Made by a program: the position numbers and the translations under genes
DNA from: Actinomycetota bacterium
GTDB taxonomy: Bacteria > Actinomycetota > AC-67
Assembly (NCBI GenBank): GCA_046712825.1
Contig: JBKKCR010000096.1
Span: 590 to 64,589 of the forward strand
DNA length: 64,000 nt
Reading direction: 5' to 3'
The notes under the pieces: generated by a model
Seen by the model: only the letters and a program-made list of their open reading frames with translations
The model's database searches: none
What the model was told of the DNA's origin: nothing
Shown: one piece after another, positions 1 to 64,000 of the stretch
How the letters are laid out: each line of letters opens with the position of its first letter
Position numbering within the stretch: position 1 is the first letter of the stretch

Positions 1-359
1 TTATCCATTATTGGTAGAAAAAGGAGGTAATGAGCGGATTCCTCGTGGCTGCGCCGGATGCTGATTCCTATGAGACGACCCCGGGCGTTTAGGTACTTTT
101 GATCCGATCCTTAACTTTCGGCTGCACTTGGGAGGGATTCGGTTGCCCCGATGGCGAACAGGACTAGTCGCAAGCAAGCCGCCGTCGGTTCCGGATGAGT
201 CGGACCGCACGGGATGAGCGGAAGCGATACCGGTGCACGAGGCCCGGCGGTTAGCCCGGGGTGATCGTCGGAGGGAGGTGGTCGGCGGAGTCGTGCAGTC
301 CTCCGGATTCTCGTTCCGGAGCGGCGGTCGAACGTAGGACTCTCGAAGAATGGAGCGTG

Positions 360-914
360 ATGCCTGTGAGGCATGTAGGTAGGCGTAGCCTCGTACTCGT
401 AGCGATCCTTGCGACCTTTGCGCTGCTGCTGCCATTCGGACCCGCGTCGGCGCACTCGGGTACTGGCGTTTCAGCATTTACCGGCACCGCCGCCACGGGT
501 GCGATCTGGTCACCTTACTCCCTGGCCTGCCCCAAGGTGGGGGCCCTGTGTGACGACGGGCCCAATATCCCATGGTCGTTCACCTCGTCGTCGGACGTCG
601 TCGTTCACCCGGGCAGCCCGATCGGGGCCGGCTCCGCCAGGGTCTCCGGCAGCGGTACTCTAACGGGCTGGTGCGGCCGGTCGGTCGGAAAGGGAAGCGT
701 CACCCTAAAGAACCCGGCCTCGACGTTGCATACGTTCAACATCAACTGGCAGAGCGCCGGGACCTTCCTGATCCTCACCGACGTCTCGCCGCCGAGCCGG
801 CTTGTCTCTATCGTGAACGCGCGCGCTGCGGGCTCCTCGGGAACGAACGTCAAGTGCGTTACCAGCGCCGCCACGTCGTTCACAGTGGTCGGCGTGTCCG
901 CAGGATCAGGCTAG
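360..914 (+). CDS. Small secreted hypothetical protein (paralog family A, copy 1); signal peptide MPVRHVGRRSLVLVAILATFALLL
   Basis: ORF 261..914, start re-assigned to the internal ATG at 360 because a signal peptide follows it. Shares the motif LACPKVGxLCDDGPNIPWSFTSxxDVVVHPGSPxGAGSARVSGSGTLTGWC with ORF 1014..1586. Confidence 0.6.
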   Translation: MPVRHVGRRSLVLVAILATFALLLPFGPASAHSGTGVSAFTGTAATGAIWSPYSLACPKVGALCDDGPNIPWSFTSSSDVVVHPGSPIGAGSARVSGSGTLTGWCGRSVGKGSVTLKNPASTLHTFNINWQSAGTFLILTDVSPPSRLVSIVNARAAGSSGTNVKCVTSAATSFTVVGVSAGSG

Positions 915-930
915 CGCGAACACTTCCGGA

Positions 931-963
931 CCAACTGAGGTCGCCGTTGGCGACCTCAGTTGG
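931..963. terminator. Perfect 15-bp inverted repeat (ccaactgaggtcgcc / ggcgacctcagttgg, 3-nt loop) 17 nt after the stop of the upstream gene
   Basis: Read directly from the sequence; sits between the two tandem paralogs; no clear T-tract follows. Confidence 0.5.
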
Positions 964-1013
964 TTCCTAACCCCTTGGCTCCAGGGCGTGTGCTGTCTTG
1001 CAGAGGATGCTGA

Positions 1014-1586
1014 GTGAGGAGGCCAGGCATGTGGCGCCGAGCTGTGCTACCTGTTGTGACAATGCTGACCGTGCTCTTGCCGGGTGGGCAGGCATCTACA
1101 CACCCGGGTGGGCTCGTCACGATATCGAGTTCTACCGCCGCCACGGGCGACCTCTGGTCCGCCTTCTCCCTGGCTTGCCCCAAGGTGGGACAGCTATGTG
1201 ACGACGGGCCGAACATCCCCTGGTCGTTCACCTCGGCGACGGACGTCGTCGTTCACCCGGGTAGCCCGGCCGGGGCCGGCTCCGCCAGGGTCTCCGGGAG
1301 CGGTACTCTGACGGGGTGGTGTGATCACGCGGTGGGAACCGGGTTCGTGACGGTCCAGAACCCCATTGGTGTTTCACATACGTTCCAGGTCCGCCTACAG
1401 CTGCAGGGATCGCTCGTGGGGGAATACTCAATACGATGGGTCTTCACCGACGTCAGCGTGCCCAGCCGGCTCGCCATGACCATGAATGGGCGTACTGCTG
1501 GCAACTCCGGGACGCACGTCAAATGCGTTACCAGCCCCGCCACCTCCTACACCTTCACGGGCGTGGCGGCAGGGCTGGCCGGGTAG
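1014..1586 (+). CDS. Small secreted hypothetical protein (paralog family A, copy 2)
   Basis: ORF track. N-terminal signal peptide (alternative start ATG 1029). Long conserved block shared with 360..914. Confidence 0.6.
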   Translation: MRRPGMWRRAVLPVVTMLTVLLPGGQASTHPGGLVTISSSTAATGDLWSAFSLACPKVGQLCDDGPNIPWSFTSATDVVVHPGSPAGAGSARVSGSGTLTGWCDHAVGTGFVTVQNPIGVSHTFQVRLQLQGSLVGEYSIRWVFTDVSVPSRLAMTMNGRTAGNSGTHVKCVTSPATSYTFTGVAAGLAG

Positions 1587-1862
1587 CCAAACGGGATCCA
1601 GGGCGAAAGCGTGGCATTGAGGAGCAGGAGCTGATGTCCTCCAAGGCCCGCCCTTCCGGGGGGCATGGGCGACAAGTCAGCATGGCTCCGGACTGCCGCG
1701 GGAACCGAACGAAAGCAGGTCTCGCGACAAGATAGTGGCGTGCGCGAATCGGGGGAGCCTCCCGAAGGAACCCTCGGAAATGACCGCGACCCAGGAAATG
1801 CCGGGCGGGCGTCGTATGTGGTATGAGCGGGATATTTCGATGGTTCTCGGAGCCGGTGAGGC

Positions 1863-4544
1863 ATGAGAAAGCGACAATTCGGCTCGTCAGTTCTCCTAGT
1901 GGGGGTGCTCGTGGCCCTTCCGCTTGCAATTGCCCCCGCTGGGGCTGAGGCGACGAGGCCCCGTGAGGTAGGCAGGATGCAGTCCGTTTCCGGGGGCTCG
2001 CAAGCCGAAACCCTAGTGATCAACTCGCGGACCCGGCGCGCCTACCAGATCAGCAACACGAACCCCTCGTCCGTCTCAGCCTTCGACGTTCGAAACCCGG
2101 CCCGACCCAAACTCTTAGGGACCATCGAATATCCGGGCTTGCTCAGGGCCGACGGACCCCACCTCGTCGACGAGCAGCGGGGACAGATCTTCCTGCCCAT
2201 AGTGGGTCTCGGGGGAAGCAGCGCCGCCTCCCCGTTCGCTGGTATCGCCGTCCTCGACGAGGACGAATTCCGGCCAGGGAACGCGAACGCCTTCCGCACG
2301 CTAACGCCTCGGACGAACTCTGCCGTGTACGGGCTGCTGTCCCTGGTGGGAATGCGATTCGAGCCCACGGCCCGAAAGCTGCTGATGCTCTTCGACAGTA
2401 TCCCTCAGCAGGGGCCCGAACAGATTGTCAATGCCGCGGCCGACAACACGAGCGGTCGTCAGCCCCTTTATCTCAGTCCCCTTGTGCAGTGGGACGCGGA
2501 CACGGGCGAGGAGGATTGGTTCGTGCTGGAAGCTTGTCCATCAGCGGCGGCCCAGGCGAATCAGGAACGCTCCCCGGACTGGGGGACGAGCGGGCCCTGG
2601 GTAACGCCTTTCCTCAGCGGCGACGGCAAGACCGTCAATTTCATCTGCTTCAGCGGGAGCCAGAACGCACAGTTCGCGCAGCTAGAGCTCGGAAAGGACG
2701 GCCAACCGACGGGCAGCATCGAGCGATTCCTGGGACCGCCGTTCGTTCGCCGCGTCCTGGTGGATCCGGAGCGTGAACGGACACACTTAGTGATGGTTGA
2801 TAGTTACGCCGTTACCTTCGACTGGGCACGGCGCCGCCTGGTCGGGACGGTCGCGCTGTCACCCCAGCAAGAACTCGGATGGCGTACGCCCGTCGGCATC
2901 GACCCCGCGTCGGGTCGCTGGTACGCGCTCATCCCCAAAGGATCCGCAACCCTGCACGGGCAACAATTGCTCGACCCGGGCGGCCTGCTGATGGTGGACG
3001 GGCGGCGCACCCCCCTGTCGCAGGCACTCGCGTTCCCGGAGTTCGCAGCTCCCACAATAAACTACGCCCCGCGAATCAACGTCTTGCCCGACCCGGAACG
3101 AGGACGGCGTTACGTCTTCGTCCGTCCGATGCAACCCGACGGAATCACAGTAGAGACCTTCTGGCGCATCATCGAAGACTCAGTACCAGTGACACAGGAC
3201 CCCCCACTGGGCGAACTGGACCGCACCGTAGACACCAACGAAGTCGAGGGTAAGACGGATCGAAGTTACGCAGGGCAGGCAACCGCCTATGGGTGGCGCG
3301 CGCTGCTCGTGTCCTTCGGGGTGGGCGTTGAGGAAGTCCTTGGGCCATGCCCCGCCGCGAACCGTGAGATCGTTGCGGCATCGGTGCAGAGCGCAAGCCT
3401 CTCAAGCATCGTCGCCGCGGCACGGGCGTTCCCCACAGATGCCGATCAGCGGACCCGCGAAGACTTGGGCGATGCTACCCGGTGTTGGCCTGCGGGCTTC
3501 CCGGACTTCAGAACTCCCGACCCCCCGGAAGCCCTTAGAGGCTTCGGGCCTGGGTGGGGACAGAGATCCGGGTACGTTCAAGGTGACCTGGACCCCGTTC
3601 TGGCTGCCGAGTGTGTGGGCGACGGAAACGGGGAGGGCCACGATCCGCGAGTGAGTGGCTCGGGAGCACACTCCGATTGCAGCCAGAAGGAGGAGAAGCT
3701 CGAGGCATGGGCCAACTACCCGGCTGTTCAGTTCGGATCGATTTCCGTCGGAAGGGCTTATTCGGCGACCAGGATGCACCGTGACCCGAAGTTGGGCGTG
3801 GTCGTGGAGACTCGTGCTCTGACTGAAGGTGTCGAGATCGCAGGGATTGGGTCGATCGAGGCAGTCCGTTCCTACGCCTACGCGCGGGCCAACGGCCGCA
3901 AGCCGCGTCCAGGGGATCCCGTTCGGGCCACTTGGGAGGTCGAATTCTGCGGCGTGCGAACCGGGGATTTCCAGCAGCAGGGCTGCGAGTTCCCAGACGC
4001 TGCACTTGCTGCGCTGAACGAAGCAGGCCGCGGGCAAGTCCTCTTCGTGCGACCGTCCCCCGACCCAAATCTGCGCCAGGGATCCCCCGGCGGCTTCGTT
4101 GCAGGCATCCAGCGGGACGAAGGCGACGCCCAGATCGCTTCGCTCGAGAACAACGATTCGCACCCAGCCGTGCCGGGCCTTGAGGTGCAGCTCCGGAACG
4201 ACGACAATAACGGTACACACCGCACGATCGTTCAGCTCGCCGGCGTGCAGGCGGTCGCAGCCTACGGCATCTCGTTGATCCCCGAGGATCGGCCCTTCGA
4301 TGACATCCCCGGGCCCGGCGGCATCATCCCACCCATCCCGGTGCCCCCCGTCGCGCCGTCTATTATCAACGAGCCGCCGAATCTGCCCGGCCCGGCCGAT
4401 GACATCGTCCGCGTGGTGAAGAAAGGGCTCGAGGTGTTCCTGCGGGCTTCCGTCGACGCGCTCGTGGCCGCGGGCATCTGGTCGATCTTCGCCACACCCG
4501 TATATCTCGTCGTGCGCAGGCGGCGCCTGCGCTTCGCCGGATGA
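1863..4544 (+). CDS. Large (893 aa) secreted protein with repeated LVxxD/YVTN-like beta-propeller-type segments, a Pro-rich stalk and a C-terminal hydrophobic anchor plus RRRR tail
   Basis: ORF track. Signal peptide MRKRQFGSSVLLVGVLVALPLAIAPAGAEA; C-terminus ...AAGIWSIFATPVYLVVRRRRLRFAG; stop overlaps the next start (ATGA at 4541-4544). Confidence 0.6.
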   Translation: MRKRQFGSSVLLVGVLVALPLAIAPAGAEATRPREVGRMQSVSGGSQAETLVINSRTRRAYQISNTNPSSVSAFDVRNPARPKLLGTIEYPGLLRADGPHLVDEQRGQIFLPIVGLGGSSAASPFAGIAVLDEDEFRPGNANAFRTLTPRTNSAVYGLLSLVGMRFEPTARKLLMLFDSIPQQGPEQIVNAAADNTSGRQPLYLSPLVQWDADTGEEDWFVLEACPSAAAQANQERSPDWGTSGPWVTPFLSGDGKTVNFICFSGSQNAQFAQLELGKDGQPTGSIERFLGPPFVRRVLVDPERERTHLVMVDSYAVTFDWARRRLVGTVALSPQQELGWRTPVGIDPASGRWYALIPKGSATLHGQQLLDPGGLLMVDGRRTPLSQALAFPEFAAPTINYAPRINVLPDPERGRRYVFVRPMQPDGITVETFWRIIEDSVPVTQDPPLGELDRTVDTNEVEGKTDRSYAGQATAYGWRALLVSFGVGVEEVLGPCPAANREIVAASVQSASLSSIVAAARAFPTDADQRTREDLGDATRCWPAGFPDFRTPDPPEALRGFGPGWGQRSGYVQGDLDPVLAAECVGDGNGEGHDPRVSGSGAHSDCSQKEEKLEAWANYPAVQFGSISVGRAYSATRMHRDPKLGVVVETRALTEGVEIAGIGSIEAVRSYAYARANGRKPRPGDPVRATWEVEFCGVRTGDFQQQGCEFPDAALAALNEAGRGQVLFVRPSPDPNLRQGSPGGFVAGIQRDEGDAQIASLENNDSHPAVPGLEVQLRNDDNNGTHRTIVQLAGVQAVAAYGISLIPEDRPFDDIPGPGGIIPPIPVPPVAPSIINEPPNLPGPADDIVRVVKKGLEVFLRASVDALVAAGIWSIFATPVYLVVRRRRLRFAG

Positions 4545-5944
4545 GCCGACTCCAGCGTTCCCCGCTCGGCACCGCGCTCATCCTGCTGGCGGTCGTGGTC
4601 GTGCTGAGCACCGTCGGCGTATCACTCCCGAGCGAGCGGGTTATTCGCACCGGCGGGCCGTCCGCCGCGCCGACCGGACCGGGGCAGCCATCGATCGACC
4701 CCACGACCGGCAAGACGATCGTTCCCACTCCCGGGGCCCGTCAGACGGTCATCGGCCGGGGCGGGCAGGTGCTGCAATGCGCCGCCGGCCGGAACGGCGG
4801 CGCGACGGCCGTCGGCGTCACGGCAACCGAGATCAAGCTCGCATCCACCGTGGTGCTCTCGGGCCCGGGGGCGACCTTCCTCTCGGGCTCGGTCACCGGT
4901 ATGCAGGCGGTGATCAACAAGGTCAACCGGCAGGGAGGGATCTGCGGGCGAAGGCTCGCGCTCACCGTGCGGGACGACGGATGGGACAAGAACCGCGGAC
5001 GCATCTTCCTCCAGAACTTCATCGAGGGCGGCTACTTCGCGCTTCCCGTCGTGCCGTCGTCGGAGGGGCTCACGGCAGCCATCGAGGCCGGAGACATCTC
5101 TCGGGCGCGCATCCCGGTCGTCGGCACCGACGGGATGCTGATCGAGCAGTACCGCGACCCATGGGTCTGGCCGGTCGCGTCGGCCACCATCTCGACCATG
5201 CGCATCATGGCGAAGTACGGCTACGGAAAAGGGGCACGGACTTTCGGCATCGTCTACGACAACCGGTACCGCTTCGGGAAGGAAGGCGCCGACGCGTTCC
5301 GCTCCTACGTCTCCAAGCTGTCCGGCGCTCAGGTGAAAGCGTTCGTCGGGATCGAGCCGGCGCAAGGCTCCTACGGCAGCGAGATCGATCGGTTCAACGG
5401 TATCTGCAATCCGTGCGACATGGTGGCGTATCTGCTCGAGCCCGGGACGGCAGAGACCTGGATGAACGGTCGCCCGAACCGCGGGTCGATCCTCACCAGC
5501 GGCGCACAGACGCTGTTCAATCGACGCTTCGCGTCGAACTGCCACAAGACCTGCCAGAGCATGCTGGTGTGGACGGGCTACACGCCGCCGATCGACGCCC
5601 TGGCTTCGATGCCCGACGTCGCCGAGTTCGTCGACGACGTGAAGGCCGTCGACCGCAGCGCCGACGTCGAGAACGCGTTCCTCGAGGGCGCCTACCTTGG
5701 GATGTCGGTGTTCGTGGAAGCGCTGCGCCGCGTCGGGCCGAACCTCACCCGAGAGGCGCTGCGAGCGGTCCTCAACGATATGACATATCCCACCCAGCTC
5801 GCGTCGTCTCTGTCATGGAAGGGCGGACGCCGCCACGCGAACATCCGCGCTCAGGCCTTTTCGCTCCAATACGCGGGCGAGCAATTCTCGGGCTTCCGGA
5901 ACGAGCAGACCGGCTGGATAACGGACCCGTCGTTCGGGGGCTGA
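4541..5944 (+). CDS. ABC transporter substrate-binding protein, LivK/Peripla_BP_6 family, N-terminally membrane anchored
   Basis: GVTATEIKLAS...LSGPGA...INKVNRQGGICGRRLALTVRDDGWD matches the branched-chain/amide-type binding-protein signature; followed by LivHMGF-like genes. Confidence 0.75.
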   Translation: MSRLQRSPLGTALILLAVVVVLSTVGVSLPSERVIRTGGPSAAPTGPGQPSIDPTTGKTIVPTPGARQTVIGRGGQVLQCAAGRNGGATAVGVTATEIKLASTVVLSGPGATFLSGSVTGMQAVINKVNRQGGICGRRLALTVRDDGWDKNRGRIFLQNFIEGGYFALPVVPSSEGLTAAIEAGDISRARIPVVGTDGMLIEQYRDPWVWPVASATISTMRIMAKYGYGKGARTFGIVYDNRYRFGKEGADAFRSYVSKLSGAQVKAFVGIEPAQGSYGSEIDRFNGICNPCDMVAYLLEPGTAETWMNGRPNRGSILTSGAQTLFNRRFASNCHKTCQSMLVWTGYTPPIDALASMPDVAEFVDDVKAVDRSADVENAFLEGAYLGMSVFVEALRRVGPNLTREALRAVLNDMTYPTQLASSLSWKGGRRHANIRAQAFSLQYAGEQFSGFRNEQTGWITDPSFGG

Positions 5945-5948
5945 GGCT

Positions 5949-6830
5949 TTGGAGACGCTGTTCGTCATCGTGCTGCTGTCCCTGCCCAAGATCGGCGCGA
6001 TCGCGATCTTCGCCATCGGCATCGTGCTGATGTACCGGGCCTCCCGCATCCTCAACCTCGCACACGGAGCGATGGCGATGGTGCCGGCGTACGTCGTCTA
6101 CTCCCTCGTGCAGGCGAGCGTTCCTACTCCGCTTGCGATCCTGATCGGCATCGCAGCCGGAGCGGTCCTCGGCGTCGCAGTGCAGCGTGTGTTCATCCGG
6201 CGGCTGCAGAACGAGACGGCCTCCGTCCAGACGGTCGCGACCGTGGCCGCGCTCGGACTCCTGGTGGCTGTGGCCGCCAAGGTTTGGGGCACTGCCTCGC
6301 TTCCTGCCGTGCGTGTGTTCCCCGACGCGTTCTTCTCGGTCGGCAACTCGGGGGTCCGCGCCGGGGAGATCGGCCTGTTCGTTGTCATGGTCGTTCTGAC
6401 CGTCGCGCTTCTCGTGCTGTTCCGAAAAACCGACATCGGGCTCCACCTGCGGGGCGCGGCCGAGAACCGGCGGGCGGCGGCGCTCATGGGCGTAGATCCC
6501 GACCGAATGACCGATCTGGCGTGGGCTATCGGCGGCGGCCTTGCGGCGCTGGCCGGCGTCCTGCTCGCGAGCGTCACCAACCTTCATCCCTACACGCTGA
6601 CGCTCCAGGCTCTGCCGGCCTTCGTGGCCGCGCTGCTCGGAGGACTCGGCAGCATCGAGGGCGCGGTAGCGGGCGCAGCCGTGGTAGGACTCACCCAGGG
6701 CGCCGTGCCCTACCTGCCGCTCGGCGAGTCCGAAGGCGCGCCCCAGTTGTTCCTCGCCGTGATCGCGCTGCTGGCGATGGCCGCGCGCGGCCAGAAACTC
6801 GTCGGAACGGATGTGCGGGGTGGGATCTAA
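5949..6830 (+). CDS. ABC permease, LivH-like
   Basis: Polytopic; N-terminus IAIFAIGIVLMYRASRILNLAHGAMAMVPAY is typical LivH; TTG start per the track. Confidence 0.8.
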   Translation: METLFVIVLLSLPKIGAIAIFAIGIVLMYRASRILNLAHGAMAMVPAYVVYSLVQASVPTPLAILIGIAAGAVLGVAVQRVFIRRLQNETASVQTVATVAALGLLVAVAAKVWGTASLPAVRVFPDAFFSVGNSGVRAGEIGLFVVMVVLTVALLVLFRKTDIGLHLRGAAENRRAAALMGVDPDRMTDLAWAIGGGLAALAGVLLASVTNLHPYTLTLQALPAFVAALLGGLGSIEGAVAGAAVVGLTQGAVPYLPLGESEGAPQLFLAVIALLAMAARGQKLVGTDVRGGI

Positions 6831-8819
6831 GTGGTGAGCGCCGCCGTCGCGAGCGTTGGTCGTGTCGTGGGCGGAGGTGTTCGACGCCTCGGTCGGGGCG
6901 CGCGGCGCCTGGTCGCGCCCTCGTTCCTCGCACGAGTGGCGCTGCTTGGTGTGGTCCTCGCGTTTCCCATCCTGCCCTTCGTCCCGTTCTCGGTAGTCGG
7001 CAGTGCCAACCTCGGGGCGTCCTACGCGCTCGTCGCCATCGCGCTGGTCATGCTCACCGGCTGGGTCGGCCAGATCTCCCTCGGCCATGCGGCCTTCGTT
7101 GGAGTCGGCGCCTATGCAACCGGCTGGGCATCGTCGGCGCTGAATATCCCCTTCCCCGTGAGCGCGCCGGTCGCCGGCATCGCCGGCGGCGCGGTCGCGC
7201 TCGTGCTGGGCGCCGTCGCGCTTCGCGTTCGCGGACTCTACCTGGCGGTCGCGACGCTCATCTTCTCGTGGATGGCCGACTCCTTCCTCTTCCGCCAGGA
7301 CTGGATCACCGACTACTCGACCCTCCCCAGCCGGCACGTCGGAAACCCCGGCGATCTGCCCTCCTTCGACCTAACCAACCGACGCACGATCTATTACCTC
7401 GTGTGGGTGCTCGTCGCGCTCGGCCTCGTCGTCGCCGCGAACGTGCGCGACTCCAAGAGTGGACGGGCGTTCTTCGCCATCCGCGGATCTGAGGTGGCAG
7501 CCGCCTCGCTCGGGATCGACGTCACGCGTTACAAGCTCCTCGCGTTCGGCGTCTCCGGCTTCCTCGCCGGGGTCGCCGGTTCGATCATCATGGGGGACGC
7601 CCGCGTGGTCAGCCCCGACCAGTTCAGCTTCAATGCGTCCCTGTTCTACCTCGCCATCGCTGTGGTCGGCGGCATCCGCAGCCTGCCCGGCGCCATCGTG
7701 TCCGCCCTCGTCTTCGCAAGCCTGAACGAGGTCTTCTTCCGAGTCGAGGCGCTCGGTGGCTACCTCGAGGTCGTCTCCGCCAGCCTGCTCGTCGTGGTTC
7801 TGCTGGTCCACCGCGGGGGCCTGGCCGCGCTCGCCACCGAAGGCGCCACCAGCCTGCGGCATCTGGTTTTTGGACGCCGACGCGCCGCGGGAGCGGGGGA
7901 AGCACCCCTGGAGCTGGTGTCGCTGCCCGTCTCGCTGGTCGCCTCGATCAATGGGCCGGAGTCGCCCCCGAAGCAGCCGGCCCGCGTCGGAAAGAAGAAA
8001 CGCGCGCCCGAGCCGGAGCGTCCTGCTCGCGAGGAGAGTCCGGCCATCATGCAGACGCAAAGCGTCACCGTGCAGTTCGGTGGGCTCACTGCCGTGAGCG
8101 ACGTCTCGCTTTCGGTGCGCGAAGGCGAGATCGTCGGGCTCATCGGCCCGAACGGGGCCGGCAAGACCGTCACGTTCAACTCCATCGCCGGCCTCGTCGT
8201 TCCGACGTCGGGGCGCGTCTTCCTCTTCGGCCAGGACGTCACCAACGCGGCGGTGCACGAGCGGGCGCGGATGGGCGTCGCTCGCACCTTCCAGGCGATC
8301 CAGCTCTTTCCTCAGCTCACCGTGTTCGAGAATCTGCTCGTCGCCACCCACGTGCACAACCCCACCGGATTCGTCAGCCATCTCCTCGTGACCGAACGCT
8401 CGGTAGCGCAGGAGCAACGCCACCGCCAACGCGTCCGGGAGGTGATGGCGCGCATGGGGCTGGAGGCCGTCGCCGACCGGCACGTGATCGATCTGCCCTT
8501 CGGCGTGCTTCGGATGGTCGAGGTGGCGCGAGCGCTCGTCACCGACTTCCGGTTCATCATGCTCGACGAGCCCGCCTCCGGCCTTGACAACCGCGAAACC
8601 GACGCGCTCGTCGCCGTACTGCGCGGCCTCCACGCAGACGGCATCACGCTGCTGCTGATCGAGCACGATGTGAAGATGGTCACCTCGGTGTGCGACTTCA
8701 TCTATGTGCTCGATCGCGGTCAGCTCATCGCCGAGGGCACGGCCGAGACGATCGCGCGCAACCCGCACGTGATCGAGGCCTACATCGGCCGTGCGCTCGA
8801 AGAGGAGCCGGTGGCATGA
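6831..8819 (+). CDS. Fused LivM-like permease plus LivG-like ATPase (662 aa) joined by a ~70-aa Pro/Lys/Arg-rich linker
   Basis: Continuous frame with no stop; permease part (LGASYALVAIALVMLTGWVGQISLGHAAFVGVGAYA); ATPase part begins at the internal ATG 8049 (MQTQSVTVQFGGLTAVSDVSLSVREGEIVGLIGPNGAGKT; Walker A). Confidence 0.7.
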   Translation: MVSAAVASVGRVVGGGVRRLGRGARRLVAPSFLARVALLGVVLAFPILPFVPFSVVGSANLGASYALVAIALVMLTGWVGQISLGHAAFVGVGAYATGWASSALNIPFPVSAPVAGIAGGAVALVLGAVALRVRGLYLAVATLIFSWMADSFLFRQDWITDYSTLPSRHVGNPGDLPSFDLTNRRTIYYLVWVLVALGLVVAANVRDSKSGRAFFAIRGSEVAAASLGIDVTRYKLLAFGVSGFLAGVAGSIIMGDARVVSPDQFSFNASLFYLAIAVVGGIRSLPGAIVSALVFASLNEVFFRVEALGGYLEVVSASLLVVVLLVHRGGLAALATEGATSLRHLVFGRRRAAGAGEAPLELVSLPVSLVASINGPESPPKQPARVGKKKRAPEPERPAREESPAIMQTQSVTVQFGGLTAVSDVSLSVREGEIVGLIGPNGAGKTVTFNSIAGLVVPTSGRVFLFGQDVTNAAVHERARMGVARTFQAIQLFPQLTVFENLLVATHVHNPTGFVSHLLVTERSVAQEQRHRQRVREVMARMGLEAVADRHVIDLPFGVLRMVEVARALVTDFRFIMLDEPASGLDNRETDALVAVLRGLHADGITLLLIEHDVKMVTSVCDFIYVLDRGQLIAEGTAETIARNPHVIEAYIGRALEEEPVA

Positions 8820-9562
8820 CCGCGCTGCTCGAAGTGGATGGCATCGACGTGTTCTACGGCTCGGTGCAGGCCCTTCGGGGCGTCTCGATCCGGGTGGAGG
8901 AACGCGAGCGCGTCGCGTTGCTCGGCGCCAACGGAGCCGGCAAGACCACGACGCTACGAACGATCTCCGGAATGGTCGGACCCGGCAGCGGCTCGATCCG
9001 TTTCGCCGGGGAGGACATCGCGGGCCTCCAGGCGCACCAGGTGATCACGCGCGGGCTCGCACATCTCCCGGAAGGACGTGAGCTGTTCCCGTCGCTCACC
9101 GTCGAGGAGAACCTCCGCTACGGCTACTACACGAAGCGCAAGGACCGCTCCGGCTACGCACGGCAGCGCGACCGCGTGATGGACTTCTTCCCGAAGCTCC
9201 GGGAGCGGCGCGACCAGGCCGCGTCGACGATGTCGGGCGGGGAGCAGCAGATGGTCGCCGTGGCCCGCTCACTCATGTCGTCGCCGCGGCTGCTGTGCGT
9301 CGACGAGCTGTCGCTCGGCCTCGCGCCGATCATCGTCGAGCAGCTCTACGGGATCCTGGGCGAGGTGAACCGCGAGGGCACGGCGCTCATCATCGTGGAG
9401 CAGTTCGTGCACATGGCGCTCGCGAACACCGACCGGGCCTACGTGCTGGCCAAGGGCGGGATCGTCATGGAGGATCGCTCGGAAGCGCTTGCTGGCAGCC
9501 CGGAGCTGGTGGCCTCCTATCTCGGCGAGGCGGCGGCCATGGAGAGGGCCCCCCGCAAGTGA
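8816..9562 (+). CDS. ABC ATPase, LivF-like
   Basis: MTALLEVDGIDVFYGSVQALRGVSIRVEERERVALLGANGAGKTT; ATGA overlap with the upstream gene; internal start chosen within ORF 8690..9562. Confidence 0.8.
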   Translation: MTALLEVDGIDVFYGSVQALRGVSIRVEERERVALLGANGAGKTTTLRTISGMVGPGSGSIRFAGEDIAGLQAHQVITRGLAHLPEGRELFPSLTVEENLRYGYYTKRKDRSGYARQRDRVMDFFPKLRERRDQAASTMSGGEQQMVAVARSLMSSPRLLCVDELSLGLAPIIVEQLYGILGEVNREGTALIIVEQFVHMALANTDRAYVLAKGGIVMEDRSEALAGSPELVASYLGEAAAMERAPRK

Positions 9563-10113
9563 CCCGGCGGAGGCGGGTCGCCGCGGCGCTGGCGATGGCT
9601 TTGGCTCTAGCCCTCACCGGGTGCAGCACGCGATCTGTCGCCGACGGTCGCTCCTCCCCGGGCCCGGGCGGCACGGCCGCTTCGCCTACGCAGTCCGGAC
9701 CGTCGCGCTCAAGTGGAGGTACGGGAGGCCCGCCAGCCTCCCCGACCGCGGGCAACAGCACGAAGACGCCGACCGCAGCACCGACCGGCGGGGCGACGGT
9801 GGCGAATAGCGACTTCCGGCTCGAGATCCAGGCCCCGGGTTGCGCGCGCATCGGTGGAACGCTCCCCGTCGCGATCACGACCGAACCGGAGGCAGACGTC
9901 GCACTCATCATCGCCTTCTCCGACGGTGACGCGCATGAGGCCCACCAGTTCGGAACGGCCGACGAAAAGGGCGCGTTCTCCACGCAGGTCCCGATCCCGG
10001 CCGCCGCCCCGAAGGGTGACGCCCAGCTGCTCGTGACCGTGGGTCGAGAGCTGAAGGGCAACTCCGGACAGAAGCCGTTCACCGTCGTCGGCGCGGCGGA
10101 CTCGTGCTCCTGA
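9559..10113 (+). CDS. Lipoprotein (lipobox LALTGC), Ser/Thr/Pro-rich linker
   Basis: GTG start overlapping the LivF stop (GTGA); the rest of ORF 9295..10113 upstream lies inside livF in another frame. Confidence 0.55.
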   Translation: MTRRRRVAAALAMALALALTGCSTRSVADGRSSPGPGGTAASPTQSGPSRSSGGTGGPPASPTAGNSTKTPTAAPTGGATVANSDFRLEIQAPGCARIGGTLPVAITTEPEADVALIIAFSDGDAHEAHQFGTADEKGAFSTQVPIPAAAPKGDAQLLVTVGRELKGNSGQKPFTVVGAADSCS

Positions 10114-10727
10114 GCCTCCTGCGCTTCCGGGCCGCCCCGGCCTTGCTCGCCCTGGCTGCGCTGTCCGTCGTCGGATGCCGCGACGGATCGCCCCGAGTCC
10201 TGAACGAGTTCTACTCGCAAGCGGCTCGGTTCACCGTCGAGGTGCGAGGCCACCGCAACGTTAGCTTCGACGGCGAGTGGCGGCTCGTCGTGCTCCGCAA
10301 CGAGGGAGCGGCCGGCATCCAGCTGCTCGTAGTGGGGACCGACACGCCGATCGAGACGCCGGAATGGACGATCGAAGCCTTCGTCGAGCTGGTGGACTTC
10401 CGCGGGGACGGCACCTATGAGGCGCGGCCGCCGACCGGCGCCGGGCAGCAGCAGCTCGTCAACGACGCCTACGCCCAGATCGTCCAACGCATGCCGTCGG
10501 GCATGCCCGAGGCGTTCCGCTACGACCGGGTGGTAAAGCCCTGTCGCTTCCGAATCGAGACCGAAGGACGGAAGGGATCGGCGGTATGCGATGGCCTCGC
10601 AGCCGACGAGGGGGCCAGTCTCCTAGTAACGCTGGAGATGTCGTGGGAGGGCCATGGACCTCTGCAACGGATCACGCCGGAACCGACACCGTCCGCGACC
10701 GCGACCGCGGCGCCGACTTCCACCTAA
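10104..10727 (+). CDS. Putative lipoprotein (…LSVVGC lipobox)
   Basis: ORF track (GTG start); signal peptide plus Cys; 10-nt overlap with the preceding lipoprotein gene. Confidence 0.5.
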   Translation: MLLSLLRFRAAPALLALAALSVVGCRDGSPRVLNEFYSQAARFTVEVRGHRNVSFDGEWRLVVLRNEGAAGIQLLVVGTDTPIETPEWTIEAFVELVDFRGDGTYEARPPTGAGQQQLVNDAYAQIVQRMPSGMPEAFRYDRVVKPCRFRIETEGRKGSAVCDGLAADEGASLLVTLEMSWEGHGPLQRITPEPTPSATATAAPTST

Positions 10728-10794
10728 AGAGGCGGAGAAGGCCCGAAACGTTAGTGCCCGGCCGGCGGCCGGGCACCACGATGAGATCTGCGTC

Positions 10795-11301
10795 CTACAG
10801 TGTCCTGCTCCATGCGAACTTGGCAACCGGCAGGCCGTCGGGCGGGCATTGGGCGAAGATTCGGGTGAAGAAGGTCCCGGCGCCCACCTCTCCGCCGTCG
10901 AAGATCAGGAACGGCGAGGCGACCGGGAAGGTCGTGAGCGGCGCCGCCCATCTCTCGGTCAGGATCAAGGGCACGAGGGTCGCGAAGCTGGTCAGAGTGA
11001 CAGTCACTTTGAGTTCCAGGTTCTGCACGAAGTCGGTCCCACCGCAACGGCCGAGCGTGTCCGAGGTCCCGGTGCCGCTGAACTCGACCGAATAGGTGCC
11101 GTGACCGTCTCCCTGACACGAGCCCTTCCCTAGGATGCTCCAGGGGCTCGCCGCCGGGCCGGGGGGGTTGGCCGTGAACTCCACAATGCCGGACGCGTCG
11201 CACGTGATCAGGCCGATATGGTTAGCCCCCGCCGTGCTCGGGAAGAGCGTGAGCAGCCCCAACGCCGCGAGCATCGCCGCGAGGCCCCGCCGGAATCTCA
11301 T
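10795..11301 (-). CDS. Small secreted hypothetical protein (paralog family B, copy 1)
   Basis: ORF 10795..11406; start re-assigned to MRFRRGLAAMLAALGLLTLFPSTAGA (frame arithmetic gives 11301). Shares GSCQGD..GTY...F.GAGTSDT.G.C......VQNL motifs with 24385..24900. Confidence 0.6.
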   Translation of the reverse strand: MRFRRGLAAMLAALGLLTLFPSTAGANHIGLITCDASGIVEFTANPPGPAASPWSILGKGSCQGDGHGTYSVEFSGTGTSDTLGRCGGTDFVQNLELKVTVTLTSFATLVPLILTERWAAPLTTFPVASPFLIFDGGEVGAGTFFTRIFAQCPPDGLPVAKFAWSRTL

Positions 11302-11698
11302 GGACTTGTCTCTCACCTGGACCCACCTCCCTGGTGGCATGCCCCCAACCCACCTCAATCCGTCGGGAACGCAAGCCATCCCTAGCCCTAAGCTACATTT
11401 CGCCACGAAGTGGACGTCCCCTGCTCAATCCGCGCCCGATTTTCGGCCTGGTGGCTGCGATGCCGGCTCAGGCCGTCTCTCCCGTTGCCGGACGACGAGG
11501 AACCAGGCCAAAGCTTCTGAACCGGCGTCGCTCGTCCCCGTTCTCTTCGAGGGAGGCGACCGGTTCCCTCTCGGACGGGGCGGTCGCGACGGCTGAGGGC
11601 GGACGAAGGGCCGCCACCCCTGAGTACGGGGTGGAGCGCCGCCGCCGTTCGGCTACGGGTACGGCGGAGGCAACAAGGGCCGCGCCGATGGAGAAGGG

Positions 11699-11842
11699 AT
11701 GTACACGTCGACCTGGGTCGTGCGGATCGACGCGCCGGTTGGGCCGGCGCGGGCGGACGTCATCGCCGCCGACGGCGAAAGCTTCGGCTACGACGACCCG
11801 CCCTTCTACGTGGCTGCCTCCAGTGCCGGCTGTCCGGGCTGA
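11699..11842 (+). CDS. Possible unlisted 47-aa ORF (MYTSTWVVRIDAPVGPARADVIAADGESFGYDDPPFYVAASSAGCPG)
   Basis: Not in the six-frame track (<60 aa). About 90% G/C at third codon positions over the whole ORF; GGAGAAGGG directly upstream of the ATG; lies in a 700-bp otherwise unassigned divergent intergenic region. Confidence 0.3.
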   Translation: MYTSTWVVRIDAPVGPARADVIAADGESFGYDDPPFYVAASSAGCPG

Positions 11843-12041
11843 TGGCCCCCAGGCCACCCGGCGAATAACCCCAGGTCAGACCCTCTCCCGGTTAGACCTT
11901 GCCCTGATTTGGGTACAAACGGAGCAACTCAGCCGGCTCAGGTGATAAAGCGAACATCCCGAAACAAGCGTTGCGGGAACTTCGCTCGAATCGTTGAACT
12001 AAGCAGATGTAGGCGTATCGTTGGTATCGGAGGTATGCAGG

Positions 12042-12308
12042 TTGCGGTCCAGGGCACGCGTCATCGTCGGCCTCGCAACGGCCTTGTGGCTGGCCGTCAT
12101 GCATTCGACCGCCTTCGCCCAGGGCTATCCCGGAGGCGGGAACACGCCCCCTCCCACGGTTGGTGGATCGAAGTTCTTCCCGGGCGACGACAAGCTTCCG
12201 CGTACGGGCACCGACCTTCTGCTGATCATCCTGGTCGCCCTCATCATCCTGTTCGTCGGGCTCGCGCTGCATCGGCTTTCTCGCCGCGCGAATCCAAGTG
12301 ACGGCTGA
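12042..12308 (+). CDS. Micro-protein with signal peptide, LPRTG motif, hydrophobic segment and basic tail (LPXTG-type sorting-signal architecture)
   Basis: Frame of ORF 12021..12308. The GC3 bias begins near TTG 12042, which sits 9 nt after GGAGG. Product: MRSRARVIVGLATALWLAVMHSTAFA|QGYPGGGNTPPPTVGGSKFFPGDDKLPRTG-TDLLLIILVALIILFVGLAL-HRLSRRANPSDG. Confidence 0.5.
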   Translation: MRSRARVIVGLATALWLAVMHSTAFAQGYPGGGNTPPPTVGGSKFFPGDDKLPRTGTDLLLIILVALIILFVGLALHRLSRRANPSDG

Positions 12309-14052
12309 TCGTTCCGCCGCTCTAAACGGCGCGCAACCTCCCGTTCCGATGCGTTCACGCGTACGCGTTCGCATCGTCTTGCTCGCGGGAGCAGCGATCG
12401 TTCTCATGATCGGAGGGCTCGCGCTGCTCGATGCGTTGGCGGTCGCGGATGACCTCCGCTCCGGTCGTGTCGCATTCAAGATGCTGACCGATCAAGGACT
12501 CACCGGCGACGGGAAGCTCGCCCTCCAAGTCGAGCGAGGCGCGGCGATATTCGCCGAAGCAGACCGGCGCGCGCAGGGAAGCGTGTGGCTCGACGGCCTC
12601 GGGAAGATCCCGTTCCTCGGACGGCCGGCCCGGTGGTTGCAAGCGGCATCGGATATCGCTGCACGACTCGGCGAAGAAGCGGCCGATTCCGTCGGGCGCA
12701 TCGAGCCGCGCCTGAAAGCTTCCGGGGAACCCAACGGGCGGCTCGAGATGATCTCGCTCGTCGAGACCGAGCTGGCGCGTCTTGGACGCCTCGTCGGCGA
12801 CATCCGCCTCCCATCCACCGGGGGGTTCCTGCCGCCGGTAAGCGCAGCCGATCGCGAGCTGCGCTCGGATCTTGCCCGGCTACGGCGAGCGCTCGTCGCC
12901 GGAACGGTGACCACTAAAGGACTTCGTGCGTTCCTCGCCGGACCGAGCACCTACGTGGTGCTCGCCGCGAACAACGCGGAGATGCGCTCCGGGGGGATGG
13001 TGCTCCAGGTCGGCGTCCTTCAGGCATCCGGGGGGCGGGTCCTCGCGGGCGGATTCCGATCGACGGGTGAAGCTGTGCTCCGCGATCCGGCGCCGTTGCC
13101 GCCGGAACTGGAGTCGCTGTACGGCTGGCTCGATCCCGACACCGAATGGAGGAACCTCGGCACCTCTCCCAACTTTCCGGGGATCGCGCCCGTCTACGCC
13201 TCGATGGCTCAGAAGAGCGGTCTGTCCCGCGTGGACGGCGTACTCCAGATCGACGTGCTCGGCGTTCGCGCCTTGCTCGAGGTGATCGGGCCGATCGAGG
13301 TCGACGGACGGCGGTACGATCCTTCCAACGTCGAGAAGCTCATGATGCACGACCTCTACGTCGCATACGGCGACGAGCAGTTCGAGCGTCGACACGAGTT
13401 CTCGCGCCTGGCGGCAGAGGCATTCCGTGTGCTGACCGAACGCAGCTCCGATCTCGGAAAGCTCGCCAAGGCGGTGAGCCGCGCGGCCGCGGGCAGGCAC
13501 CTGCTCGCATGGTCGGCGCGCCCGGACGAGCAGCGCGCCTGGGAGCGGCTGGGTATGGACGGGAGACTCGAGCGCGACGGCTTCATGGCGACGGTTCAGA
13601 ACCACGGCGGGAACAAGCTGGATTGGTACGTGCGGGCCTCGGTCGATTTGGCGGTCGAGCGTCCGGAAGGACGTTTCCGGCGCGTTCGCGCCAAAATAAA
13701 GATCGAGAACTTGACCCCGCCCGGCGAGCCTCCCTACGTCGCCGGGAATGGCGCCATCGTTCCGAAGAACGTCTACCGAGCTTTCGTCGCCGTTTACCTT
13801 CCGGGGTGGGCGACGAACGTCGAGCTCGTGGGGCGTGAGGCCCTCGTGATCGGAACCGACGGTCCGATGCGCGTCATCGCAACGCGACTCGACATCCGCC
13901 GCGCGGCCTCGGAGGTCGTGGAAGTCGTGTTCTCGGTGCCGCCGGGTATGGAACGGATCCTGCTGCTTCCGTCCGCTCGCCCGGCACCGGTTCCGTTCCG
14001 CATCGGCGATCGCACGGTCGACGATTCGGCCAAGCGTCTCGTGACCGTCTAG
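12298..14052 (+). CDS. DUF4012-like membrane-anchored protein
   Basis: N-terminal TM; the segment YVVLAANNAEMRSGGMVLQVGVLQASGGRV resembles the DUF4012 core (NNAExRxxGG). This family is commonly found in actinobacterial polysaccharide loci. Confidence 0.6.
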   Translation: MTADRSAALNGAQPPVPMRSRVRVRIVLLAGAAIVLMIGGLALLDALAVADDLRSGRVAFKMLTDQGLTGDGKLALQVERGAAIFAEADRRAQGSVWLDGLGKIPFLGRPARWLQAASDIAARLGEEAADSVGRIEPRLKASGEPNGRLEMISLVETELARLGRLVGDIRLPSTGGFLPPVSAADRELRSDLARLRRALVAGTVTTKGLRAFLAGPSTYVVLAANNAEMRSGGMVLQVGVLQASGGRVLAGGFRSTGEAVLRDPAPLPPELESLYGWLDPDTEWRNLGTSPNFPGIAPVYASMAQKSGLSRVDGVLQIDVLGVRALLEVIGPIEVDGRRYDPSNVEKLMMHDLYVAYGDEQFERRHEFSRLAAEAFRVLTERSSDLGKLAKAVSRAAAGRHLLAWSARPDEQRAWERLGMDGRLERDGFMATVQNHGGNKLDWYVRASVDLAVERPEGRFRRVRAKIKIENLTPPGEPPYVAGNGAIVPKNVYRAFVAVYLPGWATNVELVGREALVIGTDGPMRVIATRLDIRRAASEVVEVVFSVPPGMERILLLPSARPAPVPFRIGDRTVDDSAKRLVTV

Positions 14053-14058
14053 AGCGTC

Positions 14059-15540
14059 ATGAGGGCGAAGAGCTTGCTCGTCCGAACCCATATGGATGAG
14101 GTCTCTGCTCCTAGAAAGAGCGTTATCCCCCAGCAGATAGTCAGCTTCCTCCTTGCGTTGTTCGTCGGTGTTGCACCGATCGCTTCCTCGGTGCAGTCCG
14201 CATCCCCGGTCACCGTCGCACGGCTCGAGGTTCGGATCACCACGACTTCGCCGATGACGCAGGTGATCCTGAGACCGGGCCGGATCGCCGCTCAGCGTGC
14301 AATCTCAGTGCCCGACGACGTCAAGGTCACGCAACTGCCCGCCGGATGGGTGCTCAACACACCTGGGGGCCAGCTTCGCACCGTTGTGATGCGCGCCGTT
14401 TTCGAGGAAACCGCTCGCGCGTCGAAGATCCAGGTCGCCGTGCGGAAAGGTTTCGCGGGCAGGACGGACGTGGATATCCGTAACGTGTCCGGCGCTTCGT
14501 TCGCCGCTGCGCGGGTCGTGAACGATCTTCCGCGGTCCGCCACCGGAGCCAAGTCGAGCGACGGACTCACCGTGGTGCTCACCCGAACGCGCGCGCAGCT
14601 TCTCGGCTCGGCCAACCCCACTGCGATGCTTCCGGTCGATCCGCAGCGTCTCGTCCTTGCCGCGTACTACCCGTGGTACCCGGGGACGGAAGGCAGGTAC
14701 GCCAACCCGCAGTTCGCAGACCGTCCCGTGGATGGCCGCAGCACCGCGACATGGGCCGGGGTGCTTTCGATGACGCAGCAAGCCCGGCAGGTGGGGGTCG
14801 ACGGCTTCATCGTCTCGTGGGAAGGCGAGGGTTACTCGGGCAAGAGCTTCGACCTTGCGCTTACGGCCGCGCGTCAAACCGGCGGCGTTGTCTCTCCATA
14901 CCTCGAGATGCTGCGCGCGCGTGCTCCCGGCGACACGAGCGGCAAAGCCAACCCGCTCGTCGTTCTCGAGTGGCTGAGCGCGGTGCTGGGGAGGGCCGAC
15001 AACCCGGCGTTCTTGCGATCGGGTGGCATCCCGGTGGTCTTCGTCTGGCAGATGGGCAACCTGAGCCGTCTCGGCTGGCTGAACGTGCTCGGCGAGCTCG
15101 CCAAACAAGGGAAGGATGTGCGGCTCGTCGGCGACGCCGACAACTCCTACGGAGCGGTGCAGTGGGGCGTGCAGGAGTACAACCCGAACTTCATGTCGCC
15201 CGCCGATCTGGCGCGGCACAACCGCGACGTGATGCTCGACACGAGGTTGTTGGCGACGTCCGACGCGACGGCACCGCATGTGTACGTCGCGACCGTCTCT
15301 CCCGGCTACGACGATTCGAAGATCCCCGACCCCGCGCGCACGGCTCCGGTCGTCGCGCGCGGTGAGGCGGGCGAGCGGTACATCGCCTCATGGGATGCCG
15401 CTCTCGCAGCCCAGCCGGACTGGGTGATGATCACCTCATGGAACGAGTGGTTCGAGGGCACGGCCATCGAGCCGAGCATCGGCCACGGGGACCTTGCGCT
15501 CCGTCAAACCGCGGAACAGGCCGCGCGTTTCGCCGAATAG
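14059..15540 (+). CDS. Secreted GH99-like protein (endo-alpha-mannosidase / WbsX-related fold), copy 1
   Basis: YYPWYPG...VDGFIVSWEGEG... and C-terminal WVMITSWNEWFEGTAIEP (compare the GH99 catalytic NEWHE region). Paralog of 41030..42478. Confidence 0.55.
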   Translation: MRAKSLLVRTHMDEVSAPRKSVIPQQIVSFLLALFVGVAPIASSVQSASPVTVARLEVRITTTSPMTQVILRPGRIAAQRAISVPDDVKVTQLPAGWVLNTPGGQLRTVVMRAVFEETARASKIQVAVRKGFAGRTDVDIRNVSGASFAAARVVNDLPRSATGAKSSDGLTVVLTRTRAQLLGSANPTAMLPVDPQRLVLAAYYPWYPGTEGRYANPQFADRPVDGRSTATWAGVLSMTQQARQVGVDGFIVSWEGEGYSGKSFDLALTAARQTGGVVSPYLEMLRARAPGDTSGKANPLVVLEWLSAVLGRADNPAFLRSGGIPVVFVWQMGNLSRLGWLNVLGELAKQGKDVRLVGDADNSYGAVQWGVQEYNPNFMSPADLARHNRDVMLDTRLLATSDATAPHVYVATVSPGYDDSKIPDPARTAPVVARGEAGERYIASWDAALAAQPDWVMITSWNEWFEGTAIEPSIGHGDLALRQTAEQAARFAE

Positions 15541-15613
15541 GGCCCAAACGGTTGACCCCTTCTCCCTGCCCGGCCAGAATAGCGTCCTCTCCGGGGCCCG
15601 AGACGAGGGCGGC

Positions 15614-16333
15614 ATGAGCGGAAACGCCAGAGAATCGATGCGGACGTATTGGGACGAGGCCGCCAGGACCAACGCGGCCTGGTACGTCGATACCAGCCTC
15701 AGCTTCGACTCTCCGGACCTCGACCGGTTCTTCGAGACGGGCCGAACGGTCGTTGCCGCCGCGCTGGACGAGGCGAACGTCGTTCCGGCGGGCCGCGCCC
15801 TCGCCGTCGAGATCGGCTCGGGACTGGGGCGCATCTGCCGTGCGCTGTCGGAACGGTTCGATCGTGTGATCGGCCTCGACATCTCCGAAGAGATGGTGCG
15901 CCGGGCGAAGGAGTTCGTGCCCGAGCCGCGCATCGCATTCGAGGTCTCCAGCGGAACGGATCTGCGTTCGGTTCCCGACGCGGCGGCAGATCTCGTGCTG
16001 ACGTTCACCGTGTTCCAGCACATCCCCGACGTCGGTGTCATCGAGGGATACGTGCACGAGGCGGGGCGCGTCTTGAAGCCCGGCGGCGTGTTCGTGTTCC
16101 AGTGGAACAACACGCCCGGCGCGCGACGGTGGGCGTTCAAGCGGAGTTTGCTGGGGTTCCTGCAGCGGACCGGCTTGCGATCGGAGCGCTACAAGCGCAA
16201 CGCTCCGGAGTTCCTCGGCAGCCGAGTTCCGCTCGATCGCATGCGCGCCGCGCTGACCGCCGGGGGGATGGATCTGCGCGACACCATGGGCCTCGACACG
16301 CTATACGCCTGGGCGTGGGCGGTGAAGCGATGA
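15614..16333 (+). CDS. Class I SAM-dependent methyltransferase
   Basis: VEIGSGLGRICRALSERFDRVIGLDISEEMV (motif I) ... VLKPGGVFVF; internal ATG chosen in ORF 15494..16333. Confidence 0.7.
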   Translation: MSGNARESMRTYWDEAARTNAAWYVDTSLSFDSPDLDRFFETGRTVVAAALDEANVVPAGRALAVEIGSGLGRICRALSERFDRVIGLDISEEMVRRAKEFVPEPRIAFEVSSGTDLRSVPDAAADLVLTFTVFQHIPDVGVIEGYVHEAGRVLKPGGVFVFQWNNTPGARRWAFKRSLLGFLQRTGLRSERYKRNAPEFLGSRVPLDRMRAALTAGGMDLRDTMGLDTLYAWAWAVKR

Positions 16334-17463
16334 GGAAGCGCGAGCTCGCGAAGTCCGCGGTGCGCAACGGCGTCCCGCTCGCGCTCGTCGCCACGGCGCT
16401 GCGGCCCCGCGCGTCGCGTCTGCAGCGTGCCGGCGCCCTCGCTGCCCTGCTCGGCTTCTGGAGCGTCATCTACGCGCGCTACCGCAAGGGCGGCGTCGCG
16501 CAAACTCACCATGAACGCGAGCTGCTCAAGGGCGTCTCCTGGGAAGCGTTCTGGCGGCACTACAACGAACGCGTGCCCACGATCGAGGAAGAGTTCGAGA
16601 TGTGGGGCGCGTATCACCAGCATCGCCACGAGATGCGCTACGACCTCGTCGCCGACGAGGTACGCAAGTACCTTCCGCCCGGCGGCCGGGTGCTCGACGT
16701 CGGGTGTGGAAGCGCGCTGGTCGCCGACCGGATCCGCGACATGGACGCGACCTATGTGGGCTTCGATTTCGGCGGGCACCACATCGAGTACGCGGCGAAG
16801 AAATACGCGGATATCACCGACCGCAAGCTCGGAACCGTGTTCGCCCGCGGCGACGCGCAAAAGATGCCGTTCACCGATGCGAGCGCGGATGTCGTGGTAT
16901 TCAGCGAAGTCATCGAGCATCTCCTTCAGCCGGAGCTGGCCGTGTGGGAGATCGCCCGGGTCCTCAAACCGGGCGGCGTGCTCGTGATGACGACGAACAA
17001 CGCATCCGAGGTGCCGCTGCGCTCTCCGCTGTCGCACCTGTTCGCTTGGCTCGAGAAGGCTTTCGGGGCCGAGCACCCGAAGCTCATCTCGCTGCGACCG
17101 TGGGTCTGGCCGTGGCCGGTCGACCGGGATCTGCTACCGGAGGGATCCCCGGACGTCTACCTGCCGCACACGCACCACATCATGGGCGAGACCCGCGCGA
17201 TGTTCGGTGCCGCCGGGCTCGACACGTTCGAGTGGTCGACGTTCGAGTTCCCGCCGCCGCAAGCAGCGTCCGCGCAGTGGCTCGATAAGCGCGGGGCGCC
17301 GGGACGCAAAGCCGTGGACGCGATCGAGTGGGCGGCGCAACGCACGCCCCTCGTTTGGCGGCTCGGCTGTCACGTGTTCATGCGCGCGCGAAAGGTGTCC
17401 GACCCCGTGTCGCCAACGCCGCCTCCGGGCGTGTGGCCGGGACCCTTCTCGGGCGGGGACTAG
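16330..17463 (+). CDS. Class I SAM-dependent methyltransferase (with N-terminal extension)
   Basis: VLDVGCGSALVADRI...VVVFSEVIEHLLQPELAVWEIARVLKPGGVLVMTT; ATGA overlap with the upstream methyltransferase. Confidence 0.65.
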   Translation: MRKRELAKSAVRNGVPLALVATALRPRASRLQRAGALAALLGFWSVIYARYRKGGVAQTHHERELLKGVSWEAFWRHYNERVPTIEEEFEMWGAYHQHRHEMRYDLVADEVRKYLPPGGRVLDVGCGSALVADRIRDMDATYVGFDFGGHHIEYAAKKYADITDRKLGTVFARGDAQKMPFTDASADVVVFSEVIEHLLQPELAVWEIARVLKPGGVLVMTTNNASEVPLRSPLSHLFAWLEKAFGAEHPKLISLRPWVWPWPVDRDLLPEGSPDVYLPHTHHIMGETRAMFGAAGLDTFEWSTFEFPPPQAASAQWLDKRGAPGRKAVDAIEWAAQRTPLVWRLGCHVFMRARKVSDPVSPTPPPGVWPGPFSGGD

Positions 17464-17482
17464 ACTCCGCCGGGAAAAGACG

Positions 17483-17508
17483 GCGGCCCCCGGTTTCCCG
17501 GGAGCCGC
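17483..17508. terminator. GC-rich hairpin (gcggcccccgg-tttc-ccgggagccgc) between convergent genes
   Basis: Read from the sequence; one mismatch in an 11-bp stem. Confidence 0.35.
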
Positions 17509-17581
17509 GTTGGAGCATCCCTCGCAGGCTATAGGGATGATTCGCTATTTCCGGGCGGACTCCTGCTTGCGAAGAGAAGTC

Positions 17582-18598
17582 TTAGAGCACGGCCCGGCGG
17601 CTGCGGAGGCTGCCGGAAACGAGGGAAACCAGGCCGACGGCGTCCCCGGCGGCGAGCTGGCCCAGGCGGGCAAGACGCGGCCGCCCCGGCTTCCGTCCGG
17701 CCTGCCGCCAGCGAGCCGCGAGCCAGGGGAGCGCCGCGAGGGCCGGCCATGGCTTGCGGCTCATCAGCCCGGCGAGCCCTCCGGCGAGCGCCAGGTCGAA
17801 CAGCGCGGTATCCCACGACAAGAAGACGCCCAGCCGCATCGCGCGACGCAAGCCGGGGGCGCGTCGGACGAGGTCGGGGAACAGGCGGAGCCGGCGACGC
17901 TCGGCGAGCCAGTCCGCGAACGTGGCCGGATGGACACGGTGATGGACGAGGGCCGCCGGACGATAAACCGTCGTGCCGCCGTCGGCTATCAGTCTCCAGC
18001 CGAGCTCCGCGTCCTCACCGAAATGCGCGCGCGTGCCGGTTGGAGCGTCGGGCCTTCCGGCGGCGAATCCGCCGAGCCGCTCGAAGGTCCCGCGACGCCA
18101 GCCGATGTTGCAGGTCTCGTAGAGCTGCGTTGCGGCGGTGATCCAGACGGTGCGCGCCCAGGGCCCGGCGGCGGCCTGTTCCGACGGCGGCGGGAGCGTC
18201 CGCCCCTGGACGACGTCCGCGTCGCCCAACCCGCGCGTGATGGCGTCGAGCCAGCCCGGCGTCGGAAGACAGTCGTCGTCGGTGAACGCGAACGCCGGCG
18301 CGCGTGCGAGCGAGGCGGCGAGGTTCCGCGCGACGGCCGGGCCGCGATTTCCCTCCGCGCGTGCGGCGAGCATGCGCAGCGGCGTCGAGGATACGAGCCG
18401 TCGCAATACCTCCCACGTGTCGTCGGTCGACGCATCGTCCACGACGACCACCTCGAAGAGCGCTGGGGCGAGGGTTTGCGCTTCGAGCGACGCGATCAGC
18501 TCGGGCAGGAAAGTGGCGCGGTCGTGCGTCGGAACGATGACCGAGGTCGACGGCGTGCCTGCGGTGCTCCAAGAAGGGCTTTCGACGCGTTCGGTCAT
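17582..18598 (-). CDS. Glycosyltransferase family 2
   Basis: VIVPTHDRATFLPELIASLEAQT...EVVVVDDASTDDT...FTDDDCLP (DXD); start at MTERVE by frame arithmetic. Confidence 0.8.
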   Translation of the reverse strand: MTERVESPSWSTAGTPSTSVIVPTHDRATFLPELIASLEAQTLAPALFEVVVVDDASTDDTWEVLRRLVSSTPLRMLAARAEGNRGPAVARNLAASLARAPAFAFTDDDCLPTPGWLDAITRGLGDADVVQGRTLPPPSEQAAAGPWARTVWITAATQLYETCNIGWRRGTFERLGGFAAGRPDAPTGTRAHFGEDAELGWRLIADGGTTVYRPAALVHHRVHPATFADWLAERRRLRLFPDLVRRAPGLRRAMRLGVFLSWDTALFDLALAGGLAGLMSRKPWPALAALPWLAARWRQAGRKPGRPRLARLGQLAAGDAVGLVSLVSGSLRSRRAVL

Positions 18599-18602
18599 CG
18601 GT

Positions 18603-19859
18603 TCACCGCAGCTCGAGCCGGCGGTCGGGCGGATGGCCCGTTGCGAAGCGCCCGGCCGCGGCGACGTGCCATTCCTCGACGACGTCGGCGTACCGGTCGA
18701 GGCTGAGCTCGGCCGCGGCGCGGAGCCCTCCGGCCACGAGGCGCTTGCGCAGCGACGCATCGTCGGCGAGGCGGCGCACGGCGGCGGCGGTCGCCTCGGC
18801 GTCTTCCGTGGGGACGATCAGCGAGTTCACGCCGTCGAGAAGGTACTCGCCCGACCCTCCCGTACCGGTCCCGACCACCGGGGTCCCGCAGGCCATCGCT
18901 TCGAGCGGCACGAGCCCGAGCGGTTCCTCCCAGATGACTGGGAAGACGAAGACGTCGGCCGCCGCGTATCGCTCACGGAGTTCGATCCGGTCGGCCACAC
19001 CGAAGGTCACGCGCTCGGTGAGCCCGAGCCGCGCAACCTGCGCTCGAAGCTGCTCGGCATAGCGCTCGTCGCCGCGACCGATGATGTCGAGGGTCGCTTC
19101 TTGGGGCAGCAGCGCGAGCGCGTCGATCAGCACGTGGATGCCCTTGCGTTCGTCGAGGCGACCGACGTGGAGGAGCTTCCACTGCCAGGGGCGGGGCGGG
19201 GGCGGCTCGGCCGGCAGCGGGAACTCCTCGGTGTTGATCCCGCAATAGACGACGCCGGCCATCTTCGGCGCGGCCCAGCGCGATTTCCGTTCGACGCTGC
19301 GGCGGATCATGTCGCTGATGTAGCAGAAGGCTGCGTGCTCGCCTAGATCCGGGAGCACGGTGGGCACGCCGGCGAACGGACGCACGACGCGTCCGAGCAA
19401 TCCGCGACCGTCGAACGTCCGCATCCAGGGGTCGATGTTGGGCGCGTACCACGGCCACTCGTCGAGGAGCATCAGCACGAGCGGGATGCGCCGTTCCACG
19501 ACCGTCGTGAGGAGGCCGAGCGACATGGCTCCCATGTTCCACGCCGAGACCACGTCGGGCTTGGTGCGCGCGATCGCGGCAGCGATGGCGCGCTGGTTCC
19601 CACGCTCTATCGCGAGCCGGCGTGCGAGCGGAGGGGAGACCAGACGGTGGTCGTCCCAGTAGAACTCGAGGTCGCGATGGATCCCCCGCACGCGCTCGTC
19701 GGCGGGTTCGCGAACGTCGGGCAAGCGCATCGTGGTCGTGAGGATCTCGATCTCGTGGCCGCGGCCGCGGAGCCGGTCCATCACATCGCGGCAGGCGAGT
19801 TCGTATCCGCCCAGATGATGCGGCGGGTACATGTTCGAGACGACGAGGATCCGGGTCAC
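18603..19859 (-). CDS. Glycosyltransferase family 4
   Basis: MTRILVVSNMYPPHHLGGYE...; C-terminal EPLGLVPLEAMACGTPVVGTGTGG; GTG start. Confidence 0.8.
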   Translation of the reverse strand: MTRILVVSNMYPPHHLGGYELACRDVMDRLRGRGHEIEILTTTMRLPDVREPADERVRGIHRDLEFYWDDHRLVSPPLARRLAIERGNQRAIAAAIARTKPDVVSAWNMGAMSLGLLTTVVERRIPLVLMLLDEWPWYAPNIDPWMRTFDGRGLLGRVVRPFAGVPTVLPDLGEHAAFCYISDMIRRSVERKSRWAAPKMAGVVYCGINTEEFPLPAEPPPPRPWQWKLLHVGRLDERKGIHVLIDALALLPQEATLDIIGRGDERYAEQLRAQVARLGLTERVTFGVADRIELRERYAAADVFVFPVIWEEPLGLVPLEAMACGTPVVGTGTGGSGEYLLDGVNSLIVPTEDAEATAAAVRRLADDASLRKRLVAGGLRAAAELSLDRYADVVEEWHVAAAGRFATGHPPDRRLELR

Positions 19860-19865
19860 GACGAC

Positions 19866-21272
19866 TCAGATATAGCCGAGCTGCCGGAGCCGCTCTTCGA
19901 GCTCGGCGGCTTCATCGCCGTCGATGGCCGCAGGCGTCTCCGACGCGTCCTCCGCCGGCGCGTACGACTCGACTTCGTCGATCGCTGCGCGAAGGGCCGG
20001 CGCGGAGGGTTCGGCCGCGGCATCCAGCGGACGAGATTCCGCCGGGTCGGAACCGAGGTCGTACAAGCGCTCGCCGCTCTCGTCGCGGATCAGCTTGAAG
20101 CGGCCGTCCGTCGCCGATGTCATCGAGCTCGCCATACGTCGGATGGCCTCGTCGGGGATCCCCCACGCGCGAGCGAGCGCCTCCTTTTCGGGGAGCATGA
20201 TCTGTCCCGCGACCTGTGAGACGGCGGCGCCGCCCGGCCGGACTTCATCGCTCCACGGATGATCCTCGATCCCGAGCGCGCCGGCGATCATCGCCGGAAG
20301 CTCGGCCAGGCTCACCGGGCCATCGTGCCCCGGCTCGACCGGCGTGGAAAAAACCAGCGGCACCCGAAGCAATCGTTCGGACATCGAGAGCAGGTGCCCG
20401 ACCATGCCGTCCTCGCCGAGGTTCTCGCCGTGATCGGACGTGAGCACGATGAGCGTCTCCTCGAGCATCCCACGGCGGTCCAGCTCCTCCGCGATCCCAC
20501 CCAGCCACGCGTCCATCTGGAAGATCGCGCGCGCGTACAGATGCCGGGTGCGCCGGATCGTGTCCTCCGGCATCCGCAGCTCGCCGACGGTCACGCGGTA
20601 CGAGCCCTCCGGCGTCTGGTATCGCGCGGCGTCGAGCGCGGCGCCTATCCGCTGCAGCCCTGAGAGGTCGTTGAACGGGCGCGGAGGGAGGTACGGCCCG
20701 TGGCACTCCATCAGGTTCACGAACCAGAAGAACGGCGCGTCGGCCTTCCGCTCGTCCATCCACTTGCGCAGGATGTGCCCTGCGGTGGTCGCGCCGTCGT
20801 CCGCGCGTGCGCGCCACGCGTCGAGCGCCCACTCGAGCCGCGTCCGCAGGCTCCGGCCCGGCGCCTTGCGCTCTACGCCCCGGATGCTGTGGAAGAGGTC
20901 GAAGCCCGTCGCGAAGCCGTTGACCTCGTGGATCCAGGGGTTGGCGCTGATCCCGCCGGTCGCGTAGCCCTTCCGTCGCAAGAACTCCGCGAGCACACGG
21001 TCGCTCCGTTCCTCGAGCAACGCGCGCGAGTTCACCCCGACCTTCGATCCTTTCTTGATCCCGCTCGTGAGCCCCAGGGCGCCGGGAAGCATCCCAGTGA
21101 ACATCGAAGCATGCGAGGGGAGGGTCCAGTTCGACGGCGCGACGACGTGCCGAGGCGCCGAACCTCCTCGCGCCAGCTGAGCGGCGACCGGTGTCGCTCC
21201 GGGCGGCGCGCCCCACGGCTCGAACCCGTCCGCGCGCGCGGTGTCGAAGACGATGAGGATCAGGTTGCGCAT
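19866..21272 (-). CDS. Alkaline-phosphatase-superfamily enzyme of the NPP/type-I phosphodiesterase kind (usually auto-annotated 'sulfatase')
   Basis: LILIVFDTARADG (metal Asp), nucleophile region TLPSHASMFTGMLPG (T-x-P-S-H...TG, NPP-like, not C/S-x-P-x-R), LTSDHGENLGEDG. Confidence 0.65.
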   Translation of the reverse strand: MRNLILIVFDTARADGFEPWGAPPGATPVAAQLARGGSAPRHVVAPSNWTLPSHASMFTGMLPGALGLTSGIKKGSKVGVNSRALLEERSDRVLAEFLRRKGYATGGISANPWIHEVNGFATGFDLFHSIRGVERKAPGRSLRTRLEWALDAWRARADDGATTAGHILRKWMDERKADAPFFWFVNLMECHGPYLPPRPFNDLSGLQRIGAALDAARYQTPEGSYRVTVGELRMPEDTIRRTRHLYARAIFQMDAWLGGIAEELDRRGMLEETLIVLTSDHGENLGEDGMVGHLLSMSERLLRVPLVFSTPVEPGHDGPVSLAELPAMIAGALGIEDHPWSDEVRPGGAAVSQVAGQIMLPEKEALARAWGIPDEAIRRMASSMTSATDGRFKLIRDESGERLYDLGSDPAESRPLDAAAEPSAPALRAAIDEVESYAPAEDASETPAAIDGDEAAELEERLRQLGYI

Positions 21273-21291
21273 CAACCCACGGTGGGCGGCG

Positions 21292-21963
21292 TCATCGACG
21301 GCCGTCCCGTCCGGCCTTGCGGCGCAGCGCGTCGACGGTGTTACGAGCCGCGAACTTCCACAATTGCGGGATCGTCATCCGGATCGGGCCGAGGTCCACG
21401 GGATGGCCTTGGCCCCAACGCTTGCACGCGGCGTCCGTGCGGGTGAACCGTTCTCGTCTGAGTTCCTCGAAAGGCCCTTTCACCCCGACCCCGTGCACGC
21501 CTTCGGGCAATAGGTCGAACCCGTACCCGAACGCGAGTGAGCTCTCGAATGGCTCGAGCAGCAGCTGGAATCCTTCCGGGGTGAATCGCCAGAAGTCCCA
21601 GGGGTGAGCGTGGATCGGCATGAACATCACCGAGGTCAGTATCGCCACGCCGCCCGGCTTGAGCACGCGATGGATCTCCCGAACGCCGCGGAGCGGATCG
21701 GCGACGTGCTCGAGGGTCTCGACGCAGACGATCGTACCGACGCTGTTATCGGCGAAGGACAGCGCGTGGATGTCTTCGACCTGGTCGACGTTGGCCCCCT
21801 CCTGGAAGTCGCACCCGATGTATGTGTGGCCGGCGAAGAGGGAGCGAAGGTTGGCCTCGCGCTCCTGTCCCTCGGCCGGCCGGGATCCGATCTCGACGAC
21901 CGGGTCGGCGATCGGAAGGGCCTCGACCGCATCTTCGACGAACATCCGCACGGTGGGTCGCAT
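21292..21963 (-). CDS. Class I SAM-dependent methyltransferase
   Basis: VVEIGSRPAEGQ...IGCDFQEGANVD...VCVETLEHVADPLRGVREIHRVLKPGGVAILTS. Confidence 0.7.
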   Translation of the reverse strand: MRPTVRMFVEDAVEALPIADPVVEIGSRPAEGQEREANLRSLFAGHTYIGCDFQEGANVDQVEDIHALSFADNSVGTIVCVETLEHVADPLRGVREIHRVLKPGGVAILTSVMFMPIHAHPWDFWRFTPEGFQLLLEPFESSLAFGYGFDLLPEGVHGVGVKGPFEELRRERFTRTDAACKRWGQGHPVDLGPIRMTIPQLWKFAARNTVDALRRKAGRDGRR

Positions 21964-22038
21964 CGGCCGGAAAGCATAGCCGCTCGTTCCCCGACTCTCC
22001 GGCGCCGTCGGCTGCCTCTTCGGCTCGTTTCGGGCGTT

Positions 22039-23169
22039 TCAGCCGCCGGATGATCCGTGGCCGGCGAGCCTCGCGTAGATCTCCTCGTGGAGCGGGCCCA
22101 CCCGCTCTTCCCATCCCCACCGCGTGGCGTGCTCCCGGCAGCGCGCCGGGGTCCCCGGCCGGCCGGCGAGGGCGATCGTCTCCTCGAGGGCTCGGGCAAG
22201 GGCGGCCGCGTCGCCGAAGGGGGCCGTTCGGCCGACCTCGGGGCGGTCGATGATCTCGGGCATGCCGCCGTCGGCGCCGCAAACGGCCGGCGTGCCGCAG
22301 GCGAGCGACTCGACCAGGATGAGCCCGAAAGCCTCGTTGGTGGAAGGCAGCGCCGTGACGGTCGCCTCGGCGTACCGAGCGGGGAGGTCCTCGATGTTGC
22401 CGACGCCCGGCAGGTCGGTCGCCGCGCGCACCCGCTCGGCCCGCGGGCCGAGCCGCTCGAAGGCCCACCCGTGGTCGCCCGGCCCGGCGAGAACCAGGCG
22501 CGCCTCCGGAACCCGATCGAGCAGGAGGTCGAAGGCCTCGACCAGCGTGCCGAGCCCCTTCTCGGGGTTGGTTGCGAAGGCGGGGAACAGGACGCGCGGC
22601 GGGCCGGTGCGTGGCTCCGGTCGCAGCGGGAACCGATCGATGATCACGCCGGGCGGAAGCACTTCCGTCGGACGGCCGAACGCTTCCTCGGTCGCGCGGG
22701 CGGACGCGGAACTCAGGGCTGCGACCATCGACGCCGTGCGAACGGCCCGCCCGAGGAGCCGGCTCTCGCGCGGAAGGGCTTCGACCAGCTCGCGCGACGG
22801 GTGCCCGAGCACCGTGTACAGCGTGCGGTGACCCGCCAGCCGGGCCGCGATGGCCGCGGTCGGAGTGAACGCGTGCACGATCTCGAAGCCGCGGACGCGG
22901 AGCAGGGTGGGGAACGCACGCGCCCCGAACGTCTCGGCCTCGCCGTACCCGCGCCGCGCAAGCGGTCCGGGGGGCAGTTGTTTGAGCCTCCGGATCGTCG
23001 TGCCGCCGGCCGCCGAACGACCCGGCCGCCCGGAGGTGCCGGTGATGATCTCGACCCGATGTCCGGCGCGCTCGAGGTACCACGTGAGGTCGGCGAGGTA
23101 CCGCTCACCGCCGCGGCGCACCTCCGGCCACGAAAAGGGGTGAACGAGCGCGACGTGCAGGGGCTTCAA
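22039..23169 (-). CDS. Glycosyltransferase family 4
   Basis: ORF 22039..23469 trimmed to TTG 23169 (LKPLHVALVHPFSWPEVRRGGERY...), which forms a TTGA overlap with the stop of the upstream GT2; EAFGLILVESLACGTPAV. Confidence 0.7.
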   Translation of the reverse strand: MKPLHVALVHPFSWPEVRRGGERYLADLTWYLERAGHRVEIITGTSGRPGRSAAGGTTIRRLKQLPPGPLARRGYGEAETFGARAFPTLLRVRGFEIVHAFTPTAAIAARLAGHRTLYTVLGHPSRELVEALPRESRLLGRAVRTASMVAALSSASARATEEAFGRPTEVLPPGVIIDRFPLRPEPRTGPPRVLFPAFATNPEKGLGTLVEAFDLLLDRVPEARLVLAGPGDHGWAFERLGPRAERVRAATDLPGVGNIEDLPARYAEATVTALPSTNEAFGLILVESLACGTPAVCGADGGMPEIIDRPEVGRTAPFGDAAALARALEETIALAGRPGTPARCREHATRWGWEERVGPLHEEIYARLAGHGSSGG

Positions 23170-24089
23170 CGTCGTCGTGCGGGCAGGTGGGCGCCCAGCT
23201 CGCGCCGCCAGTAGGCCACCGCGCCGGGGTTGCCGCTCCGCCGCGCTCGAAGGTATCCACGAGCCGAACCAACGATGTTGAGCGCCCGGAACGCAGCCTC
23301 CGACGCGAGGCCGTATTCGGCCCGGTAGAAGCGGTACGTATTTCTCATGTACGCCTTCGTCCGTCGATCCCCGTAGGCTTGCGCTCCCGAAACGTTGCCG
23401 ACGTGTATCACTCGCGCGGCCGGCTCGAAGCGGATCGTCCACCCGCGCTTGCTCGCCCGCCAGCACCACTCGAGGTCCTCGACGTACATGAAGAACCGCT
23501 CGCTGAAGGGTCCGACATCCTCCAGAGCCACGCGAGGGATCAGTAGCGCGGCGCCTACCGCCCAGTCCACGTCGCGCGCACGATCGTGCCGCCAGCGTCC
23601 GACCAGCATCATCCGGTCCGCATCCTCATCGGAGATCCGGTTCGGGCCGCGCGCGGTCGCCGCCGCCACCCGCAGTGACGGGAACGGGAGCGTGGAGTGC
23701 TCGAGCTCGCCGTCGGGACGAAGCAGCAGGGGGGCGATCGCCGCGGCTTCGGGGTGCGCCCTGGCGGTCTCGATGAGGCGGCCTATCGCTCCCGGCTCGG
23801 GCCAGGCGTCCGGGTTCAGCGCGAGGAACCACGGCGCTTCGGACCTCGCGATCAAACGGTTCATCCCCGCGGCGAATCCGAGATTTTCCGTGCCGGCCTC
23901 GATCTCGGCTTCCGGTACAGACCGTGCGATCACTTCGGCGCTTCCATCGGAGGACGCGTTGTCGCGAACGAGGAGCCGGATGTCGCACCCCTGATCCGTA
24001 TCGAGCAGTTTGCGCAGGGCGGTCGCGGTGAGCTCGGCTGTGTTCCAGGTGACCACGCCGACGTCCACGGGCTCGCGTTCAGTGGCCAT
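23166..24089 (-). CDS. Glycosyltransferase family 2 (rhamnosyltransferase-like)
   Basis: VDVGVVTWNTAELTATALRKLL...RLLVRDNASSDGS...LNPDAWPEPGAIGRLIE. Confidence 0.8.
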   Translation of the reverse strand: MATEREPVDVGVVTWNTAELTATALRKLLDTDQGCDIRLLVRDNASSDGSAEVIARSVPEAEIEAGTENLGFAAGMNRLIARSEAPWFLALNPDAWPEPGAIGRLIETARAHPEAAAIAPLLLRPDGELEHSTLPFPSLRVAAATARGPNRISDEDADRMMLVGRWRHDRARDVDWAVGAALLIPRVALEDVGPFSERFFMYVEDLEWCWRASKRGWTIRFEPAARVIHVGNVSGAQAYGDRRTKAYMRNTYRFYRAEYGLASEAAFRALNIVGSARGYLRARRSGNPGAVAYWRRELGAHLPARRR

Positions 24090-24260
24090 TCGGTGGACGA
24101 GTCTAAACGACCACGCCTCGCCGCCCGACGAGCTACCTCAACCCACACAAAACGGGCGCCAGACCGGGTCCTTCCTCCCTTGTCGTGAGAAAGCTCACAT
24201 CTCCGACGTATTGTTTCGAGGGGAGGAAGGAGGTTCGCTTAATCGAGTCGAATCTTCTCG

Positions 24261-24304
24261 ACTGGTGCCTTCCGGCTAGGGGACTGGTGCCTTCCGGCTA
24301 GGGG
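24261..24304. repeat. Perfect tandem direct repeat 2 x 22 bp (actggtgccttccggctagggg) ~80 bp upstream of gene 24385
   Basis: Read directly from the sequence. Confidence 0.85.
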
Positions 24305-24384
24305 AGGTGAGGCACGGCTCCAGGGGATCGCAGCAATACCTTCGCACGGTTCTGTTACAAGCCACCCACAGGGAGGGGGCGACA

Positions 24385-24900
24385 ATGCAAAAAAAGGCTT
24401 ACGTACGCCGGATTCTTGCGGCGCTCGCGTTGACAGGATTGCTCGTGCCGGCGGCGGCTGGTCCGGCAAGTGCCGCGCCCCTGCCCATCGTTTGCACGGC
24501 GGCGGGAACGGTTGTCGTTGTCCAAGGGAACATCGACTCGTGGTCGGTTCAGGGCCGCGGCTCGTGTCAGGGCGACCTCGGGGGGACCTACTTCCTCGAC
24601 TTCGTCGGCGCAGGCACCTCGGACACGGTTGGGCTCTGCGACCAGACGCTGCTCGTGCAGAACCTCAACATCAACGTGCTCGGCTCGCTGACGAACGCGC
24701 AGACGGGCGTCCCGAAGTTCTTCAATCACGATTGGGTTGCTCCGGTTACCACGTACCCACTCGCGACACCGTTCCTGATCACGGAGAACGCGTCCGGTGA
24801 TCTGGCAGGTGCCGGGAACTTCTTCAACCACATCTTCCTGCAGTGCAACGGACCGACGGTGGCTCAGTTCACCCTCGTGTTCCTGCCGGGCGTGTTTTAA
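24385..24900 (+). CDS. Small secreted hypothetical protein (paralog family B, copy 2)
   Basis: Internal ATG of ORF 24307..24900 preceded by GGGAGGGGG; signal peptide MQKKAYVRRILAALALTGLLVPAAAGPASA; shares motifs with 10795..11301. Confidence 0.6.
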   Translation: MQKKAYVRRILAALALTGLLVPAAAGPASAAPLPIVCTAAGTVVVVQGNIDSWSVQGRGSCQGDLGGTYFLDFVGAGTSDTVGLCDQTLLVQNLNINVLGSLTNAQTGVPKFFNHDWVAPVTTYPLATPFLITENASGDLAGAGNFFNHIFLQCNGPTVAQFTLVFLPGVF

Positions 24901-24967
24901 CCGGAAGACAGAACCTTGGGGGCCTGCCGCTCGCGGCAGGCCCCCGAACTTTGCGCCGGTTCTCGCC

Positions 24968-26239
24968 CTAACGTTCCGCGTCGTTCCCGAGGGCGAACCG
25001 GTAATACGTGAGGCGGGCAACCCTTCCGTCCTCGAGGGTGACGGCCAAGATCCGGAGATGCAGAGACCCATCCGGGGCAGCGAACTTCATCACGGCCGTG
25101 GACGTCGGGACCCCCGGATGCAGATCGCCGGCCACCTGACGGCCGTCGAGCGCGGGGTCGTTCCGGGTCTCCTCGGCCAGTCGGTCCCACGCGGCGGCGC
25201 CGCGGCCCTTCCAATCGCCGCTCGGCGCGACGACCCGCACCAAGACCGACCCAAGGAGCGATTCGTTCAGCTCGTTCGCGCGCCGGCCGACGACCGCGGC
25301 GGCGATGCGGTCCACGGTCCTTTGGATATCCGTGATCTGTGAGACGTCGCTGCGCGCGCGATGCCCGCGCTCCCGGTCACGCAGCCGTCCACGCAAACGC
25401 CGCAGCGGCGGTTCGGGAAGCGGAGCCGCGGCACCGCTTGCCGACTTCGCGGCGAACTCCGGCTCGAGGTATCCCAAGCGCTCGAGGGTTCCGCCGGCGA
25501 CTTTCATAAGTGCGCTCAGGTCTGTCTCCGAGATCTTTTCGCGCCACTTCCCGGCACCCACCCGTCCGGTCGTCGGGTCCTGGTTGAAGGCGACCTTCGC
25601 CTCGCGGAGCGCCTCCTCGACCATCACCGGTGTCGCCGGGAGTCCGAACCATGCGAAGAGCTCCGCGACGTGAGCCTGTGGATCTACGAGCATCTCCTCG
25701 TAGCGGACGGTCCGAAATCGCTCCAGGCCCGCGCTCGCGGTTTCTGCGGCCTCGACCGAGCTACGCCACTCCATCGCCGCTTCCTCGAACGTGCGCGGAG
25801 CGTTCTTCCACGGCTGGGTCATGAGAGACCGTGCGACGTCGCGTCCATCACGGACGATGTTCAGGATCCACGCATCGGGATAGATCTCGCCGATCAGCTC
25901 GAGACACGTCACGTGCTCCGGGGTTCGCTCGGCCAGGCGCGTGGCGCCGGGGACGGTCTTGAGGAAGGGCAAGAAGACCCCGTCGCATAGGTTGCGCAGC
26001 GCGCGGGTCATCTCGCTTGGGTCCATGTACACGAAAGCCGTTCCCGGCGACCCCAGCACGCCGTGGTGGAAGCGCTCCCGGAGCGGCTTTATGCCTCGCG
26101 AGAAGAGATAGGTTTCCGAGGGCACCAAGGCCACCTCGGGGTGAGCGCCGAGGATGCGCTGTACCCAGTTGGTGCCGCTGCGGCGTGCGCCGACTAGGAA
26201 GATCATCCGGTCGCGCAGTGGTCCTTCGATGGAGCCCAT
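24968..26239 (-). CDS. Sulfotransferase domain (PAPS 5'-PSB loop GARRSGTNW) fused to a C-terminal ~150-aa NTF2/SnoaL-like domain
   Basis: MIFLVGARRSGTNWVQRILGAHPEV... then a RDV arginine region; C-terminal extension beyond a normal ~280-aa sulfotransferase. Confidence 0.6.
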   Translation of the reverse strand: MGSIEGPLRDRMIFLVGARRSGTNWVQRILGAHPEVALVPSETYLFSRGIKPLRERFHHGVLGSPGTAFVYMDPSEMTRALRNLCDGVFLPFLKTVPGATRLAERTPEHVTCLELIGEIYPDAWILNIVRDGRDVARSLMTQPWKNAPRTFEEAAMEWRSSVEAAETASAGLERFRTVRYEEMLVDPQAHVAELFAWFGLPATPVMVEEALREAKVAFNQDPTTGRVGAGKWREKISETDLSALMKVAGGTLERLGYLEPEFAAKSASGAAAPLPEPPLRRLRGRLRDRERGHRARSDVSQITDIQRTVDRIAAAVVGRRANELNESLLGSVLVRVVAPSGDWKGRGAAAWDRLAEETRNDPALDGRQVAGDLHPGVPTSTAVMKFAAPDGSLHLRILAVTLEDGRVARLTYYRFALGNDAER

Positions 26240-26272
26240 CCGATATGGTTCGATACCGGCGTCCTCAGCCCT

Positions 26273-26848
26273 TTACGGGCACGACCCGTTCCCTGCCGCG
26301 AGCGTGTAGACCAGATCGAACTGCCCCTCCTGGGTGATGACTCGCACCAAAGCCGGGCCCGACGGAGCGTTGGCGGGAGGTATCCAGACGCTGCGGAAAA
26401 CGCCGCTGCTGTCGGCGAACTTTGCGTCGTAGCCCGTCTTGTAGTCCGACTTCCCATCCACGCTGGAGCTGCCGTCCGAGTAGAGGGTGTTGAACCCGGC
26501 GGGACCTCCGGGGGCCGTTTGGACCGTGATGCCCTGGGTGTCGACGCCGGCACGCGCGCACGTGAGATCCAGCCGACCGGTCGATCCTCCGGTCGCGGTT
26601 GCCGAGGGCGACGGCTTCGTGGTCTTGGGGATATTCGTCGGTGTGCCGAAAGCGACGGGAGGCGACGACGTGGCGGGCGTCGTCGGCGTGGAGGTCCCGA
26701 CGGTATTTGTGGTCCCAAGGGCCGTCGGCTGCGCGCCCGGCTCCTTGTCGCCGCCGCATGCCGAAAGAACGATCGCGAGGGCCAGCACGCCCCCGCGAAT
26801 GAGGAAGCCGCCGCGCCGTCGTGAGGCTGAGTGATGAGAAGTGTTCAT
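26273..26848 (-). CDS. Lipoprotein (lipobox LSACGG) with Thr/Pro-rich linker
   Basis: ORF track; signal peptide plus Cys. Confidence 0.55.
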   Translation of the reverse strand: MNTSHHSASRRRGGFLIRGGVLALAIVLSACGGDKEPGAQPTALGTTNTVGTSTPTTPATSSPPVAFGTPTNIPKTTKPSPSATATGGSTGRLDLTCARAGVDTQGITVQTAPGGPAGFNTLYSDGSSSVDGKSDYKTGYDAKFADSSGVFRSVWIPPANAPSGPALVRVITQEGQFDLVYTLAAGNGSCP

Positions 26849-26928
26849 GGTTTCGGCCCTGAAGGGAGCCGAATCTTACACCTCGACCGGGGAGGACGCG
26901 GGTCGCCCGCCGGGACGCAGCCGGTACC

Positions 26929-27792
26929 ATGACCCGCATGCAACCCGTGGAAACGCCGCAACCGAGGCTGCCCACGTTCGTCATCATCGGCGCCATGAAA
27001 TCGGGGACGACCACGCTCGGGGCCTATCTCAATGCCCACCCCGACGCGTACTGCGCTCAAGAGCCGCACTTCTTCGACCAGAACTTCGAGCGAGGGGTGC
27101 CGTGGTACCGCGAACGCTTCCGGGACGCCGGGGCTGCGGCGGTGGTCGGCGAGAAGTCGCCTTCCTACATGTATCACCCGGATGCGATCCGGAGGCTCAC
27201 CGAGGTCTTGCCGGATGCCCGGCTGGTCGCGATCCTTCGGCATCCGGGTCACCGCGCATATTCGCACTACTGGCACGAGCGGCGGATCAAACAAGAGACG
27301 CTTTCCTTCGGCGACGCCCTCGACGCGGAGCCGCGCCGGCTGCGCGACTACGCGGACGGCCTGTGCCCCTTCGCCTACGTGGACCGCGGCCTCTACCTGG
27401 AGCAGCTCCGGCGCGTGGTCGGGTTCGCGCCGAGGGAGCGGCTGCTCGTGCTGCTCTTCGAGGATCTCCTGCGGGTGCCCGTGGAAACCTACTCCGAACT
27501 CGGTCGCTTCCTCGGCATCGACGGCTCTTTGGCCGCCCCGCCGGGCCCGGAGGAGTCGAACGCGTACCGCACCTATCATCCGGAATGGGCTTGGAAGCTG
27601 ATGCACCGGTATCGGCTCTGGGGACGCCTTCCGCGCCCGATCGCGGGACGGCTGTGGCGTGCGATGCAGCGCGAGGCGACGTATCCGCCGATCACCGAGG
27701 CGCAGCACGCGCGACTCCTCGATCGTTTCGCGGAACCCAACCGCGAGTTGGCCGATTGGTTAGGGCGCGACCTCTCCGAGTGGAGCGTCTGA
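26929..27792 (+). CDS. Sulfotransferase (heparan-sulfate/Sulfotransfer_3-like)
   Basis: PTFVIIGAMKSGTTTL (5'-PSB K-x-G-T-T) ... ILRHPGHRAYSHY (3'-PB region). Confidence 0.75.
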   Translation: MTRMQPVETPQPRLPTFVIIGAMKSGTTTLGAYLNAHPDAYCAQEPHFFDQNFERGVPWYRERFRDAGAAAVVGEKSPSYMYHPDAIRRLTEVLPDARLVAILRHPGHRAYSHYWHERRIKQETLSFGDALDAEPRRLRDYADGLCPFAYVDRGLYLEQLRRVVGFAPRERLLVLLFEDLLRVPVETYSELGRFLGIDGSLAAPPGPEESNAYRTYHPEWAWKLMHRYRLWGRLPRPIAGRLWRAMQREATYPPITEAQHARLLDRFAEPNRELADWLGRDLSEWSV

Positions 27793-27802
27793 ACTACCGG
27801 AG

Positions 27803-28633
27803 CTAGCCGATGCCCCAGCCGTCGAAGCCGGGCGGCATGTAGGCGCGCAGCCGCTCGACCGTCGGCTGCAGCCGCTCCCGAAGTTCCGACTCGACCGTGG
27901 CGGGAACCGCAACCGAGTCGGGAGCAGTGTGCCGCGTTGTGAGGCGCCGCAGCCTCCGCGCGATCGGTCGGGGCGTGGAGGGCCGTTCGGCGAGACGCCG
28001 CAGGGCCGGGATGCGATCGCCAAGGAGCGTCGGCGCAGGCTTGTCCTCGGTCCGGTGAAGCCTCTCGTCCAGGTTCGGCGGTGTCCGGCGGTCGTCCACC
28101 CCGATGAAGCCATAGATCGTTCGCAGGGTATCGGCGCGACGATCATCGAGCTCTTCGCTCGTCACGATCAGCAGCTGCTCACGAGGGAAGGACCCGAGGT
28201 ATCGCTCGATCTGGGTCGCGTAGTCGCTCAACGCGAACAGCATCGGGTTCGTCAAGAGGACTTCCGATGCCGGCCCACGTTCGCCGTACTCCGCAACATG
28301 GTGGAGGTACTGCGAAACCATGCGCCGGATGGGATGACGAACGACGTACACCATGCGCGCTTCGGGCAGCACCCGCTTGATGCGCTCGGGAACCCCCGGA
28401 AAGAACGGATGTTTCGTGTAGGAGGTCGAAGCCTCGCCTCGAGCGGCAGCGGCACCGCCCGATGCGAAGCAGCTCTCGTACCAGTCGACGCCGCGTTCCC
28501 AATTCTTGCCTTCGACGAAGAATTCGAGCTCCTTCGGCTCGGCCATGAACACGTCTGGGTGCGCTTGAAGGTACGCGTGGAGGCTCGTCGTGCCCGCCTT
28601 CATCGCGCCGATAACCAGGAAGGTCGGAAGCAT
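27803..28633 (-). CDS. Sulfotransferase (tandem duplicate of 28944..29777)
   Basis: MLPTFLVIGAMKAGTTSLHAYLQAHP...; start by frame arithmetic in ORF 27803..28774. Confidence 0.75.
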   Translation of the reverse strand: MLPTFLVIGAMKAGTTSLHAYLQAHPDVFMAEPKELEFFVEGKNWERGVDWYESCFASGGAAAARGEASTSYTKHPFFPGVPERIKRVLPEARMVYVVRHPIRRMVSQYLHHVAEYGERGPASEVLLTNPMLFALSDYATQIERYLGSFPREQLLIVTSEELDDRRADTLRTIYGFIGVDDRRTPPNLDERLHRTEDKPAPTLLGDRIPALRRLAERPSTPRPIARRLRRLTTRHTAPDSVAVPATVESELRERLQPTVERLRAYMPPGFDGWGIG

Positions 28634-28678
28634 CTGAGCTCGCACGATAACACCGGGTTGGGGGCGGCTGGGGGCCGA

Positions 28679-28790
28679 GACTACAGCACGATCGTCCGTG
28701 AGCTGATCGACCCGCGCACCATCGCGGTGACCTCCGCGAGATCGACGATCAGCGCGCCGGGAAGCTCCAGCCATCGCTGCCGGCGTCCCT
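28679..28790 (-). pseudogene. Relic of the 3' end of a GT2 gene, carried along with the sulfotransferase duplication
   Basis: ORF 28681..28941 ends ...RRQRWLELPGALIVDLAEVTAMVRGSISSRTIVL, near-identical to the C-terminus of the GT2 at 29778..30764 (...RRQRWLVLPGALLVDLAEVTAMVRGSISSRTIVL); DNA ~85% identical over ~110 bp. Confidence 0.5.
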
Positions 28791-28943
28791 CGACGACGAT
28801 CCGATCGACGACGACACGCCGACCGAACGGGGTGAGCCGCGCGTTACGATGAGCCACGAGAGCCTCCTCTCGGTTCGCACCTCGACAGCCCAAACCGTGC
28901 AGGGAGGCTCTCTCTTTGTAAAGAACGGCGCTGGGAACCACAA

Positions 28944-29777
28944 CTAGGCGATACCCCAGCCGTCGAATCCGGGCCCCATGTAGGCGCGCAGCTTCATGAT
29001 GTCGGGGCGGATCTGCGCGCGGATCCGCTCCTCGAGCTCCGCGGGGAGCTCTAGCGTGGACGTCGTCAGCGTCTTCGTGGTCACCCGGAAATGCAGGCGG
29101 CGGAGGGGAGCCGGAGTGAGCCTGGCGGCCGCGCGGTACAGACGGTTGTCGCGTATCTTTTCGATCGACTCCTTGCGGAGGTAGACCTCCCCGGTCGTGT
29201 TCGTCCGGCTCGACACCTCAGGCGGCGTCCAGCCCGGATCGACATCGAGGAAGGAGTAGACCGAGCGCATTGTCTCCACATACGAACCACGCAAGCCTTC
29301 GGTCGTGATGAGGAGGATCTGCTCGCGCGGGAAGTGACTCAGATAGTGCTCCAGTTGCCACGCGTACTGACTCGCGCGCACGTACCCGGGATGCTCACGC
29401 AAGGCCCGCTCCGGCGACCGCGACTCGCTTCCGGCGCGCAAGCGCTCCAGGTAGTGGGAGCGTAGACGCTTCATCGGGTCGCGTAACAGGTAGATGAGCT
29501 TCGCGTCCGGGATCAGGTCCGCGATCCGACCCGGCACTCCCGGATATGCATGGGCGAGTGTGTACTCCGGCGAGGCTTCTCCGATTGCCGTGGCGTCCCC
29601 AGCGCCGGCGAATTGGTCCAGGTACCAGTTCTGCCCGCGCCCCCAGTTCTTCTCCGCGATGAAATAAGCGAGCTCCTTTTCGGCCGGAGTGAAGATCTGC
29701 GGGTGGGCTCGCAGGTGGTGCCAGAGGCTGGTGGTCCCCGCCTTCATCGCGCCGATGACCAAGAAGGTCGGAAGCAT
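28944..29777 (-). CDS. Sulfotransferase
   Basis: MLPTFLVIGAMKAGTTSLWHHLRAHP...; ~50% identical to 27803..28633. Confidence 0.75.
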   Translation of the reverse strand: MLPTFLVIGAMKAGTTSLWHHLRAHPQIFTPAEKELAYFIAEKNWGRGQNWYLDQFAGAGDATAIGEASPEYTLAHAYPGVPGRIADLIPDAKLIYLLRDPMKRLRSHYLERLRAGSESRSPERALREHPGYVRASQYAWQLEHYLSHFPREQILLITTEGLRGSYVETMRSVYSFLDVDPGWTPPEVSSRTNTTGEVYLRKESIEKIRDNRLYRAAARLTPAPLRRLHFRVTTKTLTTSTLELPAELEERIRAQIRPDIMKLRAYMGPGFDGWGIA

Positions 29778-30764
29778 CTACAAGACGATCGTTCGTGAAC
29801 TGATCGATCCGCGCACCATCGCCGTAACCTCGGCGAGATCCACGAGAAGCGCGCCGGGAAGCACGAGCCAGCGCTGTCGCCGTCCCTGAGCGAGCGGCGC
29901 CGTCCGCACCCGATACCAGATCCAAGGGATCGCAAGCAGCAGCGCTGCGCGCTTGCGCGGCGCCAGGAGCAAACCGGCCATGGCGGCCAGCGCGGTCGGA
30001 TGAGACGGCTTCCAGAAGAGCCCTCCGTACAGATAGCCGCGCCCTTCCGGGTGCAACTTGACGACGCGGGGGATACCCGTCCATTTGAGCGCGTCCCGGG
30101 TTGCCGCGCGCAGGTCGCTCGGCTTCACGTCGTGATGCACGAGCGCCTCGGGCGCGAAGATGGCTTCCACGCCGCGGCGACGGATGCGCCAGCCGAGGTC
30201 GGTGTCTTCACCTCCGTGACGGCTGAAGGCCTCGTCGAAGCCGCCTGCTGCCTCGAGGTCGCTCCGGCGATAGAAGATGTTGCACGTCTCGAAGTAGGTG
30301 GCGTCCCTGACCGTGATCGTCCGTGAGAACGGGCCTTCAAGGTGCTGCTGGGCCGGGTCGGGGAGCGTGCGGCCGACGACGATCCGGGGACCCGCCCCCA
30401 GAGCTTCCAGACCTCGCTCGAGCCACGACGGCGTCGGGACGCAATCGTCGTCGGTGAACGCGACGACCGGTGCACGGGCACGGCCCCAGCCGATGTTGCG
30501 CGCGGCCGCCTGCCGCCGGTTGCGGCCGTCTCCGAGGATCTCGATGGACAACGTGCTGCGTCGCGCCAGGCCGGCGAGCAGCTCCACGGTTCCGTCGGTG
30601 GAGCCGTCGTCGACGAAGATCACCTCGAAGGAGCTCGGTGGAAGCGTCTGGGCCTCGAGCGCGCCGATGAGCCGCGGGAGGAGCTCGGCGCGATTGTAGG
30701 TTGCGATCACGACCGAGACGCGCGGGGCATCGCCGTTCGCGCTGCCGCGCTTCAGGCGCGCCAT
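29778..30764 (-). CDS. Glycosyltransferase family 2
   Basis: VSVVIATYNRAELLPRLIGALEAQT...EVIFVDDGSTDGT...AFTDDDCVP; start MARLKRG by frame arithmetic. Confidence 0.8.
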   Translation of the reverse strand: MARLKRGSANGDAPRVSVVIATYNRAELLPRLIGALEAQTLPPSSFEVIFVDDGSTDGTVELLAGLARRSTLSIEILGDGRNRRQAAARNIGWGRARAPVVAFTDDDCVPTPSWLERGLEALGAGPRIVVGRTLPDPAQQHLEGPFSRTITVRDATYFETCNIFYRRSDLEAAGGFDEAFSRHGGEDTDLGWRIRRRGVEAIFAPEALVHHDVKPSDLRAATRDALKWTGIPRVVKLHPEGRGYLYGGLFWKPSHPTALAAMAGLLLAPRKRAALLLAIPWIWYRVRTAPLAQGRRQRWLVLPGALLVDLAEVTAMVRGSISSRTIVL

Positions 30765-31591
30765 GACGACAAGTCCCTCCCGAGAAGCTGTTCGAGGCCG
30801 GCGATCTGGTCCGCGTATGCCTGGACGAGGCGGCGGCGAAGCTCGGGATCCATCGGCTCGTACGTGCTGCGGTCCGGACGCACGTTCATCGCGTTGATAC
30901 GCCAAGCCCACGAGCGCGGGATGCGACGCTTCAGGCGGGCCTTCAACACCGCCTCTCTCAGACGCACGGAGCGGACGCGCATCCGCGGATTGTAGGTCTT
31001 GCCCAGGTTGTCGGGCCGGTACCCGTCGTCGACGCCGAGGAATCGGCAGGCGTCGCCATACACGCCCGAAGCGTCCGACGCCAGATCCTCGAATAGCATC
31101 ACCATCAACGCCGAGGGCGGAAAGAGGCCGTGGAGTTTCCGGATCTGTTCCAGGTATCTGCCTCGAGCGAGGTAGAAGCCGAACGGTGGCGCCGTCCCCG
31201 CAAGCTCCTCGTCCACGACTTGAGCGAGCGGACGCTTTTCGCGGCCGATCGCACGGAGGTGGAGGAACTGCGAGTAGATCCGCTCCGCGGGATGCCGCAG
31301 GATCGCGATCATGCGGACGTCGGGCAGTAGCTTCGCCATCCGGTCCGGAACGTCCGGATGGGCCATGTACCCGGGGGTCGCCTCACCGATGGCGGGTTTG
31401 CCGGCACCGGCAGCGAACTGCGCTCGGTACCACTCTTCTCCCGCCTCGTAGCGATGAGGGTTGTCGAAGAAGTGAAGTTCCTTCTCCGAGGGGATGAAGA
31501 CCTCGGGGTGTTCGCGCAACCATGCCGCGAGCGAGGTGGTTCCGGCTTTCATCGCACCGATGATGAGGAAGTTCGGCAGCGGCGCGGTCAT
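30752..31591 (-). CDS. Sulfotransferase
   Basis: LPNFLIIGAMKAGTTSLAAWLREHP ... MIAILRHPAERIYSQF. Confidence 0.75.
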   Translation of the reverse strand: MTAPLPNFLIIGAMKAGTTSLAAWLREHPEVFIPSEKELHFFDNPHRYEAGEEWYRAQFAAGAGKPAIGEATPGYMAHPDVPDRMAKLLPDVRMIAILRHPAERIYSQFLHLRAIGREKRPLAQVVDEELAGTAPPFGFYLARGRYLEQIRKLHGLFPPSALMVMLFEDLASDASGVYGDACRFLGVDDGYRPDNLGKTYNPRMRVRSVRLREAVLKARLKRRIPRSWAWRINAMNVRPDRSTYEPMDPELRRRLVQAYADQIAGLEQLLGRDLSSWRA

Positions 31592-31604
31592 CTCGTTGCC
31601 CGCC

Positions 31605-32477
31605 TCATGGGACGCGTCCCTCGACGAACGGCACCTCGAAGACCTTGTCGTGGGCGACGGGGCCGTGGCCGAAGTATCCGTCCTCACCGAAGAGCTCACC
31701 GTGGTCGGACGTCACAACGACCCAGGTGTTGCTCGGGACGAGGTCGAAGAGCCGCTCGACGACGCCGTCTAAATAGCGGACGGCGTTGATCTGACGGTCG
31801 CGCAGCTCGGCGAGCTTCGCGTCGTCGAAGAACTCCGGTTCGCCTTCGGCGCCCGGCTGGTCGTCGAGTCGTTTGAAGACGCCGTGCACGCCCGATATCC
31901 GCGGCCAGGTCGAGGGGTCCTCATCGGGAAGCGCGTAGGGGTAGTGCGTCTCGCCGGTGTTCAACAGGTAGAAGGAAGGCCGCTCTTCCGAGAACGTCAT
32001 CTGGTCGAGCATGGCCGCCATGTCGTTGTGCTTCGGCATCAGCTCGTATGAGTCGAAGTCGCGGTTGATTGGCGTATGCCGGTTCAGAACCGGCATCGAC
32101 ACCATCGCATGCGTCGCGTAGCCGAGCTCCTTGCGAAGGAAGGTCGGCATGAAGATCGACGGAAGGAGCCGCTTGAACTCGATGCCTTGGACGCCGATCC
32201 GTTCGCTGTACCGGGTGAAGTCTTGCTTGTAGTACTCGGACGCGTACACACGAGGAGGGCTCGTATGAGGGAGGAGACCCATCAGCAAGTTGTAATGCGA
32301 CGGCGCGGTCCACGACGCATAGCTCCACCGCCGTTCGGGCTTTCCGAGGAGGCTCAGGGTCTTGGGGGAAGCGGCGACCCACGAGTCGTAGCGGCAAGAG
32401 TCGAAGATGACGACGACGAGGTTCCGCGCGCCCTCGGGGGGGCGCGGGCGTTCGGGCGCGGCTTCGGAGGGATCCAT
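31605..32477 (-). CDS. Alkaline-phosphatase-superfamily NPP/phosphodiesterase-like enzyme (second copy)
   Basis: LVVVIFDSCRYDSW, TAPSHYNLLMGLLPH (T-x-P-S-H), VVVTSDHGELFGEDGYFGHG; start at MDPSEA. Confidence 0.65.
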   Translation of the reverse strand: MDPSEAAPERPRPPEGARNLVVVIFDSCRYDSWVAASPKTLSLLGKPERRWSYASWTAPSHYNLLMGLLPHTSPPRVYASEYYKQDFTRYSERIGVQGIEFKRLLPSIFMPTFLRKELGYATHAMVSMPVLNRHTPINRDFDSYELMPKHNDMAAMLDQMTFSEERPSFYLLNTGETHYPYALPDEDPSTWPRISGVHGVFKRLDDQPGAEGEPEFFDDAKLAELRDRQINAVRYLDGVVERLFDLVPSNTWVVVTSDHGELFGEDGYFGHGPVAHDKVFEVPFVEGRVP

Positions 32478-32559
32478 CGGTCTCCAGGCTCTCGCTACAG
32501 GCACGGGGTGACCCGTCCGAGGCATTCTACCGGCGGGTTTCGACCTGCAGGGTAGGCTG

Positions 32560-33411
32560 TTGCGGTTCGGCTTCTTGATGGAGGATCGAGTGGATCGAAG
32601 CGATCGTTCCGGGCTCGCGGGTGCGAAAGTGGTCGCCCACAAGGCGCTCGCGTGGGCGAAGCGTCACGAAGCCGAGGGAGCACGAGCGATCTACGGCGCA
32701 CGCCGCGCCGCGTTCATCGCGCGGATGAAGGTCCAGGCCGCGTGGCAAGGGGCCCAGGTCGACGTCGAGGTCGCTCCCGACGTCCGATTCGGCAAGGACA
32801 TCGCGATCACGGTCTGGCCGGGCTCGCGCAACAGCATCCGCATCGGAGCGGGTTCGCGCATCGGCGACCGCGTGCTCTTCATCCTGAACGACGGACGCAT
32901 CGACCTCGGCGACAACGTCGAAGTGCGCAGGGACAGCACGTTCATGATGTGGGGGGGCTCGCTCGAGCTCGCAGGCGACAACATCCTGTCGTGGGGCAAC
33001 GTGATCCATTGCGCGTCGTCGATCCGGCTCGGCAGGATGACGTCCACCAACGAGTGGGTCACGATCGTCGACTCGAGCCACTACTTCACCACGCCCGACG
33101 AGTTCTTCTACCACAACACCAAAACCGGCCCGATCGAAGTCGGCAAGAACACGTGGATCTGCTCCAAGGCGACGCTGGCGCGCAACGCGAAGATCGGCGA
33201 TCACTGCATCATCGCGGGCAACTCGATCGTGAGCGGCGAGGTCCCCTCGGGGCACCTCGCGTCGGGCGTCCCCGCGCAGGTCGTTCGCGAGCTGGAGCTG
33301 CCGTGGAGACAGTCGGCCCCAACGCTGGTGGGCGCGACGGAACCTCGCAAGCCGGCGAAGCGCCGTCCCGCCGCGCGCAAGCCGCCGAAGCCGGCCGAGC
33401 CGACCGACTAG
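32560..33411 (+). CDS. Left-handed beta-helix (hexapeptide-repeat) acyl/acetyltransferase
   Basis: Repeated [LIV]G-x-x-x-x-[LIV] hexads: IGAGSRIGDRVLF, DLGDNVEV, IGDHCIIAGNSIVSGEVP. Confidence 0.7.
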   Translation: MRFGFLMEDRVDRSDRSGLAGAKVVAHKALAWAKRHEAEGARAIYGARRAAFIARMKVQAAWQGAQVDVEVAPDVRFGKDIAITVWPGSRNSIRIGAGSRIGDRVLFILNDGRIDLGDNVEVRRDSTFMMWGGSLELAGDNILSWGNVIHCASSIRLGRMTSTNEWVTIVDSSHYFTTPDEFFYHNTKTGPIEVGKNTWICSKATLARNAKIGDHCIIAGNSIVSGEVPSGHLASGVPAQVVRELELPWRQSAPTLVGATEPRKPAKRRPAARKPPKPAEPTD

Positions 33412-34022
33412 CTCCGCCGATCGATCTGCACGGCGGCGACCACGAAACCATCCGCCGTCGCGTAGCGAGCCGTGAAGGTCGGCGGAACCCGGGCATCGAT
33501 CGCGTGGCTCACGATCCGTCCCTCGAGCATCCCGGGACTTGCTTCGATGTACGCGACGTCCTGGAACCCAAGTCGCCTCGCGCCGAGCGGCGCGAGGGCC
33601 TTGTACGTCGCTTCCTTGACGCAGAACAGAGCGAGCAGTACATGGGGCTCGGCAAATCGCGACAGCTCTTCGGGGGTGCAGATACGCCGCGCGGTTCGCG
33701 TGTTGATGTGGCGCCCTTGGGCCTCGACGTCGATGCCCAGGCTCTCCAGTTCACCGGTGGAGGCGGTCACCGCGATCGCGACATCGTTCGTGTGGGCTAT
33801 GGAGCCGGTCAGTCCTGAGGGCCACACGGGCTCGCCGTCTGGTCCACGAGGAACGTCCGGCTGTGTCGTGCCGAGGTCCTTCATCGCGGCCGCCGCCGCC
33901 TCGCGACCGGCGACGAACGGACCGGCGCCACCGACCGCGACCACTCCGATCCCGACCGTGACCCGGAAGAGGGCACGCACGGCGTCGATGGACGGAGCAG
34001 GCTCAGAGATGGGGAGGGTCAC
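33408..34022 (-). CDS. 4'-phosphopantetheinyl transferase, Sfp/EntD type
   Basis: WPSGLTGSIAHTNDVAIAVTAS...LGIDVE and FCVKEATYKA (PPTase motifs 2 and 3). Confidence 0.7.
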   Translation of the reverse strand: MTLPISEPAPSIDAVRALFRVTVGIGVVAVGGAGPFVAGREAAAAAMKDLGTTQPDVPRGPDGEPVWPSGLTGSIAHTNDVAIAVTASTGELESLGIDVEAQGRHINTRTARRICTPEELSRFAEPHVLLALFCVKEATYKALAPLGARRLGFQDVAYIEASPGMLEGRIVSHAIDARVPPTFTARYATADGFVVAAVQIDRRS

Positions 34023-34053
34023 GGCTCAGGCCTCGAACCGTATAGTTGGCCCA

Positions 34054-34809
34054 ATGGACATACCGGGTTTGCAGCGTACCTGGGATGAGCTCGGCCGCAC
34101 CGATCCGCTCTGGGCGGTCTTGTCCTTGCCCGACAAGCGCGGGGGACGCTGGGAGCTCGATGAGTTCCTCGCAACCGGCGTCCGCGAGATCGATGAGGTG
34201 CTCGCCAGGGTGCGAGCGCTCGGGCTCGGACCGGTGCTCGGCAGGGCGCTCGACTTCGGCTGCGGCGTCGGCCGGCTCACGCAGCCACTCGCGGGCCGCT
34301 TCGAAGAGGCCACCGGCGTCGACATCGCTCCCTCGATGATCGAGCGGGCGAAGAGCATCAACAAGCACGGGGAGCGCTGCCGGTACGTGCTGAACGACCG
34401 CGACGATCTCGGGATCTTCCCCGACGGAACGTTCGACTTCATCTACTCGAGCATCACCCTGCAGCACATGCCGCGGCCGCTGATGATGACCTACGTCGCG
34501 GAGTTCATCCGACTGTTGACCCCTGCCGGCGTCCTCGTGTTCCAGCTCCCCGCGCGGCCACCTCGCACCTTGCGCAGCCGGCTGAAGCGCTTGGTGCCGT
34601 CGGTTCTTCGGACGAGGTGGCGACGTTTCCGGCACAAGCGGGGAGCGGAGGCTCGGATGCAGATGTTCTGGACCTCCCCGGAACGAGTAGCGAGACTGGT
34701 GCGCCGCTCCGGCGGGCGGATCGAGGCCGAGCAGGACGACTACTCGGCAGGCCCGGGCTGGACGGGAAAGCGATACGTGGTCCGCCGCGCCGGGGCAGCC
34801 GCGTCGTAG
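34054..34809 (+). CDS. Class I SAM-dependent methyltransferase (paralog of 49524..50243)
   Basis: LGRTDPLWAVLS...ALDFGCGVGRLTQPLAGRFEEATGVDIAPSMIERA...ITLQHMP; internal ATG of ORF 33472..34809. Confidence 0.7.
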   Translation: MDIPGLQRTWDELGRTDPLWAVLSLPDKRGGRWELDEFLATGVREIDEVLARVRALGLGPVLGRALDFGCGVGRLTQPLAGRFEEATGVDIAPSMIERAKSINKHGERCRYVLNDRDDLGIFPDGTFDFIYSSITLQHMPRPLMMTYVAEFIRLLTPAGVLVFQLPARPPRTLRSRLKRLVPSVLRTRWRRFRHKRGAEARMQMFWTSPERVARLVRRSGGRIEAEQDDYSAGPGWTGKRYVVRRAGAAAS

Positions 34810-34822
34810 CGACCGGCTCGCC

Positions 34823-35671
34823 TCAGCCTCGGCGCGTGATCCTGCCGGTCCATCGAGCGGCGAGCACCACCGCGTGGACGGGACCGAGGTGCCGTCGCCG
34901 GAGCGCCGGCCCGTCGGCGGCAACCTGATCGATGGCGGTGCCGAGGCGGAGGAGCATGGCGCCGTCCCGCCAGGGCTTCGGCCGGATCCCGTAGCGAGCC
35001 AGCTCGGAGAATCCCATCCCGAGCTTGCGATGCAGCGCCCAGGTGTCGCGCAGCGTCGCGCGCGGGTGGTGCTTCACCTGCGCCTCGGCCGCGTACACGA
35101 GCCGGTAACCGGCGCGCGACGCCCGCCGACAAAGCTCCTGATCTCCCGAGGCGGTGAGCTGCGGCACGAACCCTCCGAGGTCGGCGAACACCTTCGCTCG
35201 CACGAACAGGTTGGCGGTCGCGGCGAAGTGCTCGACCCGGATGTACAGATCCTGATCGAGGTAGGTCGCGCGGTCGTAGCGCTCCCAAACCGACGGGTCC
35301 GGGCTCGCCATCTGCACGATCCGCCCTCCGACGAGGTCGGCACCGCCGTCGAGGGCGGCGACGCCTTCGGCGAGCCACCGCGGATCGGGAAGACAGTCGG
35401 CGTCGGTGAACGCGAGGATCTCTCCTCGAGCGGCGGCGATGCCGGTGTTCCGGGCCGCGTACGGGCCGCGAGCGGGCTCCATCTCGAGTCGAGCGCCGAT
35501 CCTGTGGGTCCGCACCAGGTCCGGCGTCGCGTCGCGCGATCCGTTGTCGACCACGATCACCTCGAACGGCGGCGCGCCTTCTTGCGCCGCGAGCGCATCG
35601 AGACACGCGGTAACGCGCCGGGCCTCGTTCAGCACCGGCATGATCACGCTGACGCGCGGCGCTCCCGTCAT
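34823..35671 (-). CDS. Glycosyltransferase family 2
   Basis: VSVIMPVLNEARRVTACLDALAAQ...EVIVVDNGSRDAT...AFTDADCLP. Confidence 0.8.
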   Translation of the reverse strand: MTGAPRVSVIMPVLNEARRVTACLDALAAQEGAPPFEVIVVDNGSRDATPDLVRTHRIGARLEMEPARGPYAARNTGIAAARGEILAFTDADCLPDPRWLAEGVAALDGGADLVGGRIVQMASPDPSVWERYDRATYLDQDLYIRVEHFAATANLFVRAKVFADLGGFVPQLTASGDQELCRRASRAGYRLVYAAEAQVKHHPRATLRDTWALHRKLGMGFSELARYGIRPKPWRDGAMLLRLGTAIDQVAADGPALRRRHLGPVHAVVLAARWTGRITRRG

Positions 35672-36750
35672 CCGATCATGGTCTCGTAGAGGCCGTCCAT
35701 CGCTCGGGCAGTCTCCGCCCAGTCGAAGCGCTTCACCCATTCCGGACCGGCGGCGCCCATGCGCCGCGCGAGCGGTTCGTCGGAGAGCACGCGCTCGAGT
35801 GCGTCCGCCAGCCCGGCAGGGTCGTTCTCGGGGACGACCAGCGCGGTGCGGCCCTCATCCACGAACTCGGGGATCCCGCCGTGACGGGTCGTGACGACCG
35901 GCCGGCCGCTCGCCATCGCCTCGAGGTTGACGAGGAGCAACGTCTCGACGTCACCGTCGGCTGCCGTGCGGCTCGGCGTCACGATCACGCGGGCTCGCCT
36001 GATGGCGTCGCGCACCTGCGTACCTCGCCGTGACGGATCGGCCGGCTCCACGACGACGCCCTCGCCGCCCGAGTGCGCGAGGTTCTCGAGCGGACCGAAG
36101 CCGAGAAGGACCAACCGAGCTCCGGGCACGCGACGCCGGACCTCCTCCCACGCTTTCAACAGGACGTCGAGGCCCTTCTTCTCGACGAAGCGTCCGACGA
36201 ACAGGGCCTCCGGGACACCGTCGGGAAGCGGCGTCGGTGTGAAGAACGACGTCTCGACCCCCGACGGGATGACGTGTATGCGGTCGCCTGGAACTCCGGC
36301 CTCCTCGACCGCGCCGATGATGAATCGCGACGGGACGACCACGGCATCGGCTACCCGCAGCGGGTCGACGACCCCCGGCCACTGCCGCGCGTACGCCGTA
36401 ACGTCTTGCCCGTGGACCGACACGACCAGGGGCAGCTTCATGCGGCGCACGGCACCGAGCACATCCGAAAGACGGTACGCGTGGTGGTGATGGACGAGCT
36501 TCGCGCGATGAGCCGTCCCGATCGACACGATCGCAGCCGTCAGGATCCGTCGCTCGGCGATCGTGGGCGGGTCGTGCCGTTTCGCCAGGCGCGCGAGGCT
36601 GTAGAGCGGCTTGATCGGGAACGTCTCGCGGTTCTCGATGGCGTCGCGAGAAACCACCACGACCTTGTGCCTCGTGCGCGTGAGGAGCGTGTGCACGAAC
36701 TGCTCCGACAGCGGCAGATACCGCTGCATCGTGTGGAGCACCGTATTCAT
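35668..36750 (-). CDS. Glycosyltransferase family 4
   Basis: ...LVNLEAMASGRPVVTTRHGGIPEFV...; ATGA-type overlap with the downstream GT2. Confidence 0.8.
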   Translation of the reverse strand: MNTVLHTMQRYLPLSEQFVHTLLTRTRHKVVVVSRDAIENRETFPIKPLYSLARLAKRHDPPTIAERRILTAAIVSIGTAHRAKLVHHHHAYRLSDVLGAVRRMKLPLVVSVHGQDVTAYARQWPGVVDPLRVADAVVVPSRFIIGAVEEAGVPGDRIHVIPSGVETSFFTPTPLPDGVPEALFVGRFVEKKGLDVLLKAWEEVRRRVPGARLVLLGFGPLENLAHSGGEGVVVEPADPSRRGTQVRDAIRRARVIVTPSRTAADGDVETLLLVNLEAMASGRPVVTTRHGGIPEFVDEGRTALVVPENDPAGLADALERVLSDEPLARRMGAAGPEWVKRFDWAETARAMDGLYETMIG

Positions 36751-36784
36751 CTCACGGCCCGTCCGCCCCGCGGAGCCCGAGCGA

Positions 36785-38533
36785 TCATGCCGATGCTGCG
36801 CTGGGCTCCCCGGATCCGATGTAGCCCTCACGCTCGAGGTGCAACACGATCTGCTGGGCGGCTTCCTCAGGCGTGAGCTCGGTGGTATCGATCGTGATGT
36901 CGGCGTCCACGGGCTCCTCGTATGGATCCGAGATCCCGGTAAACTCCTTGAGGATCCCGGCGCGGGCCTTGGCGTAGAGCCCCTTCCGGTCGCGCTCCTC
37001 GCAGATCTCGAGCGGCGTCGCGACGTGGATCAGCACGAACCCGCCCATCGGCTCGATCATCCCGCGCACCTCTTTGCGGATGCTGTCGTAGGGCGCGATC
37101 GGGGCACAGATCGCTATGCCGCCGTTCTTGGTGATCTCGGACGCCACATAGCCGATGCGACGGATGTTGATGTCGCGATGCTCGCGGGAGAAGCCGAGCT
37201 CCGAAGACAGGTTCTTGCGAACCAGATCCCCATCGAGCATCGTGACCGGCCGCCCGCCCATCTCGAGGAACTTCACGAACAGCGCGTTCGCGATCGTCGA
37301 CTTCCCCGATCCCGACAGCCCGGTGAAGAAGACTGTGAGTCCCTGCTTGTGCCGCGCCGGATGCGTCTTGCGTAGCTCGGTGACGACCTCGGGGAACGAG
37401 AACCAGCTCGGGATATCGCGACCGTCCCCGAGCCGTTCGCGCAGCTCGGTTCCCGAGATATCGAGCACGCGCTCGCCTTCGGGCACCTCGTCCTCGGGGA
37501 AGTACGTGTCCCGGTCGGGCACGTAGAGCATCTGGCGGAACGGCACCATCCCGACGCCCAGTTCCTCCTCGTACTTCCGGAGCAGGTCCTGCGCGTCGTA
37601 GGGGCCGTAGTAGGGCGTTCCCTCGGGATCCTTGCCCGGTCCGGCGTGGTCGCGTCCCACGATGAAATGGGTGCAGCCGTGGTTCTTGCGGATGATCGCG
37701 TGCCAGACGGCCTCACGCGGTCCGGCCATGCGCATCGCCAGCGGCAGCAACGCCAGCTTCGCCGAGTACGACGGATAGCGATGCATGAGCGCCTCATAAC
37801 AGCGGACGCGTGTGTAGTGGTCGACGTCGCCGGGCTTGGTCATCCCGACCACCGGGTGCACGAGTAGGTTCGCCTCGAGCTCCTTGGAGGCGCGCAGCGT
37901 CAGCTCGAAATGCGCGCGGTGCATCGGGTTCCGCGTCTGGAACGCGACGATCTGCCGCCACCCCAGTCGCGAGAACTCCTCTCGGAGCTGCCGTGGCCCG
38001 AGGCGAAGTCCCGTGTAGTCGTAATGGATCGGCAGTTGGAGCCCCTCGATCTTGCCGCCAACGAACCACGCGTGCGTGCGGTCGGCCAGGTGCCCGACGC
38101 CGGGATGAGAGGTGTCGGTGTTTCCGTACACCTGCTCTGCCTCGGCCATCCGATCCGGCTTCCACACGTCGGTGATGTGGAGGACGGCGAGCATGACGCC
38201 TTCGGGATCCCGCAGCGCGAGCGCAGCGCCCGACCCGAGGCCCTTCGCGACGTCCTCGGTGACGTCGAGCACGACGGGGATGGGCCACAGCGTGCCGTCC
38301 GCCAAGCGCATGCGCTCGCAGACCTCCCGATGGTCCGCCTCCCCCATGAACCCCTCAAGCGGAGAGAAGCCGCCGGTGAGCAAGAGTTCCAGGTCGCAGA
38401 TCTGGCGGGGGGTCAGGTCCCAGGACGGCCATTCGCGGGAGGCGACCTTGAGCTGTGCCGAGCGGTTCTCGTCGGTCATGAGGTCGACGAGGCTGCCGCC
38501 GTGGGGCGGGATGAGATGGTCTTGGGCGCTCAC
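36785..38533 (-). CDS. Bifunctional sulfate adenylyltransferase (ATP sulfurylase) / adenylylsulfate kinase = PAPS synthase
   Basis: N-terminal sulfurylase (QTRNPMHRAHFEL, HFIVGRDHAGPG) plus C-terminal APS kinase (GLSGSGKSTIA Walker A, DGDLVRKNLSSELGFS). Confidence 0.85.
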   Translation of the reverse strand: MSAQDHLIPPHGGSLVDLMTDENRSAQLKVASREWPSWDLTPRQICDLELLLTGGFSPLEGFMGEADHREVCERMRLADGTLWPIPVVLDVTEDVAKGLGSGAALALRDPEGVMLAVLHITDVWKPDRMAEAEQVYGNTDTSHPGVGHLADRTHAWFVGGKIEGLQLPIHYDYTGLRLGPRQLREEFSRLGWRQIVAFQTRNPMHRAHFELTLRASKELEANLLVHPVVGMTKPGDVDHYTRVRCYEALMHRYPSYSAKLALLPLAMRMAGPREAVWHAIIRKNHGCTHFIVGRDHAGPGKDPEGTPYYGPYDAQDLLRKYEEELGVGMVPFRQMLYVPDRDTYFPEDEVPEGERVLDISGTELRERLGDGRDIPSWFSFPEVVTELRKTHPARHKQGLTVFFTGLSGSGKSTIANALFVKFLEMGGRPVTMLDGDLVRKNLSSELGFSREHRDINIRRIGYVASEITKNGGIAICAPIAPYDSIRKEVRGMIEPMGGFVLIHVATPLEICEERDRKGLYAKARAGILKEFTGISDPYEEPVDADITIDTTELTPEEAAQQIVLHLEREGYIGSGEPSAASA

Positions 38534-38729
38534 GGGTGTCCTCCGGTCTGTCGTCGGGTTTCGGCCCCGGGCCCGGGTCGGTCATACCTGGCCGGGAGGG
38601 GGTCCCCATGGTACCGGCCCGGTCGCCACCTGCCGAGACCCGAAACCGGGTCCGGAGTCCCCGCTACGCGGGAACGCTATCGGTCGTGACGGCAGGGCGA
38701 TACCCTGTGCGCCCCGCTACCGTTGTTAG

Positions 38730-39575
38730 GTGGGACACCAGATGGCCTCAGTTCCGGTCGAACAAGGGTTCGAGCTGCGCGGAGAGCGCAGCCGCTTGTC
38801 CACGCTCGTTCGCGACCTGTGGCGCTCTCGCGAGCTCGTCATCATGCTGGCGCGCAAGGACTTCTTCGTCCGCTACCGCCGCGCGTCGCTCGGAATCATC
38901 TGGGCCATCGGCCTTCCACTCGTCCAGGCGTCCGTCTTCGCCTTCGTCCTGAGTCAGTTCGCTCGGTTCGAGACACCCATCCCCTTCGCGGTCTTCGTTT
39001 TCTCGGGCGTCCTTCCGTGGAGCTTCTTCAACAACGCGGTGACGATGGGTACCACCTCGATCATCGACGGGTCGGCGCTTGCGACGAAGATCTACTTCCC
39101 GAGGGCTGTCTTGCCGCTCGTAACGGTCTTCTCGGGTTTCTACGGACTGATTATCGGCATCGTGGTCATGGTCGCGATGGCCGGCGCATTCGGCGCGCCG
39201 CTCGGCCTTCCGCTGCTCCTCCTGGTGCCGGCGATGGCGCTGCTCGTACTGCTCGCTTCCGGATTCGCTCTGATCCTGGGAGCGCTCCAGGTCTACTTCC
39301 GCGACATCAAGCACGTGATAGCGGCGATCACGCTGCCGTGGTTCTGGGCCTCCGGCGTCTTCTACCCCCAATCGGTCCTGAGTGAGGACTTCCGCCGCCT
39401 GATAGCGATCAATCCTGCGGTCGGGATGATCTCGCTTTTCCGAGCCGCGATCGGCTCCGCCCCCGCCGGCTGGGAGACGAGCGTCTTTTGGTCGATCGGC
39501 TGGGTCGTTGCGTTGTTCGTCCTCGCGGCCGTTCTGTACCGGCGCTGGGACCGAGTATGCGTGGATCTCCTGTGA
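38730..39575 (+). CDS. wzm: ABC-2 type polysaccharide exporter permease (Wzm/TagG-like)
   Basis: LWRSRELVIMLARKDFFVRYRRASLGIIWAIGLP (ABC-2 signature), 6 TM. Confidence 0.8.
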   Translation: MGHQMASVPVEQGFELRGERSRLSTLVRDLWRSRELVIMLARKDFFVRYRRASLGIIWAIGLPLVQASVFAFVLSQFARFETPIPFAVFVFSGVLPWSFFNNAVTMGTTSIIDGSALATKIYFPRAVLPLVTVFSGFYGLIIGIVVMVAMAGAFGAPLGLPLLLLVPAMALLVLLASGFALILGALQVYFRDIKHVIAAITLPWFWASGVFYPQSVLSEDFRRLIAINPAVGMISLFRAAIGSAPAGWETSVFWSIGWVVALFVLAAVLYRRWDRVCVDLL

Positions 39576-39600
39576 CGAGGAGACCGAAGGGCTCGCGCGC

Positions 39601-40845
39601 ATGACGCAGCGCGGCCGCGTCCATCTCGACGATGCCGGAAAGCGGTACGTCAAGTACGACGACGTCCCTCTTCTGCTCACCCGCGCGTTGCGTTTCCGCG
39701 CGGGGCACAAGAAAACCCATCTCTGGGCGGTCCGGCATGTAAACCTGATGGTAGAGCCTGGGGAGACCGTCGGCGTCATCGGACGCAACGGCTCGGGAAA
39801 ATCCACGATGTTGCGGATGCTCGCCGGGGTAACGGCCCCGACGGAGGGGGTCGTGACCGTTCACGGGCGCGTCGCGCCGCTCATCTCCGTCGGCGTGGGT
39901 TTCCACCCCGAGCTGACCGGACGCGAGAACGTGTACGTCAACGCGACGGTGCTCGGCATGCGGCGTAAAGAGATCGACCAGCTCTTCGATTCGATCCTCG
40001 AGTTCTCCGAGATCGAGAATTTCATCGACACCCCCGTCAAGTTCTACTCGTCGGGGATGTTCGTGCGACTCGGCTTCGCCGTCGCGGTCGCTGCGCGGCC
40101 GGACGTGCTCCTGATCGACGAGGTGCTCGCCGTCGGCGACGTCGCCTTCCAGGCCAAGTGCTTCGACCGCATGGAGGAGATCCGCAGTCAGGGGACGAGC
40201 GTGCTCGTCGTCAGCCACAACCTGAACGCCGTCCGGCTGCTGTGTAAAAGGACCCTCGTTCTGCACAACGGCGAGATGAAGTTCCTCGGCGACACCGATG
40301 CGGCGATCTCCCTGTACCACGAACTACTCGCGGTCCCCGTCGAGGAGCCGTCCGAGCCGGGCAACCAGGCGGCTCCCGTCCGGATCGAATCGTTCGCCAT
40401 GGTGGGGGAGAACGGGCTGGCGACCAACCATGTGAAGTTCGGTGAGGACGTGGCCTTCGTGCTCGAAGCGGAATTCCTGGCCGCCGTGCCTCGCCCGGCC
40501 TTCTCGTTCGTCCTCGCCAACGAGAAAGGCCAGATCGTCTACTCCGACGACGCGCACAACGCGGAGTTCCAGCGCTCATACCAGGCGGGAGAACGGGCAC
40601 GGTTCGAGGCGAGGATCCGAGCTACCCTTCCGACCGGCACATACAAAGCGCGCTGCGCGGTTCGATGGAAGGTCGGCGAAGAGGTCGACCGCGCCGCGCG
40701 CTACGTCACCTTCTTCGTGTCGGGGCGTCCGTTGGTGAAAGGCCTCGCCGATCTCGAGGCGGCGTTCACGGTTGAAGGAGGGTCGTCGGCCCTCACGGAG
40801 GCCGAGGCGACGCCGGTCGAACCGCTCGAGTCGGACGCGGGGTAG
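39601..40845 (+). CDS. wzt: ABC exporter ATPase (Wzt/TagH-like) with C-terminal carbohydrate-binding (Wzt_C-like) domain
   Basis: GVIGRNGSGKSTMLRMLAG, LSGG-equivalent YSSGMFVRLGFAVA, D-loop; ~190-aa C-terminal beta-rich extension. Confidence 0.8.
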   Translation: MTQRGRVHLDDAGKRYVKYDDVPLLLTRALRFRAGHKKTHLWAVRHVNLMVEPGETVGVIGRNGSGKSTMLRMLAGVTAPTEGVVTVHGRVAPLISVGVGFHPELTGRENVYVNATVLGMRRKEIDQLFDSILEFSEIENFIDTPVKFYSSGMFVRLGFAVAVAARPDVLLIDEVLAVGDVAFQAKCFDRMEEIRSQGTSVLVVSHNLNAVRLLCKRTLVLHNGEMKFLGDTDAAISLYHELLAVPVEEPSEPGNQAAPVRIESFAMVGENGLATNHVKFGEDVAFVLEAEFLAAVPRPAFSFVLANEKGQIVYSDDAHNAEFQRSYQAGERARFEARIRATLPTGTYKARCAVRWKVGEEVDRAARYVTFFVSGRPLVKGLADLEAAFTVEGGSSALTEAEATPVEPLESDAG

Positions 40846-41029
40846 CACAGGGGGAGGAAGGTCGTCGCCATGTGACACCTGATCGTTGACTGGTTATCTG
40901 GCCGGAGGGGGCGGAAAGTTCCTTCTGATTCGGGAAAAACCTAGTGGCGAAGCGGCAGGAACTTCCGGAATCATGCCGAATCAGGTGTTGTCCTAGGGAA
41001 AAAGTTGTCTTCGCTGACGTCCGGGGGGG

Positions 41030-42478
41030 ATGCGCGTGCGATATCGGATCGGGGCAGTCGTCGCCGTACTTGCTTTGCTTGTCACCGCCATGGGCATTCC
41101 ATCGGCGACGGCGAGTGGCAGTCCATATGTGACACGGCTCCGGGTCGAGCTGTCGGGAACCAGCGACTGGCAATACCTCCGTATCTCCGACAGCGGGATC
41201 GCCAGCTACCACCCAGACGTCCTCGCTTCGGGCACGACGGTAAGCCGTGGCCCGAACACCATGCTCATCGCCGGTCCGGGATACCAGAACGTTTCGGCGA
41301 CGATCAGCATGGTCGTGGAGACGTACAACGCGAACTCGTTCAACGTATCGCTGGTTAAAGGCAAGATCGGCGAAGCCCATATGAAGCTCTACCGGCTCAA
41401 CGACTCCACGCCCGTACAGATCCTGAGCTTGAACAACTACGAGACCAGCGGCGATGCGACGGTTTCCGCCACCGTCTCGCGGGCGACGCTGGTAGCCAAC
41501 GGGTACACCATGCCGCGTATGGACCCTCGGCGTCTGGTTCTCTCTTTCTACTACCCCTGGTTCGGTGAAGGCTCGTTCGACAAGGGACCCTGGTACGACA
41601 CTCCGACGGGACCCTACGACACCAAGAAACCCAGCGAGGTCTCCAAGATCGTGGCCCAAGCCCACTACGCGGGCGTCGACGGCTTCGTCGTGTCCTGGGA
41701 CGACGTCGGAGATCACACCGCCGCGTTCGACCTCGCGATGAATGAGCTCGCGACCCGTTCGATGTACGTCTCCCCGGTGATCGAGCTGCTCATGTTCAAG
41801 ACGTCCTCGGGAGCTTTCGACGTGCCGAAGATCATCGACACGATGAAGAAGGCGCTCCAGCGCTCTTCCAACCCCGCGTTCTTGAAGGTCGGCTCGCGGC
41901 CCGTGCTGTGGACCTTCGGGATGTGGGAGATGGACGTTCCGACCTGGACTGCGATCCGCGCCGCGGTGGTCTCCGCCGGATACAACCCCTTCTTCATAGG
42001 CGAACCCATGTCGACGGAGTGGGGATTGGACGGCACGTACTACTACACCCCGAACGGCATGACGTACGACGGCATCGTCTCGAAGTTCAGCCAGATCAAG
42101 CGTCAGCTGCGTTACGACGCGCAGGTGAACCCGCTCGTCAAGCAGCGCCTGTGGGCGGCACCGGTGTCCCCCGGCCAGAACCTGTCGTACACGTCGCCGC
42201 TGTTCCCGCAGCATCAGGACCGTAAAGACGGGGAGCGCTACGACCAGACCTGGAGTGCGGCCCTCACCTCGGAGCCCGAATGGATGCTCGTCACTTCGTG
42301 GAACGAATGGTTCGAAGCGACGCACATCACCCCGAGCGAGAAGTTCGGATCGAGGGCACTCAACCAGACGGCGGCGTGGAGCGATGCTTTCCACAACCCG
42401 CAGCCTTGGGGCCAGGGGGAGAGCCAGGGTGGCTTCTTGCCCATCAACCTCCCGCTGAAATTCGGCCCGGGCAAGTAG
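41030..42478 (+). CDS. Secreted GH99-like protein, copy 2
   Basis: Signal peptide; RRLVLSFYYPWFGEG...VDGFVVSWDDVGDH...WMLVTSWNEWFEATHITP; paralog of 14059..15540. Confidence 0.55.
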   Translation: MRVRYRIGAVVAVLALLVTAMGIPSATASGSPYVTRLRVELSGTSDWQYLRISDSGIASYHPDVLASGTTVSRGPNTMLIAGPGYQNVSATISMVVETYNANSFNVSLVKGKIGEAHMKLYRLNDSTPVQILSLNNYETSGDATVSATVSRATLVANGYTMPRMDPRRLVLSFYYPWFGEGSFDKGPWYDTPTGPYDTKKPSEVSKIVAQAHYAGVDGFVVSWDDVGDHTAAFDLAMNELATRSMYVSPVIELLMFKTSSGAFDVPKIIDTMKKALQRSSNPAFLKVGSRPVLWTFGMWEMDVPTWTAIRAAVVSAGYNPFFIGEPMSTEWGLDGTYYYTPNGMTYDGIVSKFSQIKRQLRYDAQVNPLVKQRLWAAPVSPGQNLSYTSPLFPQHQDRKDGERYDQTWSAALTSEPEWMLVTSWNEWFEATHITPSEKFGSRALNQTAAWSDAFHNPQPWGQGESQGGFLPINLPLKFGPGK

Positions 42479-42773
42479 CGCGTTCGATCGTCCGCGGGCC
42501 TGAGCGAGCCTCGGTCCGCCATGCGATACCCTTGCCTGTAAATGGCCGTTCTTCGACTCAGGCAGGTATCAGATCCGAACGCGTAAGCAATCCACCGAAC
42601 CCAAAGAAGCCGGCGGAGGACAAGCTCCTGCGGCCGAATCGCCGCCTCCGGCCGAGCCGGTAGCGCCGCCGACGCCGGCCCCAGCCCCAGCCCCAGCGCC
42701 TACACCCCGACCGCCGCGGCTGCAGTTCCGTGCCCCATCCCTGCGCCTGCTCATCGCGGCGGCTCTCATCGGT

Positions 42774-43328
42774 GTGATCGCCGCGGGCATCGCGGCCGCC
42801 TCGGTTCTTCGCCAGCCGGCCCGCTATTCGAGCCGCGCAGTGCTCGTCATCGACCAGCCGGGGCTCATCGCGAGGAGCTTGAGCGAGGGCGTTCTCGTGA
42901 AGCTCAACCAGCTTCGAACGAAGTACGCGCTTTTGGCCAGGACCGTGCAAGTAACCAAGCCCGTCGCCGATAAGACCGGCTTGCCCCCGGGTCTCATCGC
43001 CGGCGCGATCAACGTGTCCTTACCGGGCCCGTCGCTGATCATGGTGGTGGAGGCAAAAACCGGACAGCCGCCCATCTCGCGGGTCGTGGCTGATGCGACG
43101 GCCGAGCAGCTGGTCGCGTTGGTGAAAGCCGAGCAGGACGCCGCCAAGCCGGCCATCGCTCCGGAGTCTCGGATCCTATTGACGATCGCAGCCCCGGCTC
43201 AGCCCGGCGTCAAGATCCTGCCAACCCGTGATCGAGCGATGATGGTCGGAGCTCTCTGGGGCGTCCTCGCCTTTGCGGGCACGATAGCTTTGGTCGAAAC
43301 CTTCGGAGCCATGCGCAGAAGACGTTGA
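42774..43328 (+). CDS. Small Wzz-like (chain-length-regulator/PCP-like) bitopic protein; true 5' end uncertain
   Basis: YSSRAVLVIDQP (Wzz N-terminal motif) after a TM; C-terminal TM MMVGALWGVLAFAGTIALV plus RRRR. The open frame extends back to 42504 (Pro/Ala-rich stretch then a TM) but the first canonical start is GTG 42774, inside the TM. Confidence 0.45.
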   Translation: MIAAGIAAASVLRQPARYSSRAVLVIDQPGLIARSLSEGVLVKLNQLRTKYALLARTVQVTKPVADKTGLPPGLIAGAINVSLPGPSLIMVVEAKTGQPPISRVVADATAEQLVALVKAEQDAAKPAIAPESRILLTIAAPAQPGVKILPTRDRAMMVGALWGVLAFAGTIALVETFGAMRRRR

Positions 43329-45145
43329 TCTCGATCCTGGTCGGCGTCGCGATAGCGCTTCTCCTCGCCCGCTATCTCGTGCGGGCTTCGATAAAGGTTG
43401 CGCTCGTCGCTCTGCTGGCGACAACCCTTCTTCTCACCGGGAAGGTACTCGTCCCCGGGTCTTCATCGGGCTACACCACATTCCACCGGATCGTGCTCGG
43501 GATCTTCGTGCTCAACATCATCAGGAAGGTCGCGTTGAGACAGATCCCCCTGTCCGTCCTTTCGCCCAACCGTCTCACGATCGCGCTCGCTGGCTGGGTC
43601 GTACTCTCGTTCTCCATCGGCGTGGCTCTTGCCGATCCGACGATCTCGGTCAGCTTCTCGACGTACCTGTGGGTCTTCGTCGTGGACTACGGCGTGTTCT
43701 TCTACTTCGTGGTCGCGGCGCTCCGCGCGATTGACGACGTGTGGTGGTTCGCCCGGGTGCTCGCCGGGCTGATAGTTCTTTCGGCCGGCATCGCCGTGTA
43801 CGAACATTACTTCGGAGTGTCGGTCGCCCGGTGGTTGTCGAGGCTCATCCGTGGGCCCGGGTACCTCGGGGTCCCCGCGCTCGGGAGCCGTGGTGGCGAG
43901 GTCCGCGCCCAGGCGGGGTTCGAATTTCCGCTCGCCTACGCCTGGGCGGCTACGGCAACGCTGCCTTTGGTCGTCGTCGTCGCTTCTCGGGCCCGCCACT
44001 GGATAGCGCGTTTCGCCCCGGCTCTCGCCGTCCTTGCGGTGGCTTGGACGTACACCCGCAGCGCGTACATCGGTGTCGCAGCCGCCGGCCTGCTCCTGCT
44101 TTTGACGTCCGGCTTCGATCGCAGGATCGCCGGCATGGTCATAGCGGGAGTAGCCGTCGTCGGACTCGCGATCTCGGTCACTCCGGTGCTGAACCGCACG
44201 TTCTCGTCACCCGAGGTCTCTGGGTCGACCGAGGTCCGGGAAGAGCGGTTCCCGCTCGTTCTCTCGTCGGCTGCGGAGCGCCCCTATGTGGGCCGCGGTC
44301 TCTCGTCGGCCGTCGAGCAAGGGATCCTTGTGACGGATTCCACGTTCTTGCTCGTGTACGCGGAGATGGGTGTCGTCGGGATCACCGGGCTCGTGTTGTT
44401 GATGCTGGCCACGGTTTGCTTCGTCGCCCCTGCCATGCGCGCACCCTCACCCGACCGGCTCTTAGGAGCGGCCGCATTCTGTGGGGTGCTTCTCGGGATC
44501 GCGTCAGGAGCGTTCCTCGACACGTTCAACGTTTCGGGATCTGCGCGGGTGTTCTGGGCGATGGCTGCGCTCGGCGTCGTCGTGGCCGAGCGAGCCGGTG
44601 TTCGATGGCCGATCGCGCAAGGGAGGCATCTCCTCACGCGGGCATGGATGCCGGCGGTGGCCGTGGCCGCCGGGTTCCTCCTCATCGCGAACACCGCTCC
44701 GAGGTCGTCGCAGGTGATCAGGTTCACGACCCGGTCGCCGACCTTCGAAGCCGCCTCCCTGGGACCTGCGCCGTTCATCGGGACCATGCTCGTCAATACG
44801 ACGTGCGAGATCTTCGAGACCCGAGTGGCGACGGCCGGCCACAAGGTGACGTGCTACGACCTGCAGAGCGGATTGGGGATAGGAGACGTTCGTATCGAGG
44901 CGCCGGATGCCGCGTCACTCACCCGGGTTACGCTCTCCGCGGCAACGGTGGTGCGTCGCCTTCTCGGGAGTCCTCGCTTCTATCTGCTGGAGGCCGACTA
45001 CAGCGTTCGTCCGACGTGGGTCCGGACCGCCCCGGTGTGGATGGGGATCGCCGGCGGGGCCCTGGCGGTTCTCGTACCTCCGCTGCCGCCCGTCCGCCGC
45101 CGATCCCGCGTGCGCGGGCCGGTCGCGACACCGCTGCCTGCGTAG
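43325..45145 (+). CDS. O-antigen ligase/polymerase-like (Wzy_C family) polytopic membrane protein with ~200-aa C-terminal extra-membrane extension
   Basis: 10-12 TM; WTYTRSAYIGVAAAGLLLLL region; TTG start in TTGA overlap with the upstream stop. Confidence 0.65.
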   Translation: MISILVGVAIALLLARYLVRASIKVALVALLATTLLLTGKVLVPGSSSGYTTFHRIVLGIFVLNIIRKVALRQIPLSVLSPNRLTIALAGWVVLSFSIGVALADPTISVSFSTYLWVFVVDYGVFFYFVVAALRAIDDVWWFARVLAGLIVLSAGIAVYEHYFGVSVARWLSRLIRGPGYLGVPALGSRGGEVRAQAGFEFPLAYAWAATATLPLVVVVASRARHWIARFAPALAVLAVAWTYTRSAYIGVAAAGLLLLLTSGFDRRIAGMVIAGVAVVGLAISVTPVLNRTFSSPEVSGSTEVREERFPLVLSSAAERPYVGRGLSSAVEQGILVTDSTFLLVYAEMGVVGITGLVLLMLATVCFVAPAMRAPSPDRLLGAAAFCGVLLGIASGAFLDTFNVSGSARVFWAMAALGVVVAERAGVRWPIAQGRHLLTRAWMPAVAVAAGFLLIANTAPRSSQVIRFTTRSPTFEAASLGPAPFIGTMLVNTTCEIFETRVATAGHKVTCYDLQSGLGIGDVRIEAPDAASLTRVTLSAATVVRRLLGSPRFYLLEADYSVRPTWVRTAPVWMGIAGGALAVLVPPLPPVRRRSRVRGPVATPLPA

Positions 45146-45163
45146 CCTCGTATCCTGCGCAGT

Positions 45164-46450
45164 ATGGAAGAGTCCCCCGGCGAGAAACTGCCCAGGGTTT
45201 CCGTCGTCATCCCGGTGCGCAACCGTCCGGACGGGATCCGCGCATGCCTCGACAGTCTCGTCGCCCTCGATTACCCGCACGCGTGCCTCGAGATCATCGT
45301 GGTCGACGACGCCTCGACCGACGAGACGCCGTCGGCCGTCGCTTCCTACAGCCGGGGCTCGGTGCGACTCCTCGCGCAGAAGCAGCATCGAGGGCAGTCC
45401 GAATGCCGGAACGTCGGCGCTCGGGAGGGGACGGGCGAGTTGGTCGCCTTCATCGACAGCGATTGCATCGCCGACGCGGCTTGGTTACGGACCCTCGTTC
45501 GGGATCTCGATGATCGACACGTGGTCGCGACGGGGGGCAGCGTACGCGAGGCGAGCCCGCACGGGTGGCTGAAGCGCTACGAGGCCTCCGCCTCCCCGTT
45601 GCACATGGGGGAGACCCCAGCGCGGGTCATGCCCGGCTCCGGGGTGGAGTTCCTTCCTTCGTGCAATATCGTGGTGCGCAAGCAGGTTTTCCTCGAAGCG
45701 GGAGGATTCGATGCGTCACTCCGCTTCGGCGAGGACGTCGATCTCATTTGGCGGCTGTGTGAGCGTGGCGAAGTCAGATACCTGCCGGCCGCCGTCGTGT
45801 GGCACGATAGCCGCGGCCGTCTCGGCTCTTTCCTATCGAACCGGATCAGCTACACGACGGCGCAGGCGGTCTTCCTTTCCAGATTCCCCGCCAACCGCCG
45901 ACGCCTCGACGTTCCCGTCGGTCTGGTGTTGGGCGTCGCTGCGGGGGTGGGCCTGGCGATGTTCCATCCGGCCTTCATCGCCGTTGGGCTGATGCCGCCG
46001 CTGGCGGAGGGTACCGCGGCTATCGTGGGCGCGACCGGCTCCCGATCCGTCGCGGACGGAGCCCGTGCGGTCATCGGTGGATACGCGTCGAGCGCTTACC
46101 GCGCGTTGTCGTTCGCCGGTCGCACCTACGCGATCCCCATCGCACTTAGCTCCGTCGCTCTGGCCGTGGTGTGGCCCGGATGGCTCATCGGTCTCGGCCT
46201 TGCGGGAGCGTGCGTCATCCTTCCGGCGATCGTGGAGTGGTTCCGCCGCAGACCCCGCCTCGATCCTGTGCGGTTCGTTGCCGCGTTCGCGCTCGATTCG
46301 CTTGCGGTCGGCAGCGGCACATTGGCGGGCTGCGTCCGCTATCGAACTCTGCGGCCGATGGCTCTTGGGATACGGCTCCATCGATCCGCGCGCACCCTTC
46401 CCTCGACGCGCGTGGCGCTGCCGGAGCCGCACGTGCCGGAGCCGTCGTGA
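45164..46450 (+). CDS. Glycosyltransferase family 2 with C-terminal multi-TM domain
   Basis: VSVVIPVRNRPDGIRACLDSL...EIIVVDDASTDET...FIDSDC; ~150-aa C-terminal hydrophobic region. Confidence 0.7.
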   Translation: MEESPGEKLPRVSVVIPVRNRPDGIRACLDSLVALDYPHACLEIIVVDDASTDETPSAVASYSRGSVRLLAQKQHRGQSECRNVGAREGTGELVAFIDSDCIADAAWLRTLVRDLDDRHVVATGGSVREASPHGWLKRYEASASPLHMGETPARVMPGSGVEFLPSCNIVVRKQVFLEAGGFDASLRFGEDVDLIWRLCERGEVRYLPAAVVWHDSRGRLGSFLSNRISYTTAQAVFLSRFPANRRRLDVPVGLVLGVAAGVGLAMFHPAFIAVGLMPPLAEGTAAIVGATGSRSVADGARAVIGGYASSAYRALSFAGRTYAIPIALSSVALAVVWPGWLIGLGLAGACVILPAIVEWFRRRPRLDPVRFVAAFALDSLAVGSGTLAGCVRYRTLRPMALGIRLHRSARTLPSTRVALPEPHVPEPS

Positions 46451-47355
46451 CGGAGGGGCCGGCCTCCGGCGTGACGGTCGTGCTCGCGACGCGCGACCGG
46501 CCGGCGCTCCTCGAAGGCGCCGTCGCATCGATCGTCGAGAGTCTCCGCACCTCCGACGAGCTGATCGTGGTCGACTCGGCCTCACGAGATCCTGCGACCT
46601 CACGGATCGGCCGTGCTGCGGGGGCACGGGTGATCCGCCTCGAGATCCCCGGCACGTCGCGGGCCCGCAACGCGGGGTGGATGGCCGCTCGCTCGCCCAT
46701 CGTGGCCTTCACCGACGACGACTGCGAGGTCCCATCGGATTGGCTCCTGAAGATCGAAGCGGCGCTCGACGACCCGGAGGTCGGCTTCGTCACCGGAAGG
46801 GTGCTCGGCGATCGTGAAGCGTCGATCGCATCGGCCGCCGTCGTCGGCGAGACACCGAAACGGTTCGACGGGCCGTCGGATCCGGCCGGGTTCGGTTCGG
46901 GAGCGAACATGGCTTTCCGCAGAGACGCGCTCGTGGCGATCGCCGGCTTCGACGAGGGGATGGGTCCGGGAACCCCCTTTCGTGCGGCGGAAGATCAGGA
47001 TGCCTTCTGGAGGGCGCTGAGGGCGGCGAGGATCGGTCTCTACGACCCGGCGATCGTCGTAACGCACCGGCTCTGGCGAACCCGAGGGGGTGCCGTGGCA
47101 CGCGAGTACGCCTACGGAGTCGGAGCGGGCGCCCTGGCGGTGAAGCTGATCCGCAACGATGACCCGGGGGCTTGGCGGCTATTCCGACGTCGGCTGTGGG
47201 GCGACGGGTTCGCGCTTGCGGCGCGCCATCTCGTGACGGGCTACGAGTCGGGGGCCGCCGGCGCCGCGATGAAGGCGTTCGGCGTGGTGGTCGGGTCGAT
47301 CCGAGCCTCGAGGAGGCGGCTCGAGTCCGGGCTGTTCGCGCGACCGCATCGCTAG
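46447..47355 (+). CDS. Glycosyltransferase family 2
   Basis: GTG start in GTGA overlap; VTVVLATRDRPALLEGAVASIVES...LIVVDSASRD...FTDDDCEVP. Confidence 0.7.
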   Translation: MTEGPASGVTVVLATRDRPALLEGAVASIVESLRTSDELIVVDSASRDPATSRIGRAAGARVIRLEIPGTSRARNAGWMAARSPIVAFTDDDCEVPSDWLLKIEAALDDPEVGFVTGRVLGDREASIASAAVVGETPKRFDGPSDPAGFGSGANMAFRRDALVAIAGFDEGMGPGTPFRAAEDQDAFWRALRAARIGLYDPAIVVTHRLWRTRGGAVAREYAYGVGAGALAVKLIRNDDPGAWRLFRRRLWGDGFALAARHLVTGYESGAAGAAMKAFGVVVGSIRASRRRLESGLFARPHR

Positions 47356-48287
47356 GCCGTGCGTTCGCGACTTTCGATCATCCGCCACAAGGTCCGCGCG
47401 CCGATCGCAGGATCGCCGATCACCCATCCGACCCGGGCCGCCAGCGACTCGGCGGCGACGATCGAGCGGATCTCGCGAGGAAGCTCGAACAGGAAGCGCC
47501 GGTGAAGAGCCAGGCGGTCGCGCTGGCTCTCTGCTCCGATCAGCTTCAGCTTCGCCTGATGGTAGGCGAGACACGCTTCGGACATCTCGGCGCGGTGCTT
47601 GGAGATGAACCGCACGTGTCCGTCGCGCAGCTTGTCTCGGGTCCCGGTCAGCGCTTGAGCCCCGTGGTAAACGTAGGTGCAGAGGGGCTCCGGCACGACG
47701 TCGAAGCGTCGCTTCTCGGCCAGGCGATACCAGAGATCCCAGTCCTCGCACGGCGGCAAACCTTCGTCGAATCTCACAAGGCTCTCGTCGAACGCGCTGC
47801 GGCGAAGCGCCACGAACGACGCGCCCCCTGCGAAGTCGTTCCACAGGAGCCCGCGCGCGGATAGCCGCGTCGGACCTTTCCAGACGTAGGTTCGCGGTTT
47901 GCCCTCGAAGACGATCCGGTAATGACACGAAACGGCGCCCACATCCGGATGCTCGGTCATGTACTCAACCTGCCGCTCGACCTTGGAGGGATGCCACGCG
48001 TCGTCGTCATCGAGGAAACCGATGAACTCGCCGCCGGCGTGCGCTATCCCGTGGTTTCGAGCGTTCGCGGCGCCGGACGCCTGCGGTATCCGTAGGTAGC
48101 GGATCCGGCGGTCTTCGGCGGCCAGCGCTTCCACGACCTCGGGTGTCGAATCGGACGACCCATCATCGACCACGAGGATCTCGATGTTGCGGAACGTCTG
48201 CGCGCTCGCGCTGCGAACGGCGGCCGGCAGCCGATCGGCGCGATCGTGCGTCGGAAGGACGACGCTCAGCAGCGGCTGGGCGGTCAT
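47352..48287 (-). CDS. Glycosyltransferase family 2
   Basis: LSVVLPTHDRADRLPAAVRSASAQT...EILVVDDGSSDST...FLDDDDAWHP. Confidence 0.8.
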   Translation of the reverse strand: MTAQPLLSVVLPTHDRADRLPAAVRSASAQTFRNIEILVVDDGSSDSTPEVVEALAAEDRRIRYLRIPQASGAANARNHGIAHAGGEFIGFLDDDDAWHPSKVERQVEYMTEHPDVGAVSCHYRIVFEGKPRTYVWKGPTRLSARGLLWNDFAGGASFVALRRSAFDESLVRFDEGLPPCEDWDLWYRLAEKRRFDVVPEPLCTYVYHGAQALTGTRDKLRDGHVRFISKHRAEMSEACLAYHQAKLKLIGAESQRDRLALHRRFLFELPREIRSIVAAESLAARVGWVIGDPAIGARTLWRMIESRERTA

Positions 48288-49399
48288 GCGGTCCGGTGCG
48301 CGGCCGTCGCGGAACCGGCACGCTCGATCGCGCGGGCGTAGATCGCACGGATGCGCGGGACCACGGCTTCCGTCGTGTGGTGCGCAAGCGCGTACCGACG
48401 GCCGGCCTCGCCCAGCCTCCCGGCGAGCTTGTCGTCGTCTAGGAGCCGGTCTATCGCGGTCGCGAGCGCCTCGGCCGACTCCGGCGGTACGACCAGCCCA
48501 CCGTCGCTGCGGTCGACGAACTCCCGGAGCGCACGGTCGTCGCTCACCACGACCGGCCGCCCGAGCAACGCGGCTTCGATCACCGTGATGCCGGCGCCTT
48601 CGGGGCGTAAGCGCGGGATGGCCGGAGCGACGAGCGTGCGCGCACCTGCCATGAGCGCGCGCACGGCATCCTCGTCGAGCCTCCCGAGCATCTTGACGCG
48701 GTCGCCGAGCGGAGCGGCGAGTGCGGCCAAAGCAGCCGACTCGGAACCATCCCCGGCGATAAGGAGCCGCGCAGAGGGGTGCCTGCCGGCGATCCGTCCG
48801 AACGCAGCGACGGCGATGTGCGCGCCCTTGTCGCGGCTGAGCCGTCCGACGAAGACGACGTCCGTCGCGGTCCCGACCGGCGCAGGCTCCTCCGTCGGGT
48901 TCGGAGCGAAGACGGGAACGTGCTCGACGTCTGGGAACCCGGCTGCGCGCAGGCGGTGCGCGATCTGTTCGGAGACCGCGGTCGCGACGTGGATGCGGCG
49001 GCGCGCCACGCGGGTGTCGAGAGCCCCTTTGAGGCGCCCTGCGGCCGAGCGGAGGCCGCGGGCACGGTCGTCGGGCACACCGAACAACCGAAAGTCATGG
49101 ACGGTCAGAACGTTCGCGGTGCCCGCCGGGACGCCCAAGACCGAGGCGGAGAGCTCGCGAAGGACGTTGTGATGGTGGACGACGTCGGGCTTGAAGTGAG
49201 CGGCAACCCGGGTGAGCGCGCGACGGGCGAACGGATCCCACGCGTCGAGGAGGCGGCCGATGCCTCGATGCTCCACTTCGCCGGCGAAAACCACGACCTC
49301 GTCGCCTGCGCTCCGCAACCCGTCGAGCAAGCGGCCGGCATAGATCTCGGCGCCCCAGCCGGCGCCGAGCGGGAGGTCGTTCACGAAGAGGATGCGCAT
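48284..49399 (-). CDS. Glycosyltransferase family 4
   Basis: MRILFVNDLPLGAGWGAEIY...EGAGITVIEAALLGRPVVVSD. Confidence 0.8.
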   Translation of the reverse strand: MRILFVNDLPLGAGWGAEIYAGRLLDGLRSAGDEVVVFAGEVEHRGIGRLLDAWDPFARRALTRVAAHFKPDVVHHHNVLRELSASVLGVPAGTANVLTVHDFRLFGVPDDRARGLRSAAGRLKGALDTRVARRRIHVATAVSEQIAHRLRAAGFPDVEHVPVFAPNPTEEPAPVGTATDVVFVGRLSRDKGAHIAVAAFGRIAGRHPSARLLIAGDGSESAALAALAAPLGDRVKMLGRLDEDAVRALMAGARTLVAPAIPRLRPEGAGITVIEAALLGRPVVVSDDRALREFVDRSDGGLVVPPESAEALATAIDRLLDDDKLAGRLGEAGRRYALAHHTTEAVVPRIRAIYARAIERAGSATAAHRTA

Positions 49400-49523
49400 C
49401 GTCTGCGGCAGGGCCGCACGGTCAACCTACCAGGGCCGTCACCCGAGCCGGGCTTGCCTCGATGCTGCGGCTAACCGTCCCGAAGGGTCCTCCGCCGTCT
49501 CGGTCGAATACGCTGAACCCTCT

Positions 49524-50243
49524 ATGGTTTCCCTGCGCAGGATCCAGAAGGACTGGAACGAGTTCGGGAAGACCGATCCGTTGTGGGCCGTGATCACCGC
49601 CGAGGGTACGCGCGGTGGCAAGTGGGATGCGGACGCGTTCTTCGAGACCGGACGGACCGAGATCAGCCAAGTCATGCAAGTGATCGACGGGCTGGGTGTG
49701 CCGGTCGGGAGGGCGCGAGCGCTCGATTTCGGCTGCGGGGTCGGCAGGCTCTCGCGGGCGCTCGCCGATCATTTCGCGGAAGTCGTGGGGGTCGACATCG
49801 CGCCGTCCATGATCGAGCTTGCCAACAAGATGAGCTCCGTCGACGGCCGGTGCACGTACGTCCTCAACGAGTCGGATGAGCTCCGCATGCTTCCGACCGA
49901 CTCCTTCGACCTGGTTTACTCCAACATCACGCTCCAGCACATGCCCCCGCGCTACGGCTGCCGCTACCTTGAGGAGTTCTTGCGGGTCACGCGGCCCGAA
50001 GGATTGATCGTGTTCGAGCTGCTTCGCCCTCCGGACAGTCGCTACCGAAGGGCTCGAGCCTTCGCGGGCCACATCAGGAACCAGCTCATGAGACGGCCGT
50101 CGATGCACGCCTACTGGATGACTGGCCGAGCGGTTCGAAGGTTCTTCGATGGTCGAGGTGCTACGGTCCTCGACGAGGCGAACACGTATCACGACGGATA
50201 CGCCCAGCGGGTCAGGTACTGCGTCGCGCCTGCGCGGACCTAG
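49524..50243 (+). CDS. Class I SAM-dependent methyltransferase (paralog of 34054..34809)
   Basis: FGKTDPLWAVIT...ALDFGCGVGRLSRALADHFAEVVGVDIAPSMIELA...ITLQHMP. Confidence 0.7.
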   Translation: MVSLRRIQKDWNEFGKTDPLWAVITAEGTRGGKWDADAFFETGRTEISQVMQVIDGLGVPVGRARALDFGCGVGRLSRALADHFAEVVGVDIAPSMIELANKMSSVDGRCTYVLNESDELRMLPTDSFDLVYSNITLQHMPPRYGCRYLEEFLRVTRPEGLIVFELLRPPDSRYRRARAFAGHIRNQLMRRPSMHAYWMTGRAVRRFFDGRGATVLDEANTYHDGYAQRVRYCVAPART

Positions 50244-50268
50244 GAGGGCTTGAGCGTGCGGCCCGAGC

Positions 50269-51744
50269 CTAGTTGGGGCCGCGGCGGTGGAGGAGCGCCG
50301 GGATCGTGCGGACCAGAAGCCGCATGTCGAGCCACAGCGACCAGTTCTCGATGTACGCGAAGTCGAGCTTGATCATCTCTTCGTAGGTCAGCTCGTTCGA
50401 TCCCGAGACCTGCCAATAGCCGGTGATGCCGGGGCGCACGGCGTGACGCTGATTGTCGACCGGGCCGAAATCCTGCGGCTCGACGGCGAGCGGCCGGGGG
50501 CCGACGAGCGACATGTCGCCGCGGATGACGTTCCAAAGCTGCGGCAGCTCGTCGATCGACAGGCGGCGGATCAGTCGTCCGACCTTCGTGATACGCGGGT
50601 CGTCGTACACCTTGAACAGCAGCCCGTTGCTGACGTTGTGATCGCGGAGATCGATGATCAGTCGCTCGGCGCCGACGACCATCGAGCGGAACTTGAGCAT
50701 GTGGAACACCTTGCCGTCGCGCCCGACACGGCGCTGCCGGTACAGGATCGGCCCGCGGTCGAGCACCTTGATGCCCAGCGCGACCGCCGCGAGGATCGGC
50801 GCGATCACGAACATGATCAGCGAGCCGACGACGATGTCGAACAGGCGCTTGCCCGGGAGCGCGCGGTGGTGTTGCGCGATCTTGCCGAGCGGGATCAGCG
50901 GCAGTCCGCCGGCCTGAGTGACGAGTCCCGGGTGGAGGAAGAACTCGGACATCGGCGGCAACATCGAGAAGGACACGTCCCCTTCGGAACCCTTGACGCA
51001 TTCGAGGATCGCCTCGTCGCTGCCGTCAGGCGCGAGCACCACGTGCTCGATGTCGGCGTCGGCGATCGCGCGCGAAAGCTCCTGCGCGGCGGGGAACGAA
51101 GGGACGAACCGCGTGTAGCCGTGACCGTTACCCGTCGGCAGCATCGCGACGGGAAGGAGTCCGACCTCGGGGAAGCTCATGAGCTTGTGGGAGAGCAGGC
51201 GCCCGTGCTTGCTGTCGCCGACGATCAGCGTGCGCCGCAGGCCGACGCCGCGGCGGCGTGACTCGACGAGCGTCAGCCAGGTGATGAGCCGCATCCCGAT
51301 CAGCGCCGAGGCCGCGACGATCCCGAAACGGACGACGTCCTTGCGCACCCAAAAGGCGACGTCCGGCGCGATCGCGAACGCGACGAGAACCGTGAGGGCC
51401 GTCGGCATCCCGATCAGCGAGATCGCCCAGAGGACGCCCTGTGTTTCCAGGGTCGTCCGGAATCGGTACCAGTTGGAGACGTAGAGGACGGTGACGAGGG
51501 CGGCCGTGAGCGGTACAAGCGCCTTCAACGGTACGCCGGCCAGCGCGGCCGCTCCCCCTATCGCAAGAGCGTCGATCGGCAGGACCCGCGGTCCGTCCGC
51601 CCGGTGAACCGTGTCGAGGGCCCGGAGCCAGCGCGGGAACCGGCCGCCCGCCTTAACGGAGACATGCGTCTTGACCTGCGGCTTAGCAGGTCGAGGTGGG
51701 GCGAGGCGTTCCTCTACGGTGCCGGTTGCCATGTCAGTTGTCAC
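50269..51744 (-). CDS. Undecaprenyl-phosphate sugar-1-phosphate transferase (WbaP/CpsE-type polyprenyl glycosylphosphotransferase)
   Basis: N-terminal TM block plus C-terminal 'bacterial sugar transferase' domain: KRLFDIVVGSLIMFVIAPIL...PILYRQRRVGRDGKVFHMLKFRSM...DELPQLWNVIRGDMSLVGPRP. Confidence 0.85.
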   Translation of the reverse strand: MTTDMATGTVEERLAPPRPAKPQVKTHVSVKAGGRFPRWLRALDTVHRADGPRVLPIDALAIGGAAALAGVPLKALVPLTAALVTVLYVSNWYRFRTTLETQGVLWAISLIGMPTALTVLVAFAIAPDVAFWVRKDVVRFGIVAASALIGMRLITWLTLVESRRRGVGLRRTLIVGDSKHGRLLSHKLMSFPEVGLLPVAMLPTGNGHGYTRFVPSFPAAQELSRAIADADIEHVVLAPDGSDEAILECVKGSEGDVSFSMLPPMSEFFLHPGLVTQAGGLPLIPLGKIAQHHRALPGKRLFDIVVGSLIMFVIAPILAAVALGIKVLDRGPILYRQRRVGRDGKVFHMLKFRSMVVGAERLIIDLRDHNVSNGLLFKVYDDPRITKVGRLIRRLSIDELPQLWNVIRGDMSLVGPRPLAVEPQDFGPVDNQRHAVRPGITGYWQVSGSNELTYEEMIKLDFAYIENWSLWLDMRLLVRTIPALLHRRGPN

Positions 51745-51951
51745 GCGTGTCCCCTGTACATGTACGCAGGTTACGTCTGGGCCTTACACGCGGATAACGA
51801 ATCCCCCTGCCACTCGATTCGACGGCGAGCCAAGGAATCCTCTCTAAGCGGTAAGTTCGGGCGACTATGGGTGATCCGGTCGAGACTCCGAGTGAGTCGA
51901 ACTGGTTAGTGGAGGGGCGGCGGCCAGGCGACGGGCTACACTCGGCCCTCG

Positions 51952-53121
51952 ATGCGCTTGGCCGTTTACCACCCCTGGACATACCTGCAAGGCGGGATCG
52001 AGCGGATCCTCGTCGAGCTCTTCCGTCGAAGCAGACACTCCTGGACTCTCTATACCCACCGATTCGAGTCGGAAGGAACGTTCCCGGAGCTTTCGAGTAA
52101 TCCGGTCGTCGAGCTGTCACCGAGAGTGTCGGTGAAGCGATCGCTGGGCCCCCTTGCCCACGCTGCGTGGACGATGGGGAGGGCTCGCCTTCCCGAGCAA
52201 GGCAACAAGGCGCTTCTGGTGTCTTCGGAGGGGCTGGGTGACTTCATCGTCGCCCGCAACCGCCTGCCGGCCGTCTGCTACTGCCACACGCCGCTCAAGA
52301 TCTTCCACGACCCCGCCACGAACCAGGCGCTCAAGCGCCGCGATCCGCGCAAGGCACTCGCCTTGTCCTTGCTCGGCCCGGCTTTCAACGTCGCCGACCG
52401 GCGCATGTGGCGGCGCTTCCGGCACGTGTTCGTCAGCAGTGAGGAGATCAGGGGCCGCGCCGAGCGCGCCGGTCTGCGTCCGTCGGGTCCGGTCGAGATC
52501 CTTCCGCCCGGCGTCGATCTCGAGTGGTTCAGCGACGACGGGAACCCGCGAGAGCGGTTCCTGCTCGTCGCGGGTCGCGTGAAGTGGTGGAAGAACATCG
52601 AGCTCGCGATCTCCGGGCTCGCCGAAGCGCATCGCCGCGGCTCGACCGCGCCGATGGTGATCGCCGGCGGCGTCGATCCACTCGACGGGGAGTATCTGGA
52701 CCGTCTGCGCGCGCAGGCCAGCGGCCTGCCGGTGACGTTCGAGACCGAGCCCACACAGGAGCGGCTGCGGGAGCTCTACCGCCGCTGCGCGGCTCTCGTC
52801 CTTCCGACGCTCAACGAGGACTTCGGCATGGTGCCGCTCGAGGCTATGGCGTGCGGAGCCCCCGTCGTGGCCGTCGACTCCGGCGGCCCACGTGAGACCG
52901 TCGTGCCGGGGAAGACGGGCTGGCTCGTGCCGCCAACGCCGGAGGCGTTCGCCGAGGCGATCGCGCGAGCGACCTCCGGTGAAGGGCCCATCCCCGGCGT
53001 TCGCGAGGCTGCACGGGCCCGCGCCGAGCAATTCACCTGGGGGAGATTCGTAAACCGACTGGACGACGTGATGGAGGCGGTGGCGCTACAGGAACCCGAG
53101 CGAGGACAACGCGGCCCGTAG
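51952..53121 (+). CDS. Glycosyltransferase family 4
   Basis: ...EDFGMVPLEAMACGAPVVAVDSGGPRETV. Confidence 0.75.
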   Translation: MRLAVYHPWTYLQGGIERILVELFRRSRHSWTLYTHRFESEGTFPELSSNPVVELSPRVSVKRSLGPLAHAAWTMGRARLPEQGNKALLVSSEGLGDFIVARNRLPAVCYCHTPLKIFHDPATNQALKRRDPRKALALSLLGPAFNVADRRMWRRFRHVFVSSEEIRGRAERAGLRPSGPVEILPPGVDLEWFSDDGNPRERFLLVAGRVKWWKNIELAISGLAEAHRRGSTAPMVIAGGVDPLDGEYLDRLRAQASGLPVTFETEPTQERLRELYRRCAALVLPTLNEDFGMVPLEAMACGAPVVAVDSGGPRETVVPGKTGWLVPPTPEAFAEAIARATSGEGPIPGVREAARARAEQFTWGRFVNRLDDVMEAVALQEPERGQRGP

Positions 53122-54120
53122 CTGCTCGGCGGCGTCGGACCAGCGCCACGCGGGCGGTGGGCCGAAGGCGACCTCGCCGCGGAGCGCATCTCGCATCGCG
53201 GAAGCCCACGCTTCGACGTCCCCCGGACGCACGAACCTCGCGGCGTCTCCCGTGCTCTCGTGCAGCACCGGGATGTCAGACACCAACGCCGGCACGCCGC
53301 ACGCGAGCGCCTCGACGGGGGGGAGTCCGAAGCCTTCGTAGCGCGACGGGAACACCAGCGCGGCCGCGCCCGTGAGCAACGAGCGCAGGTCCTCGTTCGG
53401 CAGGTATCCGATGACCTGGACGGTCGGGGCGTCCGGGATGTGAACGGGCCCGAAGTTGGAGTGCGGACGGCCGACGACGACCAGGCGGTGCGGGGTCTCA
53501 GCGACGATGGAGAGATGTGCCGCGACCGCGGTTGCAACGTCCTTGCGCGGGTCGGCCCAGCCGACGCACAAGAGATACGGCTCGGTGAGTCCCAGACGCC
53601 CCTTTGCTGCCGCGACGGCATCGGGTGTGGCGGGTCCGTACCCGTCATCGAGCGCGTTCCGTACCGCGAAGACGCGGTCGGGGGAGTAGCCACCGGCGAT
53701 GAGCTCCCGCCGGACCTGCTCGCTCGGCGTGAGGATCCCGCGAGCCCGTTTCGCGGACGCCCCGGCCAGCCGGCCGTAGAGGCGGCCGATCCGGCTGAAC
53801 CACGTGGGGTCGATCTCCCAGCCGAGGTCGTGGATCATCACGATGCTTCGTCGCACTGCGAGAGGTGCGGTGTTGGCCAACGAGATGATCGGGCGTCGCC
53901 CGGCCGCCCGCGGCAGCAGGACCTGCTCCCAGACGTGCTCGCCGAACCGCCCGGGAGGCGCCCAAACCGCTCGATCCACTCGGGGGTCGTCGGCGCCCGC
54001 TGGGGCGATAACCTCGAGTCGGAGCCCCGCAGCCCGGCCACCGTCCACCAGGCCCCTCCCGACCCGGTGGATGCCGGTAGCCGCCCCCCGCAAGAAGCGG
54101 CCGTTGACGACCAGACTCAC
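53086..54120 (-). CDS. Glycosyltransferase family 4 (mannosyltransferase-like)
   Basis: ...YEGFGLPPVEALACGVPALVSD; convergent 36-nt overlap with the previous gene. Confidence 0.75.
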   Translation of the reverse strand: MSLVVNGRFLRGAATGIHRVGRGLVDGGRAAGLRLEVIAPAGADDPRVDRAVWAPPGRFGEHVWEQVLLPRAAGRRPIISLANTAPLAVRRSIVMIHDLGWEIDPTWFSRIGRLYGRLAGASAKRARGILTPSEQVRRELIAGGYSPDRVFAVRNALDDGYGPATPDAVAAAKGRLGLTEPYLLCVGWADPRKDVATAVAAHLSIVAETPHRLVVVGRPHSNFGPVHIPDAPTVQVIGYLPNEDLRSLLTGAAALVFPSRYEGFGLPPVEALACGVPALVSDIPVLHESTGDAARFVRPGDVEAWASAMRDALRGEVAFGPPPAWRWSDAAEQLRAALSSLGFL

Positions 54121-54349
54121 GTGGCTCCCTTCAGCGTTCTCGGCGGGTGCGAGCGTAGCGGCGCAGCAGGATAGAGGCCCTGGTCCGGCATGTCACGGGG
54201 CAGATTCACCGACCTTCCGAATGGGCAGGAAACCACCCAGGGCACGACGAACCAAACGGAATGCTACTGTCCGGTCGGAATTTTTCTGGAGCATGAAGAT
54301 CGGACCGCGTCGGACGCGACGTGAAACACCCTGGGGAGGGAGCCAACTC

Positions 54350-56251
54350 ATGCATGGGCGTATCCGGGTCGTGCTCCTTGTCGGCAGCATCGTCGCGGCG
54401 GGTCTCGGCGTCGCAGCGGCGGCGCCATCGCCCGTCCACCCGCTCCCGCACCCCCTTCCCGAGCCCGGCTTTCTCGAGCCCGTCCCGGCAGGCGAGTGCA
54501 CGTCCACGAACGAGTACGAGTCCAAGCTATGGTCCGGCTACGGGGACAAGTGCAAGCGGCTCCACTTCGTCTTCGGCCCGATCATCGCGAAGCCCGGCCA
54601 GAACGACGTCCTCATCGAGCCGGTCACCATCCAGAAGCCGGCCTACGACGGATACATCGTGCGGTTCCGGCCCGACCTGGTGGACGTGACCGGGCAGCCC
54701 CCGCCGATCGAGGAGATCCACCTCCACCATGCCACTTGGCTGAACGTCTATCCGCAATACGGCAGCGGCCCCTTCTTCGCCGCCGGTGAGGAGAAGACGA
54801 TCGCCACCTTCCCGCCGGGCTACGGCATGCACGTCGGCGCGACCGACACGTGGCTGCTGCTCTACATGGTGCACAACGCGATCCAGTCGCCGCGGCCGGT
54901 CTGGATCACCTACGACGTCGACTTCGTTGCCGAGGAGGACGCCGAGGCGCTCGGAATCGTTCCGGTGAAGCCGGTCTGGCTGGACGTGCAGCAGAAGCCG
55001 ATCGCCCCCGGTGCGACGGATACGGGCGGCAACCCGGTGTTCAACGTTCAGCGCGGGTTCGGCGCCACCGACTCGGCGCTCTTCGGCGATCCGGCCATCG
55101 GTGCGGGTACCGGACGGAACGTGTGCTCGTGGCCCGAACAGAACTGCGCGCGCCATGACGTCTACGGCAATGTGACGCCGCAACAAGGCGTGCCGATCAC
55201 GGTCCCCGGTGCCGACTGGACGGTGGGGGAAGGCTTCGAAGGCACGTTGATCGGGATCGGCGGGCACCTGCATCCCGGTGGGATCCGCGACGAGGTGAGC
55301 CTCGTCCGGAACGGCGTCGAGAAACCGATCTTCTTCTCTGAGGCCGTCCCGTGGGAGCACAACGACATCAACGGCAACGGGAAGATCGACGCAGGCGTCT
55401 ACGACGAGCTGGACTCGTGGGACTTCTCGATGACGGTGACCGGCTCGACGCTGGGATGGAAGGTCAAGATCAAGGAAGGCGACGTCCTCCGGCTCAACGC
55501 GATCTACGACTCCCAGAACGCCTCGTGGTACGAGAACATGGGGATCGTCGTCGCGATGGTCGCCCCCGCGGAGACGGAGCGGGAAGATGCGCTTCACAAC
55601 GGACCAGGCGTCGACGTCTTCGACGACAACGTGATCCTGGATCAGGGACTGCCGGTGATGGCGACGGAGGCTCCAGGATGGCCGACGCCGTCGTGCGCGC
55701 CCGACGCGGTGAGCGCGACGAAGCGGCTCTGCCTGCGCGGTCAGGTGACGCACGGGCACATGGAGGAGGCCAGCCACCATGGCGGCGCCGCAGGACCGGC
55801 CCTCCCGGAGGCGCCCGGGCCGATGGTCGACCAGCTCGTTTCAGTCGGGTTCACGTACGGGCAGGCGGACCTCGGTCTCGCGGGAACCATGGGCGTCCCG
55901 CAGCTGAAGCTCGGGAAGTCGGCGCGTTTCTGGAACCTCGATTCGCCGCTCGATATCTGGCACACCTGGACCCGCTGCAAGGAACCGTGCACCGGCGGTA
56001 CGGGGATCTCGTATCCGCTCGCGAACGGCGGAACCGGGCTGAGCGACACGATGGACTTCGATTCGACCGAGATCGGCTACGGCCTGTTCTTTTCTCCGGC
56101 GAGCGGCCAGCTGGGCGGCCCGAACAAGTCGACGGGCGAGGCGCTGCAGGATGGGCTCTTCTGGGACTTCACGCCATCCCAGACCGGCACGTTCTCGCTG
56201 TTCTGCCGGATCCATCCGTTCATGCGCGGCGTGTTCCAAGTCGTGGAGTAA
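54350..56251 (+). CDS. Secreted His-rich 633-aa protein with C-terminal cupredoxin-like (type-1 Cu) domain
   Basis: Start re-assigned inside ORF 53804..56251 to MHGRIRVVLLVGSIVAAGLGVAAAAPSP (signal peptide; the upstream part is antisense to the GT4). His clusters EIHLHHATW, GGHLHPGG; C-terminus ...NLDSPLDIWH...FSLFCRIHPFMRGVFQVV (H...C-x-x-H-x-x-M). Confidence 0.55.
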   Translation: MHGRIRVVLLVGSIVAAGLGVAAAAPSPVHPLPHPLPEPGFLEPVPAGECTSTNEYESKLWSGYGDKCKRLHFVFGPIIAKPGQNDVLIEPVTIQKPAYDGYIVRFRPDLVDVTGQPPPIEEIHLHHATWLNVYPQYGSGPFFAAGEEKTIATFPPGYGMHVGATDTWLLLYMVHNAIQSPRPVWITYDVDFVAEEDAEALGIVPVKPVWLDVQQKPIAPGATDTGGNPVFNVQRGFGATDSALFGDPAIGAGTGRNVCSWPEQNCARHDVYGNVTPQQGVPITVPGADWTVGEGFEGTLIGIGGHLHPGGIRDEVSLVRNGVEKPIFFSEAVPWEHNDINGNGKIDAGVYDELDSWDFSMTVTGSTLGWKVKIKEGDVLRLNAIYDSQNASWYENMGIVVAMVAPAETEREDALHNGPGVDVFDDNVILDQGLPVMATEAPGWPTPSCAPDAVSATKRLCLRGQVTHGHMEEASHHGGAAGPALPEAPGPMVDQLVSVGFTYGQADLGLAGTMGVPQLKLGKSARFWNLDSPLDIWHTWTRCKEPCTGGTGISYPLANGGTGLSDTMDFDSTEIGYGLFFSPASGQLGGPNKSTGEALQDGLFWDFTPSQTGTFSLFCRIHPFMRGVFQVVE

Positions 56252-56263
56252 GGAGGATCGTCG

Positions 56264-56629
56264 ATGAGATCTCGCACCGACAAGCGTCGTGGTTCCGTGT
56301 TGATCGCGCTCGTCGCGGTGGTCGCCGTGCTGGCGATGCTGACGCCGGCGAGCGCCGCACCGTCGTTCGTGGTCGCCGGGCCCGGCAACGCCGCCTCGCC
56401 CGTCTACTACACGCCGTTCGTCGTTCTGCAGAAGGGTCAGCCGCTCAACTTCGTCAACCTCGATATCGCGCCTCACGATGTTCGCTCGACGAGCGGCCTG
56501 TTCTTCTCTGCCTTGATCACCATCGGCAAGAAGACGGCGGTCAATGGCGTCCAGAACCTGGCGAAGGGTTCCTACAAGTTCTACTGCTCGCTCCACCCGA
56601 TCATGAAAGGCACGCTCCGGGTCATCTGA
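56264..56629 (+). CDS. Small secreted cupredoxin (plastocyanin/amicyanin-like blue copper protein)
   Basis: Signal peptide; NFVNLDIAPHDV (His ligand) ... YKFYCSLHPIMKGTLRV (Cys-His-Met ligands). Confidence 0.7.
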   Translation: MRSRTDKRRGSVLIALVAVVAVLAMLTPASAAPSFVVAGPGNAASPVYYTPFVVLQKGQPLNFVNLDIAPHDVRSTSGLFFSALITIGKKTAVNGVQNLAKGSYKFYCSLHPIMKGTLRVI

Positions 56630-56651
56630 CGTCTCGACGCGAGGACGAGTC

Positions 56652-58418
56652 ATGCTCAACTGGAAACGCTCCTGGCCGGAACTGTCCGAGGATCTGCCGT
56701 TGGATGTAACGCCGTATTCGAACGGTGAGTTCATCCCACCGCCGCCGACCGAGAAGCAGAAGCTCATCATGCGGCTCGCGAACGAAGAGTCCGAGCGGCT
56801 GCGCCGCAAGATGGGGATGTCCCGTCGCCAGTTCGTGCGCACCGCCGCTGCGTACACCGTGGGCCTATGGGCGATCAATCAGGTCGGATTGCGGTTCGGA
56901 AGCGACGCCGGCGCCGACAACACCGAGACGACCGCTCCGTGCGACCTCGAGTGGGAGGGCGCGAGCGGCGTCGCAACGCTCGGCAACATGCCCGGCGAGT
57001 TCATCTTCGACATCCAAAGTCACCACATCGACGCCAACGGCCTCTGGCGGGTGAAGAACCCGGCGTTCGAGGTGTTCTTCGCGGCCGCGTGGTCGCAGGC
57101 CGGCCCGACCGGCGGCTGGCCGGGCGTTCGTCCGGACGGGACGATCCGCGGGTTCGGCGCCGGGGAGCTCGACCCGATCGCCAATCTGTCCCGCTACCAC
57201 TACGTCAAGGAGATGTACCTCGACAGCGCGACGAACATGTGCGTGCTCTCGGCCGTGCCGTCTTCGCCTGAGAATCAGCCGTTGCCGATCATGGAAGCCG
57301 CGGAGACCGTGGCGATGGTCAACGAGATGGCCGGCGGCACCCAGCGCGCCGTCATGCACGCGTTCGTGATGCCCAACCGCGGCGCGTACGGCACCAATCA
57401 GGCTCCCGTCGGTCCGAAGCCGCTGTACATGCAGGAGGAGTTCGACGCGATGGAGGAGATCGCCGGCCTCTACGGGCCCGGCGGCTCGAACATCCTCCGC
57501 GGCTGGAAGACGTACTGCCCGTGGGGCGACGTTCCGAACGCGACCGGATGGATGTTCGACGACCGGGTCGGCGAGGCGTTCATCGCGCAGGTTCGTCACG
57601 TCGGCGACACGCTCGGCGCACCCAAGGTCATCGCGACGCACAAGGGGTTCGCGCTTCCGGGCTTCGACCAGCGCGCCGCCTCTCCCCGCGACATCGGTCC
57701 GGCCGCGAAGCAGAATCCCGATATCGCTTTCATCGTGTACCACTCGGGCTACGACATCGGGGACTCGCAAGGCCCGTATCCGACGCCGAACTTCGTGACG
57801 CGGCAGGGACGCGGCATCGATTCGCTGATCAAGAGCCTCATCGACGCGGGGCACGACGCGGCCGTCTACGTTCCGGCCGGCAAGACCTTCGGCAACGTCC
57901 CGAACGTCTATGCCGAGCTCGGCTCGGTGTGGTCGGGCGTGATGTCGGATCAGTTCGAGGCTGCGCATCTGCTCGGCAAGCTCATCAAGTACGTCGGCCC
58001 GAAGCGCGTCGTATGGGGAACCGACAGCATCTGGGGCGGATCGCCTCAAGGCATGATCGCCCGTCTCCGCGAGTTCCCGCGCGCCAACGAGACACAGGCG
58101 CTCGAGATCTTCAACAGCTACGGGATGCCGTGGGCGCTGGAAGGCGACGTCGAGGACCCGACGGTCAAGGCTCCGACCCCGGAACGGACGATCCGCAACG
58201 CGATCCTCGGGCGCAACGCCGCGGTGCCGTATGGGATCGACCCGGACGCACAGCGCAACGCGATCAACTGTGATGACCTTCATCGCACTCGGGACGACTA
58301 CATAGTCGACGTCGGCACGATGCAGGAATCGGCTCCGATGCGTTCGAACGTCGTCTACGGCTACCGGAGCCGTCGCGAGCTGTTCCGCGACCTGGCCTCG
58401 AAGCCCTGGGCACCGTAG
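56652..58418 (+). CDS. Tat-exported metal-dependent hydrolase, Amidohydro_2 (TIM-barrel) family
   Basis: Twin-arginine motif MSRRQFVRTAAAYTVGLWA (the true start may be ATG ~56811); ...VYHSGYD..., VVWGTDSIWGG. Confidence 0.6.
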   Translation: MLNWKRSWPELSEDLPLDVTPYSNGEFIPPPPTEKQKLIMRLANEESERLRRKMGMSRRQFVRTAAAYTVGLWAINQVGLRFGSDAGADNTETTAPCDLEWEGASGVATLGNMPGEFIFDIQSHHIDANGLWRVKNPAFEVFFAAAWSQAGPTGGWPGVRPDGTIRGFGAGELDPIANLSRYHYVKEMYLDSATNMCVLSAVPSSPENQPLPIMEAAETVAMVNEMAGGTQRAVMHAFVMPNRGAYGTNQAPVGPKPLYMQEEFDAMEEIAGLYGPGGSNILRGWKTYCPWGDVPNATGWMFDDRVGEAFIAQVRHVGDTLGAPKVIATHKGFALPGFDQRAASPRDIGPAAKQNPDIAFIVYHSGYDIGDSQGPYPTPNFVTRQGRGIDSLIKSLIDAGHDAAVYVPAGKTFGNVPNVYAELGSVWSGVMSDQFEAAHLLGKLIKYVGPKRVVWGTDSIWGGSPQGMIARLREFPRANETQALEIFNSYGMPWALEGDVEDPTVKAPTPERTIRNAILGRNAAVPYGIDPDAQRNAINCDDLHRTRDDYIVDVGTMQESAPMRSNVVYGYRSRRELFRDLASKPWAP

Positions 58419-58422
58419 CGCG

Positions 58423-60348
58423 ATGACGAGGCGCATGGTCTTCCGTGCGGCGCTTCTCGCCGTCGCTCTAGCGGCCGTCGTCGTTGCGCCTGGTGCCGGA
58501 GTTGCGGCCGCGACCTGTGCTCCCACGACGACCTCGACGGGCGACCCATGGCCCGGCGGTGAGTGGCGATGGTATGGCCACGATTACTCGAACTCACGGA
58601 GTCAGCCCGAGGAGACCGTGATCGGAGCGGACAACGTCCGTGATCTCGGTCCCGCCTGGGTCTTCTCCACGTCCAACGCCGTCGCCGACGGCGGCGGGTT
58701 CAGCAACACGCCGGTCGTCGCCGACGGATGCGTCTACCTGGCTTCGAACACCGGCTGGGTCTTCTCGCTCAACGCCGACACGGGCGAGCTGCTTTGGAGC
58801 ACGAAGCTCACGGGCGAAGGGCAGACGCTCGTTGGTGGTGTCATCGTTGGCTCGCCGACCGTCGTCAACGGGCTCGTGTTCTTGGGCGTGAGTCAGCCCG
58901 GCGCCCCCTACGTCGCCGCGCTAGACCAGGCGACGGGGGAAGTCCTTTGGACCACCGTCGTCGAGACCGGCCAGCCGAGCTCGTTCATCAACGCCGGACC
59001 GTTGTACTTCGACGGCATGATCCTTCAGGGCTTCGCGGGCTTCGAAGGGAACACGGAGGTCTCGCGCGGCGGGTTCGCCGTCGTCGATGCCGGGCGCGAG
59101 TGCGAATCGAGTTCGGTCACCGTCTGCACCGACTCGATCGCCGGCGCGCTCGGCGGTCGGGTCCTCGCCCATCAGCACACGATCCCCGACGACCTCTACG
59201 CTGAGGGGTTCCGGGGCGCTTCGTTCTGGTGCACGCCGTCGCTCGACGTCGAATCCCGCTACGCCTTCGGCTGCGGCGGGAACCCGCACAGCGAGGGCAT
59301 GGAGGCTCCGCACGCGAACTCTTTGTTCAAGATCGACCTCGATCGGAACCGGCCGACCTTCGGGACGATCGTCGACCACTACAAGGGCAACGTCGATCAG
59401 TACTACCCGGGCATCGATAAGCAGCCGGTATGCGAGAACTTCCGCGACGAGACGACCGTGGTCGTGTGGAGCCTCGGGTGCTTCATGCTCGACCTCGACT
59501 TCGGGGGGTCGCCGAACCTGTTCCGCAACGCGGCGGGTCGCCTGGTGATCGGCGATCTGCAGAAGTCGGGTGTGTACCACGCCGCCTACGCGGACGATAT
59601 GACCGCCGCGTGGAAAGCGATCGTCGGCGTGCCGTGCTTCAGCTGTAACGGGACGTCGGGGGCGTTCGACGGCGAGGGCATCTACACGGTGGGCACACCC
59701 CCGAGCCAGCTCGTCGGTCTCGATCGCGAAGGTGGCGCGGCTCCGTACAAGTGGGTGACGCCGATCCTCGACCTCATCCACTATCAGTCGGTGACCGTCG
59801 CGAACGGTGTCGTCTACGTCATGGACAACCTCGGCTCGCTCAACGCGGTCGACGCCCGCACCGGCGTGCCGCTCCTCAAGCGGCCGCTTACGCTCGACGC
59901 CGAGGGGGAGATCGCGACGGATGCGGGGAGCAGCGCGGGCGTTTCCGTGGCTCGCAACACGGTGTACGCGGCGGCGAGCGAGTTCGTCGTCGCCTACAAG
60001 GTCGGCGGTGAAGGCGGCGGCCCCAGTCTTCCCGGCCTGCCTTCGCTGCCCGGCATCGGCGGCGGGGTCCCGGTCGTCGCCGGCCCCGGCGCAGCAGCCG
60101 CGACGTATCTCACGCCCGTTTCGCTCGTGCAGGCCGACGCTCCGTCGCTGTCGTTCCTGAACCTCGATATCGCACAGCACGACGTGGATCACAAGCCTGC
60201 GGCCGGCCAGCCGAAGCTGTTCGACAGCCCGCTCATCGGGACCGGTCAGACGGCCCAGGTCACGTTTACCGGCCCGCTCGAGGCGGGAACCTACGACTTT
60301 TACTGCTCGATACACCCCAATATGTTCGGGAAGCTGATCGCGACATAG
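58423..60348 (+). CDS. Secreted PQQ-dehydrogenase-like 8-bladed beta-propeller fused to a C-terminal cupredoxin domain
   Basis: Signal peptide; WRWYGHDYSNSRSQPEETVIGADNVRDLGPAWVFST (quinoprotein-ADH N-terminal signature); PQQ-type repeats (NADTGELLWST, ALDQATGEVLWTT, AVDARTGVPLL); C-terminus FLNLDIAQHDV...YDFYCSIHPNMFGKLIA. Confidence 0.65.
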   Translation: MTRRMVFRAALLAVALAAVVVAPGAGVAAATCAPTTTSTGDPWPGGEWRWYGHDYSNSRSQPEETVIGADNVRDLGPAWVFSTSNAVADGGGFSNTPVVADGCVYLASNTGWVFSLNADTGELLWSTKLTGEGQTLVGGVIVGSPTVVNGLVFLGVSQPGAPYVAALDQATGEVLWTTVVETGQPSSFINAGPLYFDGMILQGFAGFEGNTEVSRGGFAVVDAGRECESSSVTVCTDSIAGALGGRVLAHQHTIPDDLYAEGFRGASFWCTPSLDVESRYAFGCGGNPHSEGMEAPHANSLFKIDLDRNRPTFGTIVDHYKGNVDQYYPGIDKQPVCENFRDETTVVVWSLGCFMLDLDFGGSPNLFRNAAGRLVIGDLQKSGVYHAAYADDMTAAWKAIVGVPCFSCNGTSGAFDGEGIYTVGTPPSQLVGLDREGGAAPYKWVTPILDLIHYQSVTVANGVVYVMDNLGSLNAVDARTGVPLLKRPLTLDAEGEIATDAGSSAGVSVARNTVYAAASEFVVAYKVGGEGGGPSLPGLPSLPGIGGGVPVVAGPGAAAATYLTPVSLVQADAPSLSFLNLDIAQHDVDHKPAAGQPKLFDSPLIGTGQTAQVTFTGPLEAGTYDFYCSIHPNMFGKLIAT

Positions 60349-60594
60349 ACTCGGACGGCTCCATGGCAAGGCCTCGAGGGATCCGGACGAGCCGGGCCGC
60401 CTCGGCTCTCTTCTCGCCGGTCCTCGCGCTGACGACGTTCACGTCGCGTCGACGGTGCTGGCGGCCGCCGCGGTTCGCAGATGAGCGCCAGGAAACGCAT
60501 GCCTCTCTTTTTTCTGGCGGACCGAGCCCCACGCGTCCCTTCGTGAGTCGCGAGAACGACCTGCGGTTAGCGGATCACCCCGCGAGGGTAAGGA

Positions 60595-60861
60595 ATGGCG
60601 GACGAAAGGAGGCGAGCCGTGGGCATCGGAGCCAGCATCTTCTTGTTTGCCGTCGGTGCGATCCTGGCGTTCGCTGTTGAGGCGAACACGCGAGGGATCG
60701 ACCTCAACGCGGTTGGAGTCATTCTCATGGTCGTCGGAGCGATCGGGCTTTTGATCTCAATGATGCTGTTGAGCAGCTGGTCGCCGTGGTACCGGCGTCG
60801 CGACGAGACCATCATCACCGAAGACGTGCACGAGCCCCGCGCCGTGCACCATCACCACTAA
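60595..60861 (+). CDS. Small 2-TM membrane protein (DUF6458-like), His-rich C-terminus
   Basis: GIGASIFLFAVGAILAFAV...GIDLNAVGVILMVVGAIGLLISMML; the likely real start is GTG 60622, 8 nt after AAAGGAGG. Confidence 0.55.
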   Translation: MADERRRAVGIGASIFLFAVGAILAFAVEANTRGIDLNAVGVILMVVGAIGLLISMMLLSSWSPWYRRRDETIITEDVHEPRAVHHHH

Positions 60862-60867
60862 GCCGCT

Positions 60868-60905
60868 CAGACCGGCACCGGGCCAGACGCTCCGGTGCCG
60901 GTCTG
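60868..60905. terminator. Perfect 14-bp inverted repeat (cagaccggcaccgg / ccggtgccggtctg, 10-nt loop) 7 nt after the stop codon
   Basis: Read directly from the sequence. Confidence 0.5.
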
Positions 60906-60908
60906 TGA

Positions 60909-61148
60909 CGGTCCCAAAGGAACGTACCCGGCGAGCTCTCGGTCGAACTGCCGCTTCCACGCCATTTCGAGCAAGCCTCGGAGCTTCTGTCCGAGGACGA
61001 TGTATGCAAGGAGCTCACGTGCGGGCCGGATCCCGACCGCCACCACGAAGCCATCCGCACCTACACCGAGGCGGGGTACGACCACGTCTACGTCCATCAG
61101 ATCGGGCCGGATCAGCGCGGATTCTTCGAGTTCTACGAGGAAGAGATC
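60909..61148 (+). pseudogene. C-terminal ~75-codon remnant of an F420-dependent LLM-family oxidoreductase (Fgd-like)
   Basis: Frame with no start codon: ...HFEQASELLSEDDVCKELTCGPDPDRHHEAIRTYTEAGYDHVYVHQIGPDQRGFFEFYEEEILPRF (compare the Fgd/LLM C-terminal ...GPDQ..F..FY...VLP motif); strong GC3 bias; begins right at the hairpin. Confidence 0.45.
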
Positions 61149-61164
61149 TTGCCGCGTTTCGGGA

Positions 61165-62331
61165 CTAGGCTGCGCGCCGGCGCGACTTCCGCTTGGCCGC
61201 CTTCAAGCTCCTGTGAAGCGCATCCCCGACGGAAGGCATGGATTCCGGGAGGCCCTTCAAGAACGCAAGAAGGGTCGCCTCGTCCGGGCGAAGCCGGTCG
61301 TCTGGCTCCGAGCCGTTCTTCCTCGCCCGTCGGCGAGGCAACGTAACGAGTGAGCCGTCGAGGTAGGCGTCGACGATCGCGGGATGCACGTAGCACGCGC
61401 GGCACACCGCGACCGTGTTCCCGAGGGTCGACGCGACCGTCTCGATGGCGGCAAGGATATTGCTCTTGGTCTCGCGGTCCGACGTCGCCGGCGCCGCGTC
61501 TCGCAGCGCCCGCAACGCGAGCACCGTTCCGGCCCAGGTGCGGAAGTCTTTCGCAGTGAAGTCCTCGTCGGTCGACGCCCGCAGGTAGGCATTCACGTCC
61601 TCGGAGTCGATCGGCTTCCTCTCGCCCGACTCGTCGAGGTACTGGAAAAGGTGCTGGCCGGGGATCTCCTGACACCGCTTGACGATGCGCGCGACTCGTT
61701 GATCGCGGAGGTCGACCGTGTGCATCTTGCCGCTCTTGCCGCGGAACTCGAACCGGATCGTCGAGCCCGACACGTCCACGTGGCGGCCTCGCATCGTCGT
61801 CAACCCGAACGACCCGTTGTCCTTGGCATAGCGCGTGTTGCCGACACGGATATACGTGAGGTCGATCAGGCGCACGACGGTCGCAAGAACCTTTTCGCGC
61901 GGGAGCCCCGGCAAGCTCATGTCCTCACGGACGTGCTTGCGGATCGCCGGCAAGGCTTCACCGAATGCCGCTAGGCGGTTGTACTTCGTCTGATCGCGGG
62001 TCTGTCGCCAAGCCCGGTGGTAGCGGTATTGCTTGCGGCCGCGCGCGTCCCGGCCCGTCGCCTGGATGTGTCCGCGGGGCGAAGGGCAGATCCAGATGTC
62101 GATCCACGCGGGCGGCACGGCCAGCGCCTTGATGCGGTGAAGGTCCGCCTTGTCGCGGATGGGCTTCCCGTCGGGGCCGATGTAGGAGAAGCCGCGGCCG
62201 GAGCGTTTCCGACGGATCCCCGGGGCCTCGTCGACGACGTAGATCAGCCCGGCATCGTGTGCGGCTTCGACGGCCGGATCCTCGACCGGCGCGCGCACGG
62301 TCCTTTGAGTACGATTCGTCTTCTTCGTCAT
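61165..62331 (-). CDS. DNA topoisomerase IB (poxvirus/bacterial TopIB type)
   Basis: ...RVGNTRYAKDNGSFGLTTMRGRHVDVSGSTIRFEFRGKSGK... matches the TopIB N-terminal and catalytic-domain pattern; ~388 aa with a basic C-terminal tail. Confidence 0.7.
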   Translation of the reverse strand: MTKKTNRTQRTVRAPVEDPAVEAAHDAGLIYVVDEAPGIRRKRSGRGFSYIGPDGKPIRDKADLHRIKALAVPPAWIDIWICPSPRGHIQATGRDARGRKQYRYHRAWRQTRDQTKYNRLAAFGEALPAIRKHVREDMSLPGLPREKVLATVVRLIDLTYIRVGNTRYAKDNGSFGLTTMRGRHVDVSGSTIRFEFRGKSGKMHTVDLRDQRVARIVKRCQEIPGQHLFQYLDESGERKPIDSEDVNAYLRASTDEDFTAKDFRTWAGTVLALRALRDAAPATSDRETKSNILAAIETVASTLGNTVAVCRACYVHPAIVDAYLDGSLVTLPRRRARKNGSEPDDRLRPDEATLLAFLKGLPESMPSVGDALHRSLKAAKRKSRRRAA

Positions 62332-62465
62332 GGTCGCTTCTCCGGGATGAGGCTCGGGTTCCTTTCCCAGCCGGGGCTTTTCCCAAGCGTTCGCACTCTG
62401 CGCGTTTGATCGTGACCGGATCGCGGTAGGTATCCGGAATCGTTCTTCGGCCGGGGGAGGACCTC

Positions 62466-62801
62466 GTGGACGGCGCGTTCCACACGAAGCTCGAGCACGA
62501 CGATCTTGCTTGGACCCTTGTCTGCGGCGGCGAGCTCGATCTCGCGACCGCGATGCGACTCGAGGAGGCGTTCGACCTCTGCGAGCAGATGCGCCCCCGA
62601 TCCATCCACATAGACGCTCGCGATGTGTCCTTCATCGATAGCGCTGGGATCACCGCGCTGATCCGGTGTGCTCACCGGTGCAACGAAGAAGGGATCGGCT
62701 TCAGCTTGGAGCCCAGCCAACAGGTGAGAGCCATCCTGCACGAGGCGGGGATCGCGGAGCGTCTTCTGCTGGGGCGGCCCACAGCGCCGGCTCCCGCCTA
62801 G
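62466..62801 (+). CDS. STAS-domain protein (anti-sigma-factor antagonist-like)
   Basis: LVCGGELDLATAMRLEEAF...IHIDARDVSFIDSAGITALIR; GTG start. Confidence 0.6.
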   Translation: MDGAFHTKLEHDDLAWTLVCGGELDLATAMRLEEAFDLCEQMRPRSIHIDARDVSFIDSAGITALIRCAHRCNEEGIGFSLEPSQQVRAILHEAGIAERLLLGRPTAPAPA

Positions 62802-62833
62802 GCCGGATCCAGCGACGAACCGACGTCCACGGC

Positions 62834-63180
62834 GTGAGCTGTCGGACGTCGATCCGGCGGCGTTCACGATCCGCACCGTCCCCGAACGATTCGCCTCGAT
62901 CGGCGATCCCCTCGCCGGCATCGACGACCACGCATACTGGCTGGATGCTCTGCTCGAGCTGGCGGACCGTCAGGAGAGCGCCGGTGCCGAGGACGCCCCC
63001 TGGCCACCGCAGTTCCCCAAGGCTGAAGGGGAACCCAGGCGGGTCGCGCCGTCGCGAGCGAAAGATATGCGAAACAATCAGGCTGCGGAGGTTGGCGCCG
63101 AGAAGAAGGCTCCGGTCAAGAAGGCTTCGATGAAGAAGGCGTCCGCAGGGACGACGAAGTCGAAGAGGAAGGCCATATGA
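62834..63180 (+). pseudogene. Ku-protein C-terminal remnant (no start codon, N-terminal core absent) ending in a Lys-rich tail
   Basis: Frame open from 62728 (the 5' part overlaps the STAS gene): ...DVDPAAFTIRTVPERFASIGDPLAGIDDHAYWLDALLELADRQESAGAED... resembles the mycobacterial Ku C-terminus (DRYHDTYQEQLQELIDTKLEGG...AED); tail KKAPVKKASMKKASAGTTKSKRKAI; strong GC3 bias; stop overlaps the ligase start (ATGA). Confidence 0.4.
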
Positions 63181-64000
63181 AGCTGCCGGTGATGCCGCCC
63201 GTGAAGCCGATGCTCGCGAAGCTTGTGACCGAGATCCCCGAGGGTGCCTTCTACGAGCCCAAGTTCGACGGCTTCCGGTGCGTCGTGTTCCGGGACGGCG
63301 ACGATATTGAGCTCGGCAGCCGGAACGAGCGGCCGTTGAACCGGTACTTCCCGGACGTGATCGACGCGCTGAAGCGCGAGGCGCCACCGCGATGCGTGCT
63401 CGACGGCGAGATCGTGCTCATGGCCGACGGGCGTCTGGACTTCGAGGCGTTGCAGCAGCGCATCCATCCAGCGGCTTCCCGCGTCGCGATGCTCGCCCGC
63501 GATACACCCGCATCGTTCATCGCTTTCGACCTCCTCGCGTTGGGGGACGAATCCATGACCGAACGGCCGTTCGCCGACCGGCGGCGCGCGCTCGAGGAGG
63601 CGCTCGCCGGCGCCGAGCCGCCCGTGTACGTGACCCCGGCGACGTCGTCCATCGAGGAGGGACGCGATTGGTTCGACCGGTTCGAAGGCGCCGGCGTCGA
63701 CGGGATCATCGCCAAGCCTCCCTCGATAAAGTACGTGCCAGACAAGCGCGTGATGTTCAAGATCAAACACGAGCGAACCGCGGACTGCGTCGTCGCGGGC
63801 TGCCGCCCTTACAAGAGTGGCGATGGGATCGGCTCGCTCCTCCTCGGGCTCTACGATGGCGACAACCTGTGGCCGGTGGGCGTCGCGGCGTCGTTCGCGG
63901 CGACGTTCCGCAAGAAGCTCGTCGAGGAGCTTGAGCCGTACCGATTGGCGAAGGGCGACACTCACCCGTGGGCTCCGGAAGGCGTGTTCGAGCGCATGCC
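63177..64000 (+). CDS. ATP-dependent DNA ligase (LigC/LigD ligase-domain type), 3' partial at window edge
   Basis: Not in the ORF track (runs off the end). Translation: MKLPVMPPVKPMLAKL...FYEPKFDGFRCVVF (KxDG motif I) ...DGEIV...FIAFDLL...DGIIAK (motif IV)...MFKIKH (motif V). Confidence 0.75.
   Translation, partial: MKLPVMPPVKPMLAKLVTEIPEGAFYEPKFDGFRCVVFRDGDDIELGSRNERPLNRYFPDVIDALKREAPPRCVLDGEIVLMADGRLDFEALQQRIHPAASRVAMLARDTPASFIAFDLLALGDESMTERPFADRRRALEEALAGAEPPVYVTPATSSIEEGRDWFDRFEGAGVDGIIAKPPSIKYVPDKRVMFKIKHERTADCVVAGCRPYKSGDGIGSLLLGLYDGDNLWPVGVAASFAATFRKKLVEELEPYRLAKGDTHPWAPEGVFERM

Follow-up and report, generated by a model that had tools for sequence, protein, structure and literature searches.

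A gene cluster of about 43 kb from an uncultured actinobacterium combines parts of two surface polysaccharide pathways, which raises the question of whether it makes one glycan or two, and how the product would reach its acceptor. The cluster lies at 10.8–54.1 kb of the 64-kb stretch of DNA analyzed (hereafter the window; coordinates are followed by + or − for the strand). Genes were called by GC3 (54 calls plus small open reading frames), all calls were scanned against Pfam, and the named components were also compared with NCBIfam. Pfam recovered the 13 glycosyltransferases (seven GT2 and six GT4) and five SAM methyltransferases that the initial annotation had counted. The locus also encodes one initiating transferase, one ABC exporter (Wzm/Wzt), five PAPS-type sulfotransferases with a dedicated ATP-sulfurylase/APS-kinase, two sulfatase-family proteins without the sulfatase motif, two GH99-like proteins, a DUF4012 protein, a phosphopantetheinyl transferase, an acyltransferase, and small conserved proteins of the secreted, lipoprotein, and LPXTG types. 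Most likely, it is one conserved cluster for a surface sugar polymer that is heavily sulfated and methylated.

The extent of the locus is conserved in relatives. In GCA_975198055.1 (62–67% identity), the relative whose locus was read in both halves, the whole block from the DUF4012 gene to the Bac_transf gene runs uninterrupted and in the same order on a single contig, so 11–24 kb and 25–53 kb are not independently conserved loci. This contiguity, a single initiating enzyme, and a single exporter disfavor the suggestion that two glycans are encoded side by side. In L007, L009, and L010, the DUF4012 gene marks the left boundary. At the right end, a GT4 gene (53086-54120, −) is followed by genes for a 633-aa protein and a cupredoxin, and the same flank occurs in L012 and one further relative locus.

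The reading we prefer, and whose chances we put at about even, is that a sulfated, methylated, and capped polymer is completed while bound to a lipid carrier, leaves the cell through Wzm/Wzt, and is transferred to an acceptor by a WaaL-fold protein. We infer all catalytic steps, and their sequence, from the gene content, folds, synteny, and co-variation observed here. Priming of polyprenyl phosphate would fall to the polyprenyl-phosphate hexose-1-phosphate transferase at 50269-51744 (−), which has the WbaP architecture initially assigned to it (Bac_transf, 222.9 bits), scores 344.6 bits against NCBIfam TIGR03025 (cut-off 295.6) and below the cut-offs of both the WbaP- and the WcaJ-specific NCBIfam models, and is 97% identical in L004. 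Up to 13 cytoplasmic glycosyltransferases would then build the chain: by Pfam, GT2 proteins at 17582-18598, 23166-24089, 29778-30764, 34823-35671, and 47352-48287 (all −), with two more discussed below, and, besides the one at the right end, GT4 proteins at 18603-19859, 22039-23169, 35668-36750, and 48284-49399 (all −) and 51952-53121 (+). Those at 34823-35671 and 35668-36750 are 91–96% identical in L004.

The exporter was likewise found where it had been placed. Wzm (38730-39575, +) is an ABC-2 permease (ABC2_membrane, PF01061, 57.7 bits) whose best NCBIfam matches, galactan Wzm and KpsM, are both under cut-off. Wzt (39508-40845, +; true start probably near 39601) carries an ABC_tran ATPase and a C-terminal Wzt_C carbohydrate-binding domain (53.2 bits). 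This domain is a hallmark of the export of completed, capped chains, and following the E. coli O8/O9a paradigm it would read the terminal modification before Wzm/Wzt exports the finished chain. In agreement with the initial annotation, we found no Wzx-type flippase (Polysacc_synt, MurJ, MATE, or GtrA-type protein) among the 54 gene calls and small open reading frames of the window, nor in those parts of the related loci that were read. The single Bac_transf, the single Wzm/Wzt, and this absence of Wzx support ABC export, as does the Wzt_C domain.

Sulfotransferases and methyltransferases require cytoplasmic PAPS and SAM, and family knowledge suggests that the chain would be decorated before export. 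Four heparan-sulfate-type sulfotransferases (Sulfotransfer_1/Sulfotransfer_3; 26929-27792, +; 27803-28645, 28944-29777, and 30752-31591, all −) have intact PAPS-binding motifs, GAMK(A/S)GTT and R-x-P-x-x-R-x-x-S; the fifth, a 423-aa Sulfotransfer_3 protein (24968-26239, −; 95.8 bits), has orthologs in L007 and L009. PAPS would come from the bifunctional ATP sulfurylase/APS kinase (36785-38533, −; NF004040, 920 bits, cut-off 669), whose gene is divergent from wzm in L002, L004, L012, and one further relative locus. The initial annotation had omitted this sulfation machinery, along with the sulfatase-family, GH99-like, DUF4012, phosphopantetheinyl transferase, acyltransferase, and small secreted proteins. 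Two methyltransferases, at 15494-16333 and 16315-17463 (both +; Methyltransf_11, 69.7 and 75.9 bits), have orthologs 78–90% identical in L007 and L010; the others were identified with Pfam at 21292-21963 (−), 34009-34809 (+), and 49524-50243 (+). Intact cofactor motifs in the sulfotransferases and methyltransferases support a predicted cytoplasmic decoration, to which a hexapeptide-repeat acyltransferase (32560-33411, +; profile match; kept in L002) and two Thr-type alkaline-phosphatase-superfamily enzymes may contribute. One of the latter, a cytoplasmic sulfatase-family protein (19866-21275, −; PF00884, PF01663) with more than 1285 homologs, has W-T-L-P-S-H in place of the sulfatase Cys/Ser-x-Pro-x-Arg motif, by motif search and in the sequence; the second (31605-32477, −; Pfam) has W-T-A-P-S-H instead. 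An Sfp-type phosphopantetheinyl transferase (33408-34022, −; profile match) is kept in L002 and L004.

Downstream of the exporter lies a cassette (41.0–47.4 kb) that begins with the second GH99/GH71/WbsX-like protein (41030-42478, +; Pfam), which has a signal peptide. This gene is always directly upstream of that for a mini polysaccharide co-polymerase (mini-PCP; 42573-43328, +), with a GH5 in its place in L013. The mini-PCP has a Pro/Ala-rich N-terminus, TM1, an external domain of ~125 aa, TM2, and an RRRR tail, and its predicted model has a polysaccharide co-polymerase fold, with KpsE among the top structural matches. The Wzz-like character first proposed for this two-TM protein was thus retained and its start was revised: the GTG at 42774 truncates TM1, the true start lies upstream (at least 42720), and it is probably the conserved ATC at 42573. 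A TTGA overlap couples the gene translationally to that of the Wzy_C-family polytopic protein at 43325-45145 (+), which scores 39 bits against Wzy_C (gathering score 31.7) and has ~14 TM helices, as the earlier family assignment held. This WaaL-fold protein carries an extra C-terminal module of a TM helix, a beta-alpha-beta-beta-alpha-beta domain with PCP-like topology in the model, and a TM helix. Filing it as WaaL was rejected, as it had no NCBIfam match, no PDB sequence match, and Asp in place of the ligase His. Two GT2 proteins complete the cassette: an MftF-like protein with ~4 C-terminal TM helices (45164-46450, +; TIGR03965, 370 bits, equivalog cut-off 280) and a second at 46447-47355 (+; Pfam).

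Synteny ties this cassette to the exporter. Wzm/Wzt precede the mini-PCP–Wzy_C pair by one to three genes in five relatives, and the order Wzm-Wzt-...-GH-miniPCP-Wzy_C is seen in five relatives with mini-PCP identity down to 48%. The string with zero to two intervening GT2 genes is co-directional in the window, L002, L004, L012, and one further relative locus. The GH-miniPCP-Wzy_C triad persists among sulfotransferases to 39% identity in one relative and 31% in L013. Compared with the near-identical relative L004, flanking genes are 89–97% identical, whereas the tract comprising the Wzt C-terminal domain, GH99, PCP, Wzy_C, and four glycosyltransferases is only 54–78% identical; within Wzt, identity drops from 96% in the ATPase part to 76% in the C-terminal domain. 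The exporter's sugar-binding domain therefore co-varies with the Wzy_C/PCP pair, and this co-variation, with the Wzm/Wzt-to-Wzy_C synteny, supports a single route.

The cassette could instead make its own glycan or glycoconjugate, such as a beta-glucan-like oligomer, independently of the sulfated ABC-exported polymer, which we consider distinctly unlikely. It is exchanged as a unit, and a TACCCT box and an SD-like site, conserved ahead of the mini-PCP gene, point to a transcription unit of its own. The GT2 at 45164-46450, above the MftF equivalog cut-off and with its own TM domain, occurs in P0010 as a fusion with the Wzy_C protein, and MftF builds a cellulose-like chain (PMC7491314). In L001 (75% identity), GH99 fragments, mini-PCP, Wzy_C, and two GT2 genes border housekeeping genes with no Wzm/Wzt within 10 kb, which counts against the reading we prefer. 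However, the GH99-like gene there is split into three fragments, so the copy may be a decaying remnant. The cassette's co-directional position next to Wzm/Wzt in four further relatives, the reach of the variable tract into the Wzt sugar-binding domain, and the one lipid-carrier initiating enzyme in the locus also argue against a second product.

Under the preferred reading, the WaaL-fold protein and its coupled mini-PCP would move the glycan from lipid carrier to final acceptor outside the membrane, and the two secreted GH99-like enzymes may trim or release the product. That reading corresponds to the earlier proposal that an ABC-exported polymer is ligated by the Wzy_C protein, which is the best supported of the alternatives; the protein itself is not assignable as WaaL. 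The Wzy_C family comprises at least 184 clusters. In its alignment, eight charged residues are invariant in all 14 members (identity down to 28%), including R245, R305, E307, R308, and D338, which lie around the loops of the WaaL-type active site; loop 289-347 is poorly modeled (pLDDT <50). Where WaaL and PglL have their catalytic His, an alignment by motif register only apparently places the invariant Asp D338, which counts against a ligase. So do the dedicated co-polymerase and hypervariable cassette, which are more characteristic of a Wzy polymerase than of a donor-relaxed ligase.

These features would fit a true hybrid of pathways, in which the Wzy_C protein acts as polymerase with the mini-PCP as its co-polymerase, and lipid-linked units or blocks are joined outside the membrane once Wzm/Wzt, or a flippase encoded elsewhere, has exported them. 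The coupled PCP-fold partner, a second PCP-like domain within the Wzy_C protein, divergence far faster than in the rest of the locus (as for wzy in O-antigen loci), the missing His, and the lack of a sequence-level match to WaaL all favor it. We nevertheless judge it rather unlikely: no Wzx was seen in the window or related stretches read, Wzt_C indicates export of finished capped chains, 13 glycosyltransferases far exceed the needs of one repeat unit, and we know of no case of Wzm/Wzt feeding a Wzy polymerase.

One account names LCP-family enzymes as the usual ligases of monoderms (PMC7831098), and such canonical ligases encoded elsewhere could make a Wzy_C ligase unnecessary. The mini-PCP and Wzy_C-like protein might then serve the exporter mainly in a structural role, forming a cage or scaffold as KpsE does around KpsMT, with an LCP-family ligase attaching the polymer to peptidoglycan. 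The window contains no LCP gene and the ligase His is missing, both in line with this idea, but the invariance of eight charged residues, among them those around the WaaL-type active-site loops, argues for catalysis rather than scaffolding and makes it very unlikely.

For the preferred route there is precedent in the S-layer glycan (slg) model of Geobacillus stearothermophilus NRS 2004/3a and Paenibacillus alvei, with WsaP/WsfP, Wzm/Wzt, the WsaE methyl cap, and WsaB/WsfB (PMC2943079). Like this locus, that monoderm pathway combines WbaP-type initiation, Wzm/Wzt export of a chain that has been finished and given its methyl cap in the cytoplasm, no Wzx, and, as we propose here, a Wzy_C-domain membrane protein as final transferase (PMC2943079). 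The attachment route was therefore overstated as unusual for a monoderm; the new parts are sulfation and the unusual ligase-like family. Unlike the slg loci of Firmicutes, this one belongs to Actinomycetota (63–72% GC), has no recognizable S-layer gene, and would make a multiply sulfated glycan; its Wzy_C protein is coupled to a mini-PCP, carries an additional extracytoplasmic domain at the C-terminus, and has Asp at the His position. Compared with WaaL of E. coli and Cupriavidus metallidurans (PDB 7TPJ), that protein is 15% identical with no HMM-level match, has ~180 extra C-terminal residues and Asp for the His of the HN motif, and occurs in an organism in which lipid A-core is not expected. 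As in KpsMT-KpsE, a co-polymerase-fold protein accompanies an ABC-transporter pathway that builds its polymer on a lipid anchor in the cytoplasm (PMC11041684). KpsE (PCP-3) extends through the periplasm with a long helical region and has the outer-membrane channel KpsD as its partner, whereas the mini-PCP has only ~125 extracytoplasmic residues and no outer-membrane partner here. E. coli O8/O9a, with its chain-terminating methyltransferase, resembles this locus in Wzm, Wzt with Wzt_C, and methyltransferases, which here could cap the chain, but initiation here is WbaP-type rather than WecA-type, and the cap could be methyl or sulfate. Synechan is Wzx/Wzy-dependent. The predicted sulfated exopolysaccharide clusters for synechan (xss, Synechocystis) and wps-1 (Actinoplanes missouriensis) also hold sulfotransferases within a polysaccharide locus, and wps-1, which is actinobacterial, includes a methyltransferase and a glycoside hydrolase and is described as Wzx/Wzy-dependent with two sulfotransferases (PMC8205485; PMC13390465). 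Unlike either, our locus has Wzm/Wzt, its own PAPS synthase, and five sulfotransferases.

Several predicted surface proteins accompany these genes. The DUF4012 membrane-anchored protein (12349-14052, +; PF13196, 92 bits) has a counterpart in the B. longum EPS locus that adjoins a priming glycosyltransferase and wzz (PMC5412050). Its neighbor here and in L007, L009, and L010 is the first GH99/GH71/WbsX-like copy (14059-15540, +; Pfam), with an N-terminal membrane anchor (TM residues 27-45). Directly upstream of DUF4012, as in L009 and L010, a 95-aa protein read directly from its ORF (12021-12308, +) consists of a signal peptide, a mature part of ~30 residues (TPPPTVGG...), and an LPRTG sorting signal for sortase; its last bases overlap the DUF4012 gene when that gene is taken from its longest-ORF start, the GTG at 12298. 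Two small secreted Cys-containing paralogs, g09 (10795-11358, −; signal-like N-terminus, no Pfam match) and g20 (24307-24900, +), are 46% identical, and both have orthologs inside the locus in L007, L009, and L010 (58–73% identical for g20). A predicted lipoprotein (26276-26848, −; lipobox LSAC), absent from the GC3 calls and recovered by tblastn, combines a linker rich in Ser, Thr, and Pro with a ~100-aa domain bounded by Cys and is a candidate glycan acceptor. Its orthologs lie among sulfotransferase genes in L007 and L009, and paralogs occur at 9799-10113 and, as a remnant, at 11624-11836.

The glycan locus extended from ~10.8 kb to 54.1 kb and held functions beyond those in the initial annotation. 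Because G+C content was high across the window (63–72% in 2-kb windows), raw ORF lists were crowded with spurious frames. Genes were called by third-position GC and all calls were searched against Pfam, with NCBIfam as a second database for key genes. The elements of the initial annotation were all present where it had placed them, including 13 glycosyltransferases (seven GT2 and six GT4) and five SAM methyltransferases by Pfam, and the WbaP-type transferase (50269–51744), Wzm (38730–39575), Wzt (39508–40845), and the Wzy_C protein (43325–45145) by Pfam or NCBIfam. This parts list was correct as far as it went, but five sulfotransferases and a PAPS synthase were missing from it. Further genes outside its description encoded two sulfatase-family proteins, a DUF4012 protein, a hexapeptide acyltransferase, and a phosphopantetheinyl transferase, and two GH99/GH71/WbsX-like proteins were recognized from Pfam and N-terminal features as membrane-anchored or secreted. 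We note that all enzymatic roles at this locus are putative, as they are predicted from family membership. NCBIfam gave no classification for the Wzy_C protein, the small co-polymerase-fold protein coupled to it (mini-PCP), or the DUF4012 and GH99-like proteins; Rfam had zero matches in the window, and a promoter and terminator scan of 38–55 kb stayed at background level.

Initiation and export functions were consistent with a single ABC-transporter-dependent pathway. The predicted initiating enzyme (50269–51744) combined a PHPT catalytic domain (Bac_transf, 222.9 bits) with an N-terminal multi-TM region and passed the general EPS priming model TIGR03025 (344.6 versus a cut-off of 295.6 bits), but scored below the WbaP-specific TIGR03022 (280 versus 403 bits) and the WcaJ model (292.8 versus 410.8). 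Its architecture is WbaP-like, while these two models, whose scores reflect sugar specificity, do not assign its sugar. The export set was complete, with Wzm matching PF01061 (57.7 bits) and Wzt matching both PF00005 (73 bits) and the Wzt_C domain PF14524 (53.2 bits). By analogy with E. coli O8/O9a, for which recognition of capped chains by Wzt_C is established in work cited within PMC2943079, this domain would imply that the exporter recognizes a completed, capped chain; candidate chain-terminating cap enzymes are the five methyltransferases and five sulfotransferases. As the initial annotation had reported, no Wzx flippase was recognized: Pfam found no Wzx/Polysacc_synt, MurJ, MATE, or GtrA protein within the 64-kb window, and Wzx was likewise absent from every related locus stretch read. 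These searches covered single contigs, and genes for a Wzx, an LCP ligase, a sortase, or an S-layer protein may lie elsewhere in the genome. With one initiating enzyme, one exporter, cytoplasmic PAPS- and SAM-dependent decorations, and a Wzt_C domain, one pathway is the most economical reading. Since an ABC pathway needs no extracytoplasmic polymerase, the best explanation for the WaaL-fold Wzy_C protein is that it would take the finished glycan off its lipid carrier after Wzm/Wzt export. We regard this single pathway, with the Wzy_C protein freeing the glycan from the carrier, as about an even bet.

Such a combination of parts has precedent. The initial annotation had considered export by Wzm/Wzt followed by ligation an unusual attachment route, yet monoderm Firmicutes are already known to have the same mixed architecture, which means that the route itself is no novelty. 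The published model for the S-layer glycans of Geobacillus stearothermophilus and Paenibacillus alvei likewise places a transferase after Wzm/Wzt export; the review describing it calls the pairing of a WbaP homolog with Wzm/Wzt "rather unexpected" and names WsaB and WsfB, which carry Wzy_C domains, as the predicted transferases (PMC2943079). Like these slg-type systems, the window locus unites a PHPT, Wzm/Wzt, and a Wzy_C-domain candidate transferase in one locus. The LPXTG signal within the locus and the names of its homologs, which are labelled as "Actinomycetota bacterium" MAG proteins, argue for a monoderm organism without LPS. The novelty lies elsewhere. The lineage belongs to the uncultured Actinomycetota, sulfation is predicted on a large scale along an ABC route, and the WaaL-fold family involved is unnamed, has a constant mini-PCP partner, and carries an additional outward-facing domain and an altered catalytic motif.

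Genes for sulfation were a prominent part of the locus. Apart from cyanobacteria, bacteria are considered to make sulfated polysaccharides only rarely. Five predicted sulfotransferases (Sulfotransfer_1/3, Pfam) were encoded at 24968–26239, 26929–27792, 27803–28645, 28944–29777, and 30752–31591, and the PAPS-binding motifs GAMK(A/S)GTT (5'-PSB) and R-x-P-x-x-R-x-x-S (3'-PB) were visible in four of them. A bifunctional ATP-sulfurylase/APS-kinase (36785–38533; 920 bits, NCBIfam) would supply PAPS. From this content we predict a surface polymer that is densely sulfated, resembles glycosaminoglycans, and is made by a pathway differing from Wzx/Wzy. The only actinobacterial sulfated-polysaccharide proposal found in our literature search, itself a prediction, was a 2026 paper describing a Wzx/Wzy cluster in Actinoplanes as the first hint in actinomycetes (PMC13390465). 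In comparison with that cluster, which has two sulfotransferases, the window locus has five, its own PAPS synthase, and an ABC route.

Two genes on the reverse strand, at 19866–21275 and 31605–32477, were considered as sulfatases, and this identity was rejected. Neither product has the C/S-x-P/A-x-R formylglycine motif; W-T-x-P-S-H stands in its place, and for this reason they should not be called sulfatases. Both proteins are predicted to be cytoplasmic, and the motif predicts a Thr nucleophile. Phosphotransferases and pyrophosphatases within the alkaline-phosphatase superfamily use such a nucleophile. Related loci carried up to two adjacent copies of this sulfatase-family protein. The phosphopantetheinyl transferase (33408–34022, reverse strand) is of the Sfp/PptT type and adjoins the hexapeptide acyltransferase; no carrier protein for it was detected in the window, and the gene is kept in L002 and L004, two related locus stretches.

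The Wzy_C protein (43325–45145, forward strand) belongs to the WaaL/Wzy_C group but appears to depart from characterized ligases at a key position. Family and topology searches agreed with its earlier description as a Wzy_C-family polytopic protein: residues 232–356 matched PF04932 (39.0 versus a gathering score of 31.7 bits), it has ~14 TM helices and a WaaL-type polytopic fold, and every listed homolog except one (P0013) carried PF04932. Curated ligase models had no match; NCBIfam returned no family at E ≤ 0.01, and no PDB sequence matched the family profile at E ≤ 10. An AF2 model built from 14 sequences is only moderately confident (pLDDT 71.5), with its key loop poorly modelled (residues 289–347 below 50), and Foldseek gave no significant match to it. 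Residues invariant in all 14 aligned family members included R189, R194, R245, R266, R305, E307, R308, and D338. R245 (WTYTR245SAY) aligned to R215 of E. coli WaaL (ALTQTR215ATL) in a weak, local profile-to-sequence alignment, and R308 would correspond to WaaL R288 by motif register. The His of the WaaL H-N-x-x-L-E motif, which precedes the next TM helix, was absent, and an invariant T-D338-S-x-F-L...E-x-G occupied that register. D338 may therefore take the place of the His of WaaL H-N-E-I-I-E-A-G, an assignment by motif register with no significant alignment.

We rejected the possibility that this family is extremely rare. A word-indexed search had returned 13 relatives, a number that proved to be an artefact of that method. 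When the profile was searched exhaustively, 2211 representatives were found at E ≤ 0.001 and 184 at E ≤ 1e-30, which makes this a sizeable branch of 184 or more clusters (50% identity). Most representatives are ~600 residues long and align with the full length of the profile, its extra C-terminal module included. This module has a generic ferredoxin-like fold, and since hhalign gave it no homology to the mini-PCP (probability 0.3), "Wzy_C-PCP fusion" is a statement of topology only. The locus thereby defines an unnamed WaaL/Wzy_C branch, marked by its constant mini-PCP partner, an additional extracytoplasmic domain, and an Asp at the catalytic His position. Whether its members act as ligases or polymerases bears on how ABC-exported glycans are completed in monoderms when LCP enzymes take no part.

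The mini-PCP (42573–43328, forward strand) had been described as a mini Wzz-like protein at 42774–43328. The small two-TM protein is indeed present, but the annotated GTG at 42774 cuts its first TM helix. Like a co-polymerase, it has two TM helices around an extracytoplasmic alpha/beta base domain; its extracytoplasmic part is only about 125 residues, hence "mini". It lacks the long helical hairpin of the periplasmic bell and had no Wzz (PF02706) or GNVR match in Pfam, even at E ≤ 10. Its stop overlaps the Wzy_C start by 4 nt (TTGA), and the pair is kept in all relatives examined, as expected of a co-polymerase partner. KpsE offers a precedent for a co-polymerase that is attached to an ABC exporter (PMC11041684).

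The mini-PCP gene appears to begin at an unusual codon. We compared the upstream region of the window (42504–42780, forward strand) with those of L001 (9200–9460), L002 (9230–9530), and L004 (9250–9400), all related locus stretches. In all four, the reading frame is open further upstream of the annotated GTG, and an SD-like GGC(A/G)GG is followed after 6–7 nt by ATC or ATT. No ATG, GTG, or TTG lies in frame 5' of the first TM helix. The codons after ATC/ATT in L002 (I-R-T-R-K) differ from those of the window at third positions only. Because the open frame, SD-like site, Ile codon, and following codons are conserved, we place the start at 42573, where translation probably begins at a non-canonical AUC/AUU codon. 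About 40 nt upstream of this putative start, a (G/A)TACCCT box is conserved, and duplicated in L002; it looks like a -10 element of an internal promoter, which is predicted at about 42.52 kb.

A GT2 gene (45164–46450, forward strand) always lies 3' of the Wzy_C gene, including in L001 and L004 among the loci read, and in L004 the two are fused. Its product has C-terminal TM helices of its own and scores above the cut-off of the MftF equivalog model TIGR03965 (370.1 versus 280 bits). On mycofactocin, MftF builds an oligoglucose chain resembling cellulose (PMC7491314). Pfam found no radical-SAM or mft genes (the mftA-E association) in the window. Annotation pipelines would probably give this protein a wrong name; alternatively, the role of MftF-like enzymes is wider.

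Gene order across related genomes supported treating the locus as one unit. In GCA_975198055.1 (62–67% identity), stretches L002 (17.2–39.0 kb) and L007 (40.2–61.6 kb) of one contig together contain the entire window locus, contiguous and colinear: DUF4012, GH99-like, the methyltransferase/GT/sulfotransferase region, PAPS synthase, Wzm, Wzt, GH99-like, mini-PCP, Wzy_C, GTs, and Bac_transf. The left part is repeated in L009 and L010, with the left chromosomal flank also common to L009. The right part is repeated in L004, L012, and an additional related locus, the last two of which share the right flank. More distant loci keep the GH-miniPCP-Wzy_C triad amid sulfotransferases at 39% and, in L013, 31% identity. 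The sole exception to co-location was L001 (75% identity), where a cassette of a GH99-like gene in three ORFs, mini-PCP, Wzy_C, and two GT2 genes sits between unrelated genes. This reduced cassette, on a 420-kb contig, adjoins a 677-aa protein (4949–6982, reverse strand) whose CarboxypepD_reg and OMP_b-brl_4 domains resemble the outer-membrane architecture of TonB-dependent receptors, which is odd for a presumed monoderm. A GTDB genome scan found two distant relatives only, a Mycobacteriales MAG and an Acidimicrobiales MAG. The locus is conserved across a clade of uncultured Actinomycetota.

Within this conserved order, identity to L004, which comes from a close relative, was mosaic. At the protein level, 91–97% identity was seen for GT2, GT4, PAPS synthase, Wzm, the ATPase part of Wzt, Bac_transf, and one GT4, and DNA identity was 92% over 34.8–40.8 kb and 87% over 50.3–54.1 kb, versus 66–69% over 41.0–49.4 kb. 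Proteins of this variable tract were less similar: the Wzt C-terminal domain was 76% identical, the GH99-like protein and mini-PCP 54%, Wzy_C 55%, and four GTs 67–78%. The left breakpoint falls inside wzt, between the ATPase and sugar-binding domains, which puts the Wzy_C/PCP pair in one variable unit with the substrate-recognition domain of the exporter. The mosaic suggests cassette exchange among close relatives and is of the kind that structure-determining cassettes show in O-antigen and capsule loci, which suggests serotype-like surface variation in soil actinobacteria. Such variability would be expected of a structure-specific polymerase, but also of a ligase co-varying with its acceptor, as waaL co-varies with core type. 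It is one weak point of ABC export followed by ligation; others are the Asp at the His position, the dedicated co-polymerase, and an acceptor represented by candidates only.

Several secreted products of the locus are candidate acceptors. A predicted lipoprotein (26276–26848, reverse strand), with a Ser/Thr/Pro-rich linker and a Cys-bounded C-terminal domain, is encoded amid the sulfotransferase genes and kept in L007 and L009, where linker composition is conserved and its sequence is not. Its paralogs are at 9799–10113 (forward strand) and, as a remnant with the N-terminus lost to in-frame stops, at 11597–11839 (forward strand). A second candidate is a 79–95-aa ORF found in the window (12021–12308, forward strand), L009 (18709–18948), and L010 (14378–14641). 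It encodes a signal peptide, ~30 mature residues (Q-x-YPGG..TPPPTVGG..FF.G.D), and a sorting signal of LP(R/K)TG or IPRTG, a hydrophobic stretch, and a basic tail. This ORF is always directly upstream of the DUF4012 gene, whose longest-ORF start it overlaps in the window and L010. Its small size for a sortase substrate points to a role as peptide carrier or anchor, not to a folded protein of the cell surface. Third are two secreted ~190-aa proteins (10795–11358, reverse strand; 24307–24900, forward strand), 46% identical with conserved Cys and no Pfam family; for each of the two, L007, L009, and L010 hold a separate ortholog within the locus. A glycolipid or oligoglucan from the MftF-like GT2 pair is a further candidate.

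These candidates allow a more specific reading, protein or peptide glycosylation in a monoderm actinobacterium, in which the Asp-for-His WaaL-fold enzyme, with its PCP-like domain and mini-PCP, would ligate the Wzm/Wzt-exported sulfated, methyl-capped polysaccharide onto carriers encoded in the locus. The candidate carriers are the lipoprotein (26276–26848) and the 30-residue LPXTG peptide (12021–12308), which sortase would fix to peptidoglycan. We consider this reading improbable; if true, it would mean a sulfated, "proteoglycan-like" cell-wall polymer in bacteria.

The locus lies between a branched-chain amino-acid ABC importer (4.5–9.6 kb) on the left and, on the right, genes for a 633-aa secreted protein, cupredoxin and PQQ proteins, topoisomerase IB, a STAS protein, and an ATP-dependent DNA ligase. 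The 633-aa protein (54350–56251, forward strand) has no Pfam family and is followed by the cupredoxin. Both recur as the right flank of the additional related locus, and the large protein alone is found in L012, so it may be part of a conserved neighbourhood.

Follow-up and report, generated by a model that had tools for sequence, protein, structure and literature searches.

What would a protein of 88 residues, with a signal peptide at one end and what looks like a sortase sorting signal at the other, be doing at the head of a glycan locus, its gene overlapping that of a DUF4012 protein? The question is raised by a small gene in a stretch of Actinomycetota DNA of 64,000 nucleotides, hereafter the window. 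It calls for deciding, in turn, whether the gene is genuine, what its C-terminus represents and what its constant neighbour does. The features at the start of the locus are the following:

12042..12308, + strand: coding sequence of the mini-protein, a mini sorting-signal protein (88 aa, TTG start, stop 12306-12308 included), from the open reading frame listing
12029..12033, + strand: Shine-Dalgarno sequence GGAGG, 8 nt ahead of the TTG, read from the sequence
12298..14052, + strand: DUF4012 gene (584 aa, GTG start; PF13196, E 5.6e-26)

A gene so short, starting with TTG and absent from some annotations, could be a spurious reading frame, or else the 5′ end of DUF4012 or of some other gene. The preliminary description had named membership of a longer gene as a finding that would overturn it. 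The frame cannot extend that way because an in-frame TAA lies at 12000-12002, 42 nt upstream of the TTG (sequence and open reading frame listing), and a Shine-Dalgarno site precedes the start. GC by codon position (0.65/0.53/0.79) matches that of the DUF4012 gene (0.73/0.49/0.79), and the third-position value of 0.79 also speaks against a spurious frame. Two overlapping frames, one on the + strand at 11909-12301 (GC3 0.50) and one antisense at 11892-12479 (GC3 0.63), are without this codon-position signature and were rejected as alternatives. Homology search returned 23 homologs of 69-103 aa (most of them 87-88), with E down to 3e-47, and a profile search of 1.8 billion representatives returned 43 more, making about 65 in total, hosted by uncultured Actinomycetota. 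The frame of 87-88 aa was called independently in many assemblies, and some homologs carry the name LPXTG protein in NCBI and JGI annotation. Selection is purifying, with dN/dS of 0.23-0.46 against six orthologs and 0.04-0.28 in the mature segment, synonymous sites being saturated. With the upstream stop, the homologs, the GC3 and the dN/dS, the spurious-frame reading, to which we give next to no weight, is already refuted: the 88-codon gene is genuine and conserved, not a product of chance. Its surroundings gave no Rfam match that reached threshold, and nothing resembling a promoter or terminator. Pfam matches of the protein to the TrbC/VirB2 pilin (E 0.012, residues 2-28, that is, the signal peptide only) and to DUF6480 (E 0.037) are far below cut-off and were rejected.

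The protein itself can be divided as follows:

12042..12119, + strand: signal peptide, residues 1-26 (MRSRAR / VIVGLATALWLAVM / HSTAFA), predicted cleavage AFA/Q, from inspection and alignments
12120..12206, + strand: predicted mature peptide Q27-T55 (QGYPGGGNTPPPTVGGSKFFPGDDKLPRT, 29 aa) after both cleavages, the most constrained segment
12195..12209, + strand: LPRTG pentapeptide, residues 52-56, predicted sortase cleavage T55/G56; weak HMM matches over residues 49-82
12216..12269, + strand: hydrophobic membrane segment L59-L76, from sequence and alignments
12270..12305, + strand: basic cytoplasmic tail HRLSRRANPSDG, whose last 8 nt, with the stop, overlap the DUF4012 start

Sequence and alignments bear out the preliminary description of a tiny secreted protein with a signal peptide and an LPXTG-type C-terminal signal. 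By inspection, the N-terminus has the features of a Sec signal peptide, namely the basic n-region RSRAR, a hydrophobic core of 14 residues and the AFA/Q junction. Alignment shows A26 and Q27 to be invariant in the close family, and of 120 proteins from the family and the set of partners, at least 71 have an AxA/Q site. The Gly/Pro-rich remainder, earlier put at about 28 residues, comes to 29 by our count (Q27-T55); it is also rich in Thr and contains a TPPPT stretch. Its tyrosine, Y29 (12126-12128), is conserved, the pair Y29-P30 being at least 90% conserved over 56 sequences, and 91 of 113 proteins have a Tyr close to the N-terminus. The tail contains HRLSRR, and the protein ends 12 residues after the membrane segment; ALHRLSRRA is conserved in alignments of the close family.

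The sorting signal deserves closer inspection. The LPXTG models find the right region and score just below their cut-offs (TIGR01167, 14.6 bits against 15.9; PF00746, 16.5 against 20), and 30 of 56 family members match TIGR01167 at E up to 1. The pair T55-G56 does not vary over 56 diverse sequences and keeps a fixed distance from the membrane segment. In the close family, the first two motif positions drift over L/M/I/V/T/P/F and P/A/G/S/T, which gives TARTG, PADTG, LGRTG, LSGTG and LTKTG, only T-G being invariant. Distant members carry canonical LAFTG, LPFTG or LPRTG, and distant members and DUF4012 partners together are mostly L[AP]xTG (about 50 of 62). The protein shares with LPXTG/LAXTG sortase substrates the signal peptide, a pentapeptide ending in T-G, the hydrophobic segment and the Arg-rich C-terminal tail. 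Unlike the curated substrates, its close family tolerates residues other than L, and other than P or A, at motif positions 1 and 2, and it has its own conserved N-terminal motif, Q-x-Y-P-G-G. Very small size is also a property of the proteins of NF058583, “LAXTG motif-containing small protein” (54-position model, cut-off 65 bits). The mini-protein did not match this model at E up to 10, and its relatives reached 10.9-27 bits over the sorting-signal part only. Such mini-substrates had been called unusual, which does not hold: NCBIfam curates a family of them, and most of the DUF4012 genes sampled have such a neighbour.

Two other kinds of surface protein were considered and rejected. A sortase-polymerised pilin is not indicated, as YPGG has no Lys, unlike the pilin motif YPKN, and K44 is conserved in the close family only. 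PEP-CTERM proteins, the substrates of exosortases, are likewise small, low-complexity, secreted and Ser/Thr-rich, end in a motif, a membrane segment and a basic tail, and are genetically tied to polysaccharide loci; their occurrence in exopolysaccharide loci was reportedly described by Haft et al. in 2006. They differ in having a PEP motif rather than xxxTG, in being served by an exosortase rather than a sortase, and in their Gram-negative hosts. The PEP motif is absent here, where the motif is LPRTG, and the sole exosortase-related match in a scan of 56 members (25 NCBIfam families listed) was a weak one, by one member, to the model NF045607 of an XrtV accessory protein (E 0.0067).

Which enzyme, then, would act on the signal? 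As the preliminary description had stated, there is no sortase in the window, by Pfam on the predicted genes and by a scan for the TLxTC motif; nor does the window hold another sorting-signal frame. A class E sortase gene is found next to DUF4012 in 5 of 80 related loci (L074, L075, L076, L078, L079). These sortases score 161-189 bits on the class E model NF033747 (cut-off 160), and assignment to the pilin-type class C was rejected (73-92 bits, cut-off 160). We infer both a sortase in this genome and sortase processing of the mini-protein.

The same observations feed an alternative in which no cleavage takes place. As a type I membrane micro-protein that stays uncleaved, the protein would serve DUF4012 as subunit, adaptor or regulator, through contacts between membrane segments and a short ectodomain, with xxxTG as a structural or ancestral remnant. 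It would account for the degenerate motif of the closest family (TARTG, PADTG, LGRTG and LSGTG), a drift that is unusual for sortase substrates and counts against anchoring. It would also account for the sub-threshold LPXTG scores and the lack of a sortase in the window. The strong conservation of membrane segment and tail (GLALHRLSRRA, including ALHRLSRRA) goes beyond the needs of a disposable sorting signal and again counts against anchoring, and the tight coupling of its translation to that of a single-pass membrane protein suggests that the two are produced in stoichiometric amounts. On the other hand, T-G is invariant and held at a fixed distance from the membrane in 56 sequences that are otherwise unalignable, the signals of distant partners are textbook LAxTG or LPxTG, five loci have a class E sortase gene alongside, and across the wider family the membrane segment and tail conserve only generic features of a sorting signal. 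We therefore consider an uncleaved micro-protein unlikely.

A clue to the role of the peptide is the company it keeps. The earlier remark that the gene overlaps DUF4012 at the head of the glycan locus was correct: the GTG start of DUF4012 at 12298 lies within the mini-gene, and the overlap of 11 nt, which suggests translational coupling, is kept in five related loci (L001, L002, L004, L006, L008). Start and overlap are likewise shared by DUF4012 homologs of 581-591 aa. Beyond the close relatives, 60 of 80 metagenomic DUF4012 loci have an adjacent small frame on the same strand with L[AP]xTG, a membrane segment and a basic tail; these 80 loci were the ones closest to the query profile, and DUF4012 at large may show a different frequency. 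Where both flanks could be seen, the proportion is 32 of 38 loci. Sorting-signal frames occur at 0.42 per kb in the flanks of DUF4012 and at 0.006 per kb elsewhere in the loci, an enrichment of about 68-fold. Even DUF4012 genes at only 30-34% identity adjoin a small LPITG, LPFTG or LPTTG protein. The partners have a median mature length of 39 aa, and T, G, A, P or S make up 62% of their residues. One distant mini-protein (P0171) does not adjoin DUF4012, and the DUF4012 genes found on Rhodococcus plasmids and one Streptomyces plasmid are without an LPXTG partner, which is therefore not essential to DUF4012. The pairing is thus frequent, not universal, and the mini-gene and DUF4012 form a widespread two-gene module.

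DUF4012, a domain of unknown function, is widespread in polysaccharide loci of Gram-positive bacteria and CPR. Mentions of it in the literature searched were passing ones and gave no mechanism. An AF2 model of the protein (pLDDT 87.5) predicts a transmembrane helix, a helical stalk, an alpha/beta domain and a beta-sandwich. The domain of most interest is the following:

12940..13557, + strand: LCP-like alpha/beta domain of DUF4012, about residues 215-420 (domain model pLDDT 88.8)

When the model of this domain was searched against the PDB with Foldseek, the best 27 matches were all structures of LCP (LytR-CpsA-Psr) glycopolymer transferases, with E from 4e-5 and TM scores of 0.33-0.53, and included A. 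oris LcpA (5v8c). As modelled, the central domain of DUF4012 has the LCP alpha/beta fold. Invariant in the alignment are N226, E228, M229, R230, D319, Y354, R364, R400 and H401; in a low-confidence collinear alignment, Y354 and R364 fall on the invariant Tyr and Arg of LCP. Comparison of sequences gave no such signal: hhalign against an LCP alignment returned a non-significant probability of 0.5-1.6%, Pfam returned PF13196 and no LCP match (PF03816), and the DUF4012 profile found no LCP among PDB sequences, coiled-coil noise being the only result. Since these comparisons were not significant, the link to LCP comes from the fold search alone. With LCP proteins (TagTUV, Cps2A, LcpA), DUF4012 has in common the single-pass anchor, the extracytoplasmic alpha/beta fold, the order of secondary-structure elements, a place in wall-polysaccharide loci and invariant Arg, Tyr and acidic residues. 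It differs in having no significant sequence similarity to them and moderate TM scores only, and in its additional stalk and beta-sandwich; catalytic equivalence is putative. In 821 kb, comprising the window and all loci retrieved, a search with an HMM made from LCP sequences of the PDB yielded no canonical LCP gene.

The rest of the locus could supply a substrate. Its most informative genes are the following:

14059..15540, + strand: GH99/GH71/WbsX-like protein, conserved third gene of the module in this lineage (Pfam; synteny in L003, L004, L006, L008)
38730..40845, + strand: Wzm (ABC-2 permease) and Wzt (ATPase with Wzt_C domain), predicted exporter of a lipid-linked glycan (Pfam)
43325..45145, + strand: Wzy_C (O-antigen-ligase-like) membrane protein, an alternative candidate ligase (PF04932, E 9e-10)
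50269..51744, − strand: Bac_transf initiating phosphoglycosyl transferase (PF02397, E 2.8e-66)

The Bac_transf protein implies a polyprenyl-PP-linked glycan donor. There are also GT2/GT4 transferases, methyltransferases and sulfotransferases. Judging from this gene content, the locus makes a lipid-linked, ABC-exported glycan, which is probably sulfated. The Wzy_C-type ligase could instead attach this glycan, which counts against a DUF4012 carrier model.

Since the core of DUF4012, as modelled, folds like the enzymes that fix sugar polymers to the walls of Gram-positive cells, the mini-peptide may well be a wall-linked carrier. We propose, with a probability of about 0.5, that it carries the polysaccharide of the neighbouring locus, being loaded by DUF4012 and then anchored by a sortase. 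The precursor would be exported by Sec and cut by signal peptidase after AFA26, and the exposed N-terminal Gln may cyclise to pyroglutamate. LPRTG, the hydrophobic segment and HRLSRR would meanwhile hold the peptide in the membrane, where the co-translated DUF4012 protein, with its single membrane pass, helical stalk and extracytoplasmic LCP fold, would act on it. DUF4012 would transfer the polysaccharide from a polyprenyl-pyrophosphate carrier to a hydroxyl group on the peptide; candidate acceptors are Tyr29, which hardly varies, and the threonines of TPPPT. A housekeeping sortase of class E type, with its gene elsewhere in the genome, would then cleave at T55/G56 and join the glycopeptide of 29 residues to peptidoglycan, making the mini-protein a dedicated carrier or linker. 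We infer, in this scheme, the cleavage by signal peptidase, the cleavage and anchoring by sortase, the transfer of glycan and the acceptor residue. The preliminary description had suggested a wall-linked peptide tag or primer; the LCP-like fold of DUF4012, its habitual pairing with L[AP]xTG proteins and the class E sortases of five loci favour this idea, with sortase processing as a presumed step.

A more specific version would make DUF4012 an unrecognised, highly divergent branch of LCP-fold phosphotransferases, whose acceptor is not peptidoglycan but the coupled carrier peptide of about 30-40 residues. Loading would possibly take place at the conserved N-proximal Tyr, below the pyroglutamate cap, and a class E sortase would graft the resulting mini-proteoglycan to the wall. 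We put this version forward tentatively, as possible rather than likely.

Two further roles can be weighed against that of a carrier. The peptide could be sortase-anchored and yet carry no glycan, serving as a wall-decorating or spacer peptide, or to recruit or position DUF4012, which would itself attach the polysaccharide directly to peptidoglycan. Canonical LCP enzymes do attach polymers to MurNAc (PMC6381275), DUF4012 exists on Rhodococcus plasmids and one Streptomyces plasmid without a partner, and small LAXTG proteins are curated as a kind of their own (NF058583). The very strong adjacency with overlapping reading frames is harder to reconcile with such a role, and the partners, of low complexity, abundant in Ser, Thr and Pro and with a single Tyr at a specific position, fit an acceptor or linker better than a folded functional domain; we regard it as quite improbable. 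Still less can be said for a precursor of a released signalling or antimicrobial peptide, in which the C-terminal region would only hold the peptide in the membrane or serve as a leader. In its favour are the small size, the conserved core (about 25 residues) and the N-terminal Gln, a possible source of pyroglutamate. Pfam shows no protease for maturation, no modifying enzyme and no dedicated exporter of peptides nearby, the wider family conserves the sorting signal and not the core, and what constantly accompanies the gene is DUF4012, in glycan loci, all of which makes it a very remote prospect.

The carrier model has a close precedent in Actinomyces oris, of whose GspA-LcpA-SrtA pathway it would be a small-scale counterpart. 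There, lcpA and gspA are adjacent, and the LPXTG protein GspA is first glycosylated by LcpA and then anchored by SrtA (PMC6381275). Likewise, in our locus the gene of an LPXTG-type protein adjoins that of a membrane protein with a predicted LCP fold. Glycosylation at the membrane followed by anchoring by a class E housekeeping sortase is the logic that we propose here as well, from genes and models. The likeness is one of gene order and proposed logic: as opposed to GspA, the mini-substrate would have about 29 residues when processed (median of about 39 aa among partners) and has no folded domain. As opposed to LcpA, DUF4012 is not recognised by LCP sequence models and has the extra helical stalk and C-terminal beta-sandwich. 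Moreover, the mini-gene/DUF4012 pair heads a complete locus for glycan biosynthesis and export, unlike the GspA-LcpA pair. A second comparison is with S-layer O-glycosylation in Paenibacillus and Geobacillus, where an ABC-transporter-dependent glycan, a Wzy_C-type O-oligosaccharyltransferase (WsfB/WsaB) and Tyr/Thr/Ser acceptors are involved (compare PMC2943079). Wzm/Wzt, methyltransferases, a Wzy_C-family protein and a possible Tyr or Thr acceptor are common to both. The S-layer acceptor, however, is large, self-assembling and non-covalently held, whereas the mini-peptide proposed as acceptor here has a covalent sorting signal and is constantly accompanied by DUF4012, not by the Wzy_C protein.

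Taken in this light, DUF4012 gains a concrete and testable function, suggested by its LCP-like fold and by a gene order that links it to mini L[AP]xTG proteins and class E sortases. The module suggests that some bacteria attach wall polysaccharides via a short sortase-anchored peptide and not directly to MurNAc, which would generalise the single precedent of A. oris GspA. The mini-peptides could also serve glyco-engineering as minimal natural substrates of sortases and LCP enzymes. If the more specific version is true, it would amount to a third, peptide-mediated route to wall polysaccharides in Gram-positive bacteria, one widespread in uncultured Actinomycetota.

The mini-gene overlaps a DUF4012 gene (Pfam PF13196) at the head of a glycan locus:

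12042-12308, + strand: mini-gene, ORF of 88 codons, TTG start
12298-14052, + strand: DUF4012 gene, 584 aa, GTG start, 11-nt overlap with the mini-gene

The TTG start and the overlap, both proposed in the preliminary description, hold: GGAGG lies at 12029-12033, 8 nt upstream of the TTG, and glycan genes follow. That the GC3-biased frame might belong to a longer gene is ruled out by an in-frame TAA upstream (12000-12002) and by the homologs, mostly 87-88 aa long. A word-indexed protein search returned 23 of these, all from uncultured Actinomycetota, two of them named LPXTG cell wall anchor (one by NCBI, one by JGI), and searching 1.84 billion representatives with a profile gave 43 relatives, mostly of 71-126 aa. 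GC at codon positions 1/2/3 is 0.65/0.53/0.79, a signature shared by DUF4012. Aligned by codon with six orthologous loci, the mini-gene shows dN/dS of 0.23-0.46, dS being close to saturation, and the short mature segment is the most constrained part (0.04-0.28). From the upstream TAA, GC3, homologs and dN/dS it follows that the mini-gene is real, protein-coding and no fragment of a longer gene; a spurious ORF is hardly credible. Two further ORFs, one overlapping it in a plus-strand frame (GC3 0.50) and one antisense (GC3 0.63), lack the coding signature.

The spacer upstream of the mini-gene is ~190 bp long (55% GC). A lipoprotein of ~193 aa precedes the mini-gene in the comparison locus L001; in the window only its C-terminal 71 residues are left (11624-11842, + strand, 87% identity). 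The place of its N-terminal part is taken by a gene for a 203-aa secreted protein (10795-11406, - strand), which suggests a local rearrangement. A paralog, 28% identical, recorded with this truncated lipoprotein lies at 26276-26848 (- strand).

The encoded protein has the architecture of a precursor:

residues 1-26: typical Sec signal peptide, predicted cleavage AFA|Q
residues 27-55: predicted mature peptide after both cleavages, QGYPGGGNTPPPTVGGSKFFPGDDKLPRT, 29 aa
residues 52-56: LPRTG pentapeptide
after LPRTG: TD, an 18-residue hydrophobic stretch, then HRLSRRANPSDG

A tiny secreted peptide with a sorting signal stands as first described, its predicted length being 29 and not ~28 residues. 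Such mini-substrates are less unusual than was then thought: NCBIfam holds a curated model, NF058583 ("LAXTG motif-containing small protein"), so that tiny LAXTG proteins are an already curated kind. The present family falls outside that model, which matches its members weakly and in the sorting signal only (≤27 bits, cut-off 65). Curated LPXTG models match exactly the C-terminal region, slightly under their cut-offs (TIGR01167, 14.6 bits against 15.9; PF00746, 16.5 against 20). Members of the close family share an almost unchanging mature core, Q-x-YPGGG-x-TPPPTVGG-x-KFFPGDD, with drift in the pentapeptide (LPKTG, MPRTG, IPRTG, LSGTG, LGRTG, TARTG, PADTG). Farther out in the family the motif is a textbook LAFTG, LPFTG, LPRTG or LARTG; T55 and G56 are the only positions that never vary among 56 sequences. 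The degenerate pentapeptide would suit an uncleaved membrane micro-subunit of DUF4012, as would the conserved TM segment and tail, a reading that we consider unlikely; in five related loci DUF4012 and the small protein have a class E sortase gene as immediate neighbour (NF033747, 161-189 bits, cut-off 160; LTLTTC motif present). Pfam scans of predicted genes found no sortase in the window, as the preliminary description had stated. That the protein is the precursor of a released peptide is very improbable.

The coupling to DUF4012 extends far beyond this lineage. DUF4012 genes only 30-34% identical to the window copy likewise adjoin a small protein with signal peptide, low-complexity region, LPITG/LPFTG/LPTTG, TM segment and basic tail. 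We scanned metagenomes with a DUF4012 profile and screened the 80 loci returned, those closest to the profile, by script for ORFs ending in xxxTG, TM segment and basic tail. An adjacent same-strand ORF of this type was found in 60 of the 80 (25 upstream, 35 downstream) and in 32/38 loci with both flanks visible; in six more of the 80 such an ORF sits on the other strand or no more than 1.5 kb away. DUF4012 flanks hold 0.42 of these ORFs per kb, the remainder of the same loci 0.006 per kb. Annotated plasmids of cultured bacteria give a mixed picture. Streptomyces sp. NBC_01320 plasmid NZ_CP108391.1 (L096:3042-6367) has the order LAATG protein, DUF4012, small ORF, glutaminyl-peptide cyclotransferase; two Rhodococcus plasmids (L097, L098) and one from Streptomyces (L099) have DUF4012 in glycan contexts with no adjacent sorting-signal ORF. 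DUF4012 therefore does not depend on an LPXTG partner, and the pairing is frequent, not universal.

L[AP]xTG is the motif in most of the 62 DUF4012 partners. Their mature parts measure ~39 aa at the median, and T, G, A, P or S account for 62% of the residues. Beyond the sorting signal the whole protein set has one feature in common: close to the mature N-terminus 91/113 proteins have a Tyr (in YPG, YTG or YVG), at 12 times the density found along the remaining peptide. As the sequences are related, the p-value of this comparison is only indicative. Most family and partner proteins have an AxA|Q cleavage site, hence a predicted N-terminal Gln. The NBC_01320 LAATG protein, of sortase-substrate type, has 204 aa and the mature N-terminus QPPSPSCFAYPP; the cyclotransferase gene, two genes 3' of DUF4012, fits an N-terminal Gln and suggests pyroglutamate capping. 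Small ORFs beside DUF4012 in L074, L076, L077, L078, L094 and L095 form a subfamily starting with CYTGC, which may be a disulfide loop enclosing the conserved Tyr; a class E sortase is also adjacent in L074, L076 and L078. Another DUF4012 neighbour (L085:9354-9707) has LAFSG before its TM segment, Ser replacing Thr, possibly a variant sorting motif.

The NCBI copy of the window DUF4012 (P0024, 100% identical) is called at 548 aa, 36 residues (12298-12405) shorter than our 584-aa call, a start that would cut into the TM helix. GTG 12298 is favoured as the true start by the length of homologs (581-591 aa) and by conservation of the 11-nt overlap. The full-length AlphaFold model (pLDDT 87.5) comprises:

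residues 19-214: N-terminal TM helix running into a long helical bundle
residues 217-420: alpha/beta domain
residues 428-583: beta-sandwich

This model had no Foldseek match at E≤0.001, the LytR-CpsA-Psr (LCP) structure 3nxh ranking second. With the central domain modelled alone (pLDDT 88.8), LCP enzymes made up all 27 of the best PDB matches, among them TagT/U/V, Cps2A, MsrR, BrpA, S. aureus LcpA and A. oris LcpA (E from 4e-5, probability up to 1.00, TM up to 0.53); the modelled domain has an LCP-like fold. By sequence the relation is not significant (Pfam, profile versus PDB sequences, hhalign). A greedy hhalign alignment is collinear, though not significant, and matches Y354 and R364, both invariant in DUF4012, with the Tyr and Arg that LCP enzymes keep invariant in their "Y-x-R-x-R...R-x-x-RQ" region, which we take as a lead only. 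Canonical LCP genes are absent from the 821 kb of window and fetched loci, and Pfam scans of predicted genes found none in the window glycan locus.

That locus extends 3' of DUF4012 to about 54 kb and encodes two GH99/71/WbsX-like proteins, many GT2 and GT4 glycosyltransferases, methyltransferases, six sulfotransferases, a PAPS synthase, two sulfatase-like proteins, Wzm/Wzt, a Wzy_C protein and a Bac_transf initiating transferase. Relatives keep the order ABC transporter, mini-gene, DUF4012, GH99-like gene, 11-nt overlap included; the GH99/GH71/WbsX-like gene at 14059-15540, whose paralog lies at 41030-42478, is the constant third gene in this lineage. The sulfotransferase genes and the fused ATP-sulfurylase/APS-kinase (PAPS synthase) adjoin Wzm/Wzt (24971-31699 and 36788-38533), which points to a sulfated cell-surface polysaccharide, unusual in an actinobacterium. 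Near the window end, and unrelated to the mini-gene, are a bacterial type IB topoisomerase (61168-62331, - strand) and an ATP-dependent DNA ligase (63177-63998, + strand).

The closest precedent is the GspA-LcpA-SrtA pathway of Actinomyces oris, where the neighbouring genes lcpA and gspA work together: GspA, an LPXTG protein, receives its glycan at the membrane from the LCP phosphotransferase LcpA and is afterwards fixed to peptidoglycan by the housekeeping sortase (PMC6381275). Building on a real gene, its precursor architecture, the conserved coupling, the LCP-like fold of the modelled DUF4012 domain, the sortases of related loci and the locus content, we propose a small-scale version of this pathway. 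After export, the 88-aa precursor would stay membrane-bound through its sorting signal; DUF4012 would move a lipid-PP-linked, ABC-exported polysaccharide, probably methylated and sulfated, onto the peptide, with Tyr29 or the TPPPT threonines as candidate acceptors; and a class E-type sortase, which we infer to be encoded elsewhere in this genome, would join the glycopeptide to the wall. We give this whole chain a probability of about 0.5. Alternatively, the peptide might be sortase-anchored and no glycan acceptor, DUF4012 acting on peptidoglycan like ordinary LCPs, which we regard as rather improbable. The Wzy_C protein (43325-45145) remains an alternative ligase for the glycan, modelled on S-layer O-glycosylation, Tyr O-glycosylation included (PMC2943079).

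Taken alone, a very small protein bearing an LPXTG-type signal belongs to a known kind. The literature searched seldom mentions DUF4012, gives no mechanism for it and does not describe its systematic coupling to mini-proteins, its modelled LCP-like fold or its occasional linkage to class E sortases. Taken together, we rate mini-gene and DUF4012 as a putative GspA-LcpA-SrtA-like module, which may, more tentatively, represent a way of attaching polysaccharide to the wall through a peptide.

Follow-up and report, generated by a model that had tools for sequence, protein, structure and literature searches.

A 64,000-nucleotide stretch of actinomycetotal DNA, analysed here as a whole (the window), encodes two proteins, P1 and P2 (Table 1), that combine a sulfatase fold with a Thr-type nucleophile motif and that cannot be formylglycine (FGly) sulfatases. 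Our main reading, to which we give a probability of about 0.6, is that both are soluble cytoplasmic Thr-phosphoenzymes acting in glycan assembly. In the sugar-polymer locus that contains them, their genes are core components and stand apart from the sulfation module. This matters for annotation, since such proteins are automatically labelled 'arylsulfatase A-like' or 'sulfatase-like hydrolase/transferase', and a sulfatase label amid sulfotransferases invites the wrong reading that the locus removes sulfate.

Table 1. Coordinates in the window of P1, P2, their motifs and the neighbouring genes discussed in the text
Feature	Position	Strand	Basis
P1, 468-aa long-form Thr-type sulfatase-fold protein	19866..21272	-	ORF, PF00884, AF2, Foldseek
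P1 DHGENLGEDGMVGH: metal ligands Asp280/His281, invariant Glu283/Asn284, His293	20394..20435	-	alignment, conservation
P1 LMECHGPY segment, invariant Glu189 and His191	20691..20714	-	alignment, conservation
P1 nucleophile motif TLPSHASMFTG (Thr50, His54)	21093..21125	-	translation, alignments
Sulfation block between P1 and P2	24968..31699	.	domain scan, comparative loci
Five sulfotransferases	24968-26239, 26929-27792, 27803-28774, 28944-29777, 30752-31699	-, +, -, -, -	domain scan
GT2 glycosyltransferase	29778..30911	-	domain scan, neighbour clustering (cluster c1)
P2, 290-aa short-form paralogue of P1	31605..32477	-	ORF, PF00884, hhalign, AF2, Foldseek
P2 DHGELFGEDGYFGH: metal ligands Asp258/His259, His271	31665..31706	-	alignment, conservation
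P2 TGETHYPY segment, invariant Glu176 and His178	31935..31958	-	hhalign, conservation
P2 nucleophile motif TAPSHYNLLMG (Thr57, His61)	32277..32309	-	translation, alignments
Bifunctional PAPS synthase (PUA_2, ATP-sulfurylase, APS kinase)	36785..38533	-	domain scan

Active-site residues of P1 and P2

Genes within the window were called by GC3, and both frames are of coding type (0.87 for P1 and 0.82 for P2). P1 starts at the ATG at 21272, with an in-frame TTG at 21275, and P2 at the ATG at 32477, with a possible extension of the ORF to a TTG at 32642; an exact-sequence look-up with either start codon returned no identical protein on record for P1 or P2. P1 consists of a core domain and a C-terminal subdomain of ~160 aa, whereas P2 is a minimal alkaline-phosphatase-type core. 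The AF2 model of P1 has a pLDDT of 88.7 and a pTM of 0.91, and that of P2 a pLDDT of 78 and a pTM of 0.84, the pLDDT falling below 50 at residues 56-58, which are the nucleophile itself.

A previous sequence-only reading, from which the strand of the two genes (minus for both) was missing, had noted their T-x-P-S-H motifs and the lack of C/S-x-P-x-R. Translation and alignment confirm this observation and extend it to the families as a whole. Thr50 and His54 of P1 are invariant in 48/48 aligned family sequences, and T-x-P-[SA]-H is present in 119 of the 120 best P1 homologues; Thr57 and His61 of P2 are invariant in 44/44 aligned sequences, and W-T-x-P-[SA]-H is kept in P2 relatives down to ~31-45% identity. 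When aligned to solved sulfatases, the Thr of both motifs occupies the column of Cys/FGly and the His that of the Arg, with SpAS1 (4upi) and choline sulfatase ('LCAPARASFMAG') standing opposite 'WtlPsHasmftG' of P1, and C/S-x-P/A-x-R is absent from the nucleophile position of P1 and P2. An FGly-sulfatase family with its nucleophile at an alternative position, the finding that the sequence-only reading had named as contradicting it, is not what the alignments give, because the Thr lies exactly in the FGly column.

The sulfate-binding set of the AS/PMH clade comprises Cys-FGly, Arg, Lys, His and Lys (R65, K110, H112 and K324 in EfAS; PMC12421950). P1 and P2 retain the metal ligands D, T, D and H, but the sulfate-binding Arg is replaced by His, the conserved distal Lys likewise by His (His293 in P1, His271 in P2), and the 'SGKMH' Lys/His loop of sulfatases reads 'SANPW' (Asn/Trp) in P1. 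The resulting arrangement is that of MCR-1/EptA. In view of the invariant T-x-P-S-H that stands in the place of the FGly signature, of the substitutions at the remaining sulfate-binding positions and of the failure to find an FGE or anSME gene among the window ORFs scanned, neither protein can be an FGly sulfatase; with Thr and His in place of FGly, Arg and Lys, both therefore most likely transfer phosphate and do not remove sulfate. It is very improbable that they are true sulfuryl-transfer enzymes, acting as sulfatases or as ping-pong sulfotransferases with Thr in place of FGly. Such a role would suit the sulfatase-family fold, the best HMM (PF00884) and the position of both genes inside a sulfation locus in the window, but a sulfo-Ser/Thr ester cannot be released by elimination and leaves FGly-to-Ser mutants of sulfatases trapped in a dead-end state, every AS/PMH sulfate-binding residue listed above (the Arg, the Lys/His pair and the distal Lys) is replaced, and most members of the two families have no sulfation genes nearby.

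The candidate metal-site residues are all invariant (D10/T50/D280/H281 and E189/H191/H293 in P1; D26/T57/D258/H259 and E176/H178/H271 in P2), as are the replaced sulfatase positions, in 48/48 P1 sequences and, for the P2 equivalents, in 44/44. Glu176/His178 of P2 are in register with Glu189/His191 of P1, and the conserved active-site His of choline sulfatase aligns with His191; by position, Glu189 and His191 are candidate ligands of a second metal or of phosphate. The hhalign comparison of the two families gives a probability of 99.5% (E 1.2e-22) with the catalytic residues in register, and P1 and P2 are the long and short paralogues of one uncharacterised alkaline-phosphatase-superfamily clade within PF00884. 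ORFs of L008 and L011 that look like P2-P1 'fusions' are not such, since the P1 frame simply stays open upstream in DNA of high GC and tblastn gives different frames and strands, and no informative domain fusions were found among longer P2 relatives.

Family profiles and fold matches

The sequence-only reading had likened both motifs to the nucleophile region of nucleotide pyrophosphatases/phosphodiesterases (NPP) and proposed PF01663 against PF00884 as a check. PF00884 is favoured for both proteins, with 89.7 bits (full profile) vs 41.5 for P1 and 43.8 vs 15.4 for P2; both exceed the PF00884 gathering score of 25, and the last value lies below the PF01663 cut-off of 23. However, the comparison does not discriminate, because a true Cys-type sulfatase (L070, 8496-10016) has an equivalent N-terminal cross-match to PF01663 (29.9 bits) and because PF00884 itself includes Thr-nucleophile phosphotransferases. 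The PF01663 match of P1 spans residues 5-71, its best stretch covering profile positions 1-64 of 342. The resemblance to NPP is real at the level of the motif, as seen in this match and in the alignment of the P2 profile with the nucleophile segment of Xanthomonas NPP ('SYPSLTFPNHYTLVTGLRPD', 2gsn). Membership of the NPP family does not follow, with PF00884 outscoring PF01663 for both proteins and no NPP structure among the 50 best fold matches of either. Thus, of the earlier assignment to phosphodiesterase- or phosphotransferase-type enzymes as opposed to sulfatases, the exclusion of FGly sulfatases is upheld by the residues, and an NPP identity is not upheld by HMM or fold.

Each model has several hundred fold matches in the PDB (E <= 0.001), and the best 50 of each all belong to the alkaline phosphatase superfamily. 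The modelled structures display the features expected at clan level, namely an alpha/beta core, a nucleophile at a helix N-terminus and an Asp/Asp-His metal site. The top Foldseek matches of P1 are choline sulfatase, SpAS and PMH (E 1e-19); overall, P1 resembles genuine FGly enzymes most closely in both sequence and fold, and this was counted against the mechanism proposed below. For P2, EptC comes first, followed by ICR-Mc, LptA/EptA, LtaP, MCR-1/2, LtaS and GacH mixed with sulfatases, the matches to EptC, MCR and LtaS having E values of 3e-9 to 8e-7. The Mn-arylsulfatase of E. faecium (9koq), present in both fold lists, was considered as a precedent for a non-FGly enzyme and ruled out, its Cys61 being converted to FGly. 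The periplasmic domains of YejM also occur among the fold matches of P2, and the NCBIfam LapC/YejM model matches P1 weakly, as would be expected if P1 and P2 were non-catalytic scaffolds or regulators with a sulfatase fold, a role discussed for YejM/PbgA. We consider this highly unlikely: the full set of nucleophile and metal ligands is invariant in hundreds of sequences from several phyla, which is a signature of selection on catalysis.

Genomic context in the window and in related loci

Besides five sulfotransferases and a PUA_2/ATP-sulfurylase/APS-kinase fusion, the window locus contains glycosyltransferases, methyltransferases and Wzm/Wzt. The sequence-only reading was correct in describing it as a PAPS-consuming sulfation locus, sulfotransferases and PAPS synthase being present, but the link that it suggested from P1 and P2 to PAP or PAPS is not supported by comparative evidence, since most occurrences of the two families are in glycan loci that have no sulfation genes. 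A sulfotransferase lies within 10 kb in 11/57 related loci and a PAPS synthase near the P2 homologue in 1/57; in most of these loci P1 and P2 are adjacent and the sulfation block is absent. P1 homologues are found beside or near P2 homologues in ~31/57 loci, nearly all of them from Actinomycetota, in which the two genes usually adjoin each other; the recurring partners of the pair are a GT2, a Polysacc_synt flippase, PMT_2 and many methyltransferases. Homologues of the window GT2 (cluster c1) are among the most frequent neighbours (18 of 29 other Actinomycetota loci).

The comparative context is why hydrolysis of PAP or PAPS was rejected as the primary explanation. It remains rather unlikely that P1 and P2 serve sulfation by hydrolysing PAP, PAPS or APS, as a CysQ-like clean-up or regulatory activity, or that they hydrolyse nucleotide sugars as NPP. 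The NPP-like nucleophile segment, the sulfotransferase that directly adjoins P2 and the lack of a CysQ-type gene among the window ORFs scanned speak for such a service, and the very high conservation of P2 across phyla (65-81%) would suit a universal small molecule, e.g., a nucleotide. Against it stand, in addition to the scarcity of sulfotransferase and PAPS synthase genes in the 57 loci, the P1 loci on long contigs, which combine methyltransferase, GT and flippase genes without a sulfotransferase, and the low or sub-cut-off PF01663 scores together with the fold matches described above.

Searches at E <= 1e-5 retrieved 952 P1-type and 6273 P2-type proteins. P2 homologues share 65-84% identity across at least six phyla, and within the syntenic locus no gene is as conserved as P2 (84%, vs 45% for P1 and 42-55% for the sulfotransferases). 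Beyond Actinomycetota, P2 is found in heterogeneous neighbourhoods and with no P1 in its 10-kb flanks (as in Synechococcus/Thermostichus sp. H55.6 and H60.4), so that its role may not be confined to glycans. The neighbours in Binatia, Bryobacterales and cyanobacteria include ORFs labelled by eye as Cys-tRNA synthetase-like, acyl-CoA dehydrogenase-like and aldolase-like, as well as an LPG_synthase_TM protein. These neighbours, the exceptional conservation of P2 and its presence in at least 571 species across phyla would fit a housekeeping phosphatase, phosphodiesterase or phosphomutase (at least in the case of P2) that acts in the cytoplasm on a common metabolite or lipid and is merely embedded in the present locus. 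This is unlikely, because P2 goes closely together with P1 and with GT2, flippase and methyltransferase genes in Actinomycetota, its context in Binatia is still that of the envelope (LPG_synthase_TM, GT2 and large polytopic membrane proteins), and few of the 185,579 species scanned carry it, which is not the distribution of a core metabolic enzyme.

Proposed mechanism and comparison with known systems

Neither a transmembrane helix nor a signal peptide was found in 240 P1/P2 family members (median maximum 19-residue hydropathy of 1.0-1.2, with no hydrophobic segment; only ~4 residues precede the first strand of P1), and P1 and P2 are therefore predicted to be cytoplasmic. According to our main reading, both would be active, soluble metalloenzymes in which a metal-activated Thr (Thr50 in P1, Thr57 in P2) attacks a phosphate ester or diester, and the resulting covalent phospho-Thr intermediate would then be resolved by water or by the hydroxyl of an acceptor, by analogy with the Thr-phosphoenzyme chemistry of EptA/MCR-1, LtaS and NPP. 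The Glu-x-His pair (E189/H191; E176/H178) and the distal His (H293; H271) may serve as ligands of a second metal or of the phosphoryl group, in the manner of His395 and His478 of MCR-1. From the genomic context, P1 and P2 would work together in the cytoplasmic steps that assemble a cell-surface glycan, next to tailoring enzymes dependent on SAM, PAPS and presumably acyl-CoA, adding or removing a phospho-linked substituent before export by Wzm/Wzt (Wzx in related loci). The pair would count among the conserved core genes of such loci, around which the sulfotransferase/PAPS-synthase module would be a lineage-specific addition.

A literature search on Thr-type sulfatase-fold enzymes, STM4013, cytoplasmic PF00884 transferases and sulfated actinobacterial polysaccharide loci returned nothing on this sizeable clade, of which no characterised member was found and which joins a sulfatase/PMH scaffold to Thr-type phosphotransferase residues in predicted cytoplasmic proteins. 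If the proposed chemistry is true, it would represent a new tailoring activity for glycan pathways that depend on ABC transporters or on Wzx, in soil Actinomycetota, Binatia, Acidobacteriota and thermophilic cyanobacteria, as well as a naturally occurring intermediate of the sulfatase and phosphotransferase branches, in a superfamily that is a model for the evolution of catalytic promiscuity. A more specific and quite tentative proposal, which we regard as possible although doubtful, is that P1 and P2 are an unrecognised soluble branch of the superfamily, with an NPP/EptA-like Thr and (bi)metal centre on a sulfatase/PMH scaffold, in which the two jointly attach or edit phosphodiester-linked substituents on lipid-linked glycans before export. 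They would then be a cytoplasmic counterpart of the periplasmic EptA/LtaS/GacH enzymes, with P2 as an unusually constrained core in at least six phyla.

Among NCBIfam models, the best match of P2 is the STM4013/SEN3800 family hydrolase (NF038075), an uncharacterised short single-domain protein of the alkaline phosphatase superfamily (~260 aa) for which no functional literature was found. The scores (66.4 bits for P2, 47.2 bits for P1) are far under the 250-bit cut-off, and the best stretch of P2 covers its C-terminal ~70 residues only. In the alignment with the P2 profile, NPP (2gsn) shares the T-x-P-x-H-Y-x-L-x-x-G-L-x-P segment and the preceding L-D-x-x-R-x-D strand. The S-D-H-G ligands are also in common, and possibly a bimetallo centre, the six-ligand Zn site of NPP being D/T/D/H plus D/H/H; the D-x-x-x-H motif, which we take to supply Zn ligands in NPP, is not evident in P1 or P2. 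Nearest to P1 in overall sequence and fold is the clade of BetC, SpAS1/2, RlPMH, BcPMH and EfAS (profile E 8e-30 to 5e-29), with which it has in common the two-subdomain architecture, the Asp/Asp-His metal ligands and the conserved His of the H-x-P-Y segment. The clade differs from P1 and P2 in the four replacements described above (Cys/Ser-FGly to Thr, Arg to His, the Lys/His loop to Asn/Trp and the distal Lys to His).

The PEtN and phosphoglycerol transferases have an N-terminal multi-pass membrane domain and act extracytoplasmically, whereas P1 and P2 have neither membrane domain nor signal peptide. To our knowledge, all characterised Thr-type PF00884 transferases are membrane-anchored and extracytoplasmic, and a soluble cytoplasmic one would therefore be without direct precedent. 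P1 and P2 further differ from EptA/MCR-type enzymes in their first metal ligand (Asp instead of Glu) and in the x-P-S-H that follows the Thr, which is sulfatase/NPP-like, and they reach only 11-16 bits with the NCBIfam EptA/MCR models, whose cut-offs are 500-1250. Common to EptA/LptA, EptC, MCR-1, LtaS, GacH, P1 and P2 are the Thr nucleophile and a metal site of an acidic residue, Thr, Asp and His (S/T-D-H-G-E). In MCR-1, Zn1 is bound by Glu246, Thr285, Asp465 and His466 and Zn2 by His395 and His478 (PMC5175174), and the positions of the latter two appear to be matched by two conserved His in P1 and P2. The role of EptA/LtaS-type enzymes, the decoration of envelope glycoconjugates, was likewise counted as a likeness to P1 and P2.

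A probable threonine nucleophile in two paralogous families

The sequence-only reading had pointed out that two sulfatase-like proteins of the window (67% G+C), P1 and P2, carry a Thr motif in place of C/S-x-P-x-R, and this was borne out by translation and by HMMER alignment to solved sulfatases. Both genes show coding-type third-position GC, and C/S-x-P/A-x-R is absent at the nucleophile position of both translations. Against sulfatases such as SpAS1 (4upi) and choline sulfatase ('LCAPARASFMAG' versus 'WtlPsHasmftG'), Thr stands in the Cys/formylglycine (FGly) column and His in the Arg column. Thus, Thr occupies the canonical nucleophile position and not an alternative one.

At E <= 1e-5, a database search retrieved 952 relatives for P1; the top 120 are full-length and 44-100% identical, and 119 of them retain T-x-P-[SA]-H. 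P2 has 6273 at the same threshold (74-92% identity among the best 120), and 'LDSxRxD ... W-T-x-P-[SA]-H ... [SA]DHGExxGExGxxGH' is kept in relatives as distant as ~31-45% identity. Judged from these alignments, the Thr motif is a family trait and not decay. D10, T50, H54, N111, E189, H191, D280, H281, E283, N284 and H293 are invariant in 48 aligned P1 sequences, as are D26, T57, H61, E176, H178, D258, H259, E261 and H271 in 44 of P2. This invariance of the catalytic-site residues argues for active enzymes, and a non-catalytic role is highly improbable. By profile-profile comparison (99.5% probability, E 1.2e-22), in which all invariant residues fall in register and P1 has an extra C-terminal subdomain of ~160 residues, P1 and P2 are paralogues. 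The P1 family also ends in a conserved helix (E454, E459, R461, L465, G466 and Y467 invariant or nearly so), which may serve in oligomerisation or in binding a partner.

The HMM comparison favored PF00884 (Sulfatase) over PF01663 (Phosphodiest; nucleotide pyrophosphatases/phosphodiesterases, NPPs), both for P1 (89.7 bits over the whole profile versus 41.5 bits, the latter best over profile positions 1-64 of 342) and for P2 (43.8 versus 15.4 bits, under the 23-bit cut-off). However, this outcome does not settle the class, because PF00884 also holds Thr-nucleophile phosphoethanolamine and phosphoglycerol transferases, and because a genuine Cys-type sulfatase cross-hits PF01663 N-terminally. This negative control, a divergently oriented gene adjoining a P2 orthologue in a Terriglobia MAG, scores 153 bits with PF00884, matches SGSH_C and reaches 29.9 bits with PF01663. 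NCBIfam gave only sub-threshold matches, the best named one being the uncharacterised STM4013/SEN3800 family (P1 47 and P2 66 bits versus a 250-bit cut-off). The clade lies clearly within the alkaline-phosphatase superfamily, and membership tests placed it outside the S1 sulfatases, NPP, the EptA/LtaS-type transferases and the STM4013 family.

Features of the window and of related loci from other genomes (L numbers)
Feature	Position	Strand	Remarks
P1	19866..21272	minus	468 aa from ATG; TTG one codon upstream
P1 nucleophile motif	21093..21125	minus	TLPSHASMFTG
P1 C-terminal helix	19866-19913		residues 454-468; E-x4-E-x-R-x3-L-G-Y-[IL]
P2	31605..32477	minus	290 aa; ORF extendable to 32642
P2 nucleophile motif	32277..32309	minus	TAPSHYNLLMG
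DUF4012 protein	12298-14052	plus	flanks glycan locus
GH99/GH71/WbsX-like protein	14059-15540	plus	flanks glycan locus
GH99/GH71/WbsX-like protein	41030-42478	plus	flanks glycan locus
Five paralogous sulfotransferases	24968-31699		Sulfotransfer_3/_1
GT2	29778-30911
PUA_2-ATP-sulfurylase-APS-kinase fusion	36785-38533
Wzt ATPase	39508-40845	plus	Wzt_C carbohydrate-binding domain
Large ORF	1863-4544	plus	893 aa; GC3 0.75; no Pfam match at E <= 0.001
Large ORF	53804-56251	plus	815 aa; GC3 0.85; no Pfam match at E <= 0.001
Small cupredoxin	56264-56629	plus	downstream of glycan locus
PQQ beta-propeller protein	58423-60348	plus	C-terminal cupredoxin domain; downstream of glycan locus
Bacterial type IB topoisomerase	61165-62331	minus	Topoisom_I + Top1B_N_bact
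ATP-dependent DNA ligase	63177-64000	plus	runs past window end
Cys-type sulfatase, Terriglobia MAG	L070 8496-10016	minus	CAATRASILTG
~170-aa ORF ahead of P2 orthologue	L065 9477-9989
~170-aa ORF ahead of P2 orthologue	L075 9459-9959
~170-aa ORF ahead of P2 orthologue	L055 8471-9001
~170-aa ORF ahead of P2 orthologue	L061 9384-9959

Genomic setting

The glycan locus of the window (~12.3-54 kb) encodes eleven GT2/GT4 glycosyltransferases (GTs), at least six methyltransferases, one hexapeptide acyltransferase, five sulfotransferases and the PAPS-synthase fusion. It also encodes an initiating transferase (Bac_transf), Wzm, Wzt, a Wzy_C-like protein, two GH99-like proteins and DUF4012. The scanned window ORFs included no FGE, anSME or CysQ-like gene. 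The sulfotransferases and PAPS-synthase fusion, together with Wzm/Wzt, predict a heavily sulfated, methylated, ABC-transporter-exported glycan in this uncultured actinobacterium. Since Wzt_C in known systems recognises a non-reducing terminal chain modification, by analogy one of the methyl, sulfate or putative phospho modifications may be a chain terminator. The DUF4012-GH99 arrangement also adjoins a P1 homologue in another genome (L083).

In a metagenomic contig (L001) that repeats the gene order of the window, P2 is the best-conserved gene, at 84% identity; PAPS synthase reaches 79%, P1 45% and the sulfotransferases 42-55%. Of 185,579 species genomes scanned, 571 or more contain P2 relatives with 65-81% identity over the full length; at least six phyla are represented, including Actinomycetota (Solirubrobacterales, Thermoleophilia, Acidimicrobiales), Binatia, Acidobacteriota, thermophilic Synechococcus/Thermostichus, Chloroflexota, Nitrospirota and Proteobacteria. 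This constraint is unusually tight for a polysaccharide-locus gene. A housekeeping role for P2 is a rival reading that we consider unlikely. Hydrolysis of PAPS, PAP or nucleotide sugars, as the sequence-only reading had proposed, would fit such extreme conservation through a small universal substrate, but association with sulfation genes is weak: of 57 P2-homologue loci with at least 18 kb of sequence, between 4 (tblastn) and 11 (iterated profile) have a sulfotransferase inside 10 kb, and one has a PAPS synthase at that distance. This disfavors such hydrolysis, which we consider quite unlikely.

In ~31 of the 57 loci, nearly all from Actinomycetota plus one from Chloroflexota, P2 has a homologue of P1 (41-47% identical) as its neighbor or close by. 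Genes that recur with the pair encode a homologue of the window GT2, a methyltransferase, a PMT_2 protein and a flippase (Polysacc_synt). In line with this, P1 homologues looked up independently lie in divergent P2-P1 pairs surrounded by numerous methyltransferase and GT genes, in loci that lack sulfotransferases. Around a closer P1 relative, the DUF4012, GH99, methyltransferase and GT genes of the window locus's left arm recur. Collectively, this evidence assigns P1 and P2 to the core genes conserved in one type of methylated-glycan locus. The sulfation block separates them in the window lineage, and in most related loci it is absent and they are adjacent.

Non-Actinomycetota P2 homologues occur without P1 within 10-kb flanks; in Binatia they neighbor LPG_synthase_TM, GT2 and polytopic membrane proteins, and elsewhere neighborhoods are heterogeneous. 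Thermophilic Synechococcus/Thermostichus genomes encode, ahead of the P2 orthologue, a conserved protein of ~170 aa that is hydrophobic in its N-terminal region and matches no Pfam family; its ORF and the P2 start share ~13 nt, pointing to translational coupling.

Predicted chemistry and comparison with known enzymes

Neither a hydrophobic segment nor a signal peptide is present in either family, the maximum 19-residue hydropathy having a median of 1.0-1.2. In P1 the first β-strand begins at ~residue 4, and P2 is extended N-terminally by 17-49 residues of hydrophilic character. To our knowledge, the characterised Thr-type PF00884 enzymes (EptA/B/C, MCR, LtaS, GacH, OpgB) are all membrane-anchored with an extracytoplasmic catalytic domain, whereas P1 and P2 have no computed anchor.

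We favor, with a probability of about 0.6, the reading that P1 and P2 are active cytoplasmic metalloenzymes using a Thr nucleophile on phosphorus and paired in glycan-assembly tailoring. Thr would attack phosphorus to form a phospho-Thr intermediate, and the pair would act at the cytoplasmic tailoring stage, beside methyl-, sulfo- and acyl-transferases with cytoplasmic cofactors. More specifically, and only tentatively, they may be transferases that install a phospho-linked substituent. Public records label them generically ('sulfatase-like hydrolase/transferase', 'arylsulfatase A-like enzyme'), and our literature search found no paper on this clade. The finding represents an annotation correction and an enzymology lead; the mechanism is no surprise, because Thr-for-FGly exchange is well known in the superfamily.

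The AlphaFold2 model of P1 is good (pLDDT 88.7, pTM 0.91) and that of P2 acceptable (pLDDT 78, pTM 0.84; residues 56-58 and 195-202 of low confidence). In Foldseek searches of the PDB, P1 is nearest to choline sulfatase, SpAS1/2 and phosphonate monoester hydrolases (PMHs) (E 1e-19 to 1e-16), and P2 to EptC, followed by ICR-Mc, LptA/EptA, LtaP, MCR-1/2, LtaS, GacH and YejM, with sulfatases interleaved (E 3e-9 to 2e-6). No NPP structure is among the best 50 matches of either protein, although the P2 profile aligns in its N-terminal nucleophile segment with the Xanthomonas NPP (2gsn).

The P1 profile matches choline sulfatase and SpAS1 (E ~1e-29) and shares with them the first metal ligand (D10), the D280-H281 pair and H191 of the 'H-x-P-Y' segment, but differs in T50 for the FGly precursor, H54 for the motif Arg, 'S-A-N-P-W' for the 'S-G-K-M-H' Lys/His loop and H293 for the distal Lys; likewise, the position of H271 in P2 is a conserved Lys in sulfatases 7p24 and 6ptk. 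An invariant Glu precedes the conserved His by two residues, and a second metal site like that of NPP and alkaline phosphatase could be built from E189 with H191/H293 in P1 and from E176 with H178/H271 in P2. The swapped residues are among those reported as essential in EfAS of the arylsulfatase/PMH clade (R65, K110, H112, H220 and K324, with D20, C61, D311 and H312; PMC12421950), and a genuine Thr-based sulfuryl-transfer enzyme is very improbable. In MCR-1, Zn1 is bound by Glu246/Thr285/Asp465/His466 and Zn2 by His395/His478 (PMC5175174). Thus, of the proposal that P1 and P2 are phosphodiesterase- or phosphotransferase-type enzymes and not sulfatases, NPP membership was not supported, whereas the replaced sulfate-site residues and the comparison with EfAS and MCR-1 point to a phosphotransferase-type constellation on a sulfatase-type scaffold.
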